Positions 1 through 51,530 of a stretch of DNA of 51,530 nucleotides are shown piece after piece. The stretch is from contig CAMBIK010000001.1 in assembly GCA_945867435.1 (NCBI GenBank), positions 1 through 51,530 on the forward strand. Reading direction: 5' to 3'. The notes beneath the pieces were generated by a model that did not search any database, was not told the origin of the DNA, and was given only the letters and a program-made list of their open reading frames with translations. Position 1 is the stretch's first letter. Each line of letters begins with the position of its first letter. The translations under genes and the position numbers were made by a program. The stretch is from Klebsiella pneumoniae (lineage in GTDB: Bacteria; Myxococcota_A; UBA796; SXON01).

Positions 1-114
1 GAAATCGCTGCTGTCCGCGGCGGATGTCGGCGTTCGCTCTCTCACCTCGACGAGCAAGAAAGCCACCAAGGTCCTGAAGTGGACACCCGACCGCAGCTCA
101 ATCCTGGCGCTCGA

Positions 115-729
115 ATGACCCCTTCCCTCCAACCTGTCGGCGTCGGTTGGATCGAGGTGATCACCGGCTGCATGTTCTCAGGCAAGACCGAGGAGCTGAT
201 TCGGCGTATTCGCCGTGCACAATATGCTAGGCAGCGCGTAGCGGTGTTCAAGCCCGGCGTCGATAACCGCTACGCCGAGGACAGCGTGGGTTCCCACTCC
301 GGCCTGCGACTGCGTTCGTTTCAAATCGAAAAAGCTAAGGATATTCCAACCCTTGTTGGAGATGCAGAGGTCGTGGGCATCGACGAGGCCCAGTTCCTCG
401 GTCCCGAACTGGTGGAGATCGCCGAACGCCTCGCGAACACGGGCCTGCGCGTGATCGTGGCCGGGTTGGACATGGACTACCGAGGCCACCCCTTCGAACC
501 GATCCCGCAGCTTCTGGCGGTTTCAGAATACATCACTAAAAATTTGGCTATCTGCATGGTCTGCGGCAACCCCGCCGATCGCAGCCAACGGGTCGTAAAT
601 CGCGATGCGCGCTTCCTCGTTGGGGAAACCGATGCGTACGAAGCGCGGTGCCGTCGCTGCTGGGACCCGAACAACTTTGAGCCACGACAGGAACGCCTGG
701 TCCTCGGCCGCAACCTCTCGGAGACATGA
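115..729 (+). CDS. tdk: Thymidine kinase
   Basis: In ORF 79..729. P-loop 'GCMFSGKTEEL', 'VVGIDEAQF', and C-terminal zinc motif 'CMVCG...CRRCW' in the usual Tdk order. ATG at 115 preferred over GTG at 79. Confidence 0.9.
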   Translation: MTPSLQPVGVGWIEVITGCMFSGKTEELIRRIRRAQYARQRVAVFKPGVDNRYAEDSVGSHSGLRLRSFQIEKAKDIPTLVGDAEVVGIDEAQFLGPELVEIAERLANTGLRVIVAGLDMDYRGHPFEPIPQLLAVSEYITKNLAICMVCGNPADRSQRVVNRDARFLVGETDAYEARCRRCWDPNNFEPRQERLVLGRNLSET

Positions 730-1469
730 GCATGGAAGGGATCTACGAGCGTTTTCCCAGCGAAGCCATGGGCCGTGACATGCATGTGTGGCGCTACGGG
801 TGGTGGGGGGCACCGGTCATGGTCTTCCCGAGCGCAGCGGGCTTCGCCCATGAATGGCAGAAGGAAGGGATGATCGACGCGCTCGCGCCGCTGCTGCGCG
901 GCGGAAAGATCAAGCTGTACTGCCCCGAGTCCAACGTGGCCGAAGCGTTCACCCGCGAAGGTTCGGGTGACGAAAAAATCGCCAAGCACCTGCGTTACGA
1001 GCGCTTCATCCTCGAAACCATGGTGCCGCTGATCCGCCGCGACTGCAGCCTGCCGAACGCTCGCATCGGGGTGGTCGGCTGTTCCTTAGGCGGACTCTAC
1101 GCCGCTTTGTTCGCCTTGAAACACCCCGAGATCTTCAACTACGCGCTGTGCATGAGCGGCCGCTACGAGATCAGCCAGTTCCTCGGCGGCCACAACGCTT
1201 CCGACGTGTACTTCAACAACCCGCTTTCCTTCGTGCCCAACCTGCGCGGCGAAGCCCTGGAAAGGGTGCGGCGCACGCACCTCACAATGGTGTGCGGCAG
1301 GGGCAACTATGAGGAGGGCTGCATCGAAGAGACCCTCGCGATGTGCGACCACCTCCGCGCCAAGGGCATTCCGCACGACCGCGACATCTGGGGCCAGGAA
1401 AGCGCGCACCACTGGAGCTGGTGGAAAAAGCAGACCCTGACCCACCTGACCCGCGTGTACGCCCGCTAA
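726..1469 (+). CDS. Esterase-family alpha/beta hydrolase
   Basis: ATGA start/stop overlap with tdk. 'VVGCSLGGLYA' is a GxSxG nucleophile elbow. Overall resembles the 'putative esterase' family. Confidence 0.6.
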   Translation: MSMEGIYERFPSEAMGRDMHVWRYGWWGAPVMVFPSAAGFAHEWQKEGMIDALAPLLRGGKIKLYCPESNVAEAFTREGSGDEKIAKHLRYERFILETMVPLIRRDCSLPNARIGVVGCSLGGLYAALFALKHPEIFNYALCMSGRYEISQFLGGHNASDVYFNNPLSFVPNLRGEALERVRRTHLTMVCGRGNYEEGCIEETLAMCDHLRAKGIPHDRDIWGQESAHHWSWWKKQTLTHLTRVYAR

Positions 1470-1669
1470 AGGGTGTAGATAAACGGCAGGATCACTCCGG
1501 TGTCGCTGGCGAGGATGAACGCCACCATCGCCACCAGAACCACCACGATCGGGGTCATCCACCAGACCTTTTCGTGGAGCAGAAAGTCCCAAAACTCAGC
1601 GATCAGGCCACGCGGCGACGGGGGGAGCTGCGGCTCATCGTTCGTTTCCATCCCGTGAGTGTACCGCAT
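1466..1669 (-). CDS. Small single-TM protein, DUF5989-like
   Basis: Last 67 codons of ORF 1466..2203: 'LIAEFWDFLLHEKVWWMTPIVVVLVAMVAFILASDTGVILPFIYTL'. Matches my recollection of DUF5989. The rest of the 245-aa ORF is Arg/Gly/Ala-rich read-through. Confidence 0.55.
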   Translation of the reverse strand: MRYTHGMETNDEPQLPPSPRGLIAEFWDFLLHEKVWWMTPIVVVLVAMVAFILASDTGVILPFIYTL

Positions 1670-1776
1670 TTCGCGGCCGCGCTGTATGGACAACCTTGTG
1701 GATAATTCCTGTGCCCACGCGCTCCGCGGCCCATGCGACCCCTGAGGTGGAGCGGCTAATGCGGCGAATTGCCTAC

Positions 1777-3561
1777 CTACGCGAGAATCTCGCCGTACAT
1801 CCACGCCATGCACAACCCGAGCACCGCGGCTGAAGCGACCGCCTGCCGCAAAGGAGCGGCGCGAAGACTGGCCGCGGTACACGCGCTGCCCAAAGCGGCC
1901 AACTGCACCAGCGGCACAAAGTAGTGCGTCGGCGCGTGGTCGATCGTGCACAGGAGCAGGGAGTACACCAGCGCCGTGCCGAGGGACACCCGCGTGCCTA
2001 AGGGCCACGCGAGCGCGGCGAGGAGGAGCGTTCCTCCAGAATACAGGAGCCACATCCAATAAAACTTCGGAGCGCGGCCGAGCAGGACCACGGGGTCGAA
2101 CTCGCCATGCCAGTGCTCGGGACCCGCCTCCCACCCCACCGTGGCCAACCAGCCATCCAGCGCCCCGGTGGCGAAACCGCCAAGGCCAAAGAGCAGAGCA
2201 CAAGCGGCGACCCCGACACAGAGCCGAAACGCGTCACGCCAAGCACGAGCGATCGCTGTCCCCACCAGCACGACCGCGAAGCCCGGGTAGCGCAGCAACT
2301 GCGCCGCGATCCCGAAAGCCACCGGGCGCCCCGAGAGCGCCGCGACCAGCGCGACAGCGTAGATCGCGTCTGGCATTCCCGCACTTCCAGGCTCCAAAAG
2401 CAGCCGTCCGGAAACGACGGCGGCGAGACCGGGCAGCAGCCAGGCAGGGGACGGGGCGGTGGGGGCATGGGCGCGAAGGAACAGCAACCCCGCAAGGGAG
2501 CTGAGAACCAGCACGAAGGCCAGCAGCACGTTCGCGGTCGGGAGCCCCCCGCCGGTCACGAGCACAGCGGGGCCCAGCACCCAAGTCCACAGTGGGGGCT
2601 GAACATCGGTAACCCAGCGTTCATCCACCCATCTGAGCTGCTCGACCATATTAAGTAGCTGGTAGTAATGGGCCCAGTGCAGCTCTCCGCTGTCCTGCAA
2701 CGCCCACATCGCCGAAGGCCGAGCGAGCAGGACCACCGAGCTTTCCGCCGGTTCGCTAAACGTAAGGGTGAGCGCTGCTCCTTCAGAGCTTGCCGGGAGT
2801 AGCCAACGCGCGGCCACCCCTCGGTCCAGGTAGCGCCACACCGGGCCCTCCTCACTCACCTCGATCGGGCTCGCCTCCACCCGCATCGGGCCGCCCGGCA
2901 CTCCATCCAACCGGGCCCCAACCGGACCGCGGAGCAAGATCCCCTGCGTCGCCGTGCCCACCCCCACGAGGCTCGCGTGGGCGCCTGCCGGCCGCAAAAA
3001 TGTGACTCCTTCCGCGACTTCTGTGCGTTCGACCCATCCCTCGGCCGGCTGAAGACCGGCATTGTCCACCTCGAACTGGCTGGCATCGGCCGGCCCATCC
3101 TCGCGCTGTTCGGCGTACCAGTACCGGTCCAGGGGGCGGGCGATGTCCGCCGCGCTCTGAGCGAACCAGACCGCGATCATCGCGACGGCCGCCACGGCAC
3201 CGAACCGCTCGCGGCCGACCGGCACCCAGGGAACGGCAGGACCTTGGACGCGCCGCTCCCACAGGCCCCCGACCAGCGCACCACCGGCCGAGACCGCCAG
3301 CAATGTCCATGCACCGCCTCCAAAATTCCGGGCCAGCGCCCAGCCCAGAATCGCCGTGGGGAGGCTCAGCCAAAACGCGTCGAACCCGACTCGGAGCCCA
3401 TCGCCGACGCCCGCTCGACGGCCGAAGGCTCTCGCCCACCCTAGTCCGGGCGCCACAAAGACAGCCGGCAACGCTATCAAAGCGACCCAAGGCTCGCGAA
3501 GCGGAGCGGCGACACCCACGCCCGCGATCGCTACCAACCCAAGGGAAAGCCACAGCGCCAC
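1777..3561 (-). CDS. Polytopic integral membrane protein, function unknown
   Basis: 594-aa ORF with many hydrophobic segments at both ends and a central soluble loop. No motif I can name. Confidence 0.6.
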   Translation of the reverse strand: MALWLSLGLVAIAGVGVAAPLREPWVALIALPAVFVAPGLGWARAFGRRAGVGDGLRVGFDAFWLSLPTAILGWALARNFGGGAWTLLAVSAGGALVGGLWERRVQGPAVPWVPVGRERFGAVAAVAMIAVWFAQSAADIARPLDRYWYAEQREDGPADASQFEVDNAGLQPAEGWVERTEVAEGVTFLRPAGAHASLVGVGTATQGILLRGPVGARLDGVPGGPMRVEASPIEVSEEGPVWRYLDRGVAARWLLPASSEGAALTLTFSEPAESSVVLLARPSAMWALQDSGELHWAHYYQLLNMVEQLRWVDERWVTDVQPPLWTWVLGPAVLVTGGGLPTANVLLAFVLVLSSLAGLLFLRAHAPTAPSPAWLLPGLAAVVSGRLLLEPGSAGMPDAIYAVALVAALSGRPVAFGIAAQLLRYPGFAVVLVGTAIARAWRDAFRLCVGVAACALLFGLGGFATGALDGWLATVGWEAGPEHWHGEFDPVVLLGRAPKFYWMWLLYSGGTLLLAALAWPLGTRVSLGTALVYSLLLCTIDHAPTHYFVPLVQLAALGSACTAASLRAAPLRQAVASAAVLGLCMAWMYGEILA

Positions 3562-3605
3562 GGTGCGAGAGTAGCACGACCCCCGGGCCGAGATAGCTCC
3601 GCGCC

Positions 3606-4148
3606 ATGCTCACCTGTTTCCTCGCCGCCGCCGCGCTCGCCGCCGACGCCAGCTCCGCCAACACGAAGGTGCCTGCTCTCTACAAGGATAAACTGCACTT
3701 TGCTGCGACGACCGTTCTGGACGAGCGGGTGCGAGCCGTGGTGCCCGACAACTGGGTGGCCCAGCGAGTCCCGGCCGGCGTGTGGGAGCCCCCGAGCGCC
3801 TATGTCCTTGGTCCCGACTCCTCCTTTCGCATCGGCTACGCGTGCGGACCGAGCTGCAAGCCTGTCGAGGACTGGACCCCGGTGCTCGACGAGCAACTCT
3901 TCGCCGACCTGCTCTCCTGGTCGTGGAAGGTGTACCGCAAAGAAGCCAGCCAGACCCAGCGCTTCGTGACTTCCCACGCCCCAAACGGCGTGGTCGAGAT
4001 CGTGCGAGCCTTGTTCGACTCGGGAAAGGACAAGGCGCTGTATTGCCGCGTTCGCCTGCAACCTCAGGGGGGCGGCATGGGCAAGGACCCGATCGTGGAG
4101 AAGCTGATCCCCGCTTTTGAAGAGGCCTGTCTGGCGCTGAAACCTTAG
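3606..4148 (+). CDS. Secreted hypothetical protein
   Basis: N-terminal signal-like 'MLTCFLAAAALAADA', balanced composition, conserved-looking Cys pairs. Confidence 0.5.
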   Translation: MLTCFLAAAALAADASSANTKVPALYKDKLHFAATTVLDERVRAVVPDNWVAQRVPAGVWEPPSAYVLGPDSSFRIGYACGPSCKPVEDWTPVLDEQLFADLLSWSWKVYRKEASQTQRFVTSHAPNGVVEIVRALFDSGKDKALYCRVRLQPQGGGMGKDPIVEKLIPAFEEACLALKP

Positions 4149-4157
4149 CGGCCGGAA

Positions 4158-4568
4158 CTAAGGCAGAAACCGACTTTGACGATCGGAAGTCGGTAAGCGG
4201 CACGCGTCAAAGCGGCCCCAGATGCGGTACCGCACCGCCGCAACGGCCCGATACCCCAGGTCGGTGAACCAGCGCGGAAGCACCCCCAGCACGCGGACCG
4301 ACGACCACGGGGAAGGCAAGTGGCGCGCGATGGCGAAAACGGCTGTGCTTCGCAGGGAGATTTTCCCCTGCTCGACGAATACCAGCGTATCGATCGTAGC
4401 CGGAAGCTCCGGATGGGCCTCACGCAACGCGGCGGCCGTGGCGCCCTGCAACGGCGCAAAGCGCAGACGCGCCTCCGGGTCGTGGTCAATCAGCCACTGC
4501 ACAAGCCGGTCACACAGCCCGCACACGCCATCGAAGAGCACCAGGCGTTCAGATTCCCCCGCGTTCAT
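4158..4568 (-). CDS. Thiol-disulfide oxidoreductase, DCC family (DUF393)
   Basis: Signature 'LVLFDGVCGLCDRLVQWLIDHD' near the N-terminus; length about 136 aa is typical. Confidence 0.8.
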   Translation of the reverse strand: MNAGESERLVLFDGVCGLCDRLVQWLIDHDPEARLRFAPLQGATAAALREAHPELPATIDTLVFVEQGKISLRSTAVFAIARHLPSPWSSVRVLGVLPRWFTDLGYRAVAAVRYRIWGRFDACRLPTSDRQSRFLP

Positions 4569-4621
4569 CTTTCAAACCTAATCACGCACCGGCTCTTACA
4601 CCTCCCTGACGTGCCCGGCGG

Positions 4622-6049
4622 GTGGCCCGGATAGGCAGCCCAACGATGGACGCCGAGCGATTCTTGTGCCTGCGCGCTCCCTTCGAGGAGATGGAGGCCG
4701 CAGTCGTGCGCCTCTCGCTCGAGCGTCCGGAGGAGCTGCACACCAGTCGGGTGGATGCGCTCCGCTATGTGATCGCCTTCGCCAAGCTCCAGATCGTCCA
4801 GAACGTGGATGGGTCCGACGTAGACGTGGGCGAGTCCATCGCAGCGCACGCCTGGCATGTCCGCGAAACCCTGGCGCCGTGGCTGCTGACCGAGCGGTCG
4901 CTGGCGAAGGCCTCGCAGCACCTGCCTCCCCTCCTCGACGCGACGCGTGACCGACGCCGTCGCCTGCTGGAACACTTTACACTCGCGCCCGAAAGCCTCG
5001 AAGCCGAGGTGTGCGAACGGCAGTTGGTGGTCACCTGCGGCGGCGGGGGAGGGGCAGGGTACGGGTACGCCGGGGCCTGGCAGGCACTTCACCGGGCCGG
5101 GCTGCAGCCGGCGCTGGTCTCGGGAACGTCGATGGGCGCCTTGATCTCGTTGTTCCGGGCGCGTCGCAAGGTGTTCGACCCCGCGCCGATGTACCACGCG
5201 GCCCAGAGACTTACTTGGCCGGGAGTTTTCCGCATCCTGCAGATGGAGAGTCGCTACGGAGTGCCCGCGACCCTTCGGCTCTACCTTCGGTCCGCCATCG
5301 GCTCCCTGTTTCACACCCCCGACGGCCGCCCCCTCACCTTCCGCGACCTCGAAATCCCCTTGCTGATCGTGGCCACCGGCCTTGGGGTGGAGGCGCTGAA
5401 ACACGACCTCTCCTTCTACGAACACATCCTCGATGACGCCGTGGGTCAGGATTTTACGATGCGGCCCAGCCTCGCCCTGCAGATTGGGCAGGTCGTGAAC
5501 GTCATGCGCGAGCTGCTCGCCACACCTGATGCGCTGCGCGAAATGGTCTTCGGCGGAGATCCCGCAACCATGGACGCCGACATTCTCGACGCGACCGGCT
5601 TCTCGTGCTCCATCCCCGGACTGATCCACTACGACGTCGTGCGCGACGACAAGCGCATGAAGGCGCTGTTGGACAACCTCTATGCCTCGCATGGGATCAC
5701 CCGGCTGGTCGAGGGGGGGATCGTGAACAACGTGCCGGTGAAGCCGGCCTACGACGCGGTTCTTGAAGGCCGAATCGGGCGCAGGAACGGCTGGTTCCTA
5801 GCGCTGGACTGCTTCAAGCCGAGCCTGCGCAGCGCGCTTTTCTACCCGGTTCAGCAGTTGATTCGGCCCAACGTGCAGCGAAACATCGTGTACGCAAATA
5901 TGTACTTTGCGCTGGACCGAACGTTGAACCCGCTGAACCTTGTTCCAAGCTACGAGGCCGTGCTTCGCGCGCAGGACTGGACTTCGAGCGAGTTGGAACC
6001 CCACATGCCCACCATCATCGAAAGCTGCCGTACCATCGCCACCATCTGA
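4622..6049 (+). CDS. Patatin-like phospholipase family protein
   Basis: Glycine-rich oxyanion loop 'TCGGGGGAGYGYAG' and 'GTSMG' (GxSxG). The expected 'DGG' dyad position reads 'VEGGIVNNVP' (Glu instead of Asp). Start could be the ATG at 4646. Confidence 0.8.
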   Translation: MARIGSPTMDAERFLCLRAPFEEMEAAVVRLSLERPEELHTSRVDALRYVIAFAKLQIVQNVDGSDVDVGESIAAHAWHVRETLAPWLLTERSLAKASQHLPPLLDATRDRRRRLLEHFTLAPESLEAEVCERQLVVTCGGGGGAGYGYAGAWQALHRAGLQPALVSGTSMGALISLFRARRKVFDPAPMYHAAQRLTWPGVFRILQMESRYGVPATLRLYLRSAIGSLFHTPDGRPLTFRDLEIPLLIVATGLGVEALKHDLSFYEHILDDAVGQDFTMRPSLALQIGQVVNVMRELLATPDALREMVFGGDPATMDADILDATGFSCSIPGLIHYDVVRDDKRMKALLDNLYASHGITRLVEGGIVNNVPVKPAYDAVLEGRIGRRNGWFLALDCFKPSLRSALFYPVQQLIRPNVQRNIVYANMYFALDRTLNPLNLVPSYEAVLRAQDWTSSELEPHMPTIIESCRTIATI

Positions 6050-6058
6050 GGCGATAGC

Positions 6059-7270
6059 TTGCATTTCATGCTGCTGCTCCTCTCCACGTTGGCGCTGGGA
6101 AACGGGCTGACCACGCATGTAACCATCTCCGAGATGGCCATCCCGAACCTGCCCGATGGCGAGCTCGCGTATCTGCTTGGCGACCCAGATCTATGGTTTT
6201 ACCTGCAGAATGGCACGCAGTTCCCCGACGGCGGGTACGCCATGGGGGAGGCCTACAGCGAAACTTCGCACTGGGAACCCTTCCAGGACCTGTACCTAGA
6301 CTGGATCAAGCAGACTTACGCGGGTGACTACGGCTCGGAGGAGGCCCGCCGCCACGTTGCGTACTGTTTCGGGCTGTCCAGTCACGGCATGGGGGACCAG
6401 ATCTTCGATTCGCTCTACATGGAGCGGGCGTACGCTTACGACGCGGAGAGCGATTGGGCGGACGTGAGCATGGACCAGGCGACCGATGTCGCGATCGGCG
6501 CGGCCACGGGCGGTCAGCAGACCCTCGAGCCGTGGGTGCCCACGGAGGTCTTCGTGCCCCTGATGGCGGAAGCGGGCGTGGTGGTCGACGCAGAAAAGCT
6601 CGAGCTGGGACAGATCCTCACTTCCGTCGCCATCACCTTCGGGCGTGAGGCCGGAAGCCGCCCTGACCAGCGCGAACTTTACCAGGCCCAGTTCCCTTGG
6701 TCCTACGACCACATCTTGGACGAATCGGTCGACGGGAGCCCGATCTGGGAAGCGACCGTGGTGGCTCGGTACTGGCAGGTTCGATGGGACTTGTTGCACG
6801 ACCGGGTCTCGGAATTTGAGCCCATCATGTTCACCTTTCCGCAGGATGGAGACTACGGCCACCCGACCGAGGCGGACAGCGTCGAATCGCGGGTGACCGT
6901 GGTGTACTCGCGTGGCCTCGTCGCCGACCTGGTCTTGCCGGACTTCTTCGCCGTTCACGATGCCGAGGGCGAAGAGATCGTGCTCAAAGCACCCTGGGTG
7001 TTCTACGGCAACGCTTCGCATGTGGTGCACCTCGCTCCCGAGGCGGACTGGCCCGCAGACACCGACTTCGTGGTCAGCATCGCCGCCGGGGTGCCGTTCA
7101 TCGACGGAACAGTGTCGCAAGCCGCCACCAGCTTCACCTTTTCCACCCGTGCCCCTCCGGAGGAACCGGAGTGCGCGTGCTCGTCCGGAGGAACCGGCGC
7201 AGGGTGGTTCGGCGTGGCGGCGGTGGCCACGGGACTTCTTCGCCGCTGGAGCTTCAACCCTACGAAGTGA
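6059..7270 (+). CDS. Secreted protein with MYXO-CTERM-type tail; N-terminus possibly zinc phospholipase C-like
   Basis: Signal peptide 'MLLLLSTLALGNG'. C-terminus 'ECACSSGGTGAGWFGVAAVATGLLRRW' has a Cys-x-Cys, Gly-rich, hydrophobic, Arg-Arg layout. 'GLTTHVTISEMAI' resembles the PLC/S1-P1 N-terminal His motif (weak). ATG at 6068 is the more likely start. Confidence 0.6.
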   Translation: MHFMLLLLSTLALGNGLTTHVTISEMAIPNLPDGELAYLLGDPDLWFYLQNGTQFPDGGYAMGEAYSETSHWEPFQDLYLDWIKQTYAGDYGSEEARRHVAYCFGLSSHGMGDQIFDSLYMERAYAYDAESDWADVSMDQATDVAIGAATGGQQTLEPWVPTEVFVPLMAEAGVVVDAEKLELGQILTSVAITFGREAGSRPDQRELYQAQFPWSYDHILDESVDGSPIWEATVVARYWQVRWDLLHDRVSEFEPIMFTFPQDGDYGHPTEADSVESRVTVVYSRGLVADLVLPDFFAVHDAEGEEIVLKAPWVFYGNASHVVHLAPEADWPADTDFVVSIAAGVPFIDGTVSQAATSFTFSTRAPPEEPECACSSGGTGAGWFGVAAVATGLLRRWSFNPTK

Positions 7271-8435
7271 CCGGGTGGGTCGTGGACCTTCGCCCCGCTA
7301 TCAGGCTCAGCGCCGCCGCCACCAGCATCAACGCACCCCCCATCAAAAACGGCGCACCGAAGCTGACGCGTTCGAAGAGAAGGCCCCCGGCCAACGGACC
7401 GAAAACGCGGGCCAGCGCGCCCATGGCTTGATTGCTACCCATCATCTCCCCCTGCTCATCTGCGGGCACCCCGCGACTGACCAGGCTCTGCAGCGCCGGA
7501 GACACCACCCCCTGACCCATGGCCAGGTACCCAAAGTCGAGCAACAGGGGAAAGCCGAGCGCAGCAAACGGCATCCAGAACAGCGATGCCGCGACCAAAA
7601 GGAAGGCCGGGGGCAGGAGCGCAGCCTCCCCGAATCGCTTCACGAGGCGATGGATCAGACCCCCTTGAACGATCGCGCCCACCACGCCAACCACGGCGAA
7701 CATACGGCCAATGCGTTCAGGCGTGAGGTGGTGTTCGTGTACGGCGAATAGCGTAAAGGTGCTCTCCATCGCCGCGAAAGCAAAGACAAACACGCCGGTG
7801 AGCAGGATCCAGCGGCCGACCTTGGGGTGTCGGATGGCCCCCAGGACAGCCAGCGGGTTGATGGGACGGCGGTCGCTGCGCGCCCCCGGCTTGCGCGTTT
7901 CAGGAAGAAAGCGCAGCGCAAGCAGGAAATTCAGGCCGGACAGCCCTGCGGCCACCCAGATCGGCACGGTCAGCCCCAAGTGGGCGAGTTCGCCCCCCAA
8001 CCACGGACCGAGGGTAAAGCCGATGCCGAAGCCGGCCCCGATGAGGCCCATCCCCTTGGCACGCGTTTCGGGCGTCGTGAGGTCGGCCATGCACGCCTGG
8101 GCGATGGCGATGTTGGCGGTCATTATGCCGTGGAGAGCACGGAAAACGAACATCCACGCCAGCGAAGTGGCCATCGCGAAGCCCGCCAACATCAGCGCGG
8201 TCATGAAGATGCTGGCCAGGAGGAGCGGCCGACGCCCAAAGCGATCCGATGCCTGGCCCCAAAGCGGCGCTGCCACGAACTGCATCAGCGAATACACGGT
8301 CATCAGACCTGTGACCTGAAGCGGGGTGGCGTGAAAGCTCTCGGCGTAGAACGTAAGCAACGGGATCACAAGCCCGAAGCCGACCAGGTCCAAGACCACG
8401 GTCATGAACAGAACTGCCATCGGGCTTTTCCGCAT
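7260..8435 (-). CDS. MFS transporter
   Basis: About 12 TM segments. MFS motif A 'GQASDRFGRRPLL' between TM2 and TM3. Confidence 0.85.
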   Translation of the reverse strand: MRKSPMAVLFMTVVLDLVGFGLVIPLLTFYAESFHATPLQVTGLMTVYSLMQFVAAPLWGQASDRFGRRPLLLASIFMTALMLAGFAMATSLAWMFVFRALHGIMTANIAIAQACMADLTTPETRAKGMGLIGAGFGIGFTLGPWLGGELAHLGLTVPIWVAAGLSGLNFLLALRFLPETRKPGARSDRRPINPLAVLGAIRHPKVGRWILLTGVFVFAFAAMESTFTLFAVHEHHLTPERIGRMFAVVGVVGAIVQGGLIHRLVKRFGEAALLPPAFLLVAASLFWMPFAALGFPLLLDFGYLAMGQGVVSPALQSLVSRGVPADEQGEMMGSNQAMGALARVFGPLAGGLLFERVSFGAPFLMGGALMLVAAALSLIAGRRSTTHPVTS

Positions 8436-9214
8436 CAGCCCTCCCGGATCAACCCAAGGATCGCCGGGTGCAGATGCCCGTTGGTGGCCGCCACGCCCTG
8501 ATGCAGGGGGTTTCTGCGGTTGAAGGCAAAGGGCTCACCCGCCCCGTTGGTGCAGTGCCCGCCGGCTGCCAGCACGAGCGCCACGCCGCCGCAGATGTCC
8601 CACTCGTTGCGCGGCTGGGGGGTGAAGGTGGCCTCGGCCTGCCCCGCCGCCACCCGGCCGAATTTGTACGCCACGGACCCGACAGGCTGGGGCTTCATCT
8701 GCCCGGACCATCGGTCAAACATGCCGTTCTTCATCTCGGTGCGCGAACACACCACCCGAGCACCCTCAAGCGTGAGGTGCGGGGAAACCCGGCATGGCCG
8801 CCCGTTGAGCGTGGCGCCACCGCCCACGAAGCCCGCGAAAAGCTCGTCGGTGATGGGGTTGTAAAGCACGCCCAAGACGGCGGCACCCTCGTGGGCCAAG
8901 CCGATCGAGACCACAAACTCCGGGATGCCGAGCGTGAACTCCTTGGTGCCATCCAAGGGATCCACGATCCACGCCCATTCGCAGTCAAGACGCGCCGGGT
9001 CGTCGACCGATTCCTCGGAGAGCCACCCGAAGGCCGGGCGCGCGGTGCGGAGGCGGGCCTCCAGAATCGCGTTGCTGGCGAGGTCGGCATCCGTGAGCGG
9101 GTTGTCCTCGCCCTTGTCCTTAATGGTGTAACTATCCTTGTAGTAGCCACGGATAGCAGCGCCGGCCTCACGCGCCGCCTCCATGGCAATACGGAGCAGA
9201 TCGTACATCGCCAA
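8435..9214 (-). CDS. Inositol monophosphatase / CysQ-family phosphatase
   Basis: 'WIVDPLDGTKEF' and 'EWDICGG' metal-binding motifs. TTG at 9214, or more likely ATG at 9208 preceded by GAGG. Confidence 0.85.
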   Translation of the reverse strand: MAMYDLLRIAMEAAREAGAAIRGYYKDSYTIKDKGEDNPLTDADLASNAILEARLRTARPAFGWLSEESVDDPARLDCEWAWIVDPLDGTKEFTLGIPEFVVSIGLAHEGAAVLGVLYNPITDELFAGFVGGGATLNGRPCRVSPHLTLEGARVVCSRTEMKNGMFDRWSGQMKPQPVGSVAYKFGRVAAGQAEATFTPQPRNEWDICGGVALVLAAGGHCTNGAGEPFAFNRRNPLHQGVAATNGHLHPAILGLIREG

Positions 9215-9232
9215 ACCTCAGGAGGCGTGACT

Positions 9233-9312
9233 CTAACATGCAATGGGGGAAGGGGCTCGCCGCCCCTTCCCCTAACGCGCCATCCTCTCCAGCTTCCAAC
9301 CTGCGTTTCAGG
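9233..9312 (+). repeat. REP-like intergenic element, copy A
   Basis: 'CTAACATGCAATGGGGGAAGGGGC-TCGCC-GCCCCTTCCCC' forms a perfect 11-bp stem at 9246..9272, plus a conserved tail 'TAACGCGCCATCCTCTCCAGCTTCCAACCTGCGTTTCAGG'. Confidence 0.8.
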
Positions 9313-9319
9313 CACGCGA

Positions 9320-9348
9320 CGCCCGGCGCGTTGCTAACGCGCCGGGCG
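9320..9348 (-). terminator. GC-rich hairpin downstream of the FG-GAP gene
   Basis: 'CGCCCGGCGCG-TTGCTAA-CGCGCCGGGCG' forms a perfect 11-bp stem. No U-tract, so terminator function is inferred only from position. Confidence 0.35.
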
Positions 9349-9440
9349 AGTCGCTGTCCCCATCTCGCCCAGCCGCAGATCTGACCCCAGCGGCGTTCCT
9401 GCTGGCACCCGGCCGTTTCATGGCCTCAGGAGGCGTGAAT

Positions 9441-10709
9441 CTAACGCGACCGCTGCCGCACGAGCAGCACCAGCTCGGCCAGCGTGTCACCATCGATGTC
9501 GCCGACCGCAAACGCAGCCCCTGTGCGGAGGAAGGAGCGTTCGGCAGCAAACGTCCACGCCGCGTCGTCGACGCGAAGCGTACCCGTGAACGCGTCCAGA
9601 CCTGTGAAGACAAAAACCGCGCCCGCCTCTACCGTGCCATCCGCCCCATTCACGCCGGGCGCACCCACAAAAAGTTCATCCAGACCATCCCCATCCACAT
9701 CGCCGCAGGCCAGGGTGGACCCCAAGCGCCCGCCGGCGTCGGCGCCCATCACGGAAACGTCGGCGCGGGCGTCGTCGATCATCCTTTCGCCCCCGGAATA
9801 CACATAAACCGCTCCGCCCCCCGCCTCGGCTGTGGGTGCCCCTACGACGATATCCGCAGGTCGAGAGTCGCTAAAGCGACAAGCTGCCACCGCCGAACCG
9901 AAGGAGCCCAGGACCCCCGAATCCCCTTCCATCGGTGCGAACAGCGTCGCCCGCGGCACCGTGGAATCGGGATCGGAGAAGTCCCACACCGTGACGGCTC
10001 CTTCCCCCAGGGTTCCGGTGACCCCCTTGGCGAAGGGGGCTCCCACGAGGAGCGCCTCCCGATCGTTCCCCAGCACATCCGCGCAGGCGAGGGAGCCCCC
10101 GAACCGCTCGCCCGCATGCGAACCGGCGATCCGCCGCCCCTTCTTCCCGGAAAGTCGACCCCACACCTGCACGGCACCTTCAAGGTCGGCTTCCCAAGGA
10201 GCGCTAGCCGCAAGGTCTACCTCGCCATCGGCGTCCAGGTCGCCACACGCCGCGACGACCGTCCCCAACCTGCCCTCGGAAACATCGCCAACGATCCACA
10301 GAGCTTCCCCGCCCGCAACCTCCACCGCGCCGACCCGCGTGGTACCGTCCCGCGCGCCCGGAACCCCGACCACAAGGTCGGACTCCCGCACCGCCAATGC
10401 CGCACCGTAGTCCTCGATGGCTGTACCCGAAGCCTCCCGTTCGCCTCCGGCCGGGTCGCTGCCATCCATCGCAAAGCGCCGCACCTCCCCCACCGCGGGT
10501 ACGCCGACAAACAGGGCCCCGCCTGTGGCCGCAAGCGCCCAGTCGTGGCCCTCTTCGGCGGTGCCTTCGACCACCACCTCCCCCTCCCGCGGGTCGTAGG
10601 TGCCGTGTTCCCGCGAATCCAGGGAGAACAGGACGAGATCCGCGGCCGGGTAGGCCGCCCCACTTCCGTCGTCGGTACATGCGATGAGCAGCACGAGCAC
10701 GGGCGCAAT
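9441..10709 (-). CDS. FG-GAP repeat lipoprotein
   Basis: Repeated 'GDVDGDGLDELFVGAP', 'GDLDADGEVDLAASAP' and 'GDIDGDTLAELV' integrin-alpha-type repeats. Lipobox 'VLLIAC'. No ATG near the signal peptide, so the start is uncertain. The part of ORF 9441..11174 that overlaps glgC is discarded. Confidence 0.7.
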   Translation of the reverse strand: MAPVLVLLIACTDDGSGAAYPAADLVLFSLDSREHGTYDPREGEVVVEGTAEEGHDWALAATGGALFVGVPAVGEVRRFAMDGSDPAGGEREASGTAIEDYGAALAVRESDLVVGVPGARDGTTRVGAVEVAGGEALWIVGDVSEGRLGTVVAACGDLDADGEVDLAASAPWEADLEGAVQVWGRLSGKKGRRIAGSHAGERFGGSLACADVLGNDREALLVGAPFAKGVTGTLGEGAVTVWDFSDPDSTVPRATLFAPMEGDSGVLGSFGSAVAACRFSDSRPADIVVGAPTAEAGGGAVYVYSGGERMIDDARADVSVMGADAGGRLGSTLACGDVDGDGLDELFVGAPGVNGADGTVEAGAVFVFTGLDAFTGTLRVDDAAWTFAAERSFLRTGAAFAVGDIDGDTLAELVLLVRQRSR

Positions 10710-10745
10710 GTAGCCGCGTGTTAGCGTAGTCTCACGAGGTTCTAC

Positions 10746-12019
10746 ATGGCGCGCGTATTCACCGTGATCCTCGGCGGCGGACGCGGTTCGCGGTTGTTCC
10801 CCCTCACGCGGCACCGCGCCAAGCCGGCCGTGCCGCTCGGGGGCAAGTATCGACTCATCGATATCACCCTTAGCAACGCTATTAACTCGGGCTTCCGCCA
10901 CATCGCAGTGCTCACCCAGTTCAACAGCGCCTCGCTGAACGCCCACATCGCACAGACCTACCGCTTCGATATTTTCGGGCAAGGCGGCGTCGATGTGCTC
11001 GCGGCCGAACAGACCGATGACACGAGCGACTGGTTTCAGGGCACAGCCGATGCAGTGCGAAAGCAATTTCGGCGTATGGAAGCGGCAAAGGTTGAACATG
11101 TGCTGGTCCTTAGCGGCGATCATCTGTACCGCATGGACTACCGCGAGATCTACGACCGCCATGTAGACAGCCAAGCCGATGCGACCGTGTCGGTGATCAA
11201 AGTTCCCCGATCTGAGGTGACCGGACTGGGCGTGCTGTACGCGGATGGAGGCGGGCAGATCCGCACGTTCCGCGAGAAGCCAAGCGCAAATGAGGATATT
11301 ACGGATGTTCTCCCCCCCCCGAACTGCGAGAAGCGTGGAAGCTGGGCGGCGAAGACTACCTCGTGAACATGGGCGTGTACCTGTTCCGACTCGACGCCCT
11401 GCGCGAGGCGCTGGCCGACCCCACGAACATGGACTTCGGGAAGGACATTCTGCCTCGCATGGTGTCCGAAAAGAAGGTGATGGCGCACCACTTCGAGGGC
11501 TATTGGCGCGACATCGGGACCATCGAGAGCTTCTTCGATTGCAATCTCGCGTTGACCGCGGAAGACCCTCCCTTTCGCTTCCACATGCCCGGCGCGCCCA
11601 TCTACACCCGGCAGCGCTTCCTTCCGGCGACCAAATTCCTCGATGCGCATGTGCGCAACAGCATCGTAAGCGATGGGTGCCTGGTGTTTGGGGCGTCGCT
11701 GGACCGCGTGGTCGTGGGCATTCGCAGTCGCATTCAGCGCGGTGCCTCGCTCAAGGAAGTGGTGATGATGGGCGCGGACTACTACGAAGACGACGCCACA
11801 CGGAGCGAAAACGCGGCGCGCGGGATCATCCCCATCGGCATCGGTCCCGGTTCGACCATCGAGCGGGCGATCATCGACAAGAACGCGCGCGTCGGGGCCA
11901 ACTGTGTCGTGCGCGGCCAGGTGGGCCGCCCCGATGCCGACGGCGAGGGGTGGAGCGTGCGGGATGGCATCGTCATCATCCCGAAAGACGCCCAGCTTGC
12001 CGACGGAACCGTAGTTTAG
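10746..12019 (+). pseudogene. glgC: Glucose-1-phosphate adenylyltransferase, split by a frameshift in a C9 run
   Basis: ORF 10746..11366 starts '[33 protein letters not shown]'. ORF 11363..12019 carries 'NMGVYLF...EGYWRDIGTIESF' and a hexapeptide-repeat C-terminus. The frames join at the C-run 11312..11320; a tenth C would give '...[28 protein letters not shown]'. Confidence 0.85.
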
Positions 12020-12393
12020 AGAACCTGAACCGAGAAGTGCCGGGCAAAGCCGGTGCTCATCTCCACATCGACCAAGTACCAGCCGCCCGCGAAGCCTTCA
12101 AGGCGACAGGTGGCGAAGGGGCCGATGGTGCCGACCTTCGTGCCGTTCACCGCCATTTCCCCCCATTGGTTCAACGGATTGGTGAACACCAACGAACGGC
12201 TGGCCGGGACATCCTTGATGGCCTCAGCCGCAGGCATCGCCGCCAACGGCTTCACTTGCGCGACGGTGATCGCGGGATCGACGTACAAACGTTCCAAGCC
12301 TGCGAACGGCGCCTTGGTGTAGGCAGGATCCGCCACGAACGTCGGCACATGGGGGTCTGCGTGGGCCAAGCCCAGCAGGAACGCAAGGAGCAT
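12016..12393 (-). CDS. Small secreted hypothetical protein
   Basis: Internal start 'MLLAFLLGLAHA' (signal peptide) within ORF 12016..12513. It begins just after the stop of the upstream gene at 12402. Confidence 0.5.
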   Translation of the reverse strand: MLLAFLLGLAHADPHVPTFVADPAYTKAPFAGLERLYVDPAITVAQVKPLAAMPAAEAIKDVPASRSLVFTNPLNQWGEMAVNGTKVGTIGPFATCRLEGFAGGWYLVDVEMSTGFARHFSVQVL

Positions 12394-12401
12394 GGAACCC
12401 C

Positions 12402-13352
12402 CTAAATCGCCGTGAGGCCGGAGAAGCTGGTGAGGGAGCGGTTTACGATGGTGGAGCCATCGTCGGTGTTCACGTTCACTTCCTTCACGAGCCCGATGCC
12501 GTTGACGTACCACAGCTCTTGCTGCCCGTTGATCACCGACGAGCCCATCACGGTAGTGAGACTCATGGTGTAGGTGTTCGTGAGCTTGTAGGCCGAGTAG
12601 GTCGTGCCCTTGATCGTGATGTCCTCAAAGCCATCGTCGGTGTAGGTGCCCTGGGTGTCGGCCGTAGAGGCGCCCATCGTGGCATCCGTCATCGTGGCGG
12701 TATCGTTGTAGTTCCAGGAACCGGCTCCGCCCACCTCGTACTCGGCCGGGAAGACCTTGCGGGGCGGGCTGATCTCGGCGTAGGGAGCCGCAGCTGCCGT
12801 GCCGGAGGTCAGGATCGACATGTCCCATTCGGTGATGAAGAGGCCCTCGTTTCCGCTGCGGTCTTCGCAGCCGAGGTAGACCTCCCCATCCCAGCCCGTG
12901 CCGCCGCCATCGGCGGAATCAATCATGACCCACACCTTGTTGCCGTTGAGATCGAAGCCCGTACCGTAGTCTTCCTGGTACCCGGTGCCCGTGCCGCCGC
13001 CGAAGTCCAGGAGGTTCAGCTCCATGTTGTAGTCCCGACGGTAGCCGCTGTAGTGAACGGCGTACCAGCTGTTTTCGCAGAGATCCACGTCGGTATCGGT
13101 GTCGGTATCCGTGTCCGTGTCCGTATCGGTGTCGGTGTCGGTGTCGGTGTCCGTGTCCGTGTCCGTGTCCGTGTCCGTGTCCGTGTCCGTGTCGGTATCC
13201 GTGTCGGTATCGGTATCGGTATCGGTATCGGTGTCCGTGTCGGTATCGGAATCCGCGGAGTCCTTCCCGCCAAAGGGGGTCTGGTTGGAGTACGAACCAT
13301 CCGTACACGCGGTCGCGGAGAGAACGATGACGAAATAGGAGAGGGTGCGCAT
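12402..13352 (-). CDS. Lipoprotein with (Asp-Thr)26 repeat linker
   Basis: Start 'MRTLSYFVIVLSATAC' (lipobox), then 'DSADS(DT)26DVDLC', then a globular domain of about 230 aa. The 27 codons upstream in the ORF are discarded. Confidence 0.7.
   Translation of the reverse strand: MRTLSYFVIVLSATACTDGSYSNQTPFGGKDSADSDTDTDTDTDTDTDTDTDTDTDTDTDTDTDTDTDTDTDTDTDTDTDTDTDTDTDVDLCENSWYAVHYSGYRRDYNMELNLLDFGGGTGTGYQEDYGTGFDLNGNKVWVMIDSADGGGTGWDGEVYLGCEDRSGNEGLFITEWDMSILTSGTAAAAPYAEISPPRKVFPAEYEVGGAGSWNYNDTATMTDATMGASTADTQGTYTDDGFEDITIKGTTYSAYKLTNTYTMSLTTVMGSSVINGQQELWYVNGIGLVKEVNVNTDDGSTIVNRSLTSFSGLTAI
13092..13247. repeat. Hexanucleotide tandem array (GTSGGT / GTCCGT / ATCGGT variants), 26 units
   Basis: Counted directly: 156 nt of 6-nt periodicity encoding Asp-Thr on the minus strand, with synonymous variation between units. 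Confidence 0.95.
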
Positions 13353-13382
13353 GTCCGGCCTCGAATCAACGCCCGTGGTAGC

Positions 13383-14594
13383 ATGAATCCCTGGCCCCCG
13401 GCAAGCGGAAAACCGTTCACACGCGTGCGTCACCTCGCGGCGCTATGGACAGGCCGGAGCGTGTTGCACAACGTAAACGTACTGTTCCGTGCCGGAAGGG
13501 TGGAGTGGGTAGGTCCCGGCGGGAGCGACATCTGCCCCGATGACTGCGATGAATTCGATGGTAGCGGGCTCATCGGCATGCCGGGCCTGTTCGATTGCCA
13601 CACCCACGCCATCTGGGCGGGCACGCGCCTCGGCGATTTTGTGAGGCGACTCGGCGGCGAAAGTTACGCCTCGCTCTTGGAGGGAGGCGGGGGCATCCAC
13701 ACCACCGTCCACGCCACCGCGGCCGCCTCCGACGCCGATCTCCACGCCCACCTCGCCGCACGGTTGGCCACGATGCTCGACCGCGGCGTGACCACCGTGG
13801 AGATCAAGAGCGGGTATGGCCTGACCATCGAGGCAGAAGCCCGCCTTTTGCGGATCGCCCGCTCCGTGGCCTCTCCCCAGCGCCGCGTCACCACCTTCCT
13901 CGGGGCGCACGCCATCCCCCCCGACCGCTCCCGCGCCGACTACGTCGACGAGGTGTGCGGCCCGATGTTGGCGGCGTGCGCACCTTTTGCCGATGCCATC
14001 GACGTGTACTGCGATCGCGGTGCCTTCACGCTCGCCGAGGCCGAACGCATCTTGCTGGCGGGAAAGTCAGCGGGTCTGGCGGTGAAGGTGCACGCCGAAC
14101 AGGTCGAATTCACGGGGGCCGCTGCGATGGCGGCCCGCCTCGGCGCGCTCTCGTGCGATCACCTGGAACGCATCGACGACGCGGGGATCGCGGCGATGGC
14201 AGCTTCTGGCAGCGTGGCGGTGCTGCTCCCGGGGGCGATGCTCTACCTGCGCGACCCCCCTCCCCCGGTGGCGAAGCTCCGGGCGGCGGGGGTACCGTTG
14301 GCGGTCGCCACGGACTTCAATCCCGGCAGCTCCCCCGTTTCCGACCTGTGGACCTGCGCAACGCTAGCGTGCCTCACGATGGGACTCACCCCTGAAGAAG
14401 CGCTGGCGGGCATCACCTCGGTCGCGGCCCGCGCCCTGGGGTGCGAGGGGGGGGTGATTGAGCCAGGCTCCCCAGCTGATCTCGCGATCTTTGCACCGCC
14501 GCCGGGGGAGATCCCCGACCCGCGGGTGCTGGTCCAGTACATGGGCGGACATGCGGCAAAGGCGGTTTGGATCGGGGGGGAACGGGTGCGGTAG
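13383..14594 (+). CDS. hutI: Imidazolonepropionase
   Basis: 'FDCHTHAIW' (HxH), 'KVHAEQ' and 'ATDFNPGSSP' in canonical order. Only the C-terminal 403 codons of ORF 12519..14594 are taken; the upstream part is antisense to the DT-repeat gene. Confidence 0.85.
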   Translation: MNPWPPASGKPFTRVRHLAALWTGRSVLHNVNVLFRAGRVEWVGPGGSDICPDDCDEFDGSGLIGMPGLFDCHTHAIWAGTRLGDFVRRLGGESYASLLEGGGGIHTTVHATAAASDADLHAHLAARLATMLDRGVTTVEIKSGYGLTIEAEARLLRIARSVASPQRRVTTFLGAHAIPPDRSRADYVDEVCGPMLAACAPFADAIDVYCDRGAFTLAEAERILLAGKSAGLAVKVHAEQVEFTGAAAMAARLGALSCDHLERIDDAGIAAMAASGSVAVLLPGAMLYLRDPPPPVAKLRAAGVPLAVATDFNPGSSPVSDLWTCATLACLTMGLTPEEALAGITSVAARALGCEGGVIEPGSPADLAIFAPPPGEIPDPRVLVQYMGGHAAKAVWIGGERVR

Positions 14595-14598
14595 GGCC

Positions 14599-16968
14599 TC
14601 ACGCCTCCGGCACAGCCGGCACCACCGGAGCTGGCGCCACAAACGGCGGCGTAAGCAGGAATTCCGGCCCAAACGCCAGGGCCAGCGCCTCTTCCGCGTT
14701 CTCCACAAAGTGGTAGCGCAGCTCGTCGCGAAGCACTTGGGGTATGTCGTGCAGGTCCCTTTCGCACAGCTTGGGCATCGCCACGTCGGTGATGCCGGCG
14801 CGTCGGGCCGCGAGCACCTTTTCCTTGATCCCGCCCACCGGCAGCACCTTTCCGCGCAACGTGATCTCTCCAGTCATCGCCAGGTTGGGACGCACCGGCC
14901 TCCCGATCAACAGCGACAAGAGCGCCGTTGCCATCGCCATGCCCGCGCTCGGGCCATCCTTCGGGATCCCTCCGGCGGGAAGGTGGAGGTGGAACTCGTT
15001 GTCGGCGAACACCTTTGGATCGATCCCAAAGCGCGCCGCCTGCTCCCGCACATAGGTCATGGCGGCTTCGCAGCTCTCCTTCATCACATTGCCGAGGCTG
15101 CCCGTGAGCTTCAACCCGCGGGGTCCCGCCACCTTGCTCGCTTCGATGAACAGGATCTCTCCGCCGGACTCGGTCCAGGCGAGGCCGACCACAATGCCAG
15201 GACGGTCGGTCCGTTCGGCCAACTCGGCGTGGTGCTTCGGCGGGCCCAACCAGCGAGTGACCTGGGGTTCATCGAGCACAAACGGAGCCTTTTCGCCCTC
15301 GACGATTCGACGAGCTGTCTTGCGGTAAATCGCGGCCAGCTCGCGTTCCAACGATCGCACGCCGGCCTCGCGGGTGTAGCTGCGGATGACATGGCGAAGC
15401 ATGTCGGTACCGAATTCCACATGTCCCGGTTCGATCCCGTGGGACTCCAGCAGGCGCTTGTGAAGGTGGCGTTCGCCGATCGCGACCTTCTCTTCCTCGA
15501 TGTACCCGTGCAATCGGATGATCTCCAGCCGGTCGTGGAGCGCGGCCGGGATCGGGTCTTCCGTGTTCGCGGTGCCGATGAAAAGCACATGACTCAGGTC
15601 GAAGGGAGCATCGAGATAGTGGTCTCTGAAGGTGCCGTTCTGTTCCGGGTCCAGCACTTCGAGGAGCGCGCTGGCGGGGTCGCCGCGGAAGTCGTTGCCG
15701 ATCTTGTCCAGCTCGTCGAGGATGATGACGGGATTGCGCGTTCCCGCTCTCCGCAGCGCCTGGATCACGCGGCCGGGCATCGCACCGACATAGGTGCGCC
15801 GATGGCCGCGAATCTCGGCCTCGTCCTTCATGCCGCCCAGCGCGATGCGTTCCACCTTGCGGCCAAGCGCCTTCCCGAGCGAGGCCCCGAGCGAGGTCTT
15901 CCCGACACCGGGCGGACCGACGAGGCACAGGATCGGTGACTTCGCATCCTTCTTCAGCTGGCGCACCGCCAGGAACTCGAGGAGCCGTTCTTTGACCTTT
16001 TCAAGGCCGTAGTGCTCGGCGTCGAGCACGGCTTTGGCTTCCGTAAGCGAGAGTTGATCCTCGGTTTCGACCTGCCAGGGCACGGCCACCATCCAGTCGA
16101 GCCAGGTGCGGGCGACCATGTATTCCGAGGCATCCACATGGATTTTTCGTAGTCGGTCCAGCTCGCGCCTCGCCTCCTTCGCCACTTCTTCCGGCATCCC
16201 GCTCGCGACGATCTTGGCCTCGTAGACCCCCACCTCGTCGTGAACGGTCTCTCCAAGCTCCTTCTGAATGGCCTTGAGCTGCTCGCGGAGGTTGTACTCG
16301 CGCTGGTTCTCATCCATCGCACGCTGCACTTCGGCGGCGATGCGGGTCTTGAGCAAGCCGTATTCCTTGGCCCGCTCCAGAAACCAGACCAGACGCTCAA
16401 GCCGCTTCACCAGGTCGGCTTCTTCCAACAGCTCCTGGCATTCCATCGGGGCAAGCCCGATTTGCGGAGCAAGATGGTCGACAATCCGCTCGGGGCCCAC
16501 GTTGAGATCCTGAACGCGGGCCAGCGCTTCCGGCGGCCTTTCGGCCGATGCGAGCGCCATCACTTCCGGGGCCAGCTCGCGGACCCGCTTTTCGGCGGCC
16601 TGGGCCGACCGGAGATCCCCGGGCCGAGTGACGAAGCGACCGGGAGTGGCGCAGGTGCCGACCTTCGCATCCTCGTGGAAGTCGGTGACCGTACACCGGT
16701 CGATGACCTCGACCATCGCACGAACTGATCCATCCGGCAGGTTCATCGTTCTTACAATGCGGACAAGTACCCCCACGCTAGCAACATCACCGGGACCTGG
16801 ATTCTCCAGACCGGCGTCGGGCTGGAGGACACAGACCAGGTCGGGACCCTTGTCCAGATGGGCGTCCATGGCGGCGACGCTCGGACCGCGGCCGATGGTG
16901 ATGCTCGTGATCGTTCCGGGGAAGAGAACGACGCTGCGGAGGGCGACTGCTGGGGATTGTCGAGGCAT
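14599..16968 (-). CDS. lon: ATP-dependent Lon protease
   Basis: LON N-domain, Walker A 'GPPGVGKTSLG', Walker B 'IILDELDK', catalytic 'PKDGPSAGMAMATAL'. 789 aa. Confidence 0.95.
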   Translation of the reverse strand: MPRQSPAVALRSVVLFPGTITSITIGRGPSVAAMDAHLDKGPDLVCVLQPDAGLENPGPGDVASVGVLVRIVRTMNLPDGSVRAMVEVIDRCTVTDFHEDAKVGTCATPGRFVTRPGDLRSAQAAEKRVRELAPEVMALASAERPPEALARVQDLNVGPERIVDHLAPQIGLAPMECQELLEEADLVKRLERLVWFLERAKEYGLLKTRIAAEVQRAMDENQREYNLREQLKAIQKELGETVHDEVGVYEAKIVASGMPEEVAKEARRELDRLRKIHVDASEYMVARTWLDWMVAVPWQVETEDQLSLTEAKAVLDAEHYGLEKVKERLLEFLAVRQLKKDAKSPILCLVGPPGVGKTSLGASLGKALGRKVERIALGGMKDEAEIRGHRRTYVGAMPGRVIQALRRAGTRNPVIILDELDKIGNDFRGDPASALLEVLDPEQNGTFRDHYLDAPFDLSHVLFIGTANTEDPIPAALHDRLEIIRLHGYIEEEKVAIGERHLHKRLLESHGIEPGHVEFGTDMLRHVIRSYTREAGVRSLERELAAIYRKTARRIVEGEKAPFVLDEPQVTRWLGPPKHHAELAERTDRPGIVVGLAWTESGGEILFIEASKVAGPRGLKLTGSLGNVMKESCEAAMTYVREQAARFGIDPKVFADNEFHLHLPAGGIPKDGPSAGMAMATALLSLLIGRPVRPNLAMTGEITLRGKVLPVGGIKEKVLAARRAGITDVAMPKLCERDLHDIPQVLRDELRYHFVENAEEALALAFGPEFLLTPPFVAPAPVVPAVPEA

Positions 16969-16983
16969 GCTAGTGGGCGCCGG

Positions 16984-17065
16984 CTAACATGAAATGGGGG
17001 AAAGGGCTCGCCGCCCTCTCCCCCTACCGCACCATTCCCTCCGGCCTCCAACCTCCGATTTCCGG
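16984..17065 (+). repeat. REP-like intergenic element, copy B
   Basis: 'CTAACATGAAATGGGGGAAAGGGCTCGCCGCCCTCTCCCCCTACCGCACCATTCCCTCCGGCCTCCAACCTCCGATTTCCGG', located between the divergent lon and kinase starts. Confidence 0.8.
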
Positions 17066-17214
17066 TCTGTGGCACTCCCTCCCTCACTGCAGTCACCCAT
17101 GGTGCCAGAAAGTTTCATGGGCCTTGGAGGGGCAGAATGCGCCATGGGTAACTACCCCCACGCTGCGCAGGCTAACGGCTGCCAAGCACTCACCACGGGC
17201 TACACTCCGCCCGC

Positions 17215-20200
17215 GTGGAGCCCACCCTCCCAGCCCCCTTCGGAGCCTACCAGCTTCTCCAGCGCATCGCGGTCGGCGGCATGGCGGAGCTGTACCTGGC
17301 GCGCAGCTTCGGAGCGGAGGGCTTCGAGAAGCGCCTCGTCATCAAAAAGATCGCCCCACAACTGGCGAACAGCTCTCGGTTCGTCCAAATGTTCGTCCAC
17401 GAGGCGAAGCTCAGCGTCGCCTTGAACCATCCGAACATCGTGCAGGTGTTCGACCTCGGCAAGGTCGGCGCCGACCCCTACATGGCGATGGAGTACATTC
17501 ACGGCCGCGATCTCACCCAAACGCTGCGGATGCTGCGGCGGGAGGGCGAACGGGTGGATGTGGGGCTCGCCGTGTACATCGCCGGGAAGATCCTCCGCGG
17601 TCTCGGCTACGCGCACGCACGCTCCACGCCCGATGGCCGGCCGCTCCACATCGTTCACCGCGATGTGAGCCCACACAACGTGATGGTCAGCTACGAAGGC
17701 GAGGTCAAACTTGTAGACTTCGGGATCGCGCGACTGATGGGGGAGTCGGCCGGCGAGACCGACCCCGCCCAGGCCGGGCGTCCCGGAGGGGGCAAGTTCG
17801 CCTACATGTCGCCCGAACAGGCCAGCGGGCGCACCGTAGACCACCGCAGCGACCTGTTCTCGCTCGGCGTGGTCCTCTATGAAATGCTTGCTGGCAAACG
17901 CCTTTTCTCCAATGACGACCCGGACGAAAAGCTGCGCCAGGTGGTCGAATGCGTGATCCCCGATGTGCGCCCCCTCCATCCGGATGTGCCGCTAAACCTG
18001 TGGATCATTCTGCAAAAAGCGTTGGCGAAGGATCCCGCTGATCGCTACCCCTTGGCCGCAGCCTTCGAGGAGGACCTGCGCTCCCTCGCCTTCGCCGAAG
18101 GATGGCAGACCGGCGCCGGCGACCTCGCCCGCCTGATGCACCGACTTTGGGCGGAGCAGATCGCCGACGGCACAGCAGCCCCGAATAACCTGGACTTGTT
18201 GGCTGAAGACCTGGATGCCATGCACACGGGCGTCGAACCGGACTCGACCGGCTCGAGTCACTCCACCAGCGAATCCGCGCTGAACGCCGAGGAACGGCCA
18301 CCGCGCCACGCGCTCGGCCTGCACGGGGAACGCAAGAACGTGGTGGTGATGGTCGTTGAGGTCAACGGGCTCACCGAGTTCTCCGCGAGGGCCGAAACCG
18401 AGGAGATCGCCCGCGTCCACTTCAAAATGTTGCGCATGGTGCGCACGCTGATCGACCGGATGGGCGGCATCGCCGAGCGCTTCGACGATGACACCCTGTT
18501 CGTATTCTTCGGTCTCCCCCGCGCCCTGGGCGATGACCTGGACCGCGCTCTGGCCTGCGCCTCCGAGTTCCACCGCCTCGCAAGCCGCCTTCGCCGCCGT
18601 GGCCTCCCCACGGAGTTCAGCATCGGCATCCACGTTGGGGAGCTCAACGTGGGGAAGCGGATCGGTCGCCATTACAGGTACACCGCGCGGGGCGATACCA
18701 TGAAGACCTGCGTGCGGCTGGCGTATGCCGCCGACCCAGGGACTACGCTGGTTTCCGACCGGGTGGCCGCGCTCGCCGGGGACCGTTTCCCGTTCGAACG
18801 CGGCCCCGAGCTACGCCGCAAGGGCACCCGCGCCACGCGGGCCAGCTTCATGCTTGGCGAAGGGCGCCGCCGCGGGGGCCGGGGCGTGCAGGGCCGATGG
18901 CTTCGCCGGGCGAACGAGCTGGAGGTCGTTCGCGACGCCCTGGCGAACGTGCGAGACGGCCGCGGCGCCAGGATCGGCGTGGTCGGCGAAGCAGGTTCAG
19001 GAAAATCAAGGTTCTTCCGCGAGCTTCGGGATCTTGCGTCCCGACGCGACATCCCCGTCTTCCACGGGCGCGCACGGCCCTTCGGCGCCGACCGCCCGCT
19101 CGCACCCTTCCGCGACCTCATCAGCGATATCCTGGGCATCGAGGCGGATACCGGTGGCGCAGAGGTGAAGGAGCGGCTCCAGCGACTCACCGAACTTCAC
19201 CTGGAGGAATCCGACATCGGGGTGATCGCCACGCTCTTCGCGATGGACATGGGCAATGGCGGATTTCCCGCCCGCAAAGCCATCGACACGGTCATGGTGA
19301 AGCTGGTTCGGGGACTCGCCCGAAACCGCCCGACGCTGGTGATGCTGGAGGATGTTCAATACCTCGACGCCTTCGAACTCCAGCTCTTCAGCCAACTGCT
19401 CGATGCGACCGAAGGCGAACCCGTGCTGCTGCTGGCTTCCTGGCGCGCAGGACTGCACCCGGATCTCGTAGGCCGAATGGACCTCGTTGCCCTCGGTGCG
19501 CTCGAAACGCAGCAGGTTGAGGCGTTGGCAGCGGACCTGCTTGGGGCGGAATCGATCGGGCCCGACCTCGCTCAGCTGGTACGACAAACGGCGGAAGGGA
19601 ACCCGCTGTACCTGGAAGAAGTGCTGAAGGCGCTGCGCCAGTCGGGACGGATCTGGTACGAAGGCACTCGGGCACGCCTGAAGGACCCGCATGTTCAGCC
19701 GAAGTTGCCGGACACGCTCGCGGGCCTCATCGCCGCGAGGGTGGATGCGTTGGACCCCCTCGCCAAGGGCGCGCTTCAGGTCGCGGCGGTGATCGGGCTC
19801 GGCTTTTCGCCGACCCTGCTCGGGGAAGCCGTGGGTGCCGACGAGCCGATGGCGCTCGTCGGCGAACTGGTGCGCGCCGGGCTGGTCGCTCCGGACGGCC
19901 GAGCCCAGGACACGGCGTACAGCTTCGCCAGCGTGCTGGTCTGGGAATGCGTGAACAACGGCATTCTAGGCGTTCAGCGGAGAGAATACAACCGCATGGT
20001 GTCGGCAGCCATGGAACGAGTTCACGGGAACCGTCTCGACACGGTTCTGGAAGCCTACGCCCAGCACTGCCAGGCGGGTGGCCGCGTGCGCGAGGCGGTT
20101 GCGAGCGTGGTGCGTGCGGGGGAAGACCACTGCCGAACCCAGTTCTTCGAGCGAGCCCTGGACTGCTTCCTCCGCGGGATCGCCTGGCTGGATGCCGGCC

Positions 20201-21183
20201 CCAAGTCGGAACGGGATGCGCAGATGGAAGCGCGGTTGCATGTCGGTGCCGGCGAAGTTGCGCGGTTGCTCGGGCTTGCATCCGCGGAACGGATGCTGAC
20301 CATCGCCTTGGACATCGCTGCCGAATCGGGCCCCCGACTCGCAGAAGCGCGAGCGCAGCTCGCACTGGGCCAACTGTACGCGGCACGTGGACGCCAAGCG
20401 GTCGCCCGAGCCAGCGTGGAAGACGCCAGCGGCATCGCGCGGCGGGCCGGCGACCTCGCCCTGCACATCCGATGTCTTGAGGTGCTCGGGGCCCTTTCGC
20501 TGGACGAAGGCCGCGTGGACGACGCGCGCACCGTGTACGAAGCAGGGCTGACCGCAGCCGGCGAGCGCGGAGACCTGGCGGCCCGCATGCTCCTGGGACT
20601 AGCGAATCACGCCAGTCGACTCGGAGAAAGCGCTGCGGCCCGCGAGTTCCTCGATCGTGCGCTTCCGCACGCCGAGCGCGCCAACGACCGCGTGCTCGTG
20701 GGGCGCGTGGTCAACAACATTGGCACTTCCTGGCTGGACGAGGAACGACCCGCCGAGGCACTGACCCAGTTTCGACGAGCCCTGGAGCTGCGGCGAGGGC
20801 TGGGCTACCGCCCCGGAGAGGTCACGAACCTCCACAACATCGGCGACAGTCTGCTACGCCTTGGCGACCTCGGGCGCGCCTGGGCCGCGTTCGAACAGTC
20901 CCGCGAGCTCGCCAACGAGTGCGCGTGGGACCGTGGCGTGGTGATGAACGACGTGTACCTGCATTTCCTGCGCGGGCTGCGCGGCGAGTCCGTGATCGAC
21001 GACCTGGAACAGGCAACGGCCACGGCCAAAAAGCTGGGCGAGCAGGAGGTGTGCTTCATCGCGCGCTGGTTCGTCACGCGCCTTCAGGCGAATACGGCGG
21101 AAGCCATCACGATCGCCGACGAATGCAGCGCCGCGGGCTTCCCCAGTGTCGCAAGGCAGATCCGCAACGCCACCCCGATCTGA
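17215..21183 (+). CDS. Ser/Thr protein kinase fused to cyclase-homology, AAA ATPase and TPR domains
   Basis: 'IAVGGMAELYLA', 'HRDVSPHN' and 'DFGIARL' mark the kinase. 'VVVMVVEVNGLTEF...FFGLP...GIHVGE' looks like a class III cyclase. P-loop 'GEAGSGKSRF'. C-terminal TPR-like repeats. 1322 aa. Confidence 0.9.
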   Translation: MEPTLPAPFGAYQLLQRIAVGGMAELYLARSFGAEGFEKRLVIKKIAPQLANSSRFVQMFVHEAKLSVALNHPNIVQVFDLGKVGADPYMAMEYIHGRDLTQTLRMLRREGERVDVGLAVYIAGKILRGLGYAHARSTPDGRPLHIVHRDVSPHNVMVSYEGEVKLVDFGIARLMGESAGETDPAQAGRPGGGKFAYMSPEQASGRTVDHRSDLFSLGVVLYEMLAGKRLFSNDDPDEKLRQVVECVIPDVRPLHPDVPLNLWIILQKALAKDPADRYPLAAAFEEDLRSLAFAEGWQTGAGDLARLMHRLWAEQIADGTAAPNNLDLLAEDLDAMHTGVEPDSTGSSHSTSESALNAEERPPRHALGLHGERKNVVVMVVEVNGLTEFSARAETEEIARVHFKMLRMVRTLIDRMGGIAERFDDDTLFVFFGLPRALGDDLDRALACASEFHRLASRLRRRGLPTEFSIGIHVGELNVGKRIGRHYRYTARGDTMKTCVRLAYAADPGTTLVSDRVAALAGDRFPFERGPELRRKGTRATRASFMLGEGRRRGGRGVQGRWLRRANELEVVRDALANVRDGRGARIGVVGEAGSGKSRFFRELRDLASRRDIPVFHGRARPFGADRPLAPFRDLISDILGIEADTGGAEVKERLQRLTELHLEESDIGVIATLFAMDMGNGGFPARKAIDTVMVKLVRGLARNRPTLVMLEDVQYLDAFELQLFSQLLDATEGEPVLLLASWRAGLHPDLVGRMDLVALGALETQQVEALAADLLGAESIGPDLAQLVRQTAEGNPLYLEEVLKALRQSGRIWYEGTRARLKDPHVQPKLPDTLAGLIAARVDALDPLAKGALQVAAVIGLGFSPTLLGEAVGADEPMALVGELVRAGLVAPDGRAQDTAYSFASVLVWECVNNGILGVQRREYNRMVSAAMERVHGNRLDTVLEAYAQHCQAGGRVREAVASVVRAGEDHCRTQFFERALDCFLRGIAWLDAGPKSERDAQMEARLHVGAGEVARLLGLASAERMLTIALDIAAESGPRLAEARAQLALGQLYAARGRQAVARASVEDASGIARRAGDLALHIRCLEVLGALSLDEGRVDDARTVYEAGLTAAGERGDLAARMLLGLANHASRLGESAAAREFLDRALPHAERANDRVLVGRVVNNIGTSWLDEERPAEALTQFRRALELRRGLGYRPGEVTNLHNIGDSLLRLGDLGRAWAAFEQSRELANECAWDRGVVMNDVYLHFLRGLRGESVIDDLEQATATAKKLGEQEVCFIARWFVTRLQANTAEAITIADECSAAGFPSVARQIRNATPI

Positions 21184-21277
21184 CAGGGGTCCCAGGCCGC
21201 CCGGCCCCGGCCCAGAACGGCCCCCCCCTCATGTCCGGCGGCCCCCACGCCGATCCATGCGGCGAACCGGAAGCCGC

Positions 21278-21649
21278 ATGCAAGAGTCTCGCCAGACCGT
21301 TCAACGCGCCGCCCCCCCCCCGCAGCTGGTTCAGCGCCGGGCGGGCGGGGTTGTCTTCCGCGTCAAGGACGCCGACCGGGGAACGCCGCTGTTGATGCAG
21401 CGCCCGCGGGTGCTCCCTTTCGAGCTTCGCCAGATGGAGTGGTTCTGGGTGCTCGTCGGGCAAAACCGCACGGTGTACATGCCAATTGGGCCCGATGACC
21501 ACGCCCTTTGGGGACTGATCGACGGCACGTCCACGGTCGCGGAGATCGCGGAGGCCCATCGGCTGCGGGAGGGGAAGGCGGATGTCCAGCGGGTCACCGA
21601 GTTCATGCAGTCGCTTCAGCGCGCCAGCCTCGTAGAGCTGCTGCCGTAG
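21278..21649 (+). CDS. PqqD-like small protein (tentative)
   Basis: '...ALWGLIDGTSTVAEIAEAHRLREGKADVQRVTEFMQSLQRASLVELL' resembles the PqqD / RiPP-recognition-element layout. Start at 21257 or 21278. The Pro/Arg-rich N-terminal part of ORF 21146 is discarded. Confidence 0.4.
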   Translation: MQESRQTVQRAAPPPQLVQRRAGGVVFRVKDADRGTPLLMQRPRVLPFELRQMEWFWVLVGQNRTVYMPIGPDDHALWGLIDGTSTVAEIAEAHRLREGKADVQRVTEFMQSLQRASLVELLP

Positions 21650-21664
21650 GGGTAGTTTGGGGGA

Positions 21665-22180
21665 TCAGTCGCCCTCAACGTCGAGGGAGGCGCGCGCAAC
21701 CGTGTAGCTAAAGCCGGCACGGCCCAGGCGAGCGAGGTCGCGCTCTCGGTGAAGGACACGCTCCTCGGGCGGTCGCCACCCGCCCATCCTGCGCCGCTTC
21801 ACATAGGCGGCACAGGCCAATACCTCCGGATTCCCCTCCGTGGACGCCAGGCCTGCCTCGATCGCGGCGGAGTCGATCCCCTTCGCTCCCAGACGGGCCT
21901 GGATCTGCCTGGGCGACACTCCGCGGGCGATGCCACGCGCCGCCCGCACCTCGGCGAAGCGGGCGTCATTGATGTAGCCATAATGCTCGGCGGTACCCAG
22001 CGCTTCGTCGAGCGCGGCCACGAGCACCTCCCGGTCACCTTCGAAGCTCCGCAGCGAAGTATCGATTTTGCGAAGGTACAGGCGCCGCACATGCTGGCGG
22101 GGCGCCGAGTAGCGCTGCACATGACGGAGAACGCCGGCGCGGACGCGTTCGGGGGTCAGGGGGCGCAGAGTCTTCGCCAT
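21665..22180 (-). CDS. recX: Regulatory protein RecX
   Basis: 'GYINDARFAEVRAARGIARGVSPRQIQARLGAKGIDSAAIEAGL' and a repeated three-helix pattern. Start 'MAKTLRPL' chosen to avoid overlap with the divergent gene at 22209. Confidence 0.75.
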   Translation of the reverse strand: MAKTLRPLTPERVRAGVLRHVQRYSAPRQHVRRLYLRKIDTSLRSFEGDREVLVAALDEALGTAEHYGYINDARFAEVRAARGIARGVSPRQIQARLGAKGIDSAAIEAGLASTEGNPEVLACAAYVKRRRMGGWRPPEERVLHRERDLARLGRAGFSYTVARASLDVEGD

Positions 22181-22208
22181 CGGGTGCGAGATATACCCGA
22201 AACTCGGC

Positions 22209-23852
22209 ATGTCCACCCTCCACGTTTCCCGAGCCCTGGCCGGCTGGTTGGCGCTCGCGCTGGTCGTGGTCCTGCCACGCGGGGGGCTCACTGGGAACGC
22301 CGACGTCGATGTCTGGAACCACGCCTGGGGCCTGTGGTGGGTGGCCGATGCGCTGAGTCACGGACAAATACCGTGGTTCACCGAGCTGCTCGGGGCACCC
22401 GACGGTGGGGTTCTCTACTACATCGACGCCATCGGAGCGCTCGGCTCCCTGCCGTTCACCCTCACGCTCGGACCGCACTTCGCCTACGAGGCACTGGTGA
22501 TCGGCCGGGTCGCGCTGGCCGGCTTTTTTGCGTGTGCGCTCGCCCGAGAACTGTGGGGGGAAGGCCCTCATGCCGTGCTCGCAGGCGTGGCCTATGCCAC
22601 ATGCCCCATGCTGTTGTGCGAGCTCCAGAATGGCATCACTGAAGTCGCGGCCATCTACTGGATCCCGGCCGCCGCCCTGGCCGCTTACCGGGCTGTGCGG
22701 CTGGCGACCCCCGTGGCGTGGGCGCTGCTCGGGGTGGTGCTGGGACTGTCTGTGCTCGCCAATTTCTACTACGGCCTCGTGACCGTGGGGCTCGCAGCGG
22801 GGGTGTGGGCGCTGCGGTCGCGTTCGCCGCGGGGCCTGCTCCTGGCGGCGGCCGTGCTGATCCTCATCGCCCTGCCCGGTGCCTGGGCGCTGCGTGCCTC
22901 GCTGGCCGACCCCGCAGCCCTGGTGATGCGGGCCCAAGGGCTCAATCGCGAGCTGGCCTCCCACAACGCTGTGGACCCCCAGGTTTTCTGGATGCCTGGC
23001 AGCTTTACATCGGTCGACCTGGAGGGGAAGTACGGCGAGGCCTTTCGCCACACCGGCTACCTCCGTTGGAGCGTGATCCTGCTGGCCGGGGCGGGCACCC
23101 TGCTGCGGCTGCGTGGGAACCGGCGCCACACCGGAGAGATCGTCGTCTTCGCAGCGCTTTCGCTTGTACTCGCCCTGGGTCCGCAGCTCTGGTTCGGCGG
23201 GCGGTTCGTGCTGTTCGACCACCACCCGGTCTTCCTTCCCTTCGCCCACCTTCAGCGTCTCGTTCCTGAGCTCGCGATCACCCACCCCTTGCGGCTCTCG
23301 GTCGCGGCGCAGGCGATGGTGGCGGTGCTGGCCGCTCGGGCGCTCGTCGGGCGGCCCGCGTGGATCGTCGGCGTGCTCTCGCTGGTCGTCGCCGCCGAAG
23401 GGATGCTCGGCTCGCTCGCAGTCTGGCCCATTCCCGAGTCCTCCCCCCGGATCCCCGCCATCTACCATGAGATCGCGGAACAAACCGACTCGCGAGGGGT
23501 CCTCGACCTCCCGGGAGATGTGGGCACCCGCATGGCGACAAGCCAGTATTTCTGGTTCCAGACCGTTCACAGTCACCCGGTTCCCTACAAGCCCGACGCC
23601 CGGGCCAACGACAACGGCGACCCGGCCACCTTTGCCCTGCTGCCGAACCGCATGGCCCGCGACACGACGCCGGCTCCACTTGACCGGATCGCGCTGGATC
23701 ACCTGCAACAAACCTATGGTTGGGTGATCATCCACCCCGAATTCGAGGCCAGAGCTGGGCTTCCGGCCTCGCTCCGCTCCACCCTCGAACCGGCGCTGGG
23801 TGCGCCCGTCGAGCGGGATGGGCTGCTGGTGTGGCGACTCCCGCCACCCTGA
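22209..23852 (+). CDS. Polytopic membrane protein (GT-C-like appearance), function unknown
   Basis: 547 aa. Numerous TM segments followed by a soluble C-terminal domain. No motif I can name with confidence. Confidence 0.6.
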   Translation: MSTLHVSRALAGWLALALVVVLPRGGLTGNADVDVWNHAWGLWWVADALSHGQIPWFTELLGAPDGGVLYYIDAIGALGSLPFTLTLGPHFAYEALVIGRVALAGFFACALARELWGEGPHAVLAGVAYATCPMLLCELQNGITEVAAIYWIPAAALAAYRAVRLATPVAWALLGVVLGLSVLANFYYGLVTVGLAAGVWALRSRSPRGLLLAAAVLILIALPGAWALRASLADPAALVMRAQGLNRELASHNAVDPQVFWMPGSFTSVDLEGKYGEAFRHTGYLRWSVILLAGAGTLLRLRGNRRHTGEIVVFAALSLVLALGPQLWFGGRFVLFDHHPVFLPFAHLQRLVPELAITHPLRLSVAAQAMVAVLAARALVGRPAWIVGVLSLVVAAEGMLGSLAVWPIPESSPRIPAIYHEIAEQTDSRGVLDLPGDVGTRMATSQYFWFQTVHSHPVPYKPDARANDNGDPATFALLPNRMARDTTPAPLDRIALDHLQQTYGWVIIHPEFEARAGLPASLRSTLEPALGAPVERDGLLVWRLPPP

Positions 23853-23896
23853 CCAGCTCTCGCACGCCGCGGCAGGAACGCGCCCGAAACCGCAGG

Positions 23897-23975
23897 CCGG
23901 AAAGCGCAGCTTGGAGGCCGGAGGGAATGGAGCGGTAGGGGAAGGGGCGGCGAGCCCTTTCCCCCGTTTGTTGAT
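23897..23975 (-). repeat. REP-like intergenic element, copy C (inverted)
   Basis: The reverse complement reads 'ACGGGGGAAAGGGCTCGCCGCCCCTTCCCCTACCGCTCCATTCCCTCCGGCCTCCAAGCTGCGCTTTCCGG'. Confidence 0.8.
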
Positions 23976-23980
23976 AGGTC

Positions 23981-24859
23981 GTGGCCATGCGCGACGTGCT
24001 GACCGAGCTCCTCCAACTGCTCCGCCTCGAACGAATTGAGGACCGGGTTTTTCGAGGCCAGAGCCAGGATTTGGGCTGGGGGGTGGTTTTTGGCGGGCAA
24101 GTGCTGGGACAAGCGCTGTCCGCTGCCGCCCAGACCGTGCCAGCGAGCCGCCATGTCCATTCGATGCACGCGTACTTTCTGCGTCAGGGCGATGCGAGGT
24201 TTCCCATCGGGTATGAAGTGGACCCAAGTCGCGACGGCTCAAGCTTTACGACCCGGCGTGTCGTCGCCGTTCAAGGTGGACAACCGATCTTCATCCTCTC
24301 CGCCAGCTTCCAGGGCGACGAGCGGGGATTCGACCACGCCGCCGCCATGCCGCTCGACGTTCCTCCTCCGGAGGGGCTGCTGAGCGAACAGGAGGCGGCA
24401 CGGCTGGTCTTCGACCAGATCCCGGAGCCGCTGCGTGCCCAGGCGGTCGCGGACCGACCGATCGAGATTCGTGCGGTCCAACCTTGGAGTCTCCTCCGGC
24501 CGAAAAAGATGCCACCCCGCCGGCAGCTCTGGTTTCGCGCCTCGGCCCCGCTCCCCGACGACCCCGCCGTTCACCGCTACCTGCTCGCCTACGCCAGCGA
24601 CTTCAACTTCCTGCCGACAGCGATGATGCCGCATGGCGTGAGTTGGCTCACGCCTGGAATGCAGGTCGCCAGCTTGGACCATGCGATGTGGTTCCATCGG
24701 CCCTTCCGCTTCGACGACTGGCTGCTGTACGACGTGGAGAGCCCCTCGGCCTCCGGCGCTCGCGGCCTGGTCCAGGGTCGGTTCTACACGCGCGATGGCA
24801 CATTGGTCGCCTCGGTCGCCCAGGAAGGGCTGATGCGGAACCGCGCCGAGCCCGCCTGA
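23981..24859 (+). CDS. tesB: Acyl-CoA thioesterase II
   Basis: 'LERIEDRVFRGQSQDLGWGVVFGGQVLGQAL', 'HSMHAYFLRQGD' and double hot-dog length (292 aa). Confidence 0.85.
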   Translation: MAMRDVLTELLQLLRLERIEDRVFRGQSQDLGWGVVFGGQVLGQALSAAAQTVPASRHVHSMHAYFLRQGDARFPIGYEVDPSRDGSSFTTRRVVAVQGGQPIFILSASFQGDERGFDHAAAMPLDVPPPEGLLSEQEAARLVFDQIPEPLRAQAVADRPIEIRAVQPWSLLRPKKMPPRRQLWFRASAPLPDDPAVHRYLLAYASDFNFLPTAMMPHGVSWLTPGMQVASLDHAMWFHRPFRFDDWLLYDVESPSASGARGLVQGRFYTRDGTLVASVAQEGLMRNRAEPA

Positions 24860-24863
24860 ACGG

Positions 24864-26246
24864 TCAGGGCTCGCCGTCGCAGATATCACCGAGGCCATCG
24901 CCATCGCGGTCGGTCTGGTCCGCCACCCAGGCGCCGTCGGGGGACAGCGAAGGCACAAGGTCGGTCACCGCGACACCGCCATCGAGGAACCGCACCGCCT
25001 GGCCCCAGCCCCCACCCCAGTCGCGCACCTTCACAAGCAGAGTGTTCCAACCTTCGTTCACGGCCACGGTCGCCTGGAACTGGTCGGCGTTCACGCCCTG
25101 GCAGCTCCCCACGTCAAGGACGAAGGCACCGTTCCACCACGCGAAAACTCCATCATCCGCGCCCAACGACAACGTGAGCGACCGCGCTGTGGGGCTTTGC
25201 AAGTACACCAAGGTGTAGGACTCGCGAGAGGGGGTGGCCCAGCCGTAGGGGCCGTTGAGGTCGTAGGTGTCCCCCGTGAGCAAAGCGTAGGTCCAAGTCA
25301 AGTCGCCCGCGGGTTCACCCACGGCGGGCGCGATCCCCGCATCCTCGCCCACGAAGGCTTGCTCCGAAGGGCGACATTCGGCGGTGGTGGCGCCGCCGGT
25401 GAAGGGGCCCGCGCTCAGCCAATGGCGGATGTAGCCATTCGTCGAGAGCGCCGGCGGCGGCGTGTTGGGGCCATTGCTGATGTCGGGGCAATTATCCACG
25501 GCATTGTCGAGGCCATCGCCATCGAGGTCGGTGTCGCAGGTATCCGGCACGCGGTCGGCATCGGTGTCGGCCCCAGACGAGGGAGCACCGATGGCGGTGG
25601 GGTCGGGTGTATCAAGATCCAGCACATACTCCGCCACGTCTGCACGATTCACGGCCGACACACACACAGACCAGACACCCCCCTCGACCCATCGAGCACC
25701 GGGGGCGGTGAGCGGGTCGAGAACCGCGCACCCTTCCTCATTCGGGGACCCCGCTGCGACGTAGCTCCCGTCGGGCGAATGGAGGGCGAGCGTGAGCGCG
25801 GGACCACAAGGAGGCCTCTGGACGGCGGAAACGGCGCCGCACGGGAGGACCTCGACGGCCCAACAATCGATATCGCGGTCGGTCAGGCTGCCATCCGCCT
25901 CGTCGGGGCCTTCCATGGGCACCACGGGGGTTGCTGAATCCCACTCCTCGTTCGGCTCGAGATCCGGCGTGCCCAGTTCCAGCCCGCAGGACGACGAACA
26001 GCCATCCCCGCCCCGAACGCCACCGTCGTCACACGCCTCGGCCGCGTCAATCACCGCATCGCCGCACGCCGCCGGGAAGCAGGTCGTACGGCAGGCATCC
26101 GCCACAGTGTCGCTGTTGGCAACGGCGTTATCGCACAGCTCATCCCCATCGATGACACCATCGCCGCACCCAGGCACCACCGATTCCACCACCACAACGG
26201 AGTCAGGGGGCGATTCGACCACGCACGCCAGGAGCAGGTGGAACAC
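24864..26246 (-). CDS. Lipoprotein with Myxococcus-type Cys-rich repeats, TSP3-like Ca-binding repeats and a PA14-like domain
   Basis: Lipobox 'LLLAC'. 'CGDGVIDGDELCDN...C' occurs twice. 'DTDADRVPDTCDTDLDGDGLDNAVDNCPD' and C-terminal 'DQTDRDGDGLGDICD'. 'LSLGADDGVFAWWNG' is PA14-like. Confidence 0.75.
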   Translation of the reverse strand: MFHLLLACVVESPPDSVVVVESVVPGCGDGVIDGDELCDNAVANSDTVADACRTTCFPAACGDAVIDAAEACDDGGVRGGDGCSSSCGLELGTPDLEPNEEWDSATPVVPMEGPDEADGSLTDRDIDCWAVEVLPCGAVSAVQRPPCGPALTLALHSPDGSYVAAGSPNEEGCAVLDPLTAPGARWVEGGVWSVCVSAVNRADVAEYVLDLDTPDPTAIGAPSSGADTDADRVPDTCDTDLDGDGLDNAVDNCPDISNGPNTPPPALSTNGYIRHWLSAGPFTGGATTAECRPSEQAFVGEDAGIAPAVGEPAGDLTWTYALLTGDTYDLNGPYGWATPSRESYTLVYLQSPTARSLTLSLGADDGVFAWWNGAFVLDVGSCQGVNADQFQATVAVNEGWNTLLVKVRDWGGGWGQAVRFLDGGVAVTDLVPSLSPDGAWVADQTDRDGDGLGDICDGEP

Positions 26247-26261
26247 GGCCGCGAGTGTATC

Positions 26262-26300
26262 GTGTCGGGGGGGAAAGGGCTCGCCGCCCTCTCCCCCTCT
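26262..26300 (+). repeat. REP-like element, copy D (hairpin part only)
   Basis: 'GGGGGGGAAAGGGCTCGCCGCCCTCTCCCCC'. The tail diverges from copies A-C. Confidence 0.65.
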
Positions 26301-26394
26301 CCGCCCTCACCCATGGGACACCATGGGTGACCATGCCGGTTCCGCGCGTTGCCCATCCCCAGACCCCCGACATTGCGCTACGCTCGCCCGGCTC

Positions 26395-28182
26395 ATGCAA
26401 AAGCCCGTCTCGCTCACCCTCATCCCCTCCCCTCCTCAGGCTCAGCGGATCGGCCGAAACGCCGCCTTCGCCGAAGCAGGGGCGAAGCGTGACCGCTACA
26501 CGCTGCCCGACCAGCTCGCCAGCGAAAGCCCGGTCGGCTACCGAACGCGCCCCAGCTTGACGGCCGAGGAAGCCCGGCTCACCTCGGGGCTGTTCTCCCT
26601 GGAGCCGCCGACGGCCTTCGTGCCCGGCACCCCTGTCACCGAGGGCGAGCTGTTCGAAGAAGCTGCGCTCGGCGTGCTCACCTCACGACAGTCCACGAAC
26701 TTCCGCGGGCATCGCCAGATCACGCTCGGACCGGCCGACTCCGCTCAGCTTGTGCCGCTGTTGGAGCAGCTCGAGGGCTGCGAACGCCCGGTACTTGGAG
26801 GCGCCGCCTACACGCATGTGGGCTTCTCACGCCCGTACCGCACCCCCTTCACCTTCCTGTTGACCTTCGTCGGGCACAAGACCGTGGCCTCGCTCTTCAC
26901 GGTCCCGAAGCGCGCATGGCAGAAGAAGTTCCATCACGCCGACGACATCCCGACCGTGGGCTTCCTCCAACACCTCCACGTCGGGATCTGGGCCGACTCC
27001 ATCGAGCGGGCCGCGGTGATCGCTTCCAACGGCACTCGCCAAGCCAACGTGTGGATGCAACCGTTCTCCGGTCCGGCATGGCAGGAAAAGAACGCCCAAG
27101 TCCTCAGCAAGATTGAGGCGCTGGTCGGCCTGACCGGGGCAGAGCGTCGCGAGGGATGGCGGGTGTGTTTGATCGCCGAAGTCGGCACGGTCGCGACACC
27201 CCTTGACCTGGGAAAACCCCTGTGCCGTAAGCTGGGCGCCACGCTGATGAGCCTCCGCTCGGAACGCATCCAACCCGGGGTCAACGCCGAGGAAAAGGCA
27301 CCCAACCCTTACCAGTCGCGCCAGGACATGGACGTGCCGGATGAACTGGTGGAGATGGCGGGCCGCGCCGCGTACAACGCGTTCTGTCATTGGACGGGCA
27401 TAGACCGGGAGGCGGCCAAGGCCCTCCTGCTCCTGGAGCGGATCGACGTTCTCACGGACGGCGGAAAGGAGCGCCTGCGGTCCGTGCGGCGGGACTTGGA
27501 AGACATCACCGACCAGCTCGTCTCCGCGCTACCCCTCTGGGCCGACCTGCCCCTGCTGCGAAGCCTGAGCACCAACGCGGCCCGCGGGAAAAAGGCGTTT
27601 GCCCTCGCGGGACAGCGGATCTACGTCGGCGGACTGTCCCGCGCCGAGGTGCAGGCGGCCGGACTCGACTTCGCGCATGCCGTTCGCGCCTTCGGGGCTG
27701 CCTCCGCTCGTTCGGCTCTGGTCTGCGAGCTATCCGGGTGCATCGACATTCCAGCGGGCTGCGACCTGTTGGCCGGGGTTTGCCTCATGGCCGGTCCGGT
27801 GAACCAGAACGACGTGGGTAAGCAGTTTCATGGTTACGCCGATTTGTTGGCTGGAGCCTTTCCAGGTCGCGACCCAACCTCGCTCCTTGTGTGGACCTTG
27901 AAAGCCAAGACGGTGGCTGACCCCATCGGCAACGAAGAGCAACTGATGAACGCATCGCGCAAGGGTGCCCTCGTGGATCTCCGCAGCGGGCCGCCAGATA
28001 TTGTGGGCCTCCTTCGCCACGGAAAGGTGGAGCCGATGCGGTCCCGCGAGGGGCGTTCAAACAGCGAACGAGCGTTCCACGATGTCGGCAACTTCGTGAC
28101 GGATGCCGCGGGCAAGCAAATCCCGGGAAACTGCGGTTCCGCTTGGCCAATGGCCTGGCGGCAGGAGCACCCGTGGGGATAA
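26395..28182 (+). CDS. Hypothetical protein (about 595 aa)
   Basis: Start 'MQKPVSL' is the first ATG clear of the divergent upstream gene and REP copy D. Protein-like composition, no recognisable motif. Confidence 0.55.
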   Translation: MQKPVSLTLIPSPPQAQRIGRNAAFAEAGAKRDRYTLPDQLASESPVGYRTRPSLTAEEARLTSGLFSLEPPTAFVPGTPVTEGELFEEAALGVLTSRQSTNFRGHRQITLGPADSAQLVPLLEQLEGCERPVLGGAAYTHVGFSRPYRTPFTFLLTFVGHKTVASLFTVPKRAWQKKFHHADDIPTVGFLQHLHVGIWADSIERAAVIASNGTRQANVWMQPFSGPAWQEKNAQVLSKIEALVGLTGAERREGWRVCLIAEVGTVATPLDLGKPLCRKLGATLMSLRSERIQPGVNAEEKAPNPYQSRQDMDVPDELVEMAGRAAYNAFCHWTGIDREAAKALLLLERIDVLTDGGKERLRSVRRDLEDITDQLVSALPLWADLPLLRSLSTNAARGKKAFALAGQRIYVGGLSRAEVQAAGLDFAHAVRAFGAASARSALVCELSGCIDIPAGCDLLAGVCLMAGPVNQNDVGKQFHGYADLLAGAFPGRDPTSLLVWTLKAKTVADPIGNEEQLMNASRKGALVDLRSGPPDIVGLLRHGKVEPMRSREGRSNSERAFHDVGNFVTDAAGKQIPGNCGSAWPMAWRQEHPWG

Positions 28183-29012
28183 CCCTGGAATTCGACACGC
28201 CGCCTGCCATTTCGCTCGCCACCGTTGCGATGAAGCGTGGCCGGCACCACGCACCTGGCGAGCCCTTCCCCGCCATCGAAGCCACCGCACGCAGGCTTGT
28301 CCCCGCGCCTGCGGACTACGCCCGCGTGTGCGGTTTCCCCGGAACCGAGGTGCTGCCTGTCACATATTGCGATGCTTTGGCGCGGGGGCTTCAGCTCGCG
28401 GTGCTGACGCATGCGGCCTTCCCGCTCCGCTTGTTCGGGATCATTCACACCGAACAGGTGATCGAGCAACGGCGAGCCATCTGCGCCCGCGAAGCGCTGT
28501 CGGGTCGCGCTTGGGTGGAGGGTCCACGGGTGGCTCGAAACGGCGGTGAGTTCGACCTGCATACGGTCATTTCAGTCGACGGCGAGGAGGTGTGGCACGG
28601 CGTAACCACCATCCTGTCGCGCGAGCTGCCCGGAGATGGCGTGAAGCGTCCCCGCCAGCAGGAGCCGAGTTGGAAGGCTTCCCGCTCGGTGATCTGGCCG
28701 TTAGCTGCCGACCTTGGCCGGCGGTACGCAGCGGTGACCGGGGATCACAACCCCATCCACCTCTGGCCAGTGACCGCGCGACTGTTCGGCTTCAAACGCC
28801 CCATCGCGCACGGATGGTGGGCACTTGCGCGGAGCCTCGCCGAGATGGACCAGGATGTGCCCGCAGCATGTCGGATCCACGCGCGCTTCTCCAAGCCGAT
28901 GCCGATGCCTGGCACCCTGCATTTCGCTTCTGGACCGCTCCCCGCGGGCGGCCACGCGTTTGCGCTACGCCGCCGCGAGCTGTGCCTTAGTGGCGAGGTT
29001 CACGGCCGCTGA
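28143..29012 (+). CDS. MaoC-like (R)-hydratase/dehydratase, double hot-dog
   Basis: Hydratase motif 'YAAVTGDHNPIHLWPVTARLFG'. Start at 28143 (ATG) or 28173 (GTG), either of which overlaps the end of the upstream gene. Confidence 0.75.
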   Translation: MANGLAAGAPVGITLEFDTPPAISLATVAMKRGRHHAPGEPFPAIEATARRLVPAPADYARVCGFPGTEVLPVTYCDALARGLQLAVLTHAAFPLRLFGIIHTEQVIEQRRAICAREALSGRAWVEGPRVARNGGEFDLHTVISVDGEEVWHGVTTILSRELPGDGVKRPRQQEPSWKASRSVIWPLAADLGRRYAAVTGDHNPIHLWPVTARLFGFKRPIAHGWWALARSLAEMDQDVPAACRIHARFSKPMPMPGTLHFASGPLPAGGHAFALRRRELCLSGEVHGR

Positions 29013-29230
29013 ATCGCCGGCGCCGCAGCAAGAGCAACGCGCCCAGGCCCACGGCCATCGGTGCAGCCGCCTGACCCGGCGTTGAGCAGTCGCAGCCCCC
29101 TTCCAGGCTGATCTCGTCCTTGGGGATCTCGGTGTCGCCGTTGTCGCCCGGACCCGGGTCTTCCTCCCCCGACGTGTCGCCGCCCGTGTCGCCGTTGGCA
29201 TCCACGCCGTTGCAGTCCTGGTCGATTGAT
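28987..29230 (-). pseudogene. 3' remnant of a MYXO-CTERM protein gene
   Basis: 'DQDCNGVDANGDTGGDTSGEEDPGPGDNGD...EGGCDCSTPGQAAAPMAVGLGALLLLRRRR'. There is no plausible N-terminus because the upstream frame runs into the IS fragment. Confidence 0.5.
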
Positions 29231-29724
29231 TTTGATCCGCTTTCGTGGACACTTCCTGAGAGGCATGCGAGACAGCAGACATGGAAATCAAGAGCACACT
29301 CAAGCAGAAGCGGAAGCCGGGCCGTCAACGCCGGTAGTATACCGATGCGTTCAAGGCCGGCGCGGTCCGACTGGTGGTCGTCGAGGGACGGACGATTGCG
29401 CAGGTGGCCAGGGACCTCGACCTGACGCGGTCGGCGCTCGATGGCTGGGTCACCCAGTCCAAAGCGGACGCCCTTCGCGAAAGAGAATGCGTGAGGTTCG
29501 CATTCATCGACGTGGAGAGGGCAACGTGGCCGGTGACCGTGCTGTGCCGGTCGCTGTTGGTGTCCACCGCCGGTTTCCACGCGTGGCGGGACCGCCCGGA
29601 AGCGGCACACGACGCCGAGGATCGACGCCTCGGCGTGCTGGTCTGGGAGGCGCACAAGCGGAGCCGCGAGACCTACGGCAGCCCCCGCGTGCACGCCGAG
29701 CTGCGCGGTACGACGGGTGCGTGA
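29227..29724 (+). mobile_element. Decayed IS3-family fragment (orfA plus start of orfB, truncated)
   Basis: Candidate IRL 'TGATTTTGATCCGCTTTCGTGGACAC'. 'MEIKSTLKQKRKPGRQRR*YTDAFKAGAVRLVVVEGRTIAQVARDLDLTRSALDGWV' has an in-frame TAG at 29335. It continues 'WPVTVLCRSLLVSTAGFHAWRDRPEA...YGSPRVHAELRG' and then breaks off. There is no DDE domain. Confidence 0.75.
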
Positions 29725-29989
29725 CCGTGAGGTCCCGCAGCGTGACGGACTCGCCGTTATCGACCGAAAACCCGTTGGTTCAGGTGCTGCCTGCTGTGAG
29801 CGTGGTCGTGGCCATGCTCGCGCCTACGATCGTGAGGTTCTTGCCACCGGTGTCCAGGCACTCCGTCCATGTGCCAGCGGCCACGCTGATCGTGTCGCCA
29901 CTGGAGGCCGTCGCGATGGCCGCCCCCACGGCGGTGAACGGCCCCGAGGAACTTACGACGAGCGTTGACGCGAGAGGAGCATCAGTTCT
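29722..29989 (-). pseudogene. 5' remnant of a right-handed beta-helix protein gene
   Basis: My own minus-strand translation gives 'FTAVGAAIATASSGDTISVAAGTWTECLDTGGKNLTIVGASMATTTLTAGSTCTNGFSVDNGESVTLRDLTV', a typical beta-helix N-terminus. There is no in-frame start, and it is absent from the ORF track. Confidence 0.45.
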
Positions 29990-30136
29990 CTCTGGTGAGC
30001 CCCGCTTATGTCGATCTGGGCGTCCCTGCTCGGAGAGACTACGGCATGACGCCGCAGCGGGCTGCGCGCGACCTGTTGAAGAGGGTTCGACCGGTTCGGG
30101 AGCGGAACGGCGCGCGGGTGGTTAGTCGGAGACCAT

Positions 30137-30213
30137 CGGGGCGTAGCTCAGCCTGGTAGAGCGCTTGGTTTGGGACCAAGAAGTCGCAAGTTCGAATCCT
30201 GTCGCCCCGACCA
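30137..30213 (+). tRNA. tRNA-Pro (anticodon TGG)
   Basis: Folded by hand. Acceptor stem CGGGGCG/CGCCCCG; D arm GCTC/GAGC; anticodon stem CTTGG/CCAAG with loop TTTGGGA; T loop TTCGAAT; encoded CCA. 77 nt. The T stem GCAAG/CCTGT has one A-C mismatch. Confidence 0.9.
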
Positions 30214-31776
30214 TTCCGAACGGTGGCCGTTCTGATCATCAGAATTGCCACCGTTCTCCTTTTCTGACTTCGGCCATTGTGCCAATACATCGAAGGGTTT
30301 CCGGAAGGTCACCGAGAGCTGCCCATCGGTAAAAGTAGAGTTCAAGCAGAGCACTTCCAACAAACGGCGCTGTTGGAGGGGCTCCCGCGAAGAAAGTAGG
30401 TCGTAGGCGCGGTTCGCGAGTTCCAGCACCAAAATGGCCGTATCGAGGTTCTGCGAGCTGACGCGGGCGAGCCGCTGGATCTCCTCGGCGGCCTCGCCGC
30501 GCTGCTGTTCCCACTCGGCCCGCTTGGCGTTGAAGAAGTCGTTGTCGATGCGCCCTTCGAGCTTGTCCTCGTAGGCGGCGTTCACCAGCTTGCCGAGGCG
30601 GTCCATGCGGGCCGTGGCGGCGGCGACGCGGGCGGACACGTCCAGCTCGATCTCCTGCCGGGAGCCGGTGAGGGCCTTCTTGACGGCGGCGACCAGGTGC
30701 TCGGGCATCGTGAGGACCGAGACCTCGCGGAGCCACTGCGCCGACAGCTTGGCCTCGGGCATCATCCCGGTGCCGCAGTACCGGGCGCAGTGGTAGTAGA
30801 TGTACTTCTCCTTCTTGATCTGCGCGGTGATCGCGGCCCCGCAGTGCCCGCAGGTGATCATGCCGGTGTAGGCGAAGGTGAGTTCGCGGGCGCGCGTGTA
30901 GGGGTGCCCGTCAAGCCGAGCCTGCACGCGCTCGAAGACCTCCCAGCGGATGATCGCGGGGTCTTTCCCGGCGTAGACGGCTCCGCCCCAATGGAACTGC
31001 CCGGCGTACAGCGGGTTGCGGAGCAGCGAGTGGATCACGCTCTTGCCGAGGGTGCCGCCGTTGCGGCCCTTCAGACCCGCCTTCAGCGCGTAGGCGGCGA
31101 GCGTCTCGACACTGTGGTCCCCCCGGTCGTACAGCTCGAACAGGTTGCGGACGAGCAGGGCTTTCTCGGGGTCCACGACGAGCTGGCTCTTGCCGTTCTC
31201 GCGCCGGTTCAGGTAGCCGATGGGTGCGGCACCGGGGTAGTGCCCCTCCTCGCACTTCTGGACCATCCCCTTCTTGACCTCCTCCGAGAGATTGTCCACG
31301 TAGTTCTTGGCCATGAGCACTTTTATCCCGTGGATGAACTTCTCCGAGGACCGCGACTCGTCCGAGAGCACAATGCCCTCCTTGACGAAGTGGATGTCCA
31401 CCTTCATCTCGTCGAGAGCGACCCAATCCTTGAGGTTTCGGTAGAGTCGGTCGGTCTTTTCCACCAGGACGACCGGAGCCTTGACGCCCTTCTTCTTGAG
31501 CATCAGGAGCAGCCGCGTGAACGCGATCCGCCCGGTCTTCTTCGCCGTCTCCACGTCGATGAACTCCTCCAGAATGGCGAAGCCGTTGTCGGCGGCGTAC
31601 TTCTTGAGGATCGCCTGCTGTGCGGGGATGGAGAAGCCCTCGCGCTCCTGCTCGCGCGAGGACACGCGGGCGTAGAGGACCGCCTGCTTCATCGAGGGGG
31701 CCAGCGCGGCGGCGGCGGCCTTTGCGGCGGGTGATCGGCCCGGTCGGGCGGTTCGGCGGGTGGGCGAGATCGACAT
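30148..31776 (-). CDS. Large serine recombinase (integrase)
   Basis: 'AVLYARVSSREQEREGFSIPAQ' resolvase catalytic motif, recombinase domain, zinc ribbon 'CGHCGAAIT...YYHCARYC', and a coiled-coil C-terminus. Start 'MSISPT' at 31776, or 'MKQAV' at 31692. The last 22 codons are antisense to the tRNA. Confidence 0.9.
   Translation of the reverse strand: MSISPTRRTARPGRSPAAKAAAAALAPSMKQAVLYARVSSREQEREGFSIPAQQAILKKYAADNGFAILEEFIDVETAKKTGRIAFTRLLLMLKKKGVKAPVVLVEKTDRLYRNLKDWVALDEMKVDIHFVKEGIVLSDESRSSEKFIHGIKVLMAKNYVDNLSEEVKKGMVQKCEEGHYPGAAPIGYLNRRENGKSQLVVDPEKALLVRNLFELYDRGDHSVETLAAYALKAGLKGRNGGTLGKSVIHSLLRNPLYAGQFHWGGAVYAGKDPAIIRWEVFERVQARLDGHPYTRARELTFAYTGMITCGHCGAAITAQIKKEKYIYYHCARYCGTGMMPEAKLSAQWLREVSVLTMPEHLVAAVKKALTGSRQEIELDVSARVAAATARMDRLGKLVNAAYEDKLEGRIDNDFFNAKRAEWEQQRGEAAEEIQRLARVSSQNLDTAILVLELANRAYDLLSSREPLQQRRLLEVLCLNSTFTDGQLSVTFRKPFDVLAQWPKSEKENGGNSDDQNGHRSEWSGRQDSNLRLLGPKPSALPG
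30218..30256 (+). terminator. Stem-loop plus T-rich tract just 3' of tRNA-Pro (or recombinase att half-sites)
   Basis: 'GAACGGTGGC' (30218..30227) and 'GCCACCGTTC' (30247..30256) form a perfect 10-bp inverted repeat with a 19-nt spacer centred on TGATCA, followed by 'TCCTTTTCT'. Confidence 0.45.
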
Positions 31777-31947
31777 GGGGCTCCGGGGAGGGGTCAGCGG
31801 GGCCGGAGCTTGACGTAATTCCTGGCCGCCGTCCAGCCCAACCGCAGACGACCTGAACAGATGTAACGTGCTGCGGTTCGGCGCGTTATGGCGGGTGCCC
31901 TCGCGCGCGCCGTCCCGGCGTGCCCCCTCGTCCCGCCGGGATTTGCA

Positions 31948-34386
31948 ATGCCCACCTTCGCCGCCGATGATCCACTCGCCACCCCGCAGCGACTCGACGC
32001 TGAACCCGACCCCCACTTCTGGGAGGACGGGCTCGGGTTTCTTGGCTTCCGGCGTTCGATGAACGAGATCGCGCGGGCACCGGATGTGCTCTTCCACCGG
32101 CTTTTCGGGGACGGGGAAAACGCCGAGGCGGCCCGCGACGTGCTTCGTTCGTTCGGGGACTCCACTCCGGTGAGGGCGAACCTGATGTTGGCGGCGGCCT
32201 ACGTCGCGAAGATGGACACCCCCGCGATCGTTGACGCCGCGCGGATCGCGCTTGGCGAGGACGCGGTGGCGGAACCCGACTCGCCGGGCCGACGCGACCG
32301 TGGCGCGCTGGCGGCTCGAATCGCTGCGGCCAGTCTCGGGCACCTGTTCTCCGCCCGGGCGCTGGACGACTGGCGACTGCGGAAGCGTGTCACTATCCGG
32401 GCGACCGGTCAACATCGCGTTCTGACGGCCCCTATCCCGGATCTGCCCTGGCGGAAGTTGGCCGCCGAGGCGTTGCGGGCGATGGGCGCACAGCGGGGCA
32501 AGCTCGCTCTTCGCTCGGTGGTCGCCCGACCGTGGGCGGAGGACGTGCTCCTCGGGTTCCGTGACCGCGGCGGAGCGACGTCATCGCGGGACGACGATGA
32601 CCACTTTCAACCTGGGCACAAAGAGGATTGGGTCTACGTTCGCTTCTTCGAGAAGATGGACCGCGCCCACGTCTCGGCCTTCGACCCGGAGCGCGCGCGG
32701 GTGCTGGCGGGAAGGCTCGCAACGGCACTGTGGGACGCGACGGCGACCTACGAGTGGGCACGCGACCCGCTCACACCGGATCGGATGATGGAGTTCCACG
32801 ACCGGCTCGTCAACCCGTCGGACAAGACGTTCCGGCTCCTTGAGGTCGTCGCCGAGTTGCCGGGGCTGTGGCGTCGGCCTGTGCTGAAGCTCGGCAACCA
32901 CGGCCAGGAGCGCGTGGAGCCGGCGCTCGTGGAGCTGTGGTCCGCGAAAGTGGGGTTCGCGAGGGACTACGCGACCGTCCTCCGGGTGAAGATGGGGTTC
33001 AGCCACGCCGGCCACGTCTACCGGATCGAGCTTCACTACCCCGAGGATCCTTTCGCGTCGGAGCTTCCGCTGGCCTACACGTCGCGCGGCGTGAGCCCCG
33101 AGGTCGGGCAGGCCCTTCAGAGCCTGTTCGAGTCGGAGCTGGGTGTCTGCATCAACCCCCGCAGTCTCGGTGACGCGACCGGGCGCAGCTCGCCGTACGC
33201 CAAGCGCCCGTCGGAAATGGCCGAGCGGCACTGGACGCGCCTCCTCGGGAGCACGGTTGACAACCCGGCGAATTGGGAGTTGGACGAGCTGAAACGCCTC
33301 GCGACCCAAGGGCTCATCAGCATGGAGGAGCGAGCGGCGTTCCGGTGCGGGAGCCCCGCCATCCTGGCGCGGCCCGAGAATGCCCCGGAAGGATGCACCG
33401 GAGTCGTGGTCGGTGAGGTCGGCTCCGTTCGAGGGGGGGCACCCTTCGCGCAGCCGGCCGGACTCCGCCTCTCTTGCAGCCGCTGCTCTGCGATTTGGCC
33501 GTCCGACCAGGCGCACCTTCCCTGGTTTCACCAGATTGTCGTCCATGTGGATGAGCGTGCCGTCTGGCCCGTGGTCCGCGACGCCATCTTGCCCGGGATC
33601 GAGGGTGCGAACCGCCGGGTGCCGGGAGTTCTGGCGTGGCACGATGACGAGGGACAACCTTGCGTGGTGATCTCCGCGGACACCGCGCCCGAGGAATGGC
33701 GCGAGATCCGGCATGTGATCGGGAGACGGGCGGCGTGGATCACCACGGGCGCCGTGGCTGCGGCGCGCTACGGCGACAGGGGCGTCATGCTCGCACGCGC
33801 CCTCGCGAGCCCCGGCGGCGGCGCACTTCGCCGGGCGCTGGCCGCCGGCCCCGTTCCTGCGGACGCCGGAGCCGGCGGGGGGGCTGACATCTTACCCCCG
33901 CCACCCTACCTGCATCGTGGCACTCCGACGGGCTTGCCGGTCGTCCACATCCAGCGCGGCGACGACCGCGTGTACCTCGGCGATCAGGCGGTCGTAGAGG
34001 AGGACGAACATAGGTTGTTCCTATTCTTCGCCGTGCTCCAGTACGCGGAGGAGGCACGGGCGCGCGACCCAGCGGAGCCAGAGTACACCACGGGCGAGGT
34101 GCTCGCCGCCTATATCAACGACACGATCCGCGAGGTTCGGAGCGACCCCTCCATCGAAGGCGATGTCTCGGGGAGGAACATCCACGATTGGGTGGTGCGC
34201 GCGCGCAAGGTCATCGACGAACGCGCCAGACCGACGGATCAGGGGGCGTTGGTGATCGAATCGCCGGGCACCCAGCCGGGGTATCGCGTAGGACCGAGGT
34301 ACAAGTTGCAACATTTTTCGCTGCGTGACGAGGTGCGTCGGTACAAGGGTGCTCTCCGCGCCTCATCGAAGGGGTCGAAAAGGTAG
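31948..34386 (+). CDS. Large orphan protein (about 813 aa) with a winged-helix-like C-terminus
   Basis: Start 'MPTFAADDP'. No catalytic motif recognised. The C-terminal 'EYTTGEVLAAYIN...SGRNIHDWVVRARKVIDER...LVIESPGTQPGYRV' resembles the OmpR/PhoB-type wHTH layout. Confidence 0.6.
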   Translation: MPTFAADDPLATPQRLDAEPDPHFWEDGLGFLGFRRSMNEIARAPDVLFHRLFGDGENAEAARDVLRSFGDSTPVRANLMLAAAYVAKMDTPAIVDAARIALGEDAVAEPDSPGRRDRGALAARIAAASLGHLFSARALDDWRLRKRVTIRATGQHRVLTAPIPDLPWRKLAAEALRAMGAQRGKLALRSVVARPWAEDVLLGFRDRGGATSSRDDDDHFQPGHKEDWVYVRFFEKMDRAHVSAFDPERARVLAGRLATALWDATATYEWARDPLTPDRMMEFHDRLVNPSDKTFRLLEVVAELPGLWRRPVLKLGNHGQERVEPALVELWSAKVGFARDYATVLRVKMGFSHAGHVYRIELHYPEDPFASELPLAYTSRGVSPEVGQALQSLFESELGVCINPRSLGDATGRSSPYAKRPSEMAERHWTRLLGSTVDNPANWELDELKRLATQGLISMEERAAFRCGSPAILARPENAPEGCTGVVVGEVGSVRGGAPFAQPAGLRLSCSRCSAIWPSDQAHLPWFHQIVVHVDERAVWPVVRDAILPGIEGANRRVPGVLAWHDDEGQPCVVISADTAPEEWREIRHVIGRRAAWITTGAVAAARYGDRGVMLARALASPGGGALRRALAAGPVPADAGAGGGADILPPPPYLHRGTPTGLPVVHIQRGDDRVYLGDQAVVEEDEHRLFLFFAVLQYAEEARARDPAEPEYTTGEVLAAYINDTIREVRSDPSIEGDVSGRNIHDWVVRARKVIDERARPTDQGALVIESPGTQPGYRVGPRYKLQHFSLRDEVRRYKGALRASSKGSKR

Positions 34387-34493
34387 GGTCCACCGTGGCG
34401 CGGGTGCGCACTCCGGGCCGACGCGAGGGGCCCGGTGCGTTGACGCCCCGTTCCATACAAGGTGGCGTTTGATGGGCTGAATATCAGTGCGGC

Positions 34494-34697
34494 GTGAAGC
34501 GACGAACCGCACCGCTGTATGTCGAGGCTGACGCCAAGCAGGCGCTCCGCGAAGCGTTCCAGCCGTTGTACGACGAGCCGCTCACCGACCACCACGTCGG
34601 GGAGATCTCCGACAACCTCCGCCGCTACTTCGCGATCCTCGCGGAGTGGGATGCGGAGGACAAGCTGCGCGCCGTGGGCGCGAAGGCGGGACCATGA
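34494..34697 (+). CDS. Small hypothetical protein (67 aa)
   Basis: GTG start, balanced helical-looking sequence. Its stop overlaps the next ATG (ATGA). Confidence 0.4.
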   Translation: MKRRTAPLYVEADAKQALREAFQPLYDEPLTDHHVGEISDNLRRYFAILAEWDAEDKLRAVGAKAGP

Positions 34698-34894
34698 CGG
34701 AGACGAAGCCAGTGGCGTCCATTCGGGACGCCGCTCACGACGCGCGCGACGGCAAGGCCACGTCGCCGAAGGGTCCAGGGGCACCGATGCCCCGCCACCC
34801 CACGCGCCCACCGAAGCTGGACCGCCGGGGCCTGAACATTCACCAGACGCCACGGCGGCACGGCCCGGTGAGTCGCCGCCGAGGTCGGCGGTGA
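34694..34894 (+). CDS. Small basic hypothetical protein (66 aa), doubtful
   Basis: ATGA coupling upstream, and its TGA lies 2 nt before the next ATG. However, the sequence is Pro/Arg-rich and low-complexity. Confidence 0.3.
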   Translation: MTETKPVASIRDAAHDARDGKATSPKGPGAPMPRHPTRPPKLDRRGLNIHQTPRRHGPVSRRRGRR

Positions 34895-34896
34895 GG

Positions 34897-35781
34897 ATGT
34901 TCACGCTCACGGTCTTGCCTGCGCCGACGATCCGGCCGGGGGGGGATCCGAACGACGCCGCCAGCGTCGTCTGGCCTGCGGCGGGGGAAAGCAGGGCACT
35001 CGACGCGCGCGAGCTGGTCGCCTTCTTCCTCGTTCGACACCTCGCCCCGGGCAAGTTCGCCTGTCCGTACTTCCTCGTGGGCGCGTTTGCCGACGGCGTG
35101 CGGCGCAACTCGGCGTTCCTCTTTGCGTCGGTGGTCGCGCTCGACGTGGAGAAGGGGCCGACCACACAGGAGGCCCATGCGCTGTTCCGGGGCTGGGCGC
35201 ACATCGTCTACACCACCTGGTCCCATCGGGCCGACGCACACCGCTTTCGGGTCGTGTTCCCGCTCGCGCGCGACGTGAGCGCGGACGAGTACAAGCGGCT
35301 CTGGTCGCGACTGGCCGCCATGCTCGGCACCGGGGCGGACGCGCAGACGAAGGATCTCGCTCGCGCGCTGTTCCTACCAGCGCAGCGGCCGGACGGCGGA
35401 CGTTCGGCCGCGAAAGCATGGGAAGACGCACCTTTCCTCGACCCTGACGCGGTTCTGGCGGAAGTGCCGCCCTCGCCCCGACGGCCCCTCAGCCCGCCGC
35501 GTCCTCCTGTTCGCCTCCCGCCGGGGATCGCCCGGCGCGAGGCCCAGGAGCGCCTCAAGACCGATCCCGCGTGTCGGCGGCGCGCCGCCGAGTACCTCGA
35601 CGCCACGATCCGGGGCAACCGCGCCGAGGGGGTGCTCTGCCCACGATGCGAGCGCACGTCCGTCTGGTTCTGGATCGAGCCGGGGAGGATGAGCATCGCG
35701 AGCTGCAACCACCGGAACTCCTGCGGGTGGTGGGGCCACCTCGACGAGCTGCTCGACGCGCACGGGGGCAGCGATGTCTGA
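34897..35781 (+). CDS. AEP-type primase-polymerase-like protein with C-terminal zinc finger
   Basis: Motif order is 'VVALDVEKG' (acidic motif I), 'TTWSHRADAHRFRVVFPL' (His motif), 'DAQTKDLARALFLPA' (motif III-like), then 'CPRCERTS...CNHRNSC'. This is inference from motif layout only. GTG at 34891 is an alternative start. Confidence 0.5.
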   Translation: MFTLTVLPAPTIRPGGDPNDAASVVWPAAGESRALDARELVAFFLVRHLAPGKFACPYFLVGAFADGVRRNSAFLFASVVALDVEKGPTTQEAHALFRGWAHIVYTTWSHRADAHRFRVVFPLARDVSADEYKRLWSRLAAMLGTGADAQTKDLARALFLPAQRPDGGRSAAKAWEDAPFLDPDAVLAEVPPSPRRPLSPPRPPVRLPPGIARREAQERLKTDPACRRRAAEYLDATIRGNRAEGVLCPRCERTSVWFWIEPGRMSIASCNHRNSCGWWGHLDELLDAHGGSDV

Positions 35782-37936
35782 CTGGCAAGACGATGTCTGC
35801 GGCGTCAGCGAGGAGCCACCGCCCGATCCCGCCAAAGGGTGGGAGCTGCTGGCGCGACTCCGCGAGCTCGCGGGCGGCGACGGCGCGCCCGCCACGGTGA
35901 TCGAGGCGGTCCAGGTCGCGACGGCCGACCGCGCCACGGTCGCCGGGCTCGGTGCCTGCCACCGCGTGGAGCGGGCGCGGTTCGATGGGCTGACCCTTGC
36001 GCTGGGGAGTGTTCGCGGGCTGAAGGCAACCGCCGCCGTGCTCGCCCGCACGGCGAAAGAGGAGGGCGAGCGCCAGGAGAAGGCCGAGCGATCGACGCGC
36101 GCGCGCCGAGCCGCAGCACCCGCCAGCTCGAAGCTGGTCACGAGCCTGGAGCGGTGTCTGCGCGGCTACTCGCTCTCGACCGACCTTGTCGCACCCCCTG
36201 GCTACGACATCGACGATTGCGGAGTTCGCAAGCGCGTCGTCAACGAGGACACCGGCGAGGAGACGATCATCCCCGTCGCGGCCCGGCCGTTCGTCACCGT
36301 CGCCCGCTGCGTGAACATCCAGGACCACACCGTGGTCAGCCTGCTCGCGTGGCTGAAGGTCGGCGGCGGATGGGGCCAGCACACCGTTCCGCGCGTCACC
36401 GTCTCGGACGCTCGGGCGCTCGTCACGCTGGCGAACCTGGACGCGCCGGTCCACTCGAACAACGCCTCGGACTGCGTCACCTACATCGCAGCGTTTGAGG
36501 CGACCAACGCTGCCGTACTGCCGGAGGCGCTGGTCAGCCCGATCATGGGCTGGTGCGGCACCGATGCCGACCTGTCCTTCCTCTGGGGGCGGAACCAAGT
36601 CCGCGCGGACGGCGTCCACTCCAGCGGCTCCGTGGACGAGCTGCCGCCGTCTTCGTGGCGTGCCGGGCAGATCCACCTGCTGCCGAGCGACCCGGGCCTG
36701 CGCTCCGCCGCCGCCGGGTTCCACGCGGCGGGCTCGTGGGAGGGCTGGGTCGAGTGTGTCCGCGAGGTCACGCCCTACCCGCGCGTGATGCTCGCGATTT
36801 TCGCGGCGATGGTCCCGCCGCTCATGCGCTTCCTGCCCGCGTTGTCCAACTTCGTGCTGGACTTCAGCGGGGTCACCAGCCAGGGCAAGACGACGGCACT
36901 TCGCGCCGCCGCCTCGGTGTGGGGGAGCGCCGACGAGCGCGGCGACGGCATCCTGCACACCTGGGACAACACCCACGTCTTCGCCGAGCGCATCGCCGCC
37001 CTCTGCAACTACCTGCCTTTGTTCCTCGACGACACCAAGCGCGCGCGAAAGCGCGAGGACGTCGGCCGCGCCGTCTACAACCACGCGAGCGGCGTCGGCC
37101 GGGGGCGGGGCTCGCTCACGTCTGTCCAGCGGACGACGCGCACCCACAGCGTGCTGCTCTCCACAGGCGAGGAGGCGATCACGTCGTTCACCAACGACGG
37201 CGGCACCCGCGCCCGGTGCATCTGCCTCTGGGGGTCGCCGCTCGGCGGCGCGGACACCGCCACGGTCGAGGTGGTTCGGAGGCTCAACGCCGGGATCATG
37301 GCCCACTATGGGCACCTCGGCCCCACGCTCGTTCAGAAGCTCGCCAGCGACGCCGAGGGCCGGGATGATGTGCGCCGGGTCTACGAAACCGAGATGGAGG
37401 CGTGGACGAAGCTGGCCAACGGCAACGGGGTGGCGAGCCGCGCCGCCCAGTACGTCGCCGCGCTCGCCGTCGCCGAGCAGCTGTTCTACGCCATCACCGG
37501 GCTTCCCCGGCCGGCGACCCCGGCGGTCAACGAGGCGTGGGAGGCCGTACTGAAGGGGTCCGTCGAGGCCGACCGCGCCACGGACGCGCTCCGCCAGGTG
37601 ATTTCGTGGGCGACGGGCCAGCAGGCGCGTTTCCACGGGCGCATGGAGGCCGAGGGCACCGACTCGGGCTCGGCACCCGCCGCCGGCTGGCTTGGCGCGT
37701 GGACACGCGCAGAAAACTGGCGGTACCTCGCCGTGCTCCCGACCGAGCTGCGCGCGTTCCTCGAACGGCAGAAGTTCGACGCCGACGCCGCGCTCCGCAC
37801 CTGGGGCGACCGCGACTGGCTCCTCCGCGATGGGCGCCACCTGACTCGCAAAGTGACGATCGGTGAGCGAAAGGACCGTTGTATCTGCATCTCCCGCGAG
37901 GCGTGCGACACCGTCTCCGAGGCCGACGATGCGTAG
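35774..37936 (+). CDS. DUF927-type P-loop helicase/NTPase (replicative, SF3-like)
   Basis: 'FSGVTSQGKTTALRAAASVWGS...HTWDNTHVFAERIAALCNYLPLFLDDTKRA' gives Walker A and B with DUF927-like context. It overlaps the prim-pol stop by 8 nt. Confidence 0.75.
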   Translation: MSDWQDDVCGVSEEPPPDPAKGWELLARLRELAGGDGAPATVIEAVQVATADRATVAGLGACHRVERARFDGLTLALGSVRGLKATAAVLARTAKEEGERQEKAERSTRARRAAAPASSKLVTSLERCLRGYSLSTDLVAPPGYDIDDCGVRKRVVNEDTGEETIIPVAARPFVTVARCVNIQDHTVVSLLAWLKVGGGWGQHTVPRVTVSDARALVTLANLDAPVHSNNASDCVTYIAAFEATNAAVLPEALVSPIMGWCGTDADLSFLWGRNQVRADGVHSSGSVDELPPSSWRAGQIHLLPSDPGLRSAAAGFHAAGSWEGWVECVREVTPYPRVMLAIFAAMVPPLMRFLPALSNFVLDFSGVTSQGKTTALRAAASVWGSADERGDGILHTWDNTHVFAERIAALCNYLPLFLDDTKRARKREDVGRAVYNHASGVGRGRGSLTSVQRTTRTHSVLLSTGEEAITSFTNDGGTRARCICLWGSPLGGADTATVEVVRRLNAGIMAHYGHLGPTLVQKLASDAEGRDDVRRVYETEMEAWTKLANGNGVASRAAQYVAALAVAEQLFYAITGLPRPATPAVNEAWEAVLKGSVEADRATDALRQVISWATGQQARFHGRMEAEGTDSGSAPAAGWLGAWTRAENWRYLAVLPTELRAFLERQKFDADAALRTWGDRDWLLRDGRHLTRKVTIGERKDRCICISREACDTVSEADDA

Positions 37937-37946
37937 CGCGGCCCGA

Positions 37947-38239
37947 TGTGGGGACCGGACCCCCTCGAAACCCACCTCGGTGGGGGCGTACTTCTCAGCT
38001 GTGAAGGCGGACAAACACCCCGCGTCCCCACAATCCCCACATTTTCGCGCGACACCCACCTTTAGAGAGAATTGCTTTTCTTCTCGCATCGCACGCGGCG
38101 CAGAACGATCGATTCGCGCGCACGTAAGGGCATGTGTTGCACGGGTGTGGGGACTGTGGGGACCTCCCCTATTTCGGTTCTATGAACCTATCTATTTTCG
38201 TCCCCACTTCTGTGGGGACCGGTGGGGATTGTCCCCACA
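37947..38239. promoter_or_regulatory. Iteron array with AT-rich patches: candidate replication origin
   Basis: TGTGGGGAC occurs at 37947, 38146, 38155 and 38211. GGTGGGGA occurs at 38221. Inverted GTCCCCAC(A) occurs at 38024, 38200 and 38231, and ATCCCCACA at 38033. AT-rich 'CCTATTTCGGTTCTATGAACCTATCTATTTTCG' spans 38168..38200. Confidence 0.55.
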
Positions 38240-38307
38240 AGGCTCCGGCGGGCGCGTCGTCGCCCAGCGGTCCCCAACGTTGCTTCCCTGATCCCTCCGG
38301 AGCCTCC

Positions 38308-38796
38308 ATGCAGAACATCCTCGCCTTCTTCCGCCTTTCTCGCCCCGCCGTCTCGACGAGCCCCATCCCGGCTTGCCCCCGTCCGACTGCCGCCGACCTC
38401 GGCCTTCATGTCATCGCCGCCAACGGCCCGTTCGGCGTTGAGCCGGATGTGCCCCTGGTGACGGCCACCGAGCTGTGGGAGGCGTTCGGCACCAACGAGG
38501 CGGACGCCGAGCGCCGGTTCGCACATCGGCCGATCTACGTCGCTGGGGCCGTGGACCGCGTGACGCGCGAAGGGGCCGGGTACGCCGTCCGGCTTTCGGT
38601 CAGCGGCATGGCGTTCGACACCGTGCGCTGCCACACCAGCGACCATCGGCGCTTCAACCTCACCGATCTGCGCCGTGGTCAGCTCGTCGTCGTCGTCGGC
38701 CGGCGCGCGTTCCGGCACGGCGGGCGTGTCGTCGTGGACGACGCCCTCGTCGTCCACGAGGATCTCACCTCCCTGCTCCCCTGGGGCCGCCGGTGA
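38308..38796 (+). CDS. Hypothetical protein, possible OB-fold (tRNA_anti-like)
   Basis: Start 'MQNILAFF' preceded by GGAG. 'RPIYVAGAVDRVTREGAGYAVRLSVSG...VRCHTSD...LRRGQLVVVVGRRAF..GRVVVDDALV' resembles the tRNA_anti-like OB pattern. Confidence 0.45.
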   Translation: MQNILAFFRLSRPAVSTSPIPACPRPTAADLGLHVIAANGPFGVEPDVPLVTATELWEAFGTNEADAERRFAHRPIYVAGAVDRVTREGAGYAVRLSVSGMAFDTVRCHTSDHRRFNLTDLRRGQLVVVVGRRAFRHGGRVVVDDALVVHEDLTSLLPWGRR

Positions 38797-39341
38797 GCGC
38801 GGCGTGGACGGCGAAGGCCGTGAAGAACCTGATGCCGCTGTCGGTCGCGACCGACCTCGCCGCGGCCCTTCGCGAGTGGGCCTACTCGGGCAAGAGCACG
38901 GACTACGGCCAGCCCGAGGAGACGTGCCAGCTCTGCGACCACGAGGACCTCCGCTACCACTTCGAGATCGCGAACAAGCAGACCGGGCACCGGCTCTGGG
39001 TCGGATCGAAGTGCATCCTGCGCTTCGAGATCGCCGGCTACGAACAGGTGAAGGTGGACCTCGCGAAGCTGATCCGCGATGCCGAAGAGCGGCGGGTGCG
39101 GGAGCTGCTGGTCACCGTGGCCGAGCGCACCGACGGCCGGGTGGACCTCGTGGCGCTCTGGGAGGACCGGGGCGGCCTGCCGCCGCGCGAGGCCCTCCGG
39201 CTCGCGAAGGCGTGCTGGCGGCTGAAGCTCACCCCCACCTCGTTCCCGAAGGTGCGCCTCCAGCGCGCGAAGGACCGTGCCGAGCTGCGCCGGATGACGG
39301 CGTGGGAGCGTGAGCGCATCGAGCCGTGGATCGCGGCGTGA
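38793..39341 (+). CDS. Hypothetical protein with 'CQLCDHEDLRYHFEI...VGSKCILRF' motif
   Basis: GTGA overlap with the upstream stop. Protein-like composition. Cys-x2-Cys plus a downstream Cys suggests a metal site. Confidence 0.5.
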   Translation: MSAAWTAKAVKNLMPLSVATDLAAALREWAYSGKSTDYGQPEETCQLCDHEDLRYHFEIANKQTGHRLWVGSKCILRFEIAGYEQVKVDLAKLIRDAEERRVRELLVTVAERTDGRVDLVALWEDRGGLPPREALRLAKACWRLKLTPTSFPKVRLQRAKDRAELRRMTAWERERIEPWIAA

Positions 39342-39546
39342 CCCGTGATGGCCCGGATTCCGGCTCGCGGTTTCAATCTCGGCATGGCGGAATCTGGAAT
39401 ATTCCATGGAATCACGCCTATGATTCCGTCATCGGCATCACCGATCCCGGAGCGATGGCATCGCTTGTCATCACCCCATCGGCGCCCGGCGCTCGTTGAG
39501 CGTTGAGCCCCCGCCTTTGGATGGCCGGTCGCCCAGGGCCAGGGGT

Positions 39547-40035
39547 TCAGCCCGCCTCAACCCCGAGCTCGCCGAAGCTCCCCAGCGGCACCGCCTTCCG
39601 CATCCCCGGCTTCAGCCTCACCGCGTACTCGGCGACGTGCCCGCCGCTGCTCCCGACGCGCACCCTCGGCCCGGCGGCGTCCCCGGTGGCGATCTCGGCC
39701 GCGAGCTGCGGCGTCACCACGTCCATCGCGGCGATCGGAACGACGAGCACGAGGGCAGAGTGCAGGTTGTAGAATCCGAACTCGCCAAAAAGCTTGATCG
39801 GGATGGTGAGCCCTTCACCGTCGGGGATGGCGAGCGGGTACACGTCCACGAAGCCGCCCAGGATCGGGCGCTGGAACTTCGGCCCGATCATCAGCGACGA
39901 GAGCACGTCGGCGAGGTCCACGCCGAGCAGCGCCTTCAGGCCGTCGAACGCGAAGGGCCCGAGCCGCACCGCGGTGGACGGCACGGTCAGGTTGACCCGC
40001 ATGGCGGCGGGATCGGCGCGCAGGGCGGCGTTCAC
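39547..40035 (-). CDS. Hypothetical protein (162 aa)
   Basis: GTG start overlapping the upstream stop (GTGA). Balanced composition, whereas the overlapping plus-strand ORF 39496..40356 is Arg/Pro/Ser-rich. Confidence 0.5.
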   Translation of the reverse strand: MNAALRADPAAMRVNLTVPSTAVRLGPFAFDGLKALLGVDLADVLSSLMIGPKFQRPILGGFVDVYPLAIPDGEGLTIPIKLFGEFGFYNLHSALVLVVPIAAMDVVTPQLAAEIATGDAAGPRVRVGSSGGHVAEYAVRLKPGMRKAVPLGSFGELGVEAG

Positions 40036-40571
40036 GGGACCACCACGGTGCGGGCAGGGAGCACCTCGGGAACGAGCGCGTCACCCTCGCCGGTGCCGTG
40101 GTCCTCCTCCTCGACGATCTCATCGGCGTCCACGGCGTCAGCCAGCTCGCTGTCCTCGTCATCCGCCGGGTCGTCGTCACCCCGCACGGCGTCGCCGCCG
40201 CCCGCCGCGCCGGACTCGAGGAGGTCCAGCATCTCCTCCTGGCCCTTCGCGATGACGACGAGCGCCTTTCGGATGCCGGGGAGGTGTCGCAGGGCACCGA
40301 GGGCCTTCGAGTCGAGCGCCGGGAGCCCGGCCTCGATGCGGCGAAGGCACCCGTAGATGTCGTCGAGCGCCTGGACCTGGCGGTAGGCGAGGTGCGCCTG
40401 GTGGAACGCCTGCTCGTCGGGGGAGAGGGCGCAGAACGCCTCCACCGACTCGACGAAGCTGTCTTCCGACGCGGTGTCGAAGCTCTTGGCGTAGAAGGTA
40501 CGAAGAACCTGGGCCCACTCGGGCGTGGTCAGGGTGCGGGCACGGGGCAGACGGGTAGCGGTCTCCGGCAT
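40032..40571 (-). CDS. Hypothetical protein with acidic C-terminal tract
   Basis: 'MPETATRL...' followed by 'GDDDPADDEDSELADAVDADEIVEEEDHGTGEGD'. Confidence 0.55.
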   Translation of the reverse strand: MPETATRLPRARTLTTPEWAQVLRTFYAKSFDTASEDSFVESVEAFCALSPDEQAFHQAHLAYRQVQALDDIYGCLRRIEAGLPALDSKALGALRHLPGIRKALVVIAKGQEEMLDLLESGAAGGGDAVRGDDDPADDEDSELADAVDADEIVEEEDHGTGEGDALVPEVLPARTVVVP

Positions 40572-40604
40572 CGGAGCCTCCTTTTTGGGTGAACGTGGGT
40601 GGGA

Positions 40605-41630
40605 TCAGGCCGCGGCGGACTCGTCCTTCGGCGCGGGGTCGTTGGCGGGGGCCTCGCCGGCCTGGGCGGCCATGAGGAGCAGCGCGGCCAGCTCCTTGCG
40701 CGTCTTCTCGTCGCGCAGGATCTTCTTGACCGCGGGGTTCTTCATCGCTTCGAGCAGCTCAGGGGAGGCGTTGACGATCTCGGCCAGCTCGATCATCTCG
40801 GGGGCCATGCCGAACTTCGCCGTCGCGAGCACGCGGCCGAGGCCGCCCAATTCCGCGATGAACTGCTTGCCCAGCTCCTCGCGGACGCGGCCCTCGCCGT
40901 CGTCACCGCGCTGGCTGGACTCGGCCTCGAACACCCCGATCTTGAGGTTCGTCAGTTGGCCGACGACGTTCTCGTTCGACCTCTGCATCCGCGCGAGCTG
41001 CCCGTGGGTGCTGCTGATGTGCGCGCCCTGGAGGTTCGTGATGTGCTGGTAGCTGGACTGCACCAAGCCGACGAAGTTCTGGTACGCCTCGCCCAGCGCG
41101 CGCCAGGTGCGCGGATCGGGGGAGGTGTCCGGGTACGGCCCCGGCAACGGGACCGTCGGCGCGGGGACCGTGACCGGCGGCTCCTCCCACTCGGTGTTCG
41201 TGCAGAGGAAGCGCGAGCTGTAGATGACCTTGTCGCCCTTGCCCTTCCACAAGTTCACCTTGAACTTGCCCTCGCGCTGGCCGACCATGTTCTGGTCGGC
41301 CATGTGCTTGATCCAGCGGATCGCGGCATCCGCGAGGACCGCGTAGGTCACGCCGTTGTCCATCCGGGCGAGGTCGCCGAGCGTCTCGGACTCGTCGCCG
41401 TCGCCGTTCTCGTCATCGTCGTCCCCCTCCTCCGGCTGGTCGTCGTCGTCCTCCACGTCGGGCTCGATGAACGCCGTGAGGTCCACGCCGCTGAAGCAGA
41501 TGCGCCCGAGCTGGGGGTAGCCGCTCCGGTCCAGCACCTCGTGAACGGTGATGTGGGTGATCTCGGTACACCGCTGCCGGATCACGGCGTCGATGGTGTC
41601 CAGCTTCTCGAATTGAAGTTCGTCGATCAT
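40605..41630 (-). CDS. Hypothetical protein (341 aa) with an internal poly-acidic tract
   Basis: First gene of the leftward operon. 'EPDVEDDDDQPEEGDDDDENGDGDESE' is encoded at about 41385..41465. Confidence 0.6.
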   Translation of the reverse strand: MIDELQFEKLDTIDAVIRQRCTEITHITVHEVLDRSGYPQLGRICFSGVDLTAFIEPDVEDDDDQPEEGDDDDENGDGDESETLGDLARMDNGVTYAVLADAAIRWIKHMADQNMVGQREGKFKVNLWKGKGDKVIYSSRFLCTNTEWEEPPVTVPAPTVPLPGPYPDTSPDPRTWRALGEAYQNFVGLVQSSYQHITNLQGAHISSTHGQLARMQRSNENVVGQLTNLKIGVFEAESSQRGDDGEGRVREELGKQFIAELGGLGRVLATAKFGMAPEMIELAEIVNASPELLEAMKNPAVKKILRDEKTRKELAALLLMAAQAGEAPANDPAPKDESAAA

Positions 41631-41654
41631 GGCGGCTCTCGGGCGAAGGGGGTG

Positions 41655-41671
41655 TGCTCAAATGTTGAGCA
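41655..41671. promoter_or_regulatory. Operator-like palindrome in the divergent control region
   Basis: 'TGCTCAA-ATG-TTGAGCA' is a perfect 7-bp inverted repeat 25 nt upstream of the 41630 start, followed by the direct repeat ATGTTGA/ATGTTGA containing 'TTGACC'. Confidence 0.4.
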
Positions 41672-42124
41672 TGTTGACCCTCTGAAGGTATCGCAAGAGG
41701 CTGGAAATGGGGTGAATTTCGGGCTTGGAATGCCTACCGCGCCTACCGCACGCGCTGCGGTTTTAGAACCGCGCTCCCTACCGCCGCCGTCGCCGGCCAA
41801 ACCGCCGGTCGAACCGCGCGCTCGACGGCCAAACCGCCCCCGCTGAGCGCCCGACCGCGACCCCCGAGGCCCCTACCGCTGGCTACCGCCGAGGGTGATT
41901 CTGGCTGCCGCGTACAACCGCGACACGAGACGCCAGAACCGCATCCGAGCAGGGGTCCATGCGGTTTCCGGCGGTCGGAGCGACGCGACTAAATCCGCTT
42001 TCCAGCACCGCTATCGGCTGCATAGTGGTCCTTGTCAGCCGGGCTCCCCGGTGACCCGAATCCCCCCGGCGGCCCCCGCCGGTCCCCCTCCATCCGGCCC
42101 CGCCGGCTCCCCTCCGAGGCAGCA

Positions 42125-42775
42125 ATGAGCACCGCAATCTCCCCACTGAACAAGGCCATGACCGGCGAGAAGATCCCCGACTCGCAGACCAAGGGCGCGC
42201 TCGCGCAGGCAGTCGGCAAGCTGAAGAACTTCGGCGGCCAGATCAGCAAGGCCCGCGCGATGTCCGAGGCCATCGCCGACTCGGTGATCGCCACGGCCGA
42301 GACGCAGGGCACCGTGTTCGCGGCCTCGTTCGCCGAGGGCTACTTCGGCGAGGAGAAGATGGACCTCGGGCCGGTCGATATGCGGCTCGGCGCCGGCCTC
42401 GTTCTCGGGGGCTACGGCCTCTACAAGACGATGTCGAAGAAGGGTGGATCGCACGCCCTCGCGCTCGGCAACGGTCTCATGGCCACCGGCATCGGCCGCA
42501 TCGGTCGGCACGCCGGCAAGGCGCTGGCCGAGAAGAAGGCCGCTGGCCCGCCGGCTCCCGCGCAGACCCCCGACGCCGCTCCGGCTCCCGCCGCCGCGCC
42601 CGCCCAGCTCAAGGGCGACGACATCGGCGAGATCGCCCGCATGGTCCGCATGACCCCCGGCACCGAAGGCGATGCCGCCCTCGAAGGCCGTCGCCACCCG
42701 CACCGCCGTCGCCAGCGCGAGGAGGAGGAGGAGGTCTCTGGCCGCTCCGACCGCTTCGTCCGTGCCCGGCGCTGA
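42125..42775 (+). CDS. Hypothetical protein with glycine-zipper hydrophobic segments
   Basis: Start 'MSTAISPLNK'. 'LGAGLVLGGYGLY' and 'ALALGNGLMATGIGRIG'. Pro/Ala linker and a charged tail. Confidence 0.55.
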   Translation: MSTAISPLNKAMTGEKIPDSQTKGALAQAVGKLKNFGGQISKARAMSEAIADSVIATAETQGTVFAASFAEGYFGEEKMDLGPVDMRLGAGLVLGGYGLYKTMSKKGGSHALALGNGLMATGIGRIGRHAGKALAEKKAAGPPAPAQTPDAAPAPAAAPAQLKGDDIGEIARMVRMTPGTEGDAALEGRRHPHRRRQREEEEEVSGRSDRFVRARR

Positions 42776-42835
42776 TCGACTCCACCGCTTCCACCCTCAC
42801 CCCCGTTTCCCTGCTTCCACCAAAGGATGACTCCA

Positions 42836-43591
42836 ATGACCGCTCCCATCTGGGCCCTCGTGACCTTCACCGCTTCCGGCGAGTGCCTCGTCGATCGCAC
42901 CTCCCTCCGCGCCTCCCGCCGCATCGCCGACCGCTCCGAGCCCTCGTTCGGCGCGGACCCGGATGACGACGACGACGATCTCGATGACCTCGACGGCGAC
43001 GACCTCGGCGACGACCTCGGGGACGAGACCGGCGACGATCTCGGCGACGACCTGGGCGACGACCTCGGGGACGAACTCGGGGACGAGCTGGGCGACGAAC
43101 TCGGCGACGAGGTGGGGCTCACCCCCCGCGAGCGCCGCATCCGTCGGCTCCGCCGGCGCCAGGCCAAGCTGCACACCCGCGAGGAGAAGCTCGAAGCCAA
43201 GAACCGGCATCTGAAGCGGAAGCTCCACCACGCCAGCAAGGGGAAGATCGTGCAGCGCAACGTCACCGTCTCGGGCATCGTCGCCACCACCGTGGGCCAG
43301 TCGATGAGCATGACGCTCACGCCGCGCACGAGCCTCCACCTGTCGAAGATCTTCGCCACGGGCGACTCGGCGGCGACGATCAACACGATCATCTCCGGCG
43401 ACGACCCGGTGGTGCTCGACAACCTCGACGCCGCGCTGATCGCGCCGACCGCGTACCACGGGCCCAGCTTCGGCGGGCGTGTGCTCCGGGCGGGCGTGCC
43501 GGTGACCATCAACTACACGGCGGGCTCGACCACGGCTGCCCTGAAGCTCAGCTTCTACGGCAAGGCGCGCGTCAAGAACCCTCACTGCTGA
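42836..43591 (+). CDS. Hypothetical protein: (D-D/E-L-G)n acidic repeat, basic coiled coil, beta-rich C-domain
   Basis: ATG at 42836 has AAGGA 8 nt upstream. 'DDLDDLDGDDLGDDLGDETGDDLGDDLGDDLGDELGDELGDELGDEVG' is followed by 'RERRIRRLRRRQAKLHTREEKLEAKNRHLKRKL'. Confidence 0.6.
   Translation: MTAPIWALVTFTASGECLVDRTSLRASRRIADRSEPSFGADPDDDDDDLDDLDGDDLGDDLGDETGDDLGDDLGDDLGDELGDELGDELGDEVGLTPRERRIRRLRRRQAKLHTREEKLEAKNRHLKRKLHHASKGKIVQRNVTVSGIVATTVGQSMSMTLTPRTSLHLSKIFATGDSAATINTIISGDDPVVLDNLDAALIAPTAYHGPSFGGRVLRAGVPVTINYTAGSTTAALKLSFYGKARVKNPHC
42962..43117. repeat. 12-nt periodic tandem repeat (GGCGACGACCTC-like)
   Basis: Encodes the D-D/E-L-G tetrapeptide array. Units vary at synonymous and D/E positions. 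Confidence 0.85.
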
Positions 43592-43604
43592 TCGGGGGTG
43601 AGCC

Positions 43605-44243
43605 GTGGGCGCATGCCGACTTTCCCGCCGCTCTGGCACCGCGAAGCTTCCCGCTTCGACGGTCGCCGGGGATCCCGGGGCGGAAGGCGAGGTGCTCACG
43701 GCCCATTCCGAGGGCTCGGGCGACGGCGACTGGCGCATCATCGACCTCTGGTCGGACGAGGCGACTCCCTGGGAGGCGCGCCTGGTCTGGTCCGGCGGCG
43801 GCGGTGCCCAGCGCACGGCCTACCTCGACGTTCCGAAGTGTACGCGGGTCTGCGTCCACGCGACGATGCTCCAGGTGTTCGGGTCGAACCTCTCGACCTC
43901 CGCGAACATCCAGGCTCGCGTCGCGATTGCCGACGGCCAGTGTGACACCGAGAACCAGTGGACCGTGCGCGGGTCGAGCGCCCAAGTCATCGGCGGGGCC
44001 GGCGGCAACGTCGATGTGATCCCCCCACCGTGGGCGAAGTTTATCCGCCTCGAACTCTCCGATTCCACCCTCAACGCCTCCACCTTCGTCGAGCTGCTCG
44101 ACGTGAACGCCACCTCCCGCGCCCGGTACGCCGTGGACAAGCAACCCGCCCCCGGGGTGCCCCTCGGGGACGCCGCGACCGTCCGGTGCGTGCTGCCCGG
44201 CGGCACCTTCGCCTACCGAGTGGTCTTCCTTCTCCACCTTTGA
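43605..44243 (+). CDS. Hypothetical beta-rich protein (212 aa)
   Basis: GTG start with 'GGGGGTGAG' upstream. Alternating hydrophobic pattern, for example 'RTAYLDVPKCTRVCVHATMLQVFGSNL' and 'AKFIRLELSDSTLNASTFVELLDV'. Confidence 0.55.
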   Translation: MGACRLSRRSGTAKLPASTVAGDPGAEGEVLTAHSEGSGDGDWRIIDLWSDEATPWEARLVWSGGGGAQRTAYLDVPKCTRVCVHATMLQVFGSNLSTSANIQARVAIADGQCDTENQWTVRGSSAQVIGGAGGNVDVIPPPWAKFIRLELSDSTLNASTFVELLDVNATSRARYAVDKQPAPGVPLGDAATVRCVLPGGTFAYRVVFLLHL

Positions 44244-44261
44244 TTCCCGAGGACTCCCGCC

Positions 44262-44675
44262 ATGAAGTGCTACTGCAACCGCGTCGGCAACAAGCTGATG
44301 CAGATCCCACAGGCGGCTCCTGCCAACGTCACGGTTGACGGCAAGGCCGTCCGCATCCTGCCCGATCAGAACGACAACCAGACGGACGCCGCGCAGGACT
44401 ACCGCTTCGTGACGGTGATGAACGTGGTCGGCGGAACCCAGCCCACCGCGCAGCTCGTCATCCAGGGATCCGTGGACGGTGCCCTCTGGGTCGATGTGGC
44501 GTCAGGCACCCAGCGGACGGCCGCGGGCCTGTTCACCGAGATCATCGACTCCAACAACAGCCTGCTTCTCCCGTGGGTTCGCGCTCGGCTGGTCCTCGGT
44601 GGCACCGCGAATCCAAACGTCGATCTTGCCGTGGACATCGTGTCCACCGGCCCCTTCCAGCTTTCCAACTCCTGA
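44262..44675 (+). CDS. Hypothetical beta-sandwich-like protein (137 aa)
   Basis: 'YRFVTVMNVVGGTQPTAQLVIQGSVDGALWVDV...LLLPWVRARLVLGG' resembles a discoidin/jelly-roll-style pattern. Confidence 0.6.
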   Translation: MKCYCNRVGNKLMQIPQAAPANVTVDGKAVRILPDQNDNQTDAAQDYRFVTVMNVVGGTQPTAQLVIQGSVDGALWVDVASGTQRTAAGLFTEIIDSNNSLLLPWVRARLVLGGTANPNVDLAVDIVSTGPFQLSNS

Positions 44676-44690
44676 TTCGGAGCCTTCGCC

Positions 44691-45275
44691 GTGATCATCA
44701 AGGTCGCCCTCACCTTCAACGAACGCGATGCCGTCAGCTTGCTGAACTGGCTCGCGCGCTGCAACGCAAGGCTCTTGCGCGAGCGGCCGTCGTTGCCTCT
44801 CCTCTACGCGACCAGCGTGAAGTACGGTCGCGAGGAAGAGGAGCTTTGGAGCGACTACATCCAGCTTCTCGCCCAGGGCTGGGAGGACTGCGATGCGCTC
44901 GCGTCCGCCCGTGCCGGCGAGCTGATCGCCCGTGGCTGGAAGGCCCTCTCTCCGCGCGACCCCGGCTACGCCTCCGCGAAAGCGGCGGGTCTGACCACCA
45001 TTCCCGCCGAGGTCGCGCTCACCACGTCCGTCCGCGAGGGCGAGCACGGGCTCTACCACTGCGTCGTCCGCTACGTCGTGAACGGCACCGCCTGGTACGA
45101 CGACCCCTCCGCGCGCCTCGGGATGCTCCCCGAACGGCTCAACGGCGAGCAGTGCCACGAGCGGATCGTCAACCGGGTCCGCCTGGCGGGCATCCGTCGC
45201 GATCCCGAGCACGTTCGCCGCGTCCAACGCCACTCCACCAACTCGCGCCTTCGTCGGCGTCGGGAGAATTCATGA
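44691..45275 (+). CDS. Hypothetical protein with possible Cys-His-Asp (transglutaminase-like) triad
   Basis: 'GWEDCDALASARAGELIARGW ... GLYHCVVRYVVNGTAWYDDPS' has the spacing and order of a transglutaminase-core cysteine protease. Confidence 0.5.
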   Translation: MIIKVALTFNERDAVSLLNWLARCNARLLRERPSLPLLYATSVKYGREEEELWSDYIQLLAQGWEDCDALASARAGELIARGWKALSPRDPGYASAKAAGLTTIPAEVALTTSVREGEHGLYHCVVRYVVNGTAWYDDPSARLGMLPERLNGEQCHERIVNRVRLAGIRRDPEHVRRVQRHSTNSRLRRRRENS

Positions 45276-46090
45276 CCCCCTCCTCTCGCTTCATCCGCGC
45301 CCGCGTCGTGGACTTCTCCGGCCCCGACTTCGCGGGCGAGGTCGCCGGCCCCAAGAAGGTGTCCGCGAAGGAGCGCCAGATTCGGCGCAAGCTCCGTCGT
45401 GCCCGTGCGCTCAAGCGGCGCATCGCGCACCTCCGCATCCGGCACCCGCTCGGGTGGAAGGGAGCCGTCCGAAAGTCGAAGGAGAACCTCCGCATCGTGA
45501 TGAGCGATCTGCGCGCGTTGGGCTGGAAGCCCAAGAAGCCCAGCCGGCCGCGCAAGCCCGGCGAGGACGAGACGGACGCCGCGCTGGACGACATTCCGGA
45601 CGCCGAGCCGGGCGAGACCGAGGAGCCCGACGAGGGCATCGAGGACGCCCCGGAGCCGGCCGAGGACGAGACCGAAGGCAACTGGCTCGACGGCTACGTC
45701 GGGGCCGAGCCCGCGAAGAAGCGCCCCGTGCGCGACTTCTGGGAGAAGGCCGGGAAGTTCGTGGCCGCGAAGTGGGCGAAGGCGATCCCGCTCGGCTCCC
45801 GCGCGCAGATCCAGACCCGTCCCGGCCACCGGGCGATGATCGCGACCGTCGCGCCCGGCCTGTTCATCGTGCAGCTCGTGTCCGACGAGGCGGCGAAGAA
45901 GATCGCCGGGGACAACGTGGGCATCCTTCCGCTGCTCCTGTACCCGCTGGTGAAGAACCAGATCCAGAAGGCCCTGGCGCCGAAGCCCGCCGCCCCGGCG
46001 CAGCCTGCCCCGGTCGCCCAGCCCGCGCCCGCCCAACCCGCGCCCGCCCCGGTCGCAGCCGCTGGCTGTGACTGTCGGCCTCGGAGCTGA
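45272..46090 (+). CDS. Hypothetical protein (basic N-terminus, acidic linker, Pro/Ala-rich tail)
   Basis: ATGA overlap with the upstream stop. Only the last 272 codons of ORF 44573..46090 are used. Confidence 0.55.
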   Translation: MTPSSRFIRARVVDFSGPDFAGEVAGPKKVSAKERQIRRKLRRARALKRRIAHLRIRHPLGWKGAVRKSKENLRIVMSDLRALGWKPKKPSRPRKPGEDETDAALDDIPDAEPGETEEPDEGIEDAPEPAEDETEGNWLDGYVGAEPAKKRPVRDFWEKAGKFVAAKWAKAIPLGSRAQIQTRPGHRAMIATVAPGLFIVQLVSDEAAKKIAGDNVGILPLLLYPLVKNQIQKALAPKPAAPAQPAPVAQPAPAQPAPAPVAAAGCDCRPRS

Positions 46091-46092
46091 AC

Positions 46093-46749
46093 ATGGCCAC
46101 CACCCTCCCGATCAGCACCGATGCCGTCACCGAGCGCATCAACGCCATGCGGATCGCCGCCGAGTCCTCGCTCGCCAGCGTCGAAGCCTACGCCGTCACC
46201 AACGCGCAGGCGTTGGCGAAGGTCGTGGGGTCGTACCGGGCGATCCTGGCCGACACCGGCTCGCGCATCATCCGGGCCCAGGTCCGCGTCATCCAGGCAC
46301 GGGCCGCGAACCCGACCGACCCGACGCTCATCGCGCTCGAACGTCGCACCGTCGAGCTGCTCACGGCCTGGACCGCGCACGCCCAGGGCTACATGCCCTA
46401 CGAGCGTCCCGCGTCCGACGCCGAGAAGGGTACCGCCGTCGCCGTCGGGTGGGCGGGGATCGTCATCGCGCTGGCCGTCGCCGGGGCGGTGATCGCCGTC
46501 GCGTTCACCGGCGTCGCGTGGGCCGTCGTTCACTACAAGGAGGCGCAGACGCTCTCCGACGAGGTGGCCCTCGTCGAGAAGAACCCGTCCATCGCCGACC
46601 AGCTCGCGAAGGTCAACCAGACCTCGCCCAGCTCGGCACCGCCCGACCCCACCAATCCCGCCTCCGGCGGCGGCTGGGGCTGGTTTCTCGCCGCGCTCGG
46701 CATCGCCGGAGCCGCCATCTACATCGTCCCGAAGCTCGGGAAAGGGTGA
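46093..46749 (+). CDS. Membrane protein with two TM segments
   Basis: 'VAVGWAGIVIALAVAGAVIAVAFTGVAWAVV' and 'GWGWFLAALGIAGAAIYIV'. GGAG lies 8 nt upstream of the ATG. Confidence 0.6.
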   Translation: MATTLPISTDAVTERINAMRIAAESSLASVEAYAVTNAQALAKVVGSYRAILADTGSRIIRAQVRVIQARAANPTDPTLIALERRTVELLTAWTAHAQGYMPYERPASDAEKGTAVAVGWAGIVIALAVAGAVIAVAFTGVAWAVVHYKEAQTLSDEVALVEKNPSIADQLAKVNQTSPSSAPPDPTNPASGGGWGWFLAALGIAGAAIYIVPKLGKG

Positions 46750-46755
46750 TTCCTC

Positions 46756-48399
46756 ATGGAAAAGTTCCGCCTCAACATTGTCGGTGCCGACGAGGACGTG
46801 CCCCGCGTCATGCTGGCCTACGGCCACGGCTGCGGCGGCGAAGTCGCCTTCGTGATGCGCCCGCGCGACAACACCGCGCTGCTCATCCACCAGGTCAAGA
46901 AGCAGCCGGCGAAGGTGTGGCGGACGGACCTGGGGCTGGCCCCGTCGCACGCGCCCGAGCTGGACGCCGCCCCGGCCGATGCCGTCGCGGAGATCCGCCG
47001 GATGAAGTCGAACCCGCCTCCGGCCGGGCCGGCGACGCTGCGCGGGACGTGGAAGGGGACGCTGTTCTGCACCGATGGGAAGCCCTCTGTGCGCCTCGAA
47101 CGCCGGGTGGCATCCTACGGCACCCTACACCTCGCATCGACGCCTGATGGCCGCTGGACGGCCACCTTCGAGCGGGCGCAGAAGTGGTTCTCGCAGGCGA
47201 AGCAGGAGGCGGTCACCCGCTCCTCGCTCACCGAGGCGATCACCACCGGGATGGGCCTCGTCGTCGGGCTCGTCAGCGAGGCGTGCTCCTTCCGCGACAC
47301 GCACCGCCGCAACACCGTCGATCCGGAATTCGCGGCGCAGTACCCCCCGCGCGCTCGGCCCGATCCCCGCGATCCCACCGACCGCTACAAGGGCAAGTCG
47401 AGCTTCCGCGCCATCGAAGGGGCGGACGGCTGGGTCGTCGTCAACGACGTGGGCGCGGTCGTGGCCAAGTTCGGGCTGCGCGAGAAGGGCAAGGCCGAGA
47501 AGCACGCCAGCGCACTCACGCGCGGGCAGGCTCCCGCCGCGACGGTTTCGCCGGACATCGCCAGCGGCTTCGGGCTCACCGGGATGCCCGGCATCCAGGT
47601 CGCCCCGACGCTCGCTGAGATCCCGATGCCGGAGAGCCCGTCGTGTCCCACGTCGGTCGCCAACATCGCGGCGTCCACCGAGAAGGAAGCGCAGGCCCTC
47701 GAAGGCTACGCGGACTCGCTGTGGGGCACCACCGAGGTGCCCGAGCTGCTCACGCGGGCGGCGAACCTGCTCCGTCACGCCGAGGCGCTCGTCAAGTCCC
47801 CGCTTTGTTCCGGCAAGGAGCAGAAGATGGCGTGGGAGGACCTGCGGCGGGGTGCCGACGCCTACACCCAGGCGCGTGACGCCTTCGTGCGCGGTGAGAA
47901 GCCCGACATCGTGAGCACGCTGCGGCGCATCTCCGAGCGCGTGTCGCTCGCGGCGGCGCGGGCGGCGAAGTCGTGCGCGGCCGGGCAGCAGAAGATCACG
48001 AACGCGCCCCGTTCGTCCAACGACATCGCCACCGGCATCGGCCGGCGCGAGTCGGGCTGGACCTGGGGCGACCGGGTGACCTGGCAGGGGCAGTTCTGGA
48101 TCGTGCAGGACGTTCGTGCCGACGGCTCGGTGAACATCCTGCGCGAAGGCACCGACCTCGCGGACACGGCACCGGCTTCCCAGCTCCGTGCCGCTCCCGC
48201 TCCGGGTCGGCCGACCGTGGCGATGCAGCCCGTGTGGCCGCCCGCTGCGGCCCCGATGAACGTGCCGACGACCCCGAAGGCAACGCGCACGCGCAAGCCG
48301 AAGGCCGCCGACGTGGACCCGGCGAAGGACCAGCTCCTCGTCAACGCTTTCGCCGACGCCATCAAGCAGGCCGCGCAGTCGATGGGAGGTGGGGCGTGA
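46756..48399 (+). CDS. Hypothetical protein (547 aa)
   Basis: Longest ORF of the rightward block. Small SH3/KOW-like stretch 'GDRVTWQGQFWIVQDVRADGSVNILREG'. No NTPase motif. Confidence 0.6.
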   Translation: MEKFRLNIVGADEDVPRVMLAYGHGCGGEVAFVMRPRDNTALLIHQVKKQPAKVWRTDLGLAPSHAPELDAAPADAVAEIRRMKSNPPPAGPATLRGTWKGTLFCTDGKPSVRLERRVASYGTLHLASTPDGRWTATFERAQKWFSQAKQEAVTRSSLTEAITTGMGLVVGLVSEACSFRDTHRRNTVDPEFAAQYPPRARPDPRDPTDRYKGKSSFRAIEGADGWVVVNDVGAVVAKFGLREKGKAEKHASALTRGQAPAATVSPDIASGFGLTGMPGIQVAPTLAEIPMPESPSCPTSVANIAASTEKEAQALEGYADSLWGTTEVPELLTRAANLLRHAEALVKSPLCSGKEQKMAWEDLRRGADAYTQARDAFVRGEKPDIVSTLRRISERVSLAAARAAKSCAAGQQKITNAPRSSNDIATGIGRRESGWTWGDRVTWQGQFWIVQDVRADGSVNILREGTDLADTAPASQLRAAPAPGRPTVAMQPVWPPAAAPMNVPTTPKATRTRKPKAADVDPAKDQLLVNAFADAIKQAAQSMGGGA

Positions 48400-48674
48400 G
48401 TCGGGCCTTTCTCTGGCTCGGCCCGGCGCTCCTGCTCGTGTCCTGCGTGGCGCGGGCGTTCGCTGCGGACCCCGATCCTGGGGCCGTGGCGGCCCCGCCA
48501 AGCGCGATCTCCATGCCGATGCCGGGTGGCGACTACCTGCTCTCGCTCGGGCCCTACGGGGCGCTTGTGTGGGGCGCTTATCTGCTCGGGAAGGGGGTGA
48601 AGGTCACCGTCCAGATCGAGCTGTCCGACCGCGACCGCGAGATCATCGAGAAGCTCGGCAAGGGGGCAGTATGA
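48396..48674 (+). CDS. Small secreted/membrane protein (92 aa)
   Basis: GTGA overlap. Signal 'FLWLGPALLLVSCVARAFA' plus 'GALVWGAYLLG'. Confidence 0.5.
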   Translation: MSRAFLWLGPALLLVSCVARAFAADPDPGAVAAPPSAISMPMPGGDYLLSLGPYGALVWGAYLLGKGVKVTVQIELSDRDREIIEKLGKGAV

Positions 48675-48967
48675 ACGTCGAGCTTCACGCGGACACCTCC
48701 GCTCGCGCGCCCTTCGTGGTGCGTCGTGACGACGTGCTTGCACCCTCGGATCGGCCTGTCTGCGATGCCGCGGTGACCTCCGACGGCCGCACCACGGAAG
48801 GCGCCGCGCTCTCCTTCCCGGCGTCCGAACCCGCATCCCGCCCGGTGCTCCCGTGGTGGCTCTGGCGTGTGGTCGTCGCCTGGGGCGCGCTCACGCTCGC
48901 CTCGCTCGTCGGCCCCTGCCGCCCACTTTCCCCGGCGCCGGCGTTGGCCGCGGAAGCATCCCCATGA
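48671..48967 (+). CDS. Small membrane protein (98 aa)
   Basis: ATGA overlap. TM segment 'VLPWWLWRVVVAWGALTLASLVG'. Confidence 0.45.
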   Translation: MNVELHADTSARAPFVVRRDDVLAPSDRPVCDAAVTSDGRTTEGAALSFPASEPASRPVLPWWLWRVVVAWGALTLASLVGPCRPLSPAPALAAEASP

Positions 48968-49019
48968 CCGCCCCAATGCCCATCATGGACGCGGTGGTCT
49001 CCGCCGGCTGCCGCCGCAA

Positions 49020-49286
49020 TCAACGCCGTTGGCGCGCCGTGATCGCCGCCGCCACCTTGTCGGCTGCCCGCGCGGCCCCGCTCGGGTCCACGACGACCAA
49101 CTCGACGTGCCCGCAGGCCACACACATCGCCGCGTTCAGTGGCCAATGTTTGGGTTCTCCGGTGAAACCCATCTCCCCGCCGAGGAACAGTCCAATCGTC
49201 GTGGTTTGTCCTTCCGTTCTGCCGAGTGCGAACACTCGCAATTCGGCAGACCCGCATCGCTGGCAGCTTCGATCAGCATCCGGCAT
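49020..49286 (-). CDS. Small zinc-ribbon protein (88 aa), antisense to the operon direction
   Basis: 'MPDADRSCQRCGSAEL...NAAMCVACGHVEL' has two CxxCG-x-x-EL knuckles about 45 residues apart. GAGG lies 7 nt upstream of the ATG. It competes with plus-strand shadow ORF 48964..49392, which shares the same third-codon positions. Confidence 0.5.
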   Translation of the reverse strand: MPDADRSCQRCGSAELRVFALGRTEGQTTTIGLFLGGEMGFTGEPKHWPLNAAMCVACGHVELVVVDPSGAARAADKVAAAITARQRR

Positions 49287-49388
49287 CAGTGAACCTCGCG
49301 TGCTTCGTGCTCGTCCTATCTCGACCCAGCCGGAGGCGTCCGCCGTCGGCTCCCACTCCAGCCGCCGTTCCGCCCAGGGAGGCTCCCC

Positions 49389-51530
49389 ATGAACGCCGCC
49401 GCACAGCTCCTCGACGCCGTCGTCCCCATCGTCCGCACCCGCCTCCCACGCGGCGTGGACATCGACTACCTCGACGATTTCGTGGACCGCAACCGGTCGA
49501 TGCTCGAACTCGTCATCGAGCAGAACCTCGGCCCGATCCTTCGCAAGATGGAGGCGGCGAACAACGCCCGCTTCCCCGTCGAGGACATCCCCGAGTTCTG
49601 GACGGCCTCGAAGCGGACCGCGGCGAACGTGGCCGCGATGGCGACTGCGGCGAACCTCTACGCCCAGAAGCGCGCCCCGAACCCCGACGAGCGCACGGTC
49701 CTCGCCGGGTACTCCGGCTGGGGCGGGCTCTCCATCGAACATGCCGCCGGCAAGTTTCCTCCCGGCTTTCCCCAGCCTGAAAGCCGAGGACTCATTCACG
49801 AGTTCTATACGCCGAGCAAGGTGGCGAAGGAAGTCGCCCGGCTCGTCGCCCCACTCGTTCCGAGCCTCCCGCATGACGGCCCGACCGTCCACGCCCTGGA
49901 GCCGTCGGCGGGCATCGGCCGCTTCCTCCGGGCGTTCGAGCCGGTGCCGGGCATCACCTGGCACGCCGTCGAGTGGTCGGAACTGTCGGCGCGGATGCTC
50001 CACGTTCTGCGCCCCGATGTGGACCTCATGCTCGCCCCGTTCGAGCGGTGGGTCCGCGAGAAGGGTGCCGCGGCGTCCGGTCGGCTCGGGCTGGTCGTCT
50101 CCAACCCGCCCTACGGCATCCGCGGGGCGTCCATCGCCGAAGATCCGGATCGGGTCTACCGCGAAAAGATGGCCTACCACTACTTTCTCCGCCGGGGACT
50201 GGATCTGCTTGCGCCGGATGGGCTCGGCGTGTTCCTGGTCCCCGGCGGCTTTCTGACCTCGCGGACGGCGCAGTTCGTCGCGCTCCGCGAGAAGGTGCTC
50301 AAGCGGCACCACCTGGCCGCCGCGTACCGGCTCCCGTCGATCAACGAGAAGCGCCGCGAGGCGATCTTCCCCGGCGCGATGCTGGTGACGGACCTCCTGT
50401 TCTTCCGCGCGCGTGGCGGTGAGCTGGACGCCTTCGACGCCGCCGACGAGGGCATCGTCGCGGGCGGCTACTTCAAGGAGTACCCCCGGCACATTCTCGG
50501 CCGCGAAGTCGGCGACGACCACGGCGAGGACGATCAGACCTCGAAGCCCCGCTGGGGCTACCAGGTGCAGGGCGAGTTCACGCGGCTCCCCGACCTTGTG
50601 GAACGCCCGATCTGCGGCGACTGCAAGATCCTCGCCTTCCCCGGCGCGAAGCAGCTTGCCGACGGGGCCGCAGCCGGAGGGCGGGTCGGCGTCACTCGCG
50701 TCACCGAGGCCGAGGTCACCGACCTCCCGCGCGAGCTCGCGTCCGCGGTCCTGCTCGGGCTCCGCGTGGACAAGTACCTCGCGCTGGTCGCCGCCGAGAA
50801 CGCCGAGGAGCCGCAGATGCTCTGGCCGGAGCTGTTCGAGGGGCTGACCGCCTGGCACACGACCAACGGCAACCCGCACGCGCTCATCGAGCTGGTGAAG
50901 CTCGCGCGCGCCGGGAACACCGGGGCAGAGCGTTTCCTCTCCGCGTTCGACCGGGCCGGGCACCTGATCGACGGGCTCCGTCGCAAGCCGCCCGCCATCG
51001 AGCCCCGGTTCACCGGCCGATCCGACGACGTGGTGGCGCAGGCCGAGCACCTCTACCGGCACGCCCGCGCGCTCTCGCTCCGCGAGCTGCTCGACTACCA
51101 CGCGGGCCTCGGCGGGCCGTTCACGCCCGACCAGGTGCGTGCGAAGGTGCTCGCGGGGGGCTGGTGCCTCGACGGCGACACGTTCACCGAGCTGTTCCCC
51201 GCCGAGGTGTACCTCTCCGGGTCGCTCTGGCCGAAGATGGACCGGGCGATGGTGCGTCCCGACGACGCCCAGGCGAAGGCCCAGGTCGCGCGGCTGCTCG
51301 ACGTGATCAAGCCCGCGATCTTCGACGACATCGAGGGTGTTTCCGCCCGCCAGGGCTGGCTCCCGCTCGACCTCGTGGCCCAGTGGGTGAACGCCACCTA
51401 CACCGGGTACGACGACGTGGAGTTCGTCCGTCAGGGCGGGCTTCTCGCCCCGAAGGGCTGGCAGTACGACCAGATGTCGAAGAAGGAGAACGCCGGGGAC
51501 ATGCACCCCGAGGTGCTGCTCATCCTCGGC
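49389..51530 (+). CDS. N6-adenine DNA methyltransferase domain protein, 5'-partial view of a large multidomain gene
   Basis: My own translation, because the ORF is open to the window edge and is absent from the track. 'YSGWGGLS', 'FYTPSKVAKEV', 'LEPSAGIGRFL' (motif I), 'VVSNPPYG' (motif IV). 'GGGAGG' lies 7 nt upstream of the ATG. 714 codons with no stop. Confidence 0.85.
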   Translation, partial: MNAAAQLLDAVVPIVRTRLPRGVDIDYLDDFVDRNRSMLELVIEQNLGPILRKMEAANNARFPVEDIPEFWTASKRTAANVAAMATAANLYAQKRAPNPDERTVLAGYSGWGGLSIEHAAGKFPPGFPQPESRGLIHEFYTPSKVAKEVARLVAPLVPSLPHDGPTVHALEPSAGIGRFLRAFEPVPGITWHAVEWSELSARMLHVLRPDVDLMLAPFERWVREKGAAASGRLGLVVSNPPYGIRGASIAEDPDRVYREKMAYHYFLRRGLDLLAPDGLGVFLVPGGFLTSRTAQFVALREKVLKRHHLAAAYRLPSINEKRREAIFPGAMLVTDLLFFRARGGELDAFDAADEGIVAGGYFKEYPRHILGREVGDDHGEDDQTSKPRWGYQVQGEFTRLPDLVERPICGDCKILAFPGAKQLADGAAAGGRVGVTRVTEAEVTDLPRELASAVLLGLRVDKYLALVAAENAEEPQMLWPELFEGLTAWHTTNGNPHALIELVKLARAGNTGAERFLSAFDRAGHLIDGLRRKPPAIEPRFTGRSDDVVAQAEHLYRHARALSLRELLDYHAGLGGPFTPDQVRAKVLAGGWCLDGDTFTELFPAEVYLSGSLWPKMDRAMVRPDDAQAKAQVARLLDVIKPAIFDDIEGVSARQGWLPLDLVAQWVNATYTGYDDVEFVRQGGLLAPKGWQYDQMSKKENAGDMHPEVLLILG

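Follow-up and report, generated by a model that had tools for sequence, protein, structure and literature searches.

What kind of mobile element combines a replication module of familiar layout with some 20 kb of genes that resemble nothing known, and is it one element at all? These questions are raised by the right-hand part of the stretch analysed here (51,530 nucleotides of contig CAMBIK010000001.1, hereafter the window). Nearly all features listed in a first-pass annotation of this DNA were recovered, either in place or a few bases away (Table 1). On the reading favoured below, the window contains the left two-thirds of a ~30-kb modular element integrated at a tRNA-Pro gene; it is cut inside g21, leaving about one third of the element beyond its end. 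Ordinary chromosomal genes (Lon protease, Ser/Thr kinase, acyl-CoA thioesterase) lie to the left of the tRNA. The nested palindrome immediately behind it is presumed to mark attL, and tRNA-Pro with a similar hairpin behind it was found at all seven loci (7/7) possessing this recombinase/g02 backbone. The g01 frame runs antisense across the hairpin into the tRNA, which supplies its final ~22 codons, and homologues of 41–59% identity hold the same position in loci L113–L122.

Table 1. Features of the integrated element and its target site, in window coordinates.
Feature	Position	Strand	Basis or remark
tRNA-Pro(TGG)	30137..30213	+	ARAGORN; integration target
Nested palindrome (GAACGGTGGC...GCCACCGTTC)	30214-30260		Presumed attL region; read from sequence
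g01, large serine recombinase	30148..31776	-	Pfam Resolvase 3.6e-22, Recombinase 2.7e-12, Zn_ribbon_recom 1.2e-6
g02, orphan, 812 aa	31948..34386	+	No family match
g03, small ORF, 67 aa	34494..34697	+	Coding-frame signal
g04, prim-pol (archaeo-eukaryotic-type primase), Cys-rich C-terminus	34897..35781	+	PHROG 9765 DNA primase 3.1e-25; PHROG 256 9.8e-17
g05, DUF927 helicase, C-terminal Cch-type HTH	35774..37936	+	Pfam DUF927 1e-30, HTH_56 5.5e-7; PHROG 8841 primase/helicase 3.6e-84
Iteron cluster, putative origin	37948..38238		Nine GTGGGGAY copies, both orientations, flanking a 55% GC stretch
g06, OB-fold (tRNA_anti-like) protein	38308..38796	+	Pfam PF12869 3.7e-10
g07, 169 aa, CxxC...H...C motif (4-Cys)	38832..39341	+	PHROG 27072 (unknown function) 7.6e-7
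Junction, block A/conserved core	39342..39546		blastn boundary; short inverted repeats
g10-g09-g08, leftward operon (341, 179, 162 aa)	39547..41630	-	Conserved in 28 loci
Divergent control region, 494 bp	41631..42124		CTACCGC five times on one strand, other short direct repeats
g11, Gly/Ala-rich, Arg-rich tail	42125..42775	+	Conserved in 38 loci
g12, D/E-Leu-Gly acidic repeats, basic coiled coil, C-terminal beta domain	42827..43591	+	Conserved in 41 loci
g13, all-beta; conserved basic N-terminal arm, then 8-stranded and 6-stranded beta-sandwich	43605..44243	+	AF2 model
g14, small beta-rich protein, 137 aa	44262..44675	+	Conserved in 45 loci
g15, invariant EDCD...YHC...DDPSARLGM	44691..45275	+	52-98% identity across loci
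g16 (basic, then acidic, then hydrophobic, Pro/Ala-rich tail) and g17 (coiled coil, two transmembrane segments)	45272..46749	+	Conservation, sequence features
g18, 547 aa; N-terminal beta domains, helical bundle, small beta-barrel	46756..48399	+	AF2 pLDDT 82.7
g18b (92 aa) and g19 (98 aa)	48396..48967	+	Gene calls on Logan contig
g20, CxxC...CxxC ORF, 87 aa	49020..49283	-	Variable spacer before g21
g21, N-terminal 714 aa of a ~1730-aa DarB-like protein	49389..51530	+	Pfam, PHROGs, tblastn

The left part of the element (block A, 30214–39546) is a replication backbone, and the prim-pol, DUF927 helicase, iteron/AT-rich region, OB-fold-like protein and Cys-motif protein proposed for it were all substantiated. 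The helicase g05, presumed to be a self-loading replication initiator, carries the sole Walker A motif of the element. Nine of the 11 copies of GTGGGGAY in the window fall in the cluster just downstream, and a stretch 69% similar to this region adjoins a g05-like helicase in L082. The primase is 37% identical to the gene that precedes a VapE-like helicase in L117–L119; in the same loci, and on the P0224 contig, homologues of g06, a candidate single-stranded DNA-binding protein, come after the helicase. By contrast with two tiny ORFs expected after the orphan g02, only g03 is solid (39% identity to small ORFs placed likewise in L114 and L120), and 34694–34894 shows weak coding signal only. The orphan status of g02 stands, although its length is 812 rather than 813 aa: it matches nothing in Pfam, PHROG, PADLOC or PDB, and its homologues form 54 representative clusters among 1.84 billion proteins. 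Throughout this backbone family it stands divergent to the recombinase, which it adjoins in L113–L122.

The whole backbone (recombinase, g02, small ORF, primase/helicase, OB or TubC_N protein) recurs at tRNA-Pro in L113–L122, with the helicase swapping among DUF927, D5_N and VapE types, as in SCC patterns 1 and 2 (PMC7581432). Its layout of integrase, primase/helicase and adjacent origin is that of SaPI, SCC and satellite elements, as the Pfam and PHROG matches and the iterons confirm (PMC7581432), and block A works like SaPI/SCC replication modules. A P4 or PICI satellite identity, which had also been suggested, is not supported: tyrosine integrase, capsid-redirection gene and small terminase are all missing.

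To the right of block A the picture changes abruptly. Homology (blastn) to 20 related loci sets in at the g08 stop codon, at most a few bases from 39547, and never further left, and g07 was not found beside the core in relatives. Judged from comparison with the related loci, the element is a composite of block A and a conserved core (block B). Block A is a recurrent, separable backbone that also carries BREX (L114) or helicase/SMC-like cargo (L117) with no core within 10 kb. The initial view of a mobile element holds, with the correction that the recombinase-replication part also occurs without the orphan block. It is quite possible that two elements lie in tandem, block A being a self-contained tRNA-Pro replicative island (SCC/SaPI or satellite type) that landed beside, or parasitises, an independent core element, which its own small serine recombinase or some helper would mobilise. 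Host genes directly abut cores on either side, the core faces block A one way in the window and the other way in NODE_1580 (the two cases seen), and a tRNA-like remnant lies behind the small recombinase gene in L082. Core genes are also cut repeatedly by other insertions that bear recombinases, in g21 (codon ~137) and in K4 (codon ~315–356), which likewise speaks for two elements. However, replication modules of three types abut the core, on either side, in at least eight loci (window, L002/L123, L020, L061, L074, L077, L082, L092), which fits a shared modular genome in need of a replicon; the core encodes no replication protein of its own, and 39342–39546 reveals neither a further att site nor a tRNA repeat. 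We infer that blocks A and B travel as one unit.

Among the ~120 related loci compared, the conserved core of ~20–22 kb was found in 29 uncultured, mostly Myxococcota-labelled MAGs (62 loci) and at 46 further metagenome loci, with its gene order kept. MAGs often have several diverged copies, as many as 10 in one case, and a single contig of MAG.506 bears two. The copies occupy different places, and their flanks, host genes included, vary among loci and are unrelated: this is a mobile element and not a conserved core locus, as had been surmised. The cargo that had seemed oversized is itself the conserved ~20–22-kb unit, present at more than 100 loci.

Within the window the core begins with the leftward operon g10-g09-g08, which has no Pfam or PHROG match. 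It had been described as encoding acidic proteins; this applies to two of the three, g09 and g10 (pI 4.3 and 4.6 in the trio), the remaining member having a pI of 6.1. The C-terminus of g10 contains STI1/'CAP repeat'-like helices (PDB profile match to 8vd6 at 5e-7, residues 286–325 only). The repeat-rich control region of about 490 bp was likewise verified, and CTACCGC recurs, in 3–4 copies, only in the nearest relatives (L002/L013/L017). The rightward run comprises eleven genes (42125–48967) rather than about ten, and four junctions overlap by 4 nt. The first of these genes, g11, is probably membrane-associated and has no family match in profile scans, g12 yields only low-complexity matches against PDB, and g14 no PDB profile match. 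The best-conserved core protein is g15, whose Cys-His-Asp triad-like pattern suggests a thiol peptidase or transglutaminase-like enzyme; it has no match in PDB, phage or plasmid collections. Towards the end of the run, g18b (present in 41 loci) has a signal/lipobox-like LLLVSC and a second hydrophobic segment, and g19 a C-terminal transmembrane segment. The small antisense zinc-ribbon gene exists as a CxxC...CxxC ORF (g20) but has no homologue in related loci, and its significance is doubtful.

Structure models cover two of the ~13 core proteins, g13 and g18. The first (113 homologue clusters; AF2 pLDDT 85.7) is predicted to fold into tandem beta-sandwiches, for which Foldseek retrieved tandem CUB/jelly-roll proteins, XepA and the phiCjT23 capsid at E 1e-3, all with TM <0.45. 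A double-jelly-roll capsid is among its fold-level matches, although g13 has 8+6 strands and not 8+8, and on the model it is a candidate capsid or binding protein. Many of these two-domain matches are non-viral and CUB/lectin-like. The largest core orphan, g18 (109 homologue clusters, drawn entirely from MAGs or metagenomes), has no significant PDB fold match and no match in plasmids or IMG/VR.

The core orphans as a whole have no match in Pfam, PHROGs or PADLOC, and those tested have none in phage/plasmid records or IMG/VR; the family is absent from 2.9 million IMG/VR contigs and 50,697 phage records. The core lacks a packaging ATPase or any P-loop protein. It could be cargo and not a dissemination machine, that is, a multi-copy accessory cluster (for example an envelope/surface structure, a toxin-delivery/predation system or an unrecognised defence/anti-defence island) on various backbones. 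The best fold matches of g13 are indeed extracellular CUB/lectin-type sandwiches and the PirA toxin, restriction-modification and BREX genes share these neighbourhoods, secreted cell-wall hydrolases would suit predatory myxobacteria, and a virion or transfer function has been demonstrated for no core protein. Yet PADLOC matches neither the core orphans nor K4, and the strict 20-kb gene order, own regulator and recombinase, diverged multiple copies and DarB-type antirestriction are better explained by a selfish replicator than by a host trait, anti-restriction enzymes being of help only to DNA that enters a new cell. We therefore consider the cargo explanation distinctly unlikely.

The giant methyltransferase running off the window (g21) belongs to a family with an Eco57I-type N6-methylase and an SNF2 helicase, present in 65 loci, and tblastn relates it to DarB-like proteins of tailed phages; it is an obligatory member of the conserved unit and not a chance neighbour. 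As a DarB-like anti-restriction protein it qualifies the earlier statement that virion, conjugation and defence genes are lacking, which otherwise agrees with the Pfam, PHROGs and PADLOC scans of the window. The archetype DarB is a structural component of the P1 head, and such proteins enter the cell with the DNA (PMC5512222). A 45-residue terminal peptide is common to g21 (residues 1–48), K4, some K10 members and a fourth protein, and because these enzymes have it in common, their co-delivery with DNA is suggested by sequence.

What follows residue 714 of g21, including the lysis cassette, is known from relatives only. These possess the full methylase-SNF2 helicase, an endolysin, a holin-like gene (score 8e-4) beside it, a C5 methylase, an Hsp90-like/HExxH protein and a small serine recombinase. 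Endolysins of three kinds replace one another (Peptidase_M15, PHROG endolysin 2.7e-28; Amidase_3, PHROG endolysin 7e-10; or lysozyme/GH46-like), and Gly/Ala-rich N-terminal anchors occur on the Peptidase_M15 and lysozyme/GH46-like ones. XRE repressor, ImmA-like and Bro-N genes are also present. Since roughly a third of the element lies past the window, an ordinary tailed prophage or ICE could in principle keep its structural or transfer genes there. In relatives, however, g21 is followed by the hydrolase, small genes, the C5 methylase, K4 and the small recombinase, then by host genes within ~3 kb (L083) or by restriction-modification and replication genes, and the opposite end of the core abuts host genes in L027/L032 and L048. 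Because host genes lie near either core end in some loci, a tailed-phage or T4SS module could not be hidden there. Pfam and PHROG scans of window and relatives gave no match to terminase, portal, HK97, tail, relaxase or T4SS families, and profile searches match no tailed-phage, ICE or defence module in the conserved gene set, making this explanation highly improbable.

A non-viral transfer module, although unlikely, deserves more weight. The core would then mediate an unrecognised conjugation-like or vesicle-mediated DNA transfer, its membrane proteins and anchored hydrolase building a channel or bud through which the methylase-helicase, C5 methylase and Hsp90-like protein would leave the cell together with DNA by means of the common signal peptide. 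The many small membrane proteins, the lipoprotein-like g18b and the absence of the family from virus collections agree with this. Gram-positive conjugative elements are known to have membrane-anchored cell-wall hydrolases. Conjugative elements typically encode polyvalent or escort proteins that have methylase-SNF2 and HExxH domains, and phages do likewise (PMC5512222). Nevertheless, none of the ~120 loci encodes a relaxase, coupling protein, VirB4 or FtsK-like translocase, the hydrolases have their matches among phage endolysin families and a holin-like gene alongside, and the regulatory set is of repressor/ImmA/Bro type.

Of the two options put forward at first, a new element type or a provirus with unfamiliar morphogenesis genes, the latter is the more likely because relatives have the lysis cassette, C5 methylase, Hsp90-like/HExxH protein and small serine recombinase. 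The reading we favour, at somewhat less than an even chance, is a modular tRNA-Pro element whose core serves to disseminate a temperate virus-like element, most probably one with a membrane and no tail. Small beta proteins together with many small membrane proteins resemble PRD1, PM2 and FLiP-type modules. The tRNA-Pro-specific large serine recombinase would integrate and excise the DNA; after excision the DUF927/Cch-type helicase would load at the iterons that directly follow its own gene, with replication primed by the prim-pol and single-stranded DNA coated by the OB-fold protein. The divergent control region may toggle between the leftward early/regulatory operon g10-g08, which in many relatives ends in an XRE-type repressor, and the long rightward operon. 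From the latter, putative particle components would be made first (three beta-sandwich proteins including g13, Arg-rich proteins, at least five small membrane proteins, the Cys-His-Asp enzyme and g18), then 'escort' enzymes (DarB-like methylase-helicase, C5 methylase, Hsp90-like ATPase with an HExxH peptidase motif), and last a membrane-anchored endolysin and holin-like protein for release and the small serine recombinase. Loaded into the particle and delivered with the DNA, the escort enzymes would blunt restriction in the next host. On this best reading, the core of these Myxococcota-associated elements holds a new morphogenesis module, with about a dozen genes that resemble no known machinery for virus particles or DNA transfer.

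Genes rightward of the tRNA-Pro gene, called by codon-position GC in a sequence of ~65-72% G+C, are designated g01 to g21 (including g18b), and their coordinates and domain matches bear out almost item by item the gene list of the first-pass annotation (see table). Leftward of 30.1 kb lie ordinary chromosomal genes, encoding Lon protease, a Ser/Thr kinase with AAA_16 and TPR domains, an acyl-CoA thioesterase and a MaoC dehydratase; the IS3-type fragment beside tRNA-Pro indicates that this tRNA locus has been struck by other mobile DNA too. The region from 30214 to the window end had been proposed to be a novel mobile element, and comparison with about 120 related loci from MAGs and metagenomes (L-numbers) upholds its mobility and its largely unclassifiable nature, and reveals it to be composite and to extend past the window end. 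It consists of a separable integration-replication module (block A, 30214-39546) and a separable conserved core (block B, from 39547 onward), the rest of which was followed in relatives, where protein clusters mostly encoded beyond the window end carry K-numbers.

Features of the window, and positions of the shared terminal peptide in the window and in related loci
Feature	Position (strand)	Matches and remarks
IS3-type transposase, N-terminal fragment	29374-29724	HTH_Tnp_1, HTH_21; just upstream of tRNA-Pro
tRNA-Pro(TGG)	30137-30213	
g01, large serine recombinase (LSR)	30148-31776 (-)	Pfam PF00239 Resolvase 3.6e-22, PF07508 Recombinase 2.7e-12, PF13408 Zn_ribbon_recom 1.2e-6
g02, 812-aa orphan	31948-34386	no matches (Pfam, PHROG, PADLOC, PDB sequences)
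g03, 67-aa ORF	34494-34697	coding signal
g04, prim-pol	34897-35781	PHROG DNA primase 3e-25
g05, DUF927 + Cch-type HTH helicase	35774-37936	Pfam DUF927 1e-30, HTH_56 5.5e-7
Iteron cluster, putative origin	37948-38238	GTGGGGAY copies, between g05 and g06
g06, OB-fold, tRNA_anti-like	38308-38796	3.7e-10
g07, Cys-motif protein	38832-39341	PHROG 27072, function unassigned there
g10-g08, leftward trio	39547-41630 (-)	no matches (Pfam, PHROG)
Control region, 494 bp	41631-42124	repeats
g11-g19, eleven co-directional, partly overlapping orphans	42125-48967	no matches
g20, antisense CxxC ORF	49020-49283 (-)	not conserved in relatives
g21, Eco57I-type methyltransferase	49389-51530	cut off by window end
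Terminal peptide	window 49389-49530; L074:12640-12823; L083:6900-7095; L037:20280-20428; L071:8497-8640	K4 C-termini (L074, L083); K10 C-terminus (L037)

In block A, g01 possesses the N-terminal resolvase catalytic, recombinase and zinc-ribbon domains that define a large serine recombinase (Pfam). The sole element protein with a Walker A motif is g05, a self-loading initiator helicase with a C-terminal DNA-binding domain, of which relatives have D5_N or VapE versions. The iteron region noticed beside this DUF927 helicase was confirmed: nine of the 11 GTGGGGAY copies in the window fall inside the cluster, leaving two for the other 51 kb. By analogy with known replicative islands, the LSR would excise the element, g05 would load at the iterons, the g04 prim-pol would prime replication, and the element would later re-integrate at tRNA-Pro.

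Replication modules of SaPI and SCC elements combine a self-loading helicase, whose C-terminal domain recognises iterons directly 3' of the helicase gene, with a primase encoded next to it and a small protein that binds ssDNA; SCC elements alternate DUF927 (Cch) and D5_N-type (Cch2) helicases, patterns 1 and 2 (PMC7581432). Block A resembles both in its DUF927 'Cch'-type self-loading helicase with C-terminal Cch HTH, in the primase gene directly upstream, in the small ssDNA-binding-type OB protein and in the iterons directly 3' of the helicase gene at the putative origin; with SCC it further shares the use of a large serine recombinase for chromosomal integration and, family-wide, the exchange of DUF927 for D5_N-type helicases. 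Unlike SCC, however, it targets tRNA-Pro rather than rlmH/orfX, the site used by CcrAB/CcrC, has a single recombinase instead of CcrAB, and encodes an AEP prim-pol in place of the A-family CCPol-MP; it departs from both SCC and SaPI in its constant 800-aa partner g02, its Myxococcota-like hosts and its linkage to a 20-kb conserved block. Block A is made of parts typical of these replication modules but belongs to neither family, given its different target site, number of recombinases and type of primase and its lack of helper-exploitation genes. The layout had also been likened to P4-like and PICI-type satellites. An integrase, a primase-helicase and an origin at a tRNA gene are indeed what P4-like elements carry, but the integrase here is a serine and not a tyrosine recombinase, and the 'cargo' is a conserved 20-kb unit; most SaPI/PICI likewise have a tyrosine integrase, and PICI-type capsid-redirection or small-terminase genes are absent. 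As neither terminase or capsid-remodelling families (Pfam/PHROG) nor psu/sid/delta/epsilon-type helper-exploitation genes were detected, satellite identity is unsupported and was rejected.

An exhaustive HMMER search retrieved only 54 representative clusters of g02 relatives, and their loci share the backbone order LSR < g02 > small ORF > (Bro-like) > primase/helicase > OB-fold or TubC_N protein, the primase/helicase slot being occupied by prim-pol + DUF927, prim-pol + VapE, or D5_N. Wherever a backbone locus has DNA on that side, the LSR gene abuts tRNA-Pro (anticodon TGG, CGG or GGG). The LSR ORF runs antisense over a GC-rich hairpin into tRNA-Pro in 7/7 loci (window 30148-30260; L114, ~7332-7480; L115, ~4620-4770; L117, L118, L120 and L121), so that the integrated recombinase has a host-encoded C-terminal tail and excision would alter its C-terminus; this change could serve as an integration-dependent switch. 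No attR repeat of the tRNA/attL region was found inside the window or relatives, as expected for serine recombinases. The backbone carries BREX genes in L114, an SNF2/DEAD helicase and an SMC-like ATPase in L117, and restriction-modification genes followed by the core in NODE_1580 (L115/L092), where the small-recombinase end of the core is proximal to the backbone, an orientation opposite to that of the window.

DNA similarity between the window and 20 relatives sets in no more than a few bases from the stop codon of g08 (39547), and in none does it reach further left. The DNA on the far side of g08 differs among loci. L002/L123 have a D5_N primase-helicase module there (a 676-aa protein encoded upstream of the D5 primase in L123 is no homologue of g02), and others have repressor/ImmA-like genes, while host genes for a TolC-like protein (L027/L032) or a Ser/Thr kinase (L048) adjoin g08 directly. 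The opposite end of the core is marked in relatives by a resolvase/invertase-type serine recombinase of ~210 aa (9e-48), beyond which are found a host adenylate cyclase and ABC transporter within about 3 kb (L083), type I/III restriction-modification genes (other relatives), or leftward replication genes, Bro-N and a g02 homologue (further relatives). The two core ends share no direct or inverted motifs, as judged by a test for an invertible segment. In L082, ~100 nt after the small recombinase gene, a tRNA-like T-arm and acceptor remnant (GCGGGTTCGACTCCCGCCGCCGCA; ~12880-12925, minus strand), for which ARAGORN made no tRNA call, may be an old attachment-site scar at the right end of the core. 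Blocks A and B might be separate elements in tandem, and no locus found spans the whole core with both flanks; we regard this arrangement as possible, if somewhat doubtful. At least eight loci have a replication module, of one of three types, beside the core at one end or the other, and the core itself encodes no replication protein, which makes us lean towards a single modular genome.

The core family is found in lake, marine and sludge metagenomes at more than 100 loci, and single genomes often have many copies. Among GTDB species genomes, a scan yielded 62 loci in 29 assemblies, mostly lake MAGs, with 10 loci in Umea1p3_bin-980, 3-4 in several other MAGs and two on one contig in MAG.506, and a metagenome scan seeded on the large gene after g21 added 46. 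All 109 homologue clusters of g18 (547 aa) come from MAGs or metagenomes, the named ones being Myxococcota or mislabelled 'proteobacteria'; for g13, 113 homologous proteins were retrieved, and a second search with the g13 alignment gave the identical set. ORFs called and clustered over all loci follow an invariant order, [XRE-type HTH] < g08 < g09 < g10 | g11 > g12 > g13 > g14 > g15 > g16 > g17 > g18 > g18b > (variable small membrane genes) > g21, and the span from g08 to the small serine recombinase is ~20-22 kb.

Relative to window 43300-47625, proteins of L038 (CAIXRH010000287.1, MAG LJ-7-9m_bin-1278) are 100% identical over g12-g15 and the first 290 g18 residues, but identity falls to 92% in g16 and to 74% in g17; this mosaic suggests that copies have recombined recently. 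In L052 (1-10000), g18, g18b and g21 are preceded, in place of g11-g17, by a very different gene set that includes three paralogous proteins of 366-750 aa, so the right arm may recombine onto other left arms; a full tRNA-like T-arm lies at ~6655 among the genes before g18. Foreign LSR-bearing insertions split g21 at aa 136-138 (L005, L007, L009, L010, L021, L039, L049, L062) and K4, a second large core gene, at aa ~313-356 (L098, L102, L105, L041), and, as at tRNA-Pro, the LSR ORF reads over the insertion junction. Judged from these interrupted copies, other mobile elements use g21 and K4 as attachment sites, and this may partly account for the many nested or fragmented copies per MAG. The divergent control region has five copies of CTACCGC on one strand (41734-41889); L002, L013 and L017 have three to four, the distribution of the motif being restricted to these nearest relatives, in which the XRE-type gene after g08 is missing; these copies suggest subgroup-specific operator sites.

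Sequence searches with the core proteins were almost uniformly negative. Comparison of g08-g19 with Pfam, PHROGs and PADLOC gave nothing beyond chance-level matches, and g15 had no relatives among phage and plasmid records (tblastn), nor g18 among plasmid records (tblastn), nor the whole 21.3 kb among phages and plasmids (megablast); IMG/VR scans with g13 and g18, and with the alignments of g18 and K4, were equally fruitless. Profiles of g08, g10, g12, g14 and g15 returned low-complexity or chance matches from PDB sequences, save for the g10 C-terminus (residues ~286-325; region of window 41464-41580), which matches the 'CAP repeat' protein 8vd6 (5e-7) and has a weak resemblance to STI1 DP-type helices, a hint that this repeat may bind peptides or have a chaperone role. 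Local hhalign comparisons detected no internal paralogy in the g08, g10, g12, g13 and g14 families, and no core protein has a Walker A/P-loop. The best-conserved core protein, g15, displays an invariant Cys-His-Asp pattern. Membrane proteins include g17, g18b, g19 and the variable K17, and probably also g11 (Gly/Ala-rich) and g16 (hydrophobic tail); Arg-rich segments are present in g11, g12 and g16.

Structure searches, which the first-pass annotation had recommended with capsid folds in view, covered g18 and g13. For g18, the AlphaFold model (pLDDT 82.7) matched no PDB fold significantly. That of g13 (pLDDT 85.7) has a basic N-terminal arm followed by an eight-stranded and a six-stranded beta-sandwich, and Foldseek matched it to tandem CUB domains, PBSX XepA, meprin and SIDT jelly rolls and PirA, and, in BFVD, to tail-fibre and carbohydrate-binding jelly rolls. 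The double-jelly-roll capsid protein of phiCjT23 (7zzz_A) is also among the matches (E 1e-3, prob 0.98, TM ~0.3), ranked below the CUB-domain and XepA ones. With TM <0.45 in every two-domain match, the modelled structure settles the fold class only.

The giant methyltransferase noted at the window end proves, from relatives, to be an integral antirestriction component of the element. Full-length g21 homologues (1700-1746 aa) fuse an Eco57I-type methylase to an SNF2/ResIII/Helicase_C helicase: the window part holds Eco57I/N6_Mtase, and an 89% identical full-length relative adds SNF2-rel_dom, ResIII and Helicase_C. Tailed-phage proteins that carry the annotation DarB-like antirestriction protein share 23-30% identity with g21 (tblastn), and its sequence identifies it as a DarB-like methylase-helicase, with an N6-adenine methylase and a SWI2/SNF2 helicase in one large polypeptide. 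K4 (830-920 aa) combines an HtpG/Hsp90-like GHKL ATPase domain, with HtpG-type matches among PDB sequences, and an HExxH motif near its C-terminus, and K10 is a C5 DNA methylase. Over ~48 residues, the N-terminus of g21 is homologous to the C-terminus of K4 (blastp 8e-10 to 4e-5). A homologous peptide ends 7/36 C5 methylases (K10) and begins a 413-aa protein encoded in L071. It constitutes a module of ~45 residues, consensus LLDAAVAAVRARLPAGVDPAYLDGFLARNRPAL, and to our knowledge a terminal peptide common to three or four enzymes in this way has not been described before. In P1, DarB forms part of the head structure, and 'polyvalent' proteins with a methylase-SNF2 dyad, many of which also have HExxH peptidase domains, are believed to accompany the DNA that phages or conjugative elements deliver (PMC5512222); by this analogy, the shared peptide is best interpreted as a signal for loading or docking that these enzymes have in common. 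The core thus resembles the P1 Dar system in its methylase-SNF2 dyad of about 1700 aa, in a further large protein with an HExxH metallopeptidase-like motif at its end, as in polyvalent proteins, and in the position of both genes at the end of a presumed late operon, but it differs in the Hsp90/HtpG-like GHKL domain of K4, in the shared 45-residue peptide and in the absence of P1-type head or tail genes.

In relatives, g21 is followed by a cell-wall hydrolase of interchangeable type: a lysozyme/GH46-like protein (K11; L018/L067), a Peptidase_M15_3 (K16; 6e-21, PHROG endolysin 2.7e-28; L092/L098/L102/L106) or, in a third subgroup and adjoining g08, an Amidase_3 (K21; PHROG endolysin 7e-10; L057/L061/L066). 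These types are unrelated and replace one another across subgroups of the family. Both K11 and K16 have Gly/Ala-rich N-terminal membrane anchors, reminiscent of signal-arrest-release endolysins. Small coiled-coil/transmembrane proteins are encoded near the hydrolase, one of which (K20) is holin-like at 8e-4, a weak assignment; this phage-type lysis cassette of an endolysin and an adjacent small membrane protein is found in relatives only. The MAG.506 copies L057 and L066 (~17705-19225) encode, between hydrolase and C5 methylase, an additional beta-rich protein of 506 aa with HxH repeats (AHTHTFTGIAHSHPVTDPQHQHLG) at its end, such repeats being associated with metal-binding phage fibre tips; Pfam, PHROG and PDB sequences hold no relative of it, and single-sequence searches of the PDB with it and with g02 gave low-complexity or chance matches only.

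Interchangeable phage-type endolysins, repressor/ImmA/Bro-type regulators, a divergent early/late layout and the mixture of small beta-sandwich and membrane proteins are the grounds on which we consider it quite possible, at somewhat short of an even chance, that block B is a temperate, tailless, membrane-containing virus-like element. Its compact co-directional array of small beta-sandwich and numerous small membrane proteins with a cell-wall hydrolase recalls PRD1, PM2, FLiP and phiCjT23, of which integrated temperate relatives exist, and the phiCjT23 capsid protein is among the fold-level matches of the g13 model. Against this, the core lacks an FtsK/HerA-type ATPase, as Walker A scans and family searches showed, g13, with its 8+6 strands and TM of about 0.3 to that capsid, is not an established double jelly roll, and the element has no sequence similarity to any of these phages and would have a genome 2-3 times larger. 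FLiP-type phages, as far as we know, also lack a recognisable packaging ATPase. The weaknesses of the virus-like reading are real: the packaging motor is missing, the capsid fold is unproven and the family is absent from virus collections. A literature search for tailless proviruses of Myxococcota returned nothing relevant. We think it rather unlikely that the more specific proposal holds in full, namely that the core encodes the virion of a previously unrecognised temperate, tailless, membrane-containing virus lineage of uncultured Myxococcota, with morphogenesis proteins lacking detectable relatives, no FtsK/HerA or terminase-type motor, and enzymes loaded via the 45-residue peptide.

A standard tailed prophage or ICE, the finding that would have overturned the initial proposal, was looked for, and no hallmark genes of either were detected in the window or relatives (Pfam/PHROG). 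With Caudoviricetes the family shares repressor/ImmA-type regulators, Bro-N, the divergent early/late layout, an N-terminally membrane-anchored endolysin beside a holin-like gene, methylases and site-specific recombinases, but terminase, portal, HK97 capsid and tail are absent from the window and from the conserved part of the ~120 loci. The tailed-phage test used sequence profiles, with structural models for two proteins; Pfam/PHROG profiles found no terminase large subunit, portal or HK97 in the window ORFs or in the conserved and flanking ORFs of relatives. For an ICE, relaxase, coupling protein and VirB4/FtsK-type translocase are missing from the window and the conserved regions of relatives (Pfam). 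That a tailed prophage or ICE of ordinary type lies concealed past the window end is very improbable, since host genes of relatives stand close to both core ends. The core could instead specify a new conjugation-like or vesicle route, which we judge unlikely, or be cargo without a role in dissemination, which we hold to be less likely still. A known defence island was rejected: PADLOC returned generic helicase/methylase matches for g21 and K10 only, and none for g02, g06, g07, g08, g10, g15, g18 and K4. On comparative sequence grounds block B is conserved and widespread, and it would represent a new virus lineage if particle-forming.

Even on the most conservative reading, SCC/SaPI-style replicative islands occur far outside Firmicutes, where they serve as interchangeable backbones for BREX, restriction-modification genes and the core. 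Serine recombinases specific for tRNA-Pro, together with those striking fixed codons of g21 and K4, are candidate new site-specific integration tools, and the peptide shared by three enzymes is a directly testable candidate protein-loading signal. Almost nothing is known of the mobile elements and viruses of uncultured Myxococcota, and the core family is absent from the IMG/VR, phage and plasmid collections searched, despite its more than 100 loci. Should the core prove to be a virion or a transfer machine, it would represent a novel means of carrying about 30 kb of DNA from cell to cell, and capsid-like or membrane-remodelling proteins could be drawn from a new source.

Follow-up and report, generated by a model that had tools for sequence, protein, structure and literature searches.

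A cluster of short repeats at positions 37947-38239 of the window (the whole 51.5-kb stretch of DNA that was analyzed, which is one whole contig) very probably functions as the origin of replication for an island that carries a serine recombinase and is integrated at tRNA-Pro, and would be read by the island's own DUF927 self-loading helicase. Judged by sequence, the array belongs with the iteron origins of the SaPI/Cch type, with which it agrees in every testable sequence-level feature except the AT-rich centre, which is only weakly present. Origins of this type are already known, and the unusual part is the host group. The protein that binds the array is predicted to be the helicase itself. 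An earlier reading of this DNA (hereafter the first-pass annotation) had proposed iterons flanking an AT-rich unwinding region directly 3' of the initiator gene, as in SaPI-type origins. The first part of that proposal holds up well, since the position and layout of the array recur in about 30 relatives and in the SaPI-like element PT1028, the repeat words are specific to each element, and they covary in part with the helicase wing; the AT-rich unwinding region, by contrast, is not conserved.

The Repeat Array

A motif search of 37947-38239 returned nine GTGGGGA cores, six of which are the exact word TGTGGGGAC. On the forward strand TGTGGGGAC is found at 37947, 38146, 38155 and 38211, and GGTGGGGA at 38221; inverted copies lie on the reverse strand at 38024, 38033 (TGTGGGGAT), 38200 (AGTGGGGAC) and 38231. 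Every repeat coordinate in the first-pass annotation was correct. Alignment with relatives revealed two additional degenerate sites at 37969-37975 (reverse strand) and 37980-37986 (forward strand, GTGGGGG), so that the proposed origin (37947..38239) is made up of nine perfect cores and two degenerate sites.

The array begins with the distal left sites (span 37947..37986), comprising the perfect forward site at 37947-37955 and the two degenerate ones. These lie at offsets 12, 33 and 44 from the helicase stop codon, where the related loci L001, L003 and L005 have perfect sites. An inner left tandem pair on the reverse strand, GTCCCCACA ATCCCCACA, follows at 38024..38041 with 9-bp spacing, and an inner right tandem pair on the forward strand, TGTGGGGAC TGTGGGGAC, lies at 38146..38163 with the same spacing. 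The two pairs are 94% complementary and enclose a central spacer of ~105 bp (38042..38145). A second spacer of 45 bp then leads to the right cluster (span 38200..38239), in which four sites at 38200 (reverse), 38211 (forward), 38221 (forward) and 38231 (reverse) are spaced 10-11 bp apart. The array was described earlier as lying immediately 3' of the helicase gene, and its first site is indeed 11 nt past the stop codon (37934-37936); it occupies most of the 371-bp gap that separates the helicase gene from the next gene.

The base composition of the array is uneven. The low G+C content noted earlier for 38168-38200 and the AT-enrichment of 38041-38090 were both borne out by measurement, at 36% and 46% respectively against 67% for the window, and 33-bp stretches as AT-rich as 38168-38200 occur in only four places in the window. 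The central spacer as a whole has 56% G+C compared with 67-70% in its surroundings. The lowest-GC patch in the window (38165..38203, 30-36% G+C) falls in the second spacer and not between the inverted pairs, and contains a weak terminator-like hairpin at 38176-38188.

The density of the repeats is exceptional. Of 16 GTGGGGA cores in the 51.5-kb window, nine fall inside these 293 bp. The assembly that was scanned is a 3.79-Mb metagenome-assembled genome (MAG) of 301 contigs, 76% complete, in which the island runs off its contig; it holds 616 cores (0.16 per kb), from which 0.048 would be expected per 293 bp. The exact 9-mer TGTGGGGAC is present in 21 genomic copies, six of them in the array. 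A similar density elsewhere in the genome had been named in the first-pass annotation as grounds against an origin, and none was seen, because the 15 other exact 9-mers are singletons and nowhere else in the 3.79-Mb assembly do even three cores lie within 300 bp. A second, distant half-origin was also sought, and no further cluster of the word was found in the window or in the 76%-complete assembly.

The Helicase and Its Gene Neighborhood

The gene upstream of the array (35774..37936, forward strand) encodes a DUF927 initiator-helicase of 720 aa whose C-terminus carries an HTH_56 (Cch) winged helix (Pfam DUF927, 1e-30; HTH_56, 5.5e-7). A profile of the helicase family found two solved structures in the PDB, 8tch (1.3e-50) and 5dgk (1.6e-20). 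An AlphaFold2 (AF2) model of the helicase (pLDDT 84) gave SaPIbov1 Rep (8tch, TM 0.74) and SCCmec Cch as the best Foldseek matches. At the C-terminus of the model, helices span residues 656-679 and the wing is a β hairpin of residues 692-707 (strands 692-696 and 699-707). By both profile and fold, the protein is thus a helicase of the SaPI Rep/Cch kind, i.e., of the self-loading type with a C-terminal winged helix.

The start of the helicase gene is overlapped by 8 nt by a gene for a primase-like protein of 294 aa (34897..35781, forward strand). This protein matches PHROG 9765, "DNA primase," with an E-value of 6.6e-25, and matches further primase and helicase-primase PHROGs. The primase label rests on these PHROGs and on synteny because Pfam and NCBIfam gave no match; in almost every related locus an ortholog immediately precedes the helicase gene. 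The primase-like gene is in turn preceded by a conserved small ORF of 67 aa (34494..34697, forward strand), which returned no match in family searches and has counterparts of 67-71 aa in the same position in L001, L002, L003, and L005. It is preceded by an orphan protein of ~830 aa (31888..34386, forward strand) with no match in Pfam, PHROG or NCBIfam; this protein is syntenic in relatives, with homologs in the same position in L001, L003, L005, L013, L017, L018, and L021.

The left junction of the island is a tRNA-Pro gene (TGG anticodon, 30137..30213, forward strand) identified by ARAGORN and Rfam. It was the sole Rfam match in the whole window, with none for the array. A large serine recombinase (30148..32415, reverse strand, longest ORF; Pfam Resolvase, Recombinase and Zn_ribbon_recom) overlaps the tRNA-Pro gene antisense with its last codons, and the same overlap is seen in L016. 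The portion conserved with relatives comprises residues 214-751 (about 30160-31776), and the matches to NCBIfam CcrB, XisF and CcrA are weak and far below cut-off.

Downstream of the array, 38308..38796 (forward strand) encodes a protein with an OB-fold of the tRNA_anti-like family (Pfam PF12869, 3.7e-10), possibly an ssDNA-binding accessory of the replication module. The gene occupies the same position in L001, L002, and L005 and also in the distant L127, and is missing downstream of the helicase in many other relatives. From here to the contig end the genes are mostly orphans, and an Eco57I-like methyltransferase gene is cut by the contig end. The island is longer than 21 kb and continues past the contig. 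Searches of 30-51.5 kb against Pfam, PHROG and other families recognized no capsid, terminase, ParA/ParB partition, conjugation or repressor family.

Conservation of the Layout Among Relatives

A protein search placed the helicase in a family of ~715-aa proteins, mostly from lake, groundwater and marine metagenomes and from MAGs labeled Myxococcota or "uncultured proteobacterium." Plasmid and phage databases held only distant DUF927 relatives (<30% identity) and no near relative of the island. The first-pass annotation had suggested a search of homologous elements for the motif at the same position, and this search showed an array with the same layout at the same place in about 30 relatives, mostly from Myxococcota-type MAGs, whose helicases are 35-95% identical to that of the island. 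In an unbiased scan, which located in each locus the 350-bp window richest in copies of any 7-mer, the densest window starts <100 bp from the helicase stop codon in ~30 loci. Among relatives that exceed ~44% identity and for which downstream sequence exists, a single one does not follow this pattern. A close relative in which the helicase gene is intact and the array absent is L125 (P0015). Most phage contigs with ~34%-identical helicases also have no array at that position.

Five close loci (71-95% identity) share the gene order recombinase, orphan, small ORF, primase-like gene, helicase, a gap of 370-405 bp, and OB-fold gene. Within the gap, their repeats lie at offsets 12, 33, 44, 89, 98, ~210, ~219, ~265, ~275, ~285, and ~296/305 from the stop codon. 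When the five intergenic regions are aligned, invariant columns cluster in the repeat cores and the spacers are diverged. The wider family follows a common plan of distal sites, a "<<" pair 9 bp apart ~90-100 nt past the stop codon, a gap, a ">>" pair 9 bp apart, ~45 bp, and a final "<>>" block of 3-4 sites at 10-11-bp spacing. The "<<" pair is found at offsets ~89/98 in nearly every relative and the ">>" pair at ~210/219. The central gap, mostly 98-116 bp long (range 69-175), is in every case bounded by "<" sites on one side and ">" sites on the other. The array stays at the 3' end of the helicase gene though the next gene varies, being a serine recombinase gene in L016 and L022, whereas in L015, L018, and L126 a minus-strand gene converges on the helicase.

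Composition is far less constant than geometry. The G+C content of the central spacer ranges across loci from 0.20 to 0.78, with GC-rich spacers (73-78%) in L002, L012, L015, L011, and L021 and clearly AT-enriched ones in L047, L050, L054, L056, and L111. The AT-richness of the patch at 38165..38203 is kept in L005 only, and L001, L002, and L003 are GC-rich there. An AT-rich DNA-unwinding element was therefore rejected as a family feature, given the several relatives with GC-rich spacers.

The repeat word also differs between elements. Among Myxococcota-type elements the words GTGGGGA, GTGGGGC, GCGGGGA, CCGGGGA, GTGGAGA and GTGGTGA were found; GGGAACT is the word of Staphylococcus aureus PT1028 and of L111 and L113, and further words occur in more distant members. 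In L003 every copy reads GTGGGGC and not GTGGGGA, including copies that have no inverted partner.

Many islands of this family carry defense-type cargo.

Repeat Word and Helicase Wing Residues

Repeat words were compared with the helicase C-terminus across 22 training loci. In this set, whether the repeat has A or C at position 7 is fully predicted by a single column, K700 versus R, with Arg at the K700 position in both GTGGGGC lineages, and K700 sits in the β hairpin 692-707 of the AF2 model. For repeat positions 1-2, the residue in the R688 column (R/G/E) is likewise a complete predictor. Shared ancestry can create such associations, and predictions were therefore written down before the DNA of six further contigs was obtained. 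The K700R rule was right in both blind cases to which it applied, P0009 and P0042, each with GTGGGGC. Taking all loci together, Arg occupies the K700 position in all GTGGGGC lineages (L003/L025, L017, L123, L128), and Lys in ~24 loci that all have A at repeat position 7, with no exception; two of the four Arg lineages had been predicted blind. The R688 rule was right for P0014 and P0020 and wrong for P0009, where E goes with GT, and for P0035, where R goes with GC; with two failures in four blind cases it was rejected as a simple code.

A change of G to A at repeat position 5 accompanies K693Q, in one lineage only. On a tree of the helicase core, the word switches at least seven times. The primase, used as a control protein, also has two columns that are convergent between L003 and L017, and for this reason the covariation evidence rests mainly on K700R. 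Counts of "full-information" columns were dropped as a statistic, since hypervariable columns raised them artificially and the control with the primase scored as well. The link between K700R and C at position 7 lends real support, at the level of sequence comparison, to the helicase as the probable reader of the repeats. In SaPI5 PriRep5, the β strands of the wing, and not the recognition helix, are reported to read the iteron bases in the major groove (10.64898/2026.10.17.759575, 2026 preprint).

Proposed Mechanism

In the mechanism proposed here, the island would be excised as a circle by the large serine recombinase, and the DUF927 helicase, encoded just upstream of the array, would serve as its own initiator. 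C-terminal winged helices of the hexamer would bind the 7-9-bp repeats, with the β-hairpin wing reading the bases. Two assemblies in opposite orientation would load on the pairs at 38024-38041 and 38146-38163 around the ~105-bp spacer, and the outer sites may contribute cooperative contacts. DNA between or beside the pairs would be bent and melted and the helicase rings would load themselves, after which the primase-like protein encoded upstream would lay the first primers and host polymerase would complete synthesis. All of these steps, from binding and melting through the loading of a double hexamer to priming and the replication of the island after excision, are predicted.

The depth of the island in metagenomes bears on its mobility. 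Assembler contigs from four metagenomes were placed on 22000-41999. In a groundwater metagenome, the element is present at a depth of ~15 from ~30190 rightwards, as a variant differing at about 1-3% of positions, and the left chromosomal flank is nearly absent; the island therefore exists in a second genomic setting as well. In the lake metagenome of origin, the word depth of the island is 5-9 compared with 8-10 for the flank, i.e., there is no island excess. This similar depth is what a quiescent, integrated and uninduced island would show, and gives no positive support for replication. No credible circle junction of an excised island was seen in the assembler contigs of the metagenomes.

Alternative Readings of the Array

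If the array is not an origin, what else could it be? The first-pass annotation had raised the possibility that the sites are operators for the promoter of the gene at 38308. In its broader form, this reading holds that the helicase or another island regulator binds the array to control the OB-fold operon or to autoregulate the replication operon, with no origin involved. The array does precede a gene of the same direction, in a gap of 370-405 bp, both in the window and in the closest relatives; site arrays in both orientations are typical of operators too, and origins of the SaPI/Cch type can double as control regions. However, a scan of 37700-38500 returned no sigma-70-like promoter, and among relatives the array follows the helicase and not the next gene: it is the same beside the recombinase genes of L016 and L022 and beside the convergent genes of L015, L018, and L126, where a promoter would be needless. 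Eleven sites in 290 bp, interrupted by a gap fixed at ~105 bp, also match the plan of a SaPI origin and not that of a simple operator. Control of the 38308 promoter is thus unsupported as a general function, and a role as operators in place of an origin is unlikely; a secondary regulatory role of the array is possible.

Clusters of short repeats also serve as centromere-like partition sites or as packaging sites (pac/cos-adjacent), and most island genes are without recognizable function and could hide a partition or small-terminase-like protein that binds them. This is very unlikely, as no ParA/ParB, terminase or capsid family was found in 30-51.5 kb, the array accompanies the helicase gene in very different elements, among them phage-like contigs and an island from a staphylococcus, and its word covaries with a helicase residue. 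The 94% complementarity of the pairs at 38024-38041 and 38146-38163 could instead point to a nucleic-acid structure, whether DNA hairpin, cruciform or transcript stem, in which the repeats would not be protein-binding words at all. The single strand does fold (z = -2.95) and both arms have changed together in L003, yet the partnerless sites (offsets 12 and 44, and the direct repeats at 276/286) have changed alike in L003 and in every word class. A concerted A-to-C change of this kind is expected of a protein-binding word after a change in the protein, whereas a stem would not require it. With no Rfam family match and with the interior of the "stem-loop" not conserved, a purely structural role is highly improbable. 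Binding by DnaA or another host factor is less credible again. The sequence TGTGG is shared by TGTGGGGAC and the complement of the DnaA box, TGTGGATAA, a partial resemblance to the consensus, but the motif is enriched nowhere else in the genome and the word differs among elements of related hosts; one MAG (CAJBVW01) even holds both L008, of the GTGGGGA clade, and L011, with GCGGGGA. The DnaA-box reading was rejected because a conserved host protein would not explain a word that varies between elements.

Implications

The design of SaPI/Cch origins is known experimentally only from staphylococci, and near-identical geometry is found here in a very distant, GC-rich phylum. That the geometry is kept across distant phyla suggests that it probably reflects the assembly of the helicase. 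A proposed cis-acting origin is now located for an island family that occurs widely among Myxococcota-type bacteria of lakes and groundwater and has hardly any annotation, and the natural series of words paired with wing variants is material for studying how self-loading helicases read DNA. It is also of interest that in Myxococcota a serine recombinase is combined, as in SCC elements, with a replication module of the Cch type.

A more speculative generalization may be ventured, namely that the DUF927 Rep family could share one fixed template from Firmicutes to Myxococcota ("<<" ~90-100 nt past the stop codon, a ~105-bp gap, ">>" and "<>>"), on which the word is reset by a few residues of the wing hairpin, K700R with A-to-C at position 7 being the first readable rule. 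If true, the specificity of these origins, and hence cross-activation and incompatibility of co-resident islands, would be predictable from sequence. The tRNA-Pro serine-recombinase islands of Myxococcota would then be SCC-like replicative islands, and excision-coupled self-replication by a Cch-type helicase would be a general lifestyle and not a staphylococcal peculiarity.

Comparison With Known Systems

SaPI origins lie immediately downstream of rep, with the primase gene upstream, and contain 6-12 short iterons divided equally between the two sides of an AT-rich centre, at least two per side being in opposed orientation; the C-terminal winged helix of SaPI Rep recognizes the iterons, and the helicases load themselves (PMC9371898; PMC7581432). 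The present array shares with SaPIbov1 Rep and PT1028 the order of primase, Rep helicase and origin right after the stop codon. It also shares the number and orientation of the sites, about 9-12 short repeats in both orientations, with nine perfect plus two degenerate sites here. The layout agrees as well in PT1028 (AY954948), where GGGAACT sites lie at 4, 13, 24, 47, 91, and 100, followed by an AT-rich gap and sites at 196, 240, and 282. The inner pair is thus at 91/100 compared with 89/98 here, and in both cases a gap of ~90-105 bp precedes the forward pair.

There are also differences. The helicases are only ~19-22% identical (PT1028, 22%), and the repeat here is a G-rich 7-9-mer in place of the penta- or hexamer of AT-rich genomes. 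The central spacer is mildly AT-enriched in the window and not at all in several relatives. A large serine recombinase at tRNA-Pro takes the place of the tyrosine integrase, no packaging, capsid-remodeling or Stl-type genes were recognized on the island (30-51.5 kb), and the host is a Myxococcota-type lake bacterium. Elements of the PICI/SaPI type carry packaging or capsid-redirecting genes, a master repressor that responds to a helper, and a tyrosine integrase, and measure about 10-15 kb. The island was accordingly classed by its origin type and not as a PICI or phage satellite, because the satellite gene set was not found, the recombinase is of the serine type and the island exceeds 21 kb.

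SCCmec offers a second comparison, as it too combines a large serine recombinase with a Cch-type helicase carrying HTH_56. A small accessory protein follows the helicase in both, an OB-fold protein in the island, and SCC elements encode an ssDNA-binding protein. In Cch2 the C-terminal domain of the helicase binds an origin in the intergenic region that directly follows its gene; this origin has three direct 5-nt iterons, compared with 11 sites in a mirrored layout here (PMC7581432). No origin for Cch itself is defined in the literature cited. SCC elements integrate at rlmH and the island at tRNA-Pro. Curated CcrA/B/C and Cch1 models were matched far below their cut-offs (88 vs. 900 bits and 42 vs. 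700 bits). With these scores and the tRNA-Pro site, assignment to the SCC class was rejected, and the resemblance is one of architecture only.

The combination of an AEP primase, a DUF927 ATPase and a winged helix at the C-terminus has been described before, with the winged helix predicted to recognize the origin, in elements that integrate in tRNA genes via tyrosine or serine recombinases (Kazlauskas et al., 2018, PMC5862659). In the island, primase and helicase are separate genes, unlike in the AEP-DUF927 modules. That survey classified the proteins and left origins unmapped, whereas here a cis site is identified and compared family-wide.

Short initiator words beside a melted region are also characteristic of theta plasmids (RepA/Pi/TrfA), SV40 (large T antigen) and papillomavirus (E1). 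In theta plasmids, however, the Rep protein is not a helicase and needs DnaA, DnaB, and DnaC, and the iterons are direct repeats of about 17-22 bp. SV40 and E1 are closer in that the initiator is the replicative helicase, and the mirrored sites suggest, by an analogy drawn in PMC7581432, two opposed assemblies. The viral helicases bind their origins through an N-terminal domain, while in the DUF927 helicase recognition is predicted to be C-terminal.

Integration Site and Genomic Background

The large serine recombinase of the island lies at its tRNA-Pro boundary. In the window, the 3′ end of the recombinase ORF (30148-30215) is antisense to, and convergent with, the tRNA-Pro gene (30137-30213), with an overlap of about 22 codons. 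L016, one of the related loci encoding a homologous DUF927 helicase, likewise has its recombinase gene converging on and overlapping a tRNA-Pro (10061-10137). In a further relative, L022, the tRNA-Pro (8899-8975) is found about 400 bp beyond a recombinase-like ORF, and in both of these loci the recombinase gene is located after the proposed origin. These arrangements suggest that this element family integrates within tRNA-Pro, the island supplying part of the tRNA.

The island is also present in a groundwater metagenome (run X2), where window positions 30190-41999 are represented at a depth of about 15, with approximately 1-3% of positions different. The left chromosomal flank is nearly missing from this run (depth 0-2), and the island therefore sits in a different genomic background in the groundwater sample.

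Variation in the Repeat Array and Helicase

Several MAGs contain two to three copies of the element family, and the copies within a MAG have one repeat word in common, CCGGGGA or GCGGGGA: L013, L019 and L021 reside together in one, L009 and L010 in another, and L016 and L022 in a third. L021 and L022 retain the array but have a disrupted helicase reading frame. These copies may be activated in trans by a co-resident element, or the broken frames may be no more than assembly errors; L022 comes from a long-read assembly.

In another relative, L125, the helicase (P0015, found on 12 contigs) is encoded by an intact gene with no repeat array. Here an Abi_2 gene (3888-4796) begins just 237 bp past the helicase stop (intervening region 3651-3888), and similarity to the sister loci L124 and L126 ceases within the first ~10 nt past the stop. 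L125 looks like a variant whose putative origin was lost or replaced.

The window helicase is 95% identical to that of L005. Over their last 500 residues the two proteins differ at 24 positions, 11 of them within the last 50 (residues 670-720); one of these 11 is K700S (window to L005), in the β-hairpin wing of the C-terminal winged helix. In the L005 repeats, position 9 no longer carries an invariant C. A weak terminator-like hairpin with a T-run (window 38176-38198; GGTTCTATGAACC TATCTATTTT) sits in the part of the array that is richest in A+T, and is conserved in L005 only.

Orphan and Cargo Genes

Three orphan genes (about 341, 180-199, and 162 aa) are conserved beside the replication module, whichever way they face (minus strand of the window, 39547-41630; L001 11445-13534; L002 13250-15727); a family search with this trio gave no match. 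The cargo of the island and its relatives looks defence-related, comprising, besides the Abi_2 gene of L125, an Eco57I-like methyltransferase (window 49389-51530), a BrxC/PglY-like gene (L124 4573-5160), a kinase-helicase fusion (L003 9883-13164) and a type I restriction subunit (L002 1-2645).
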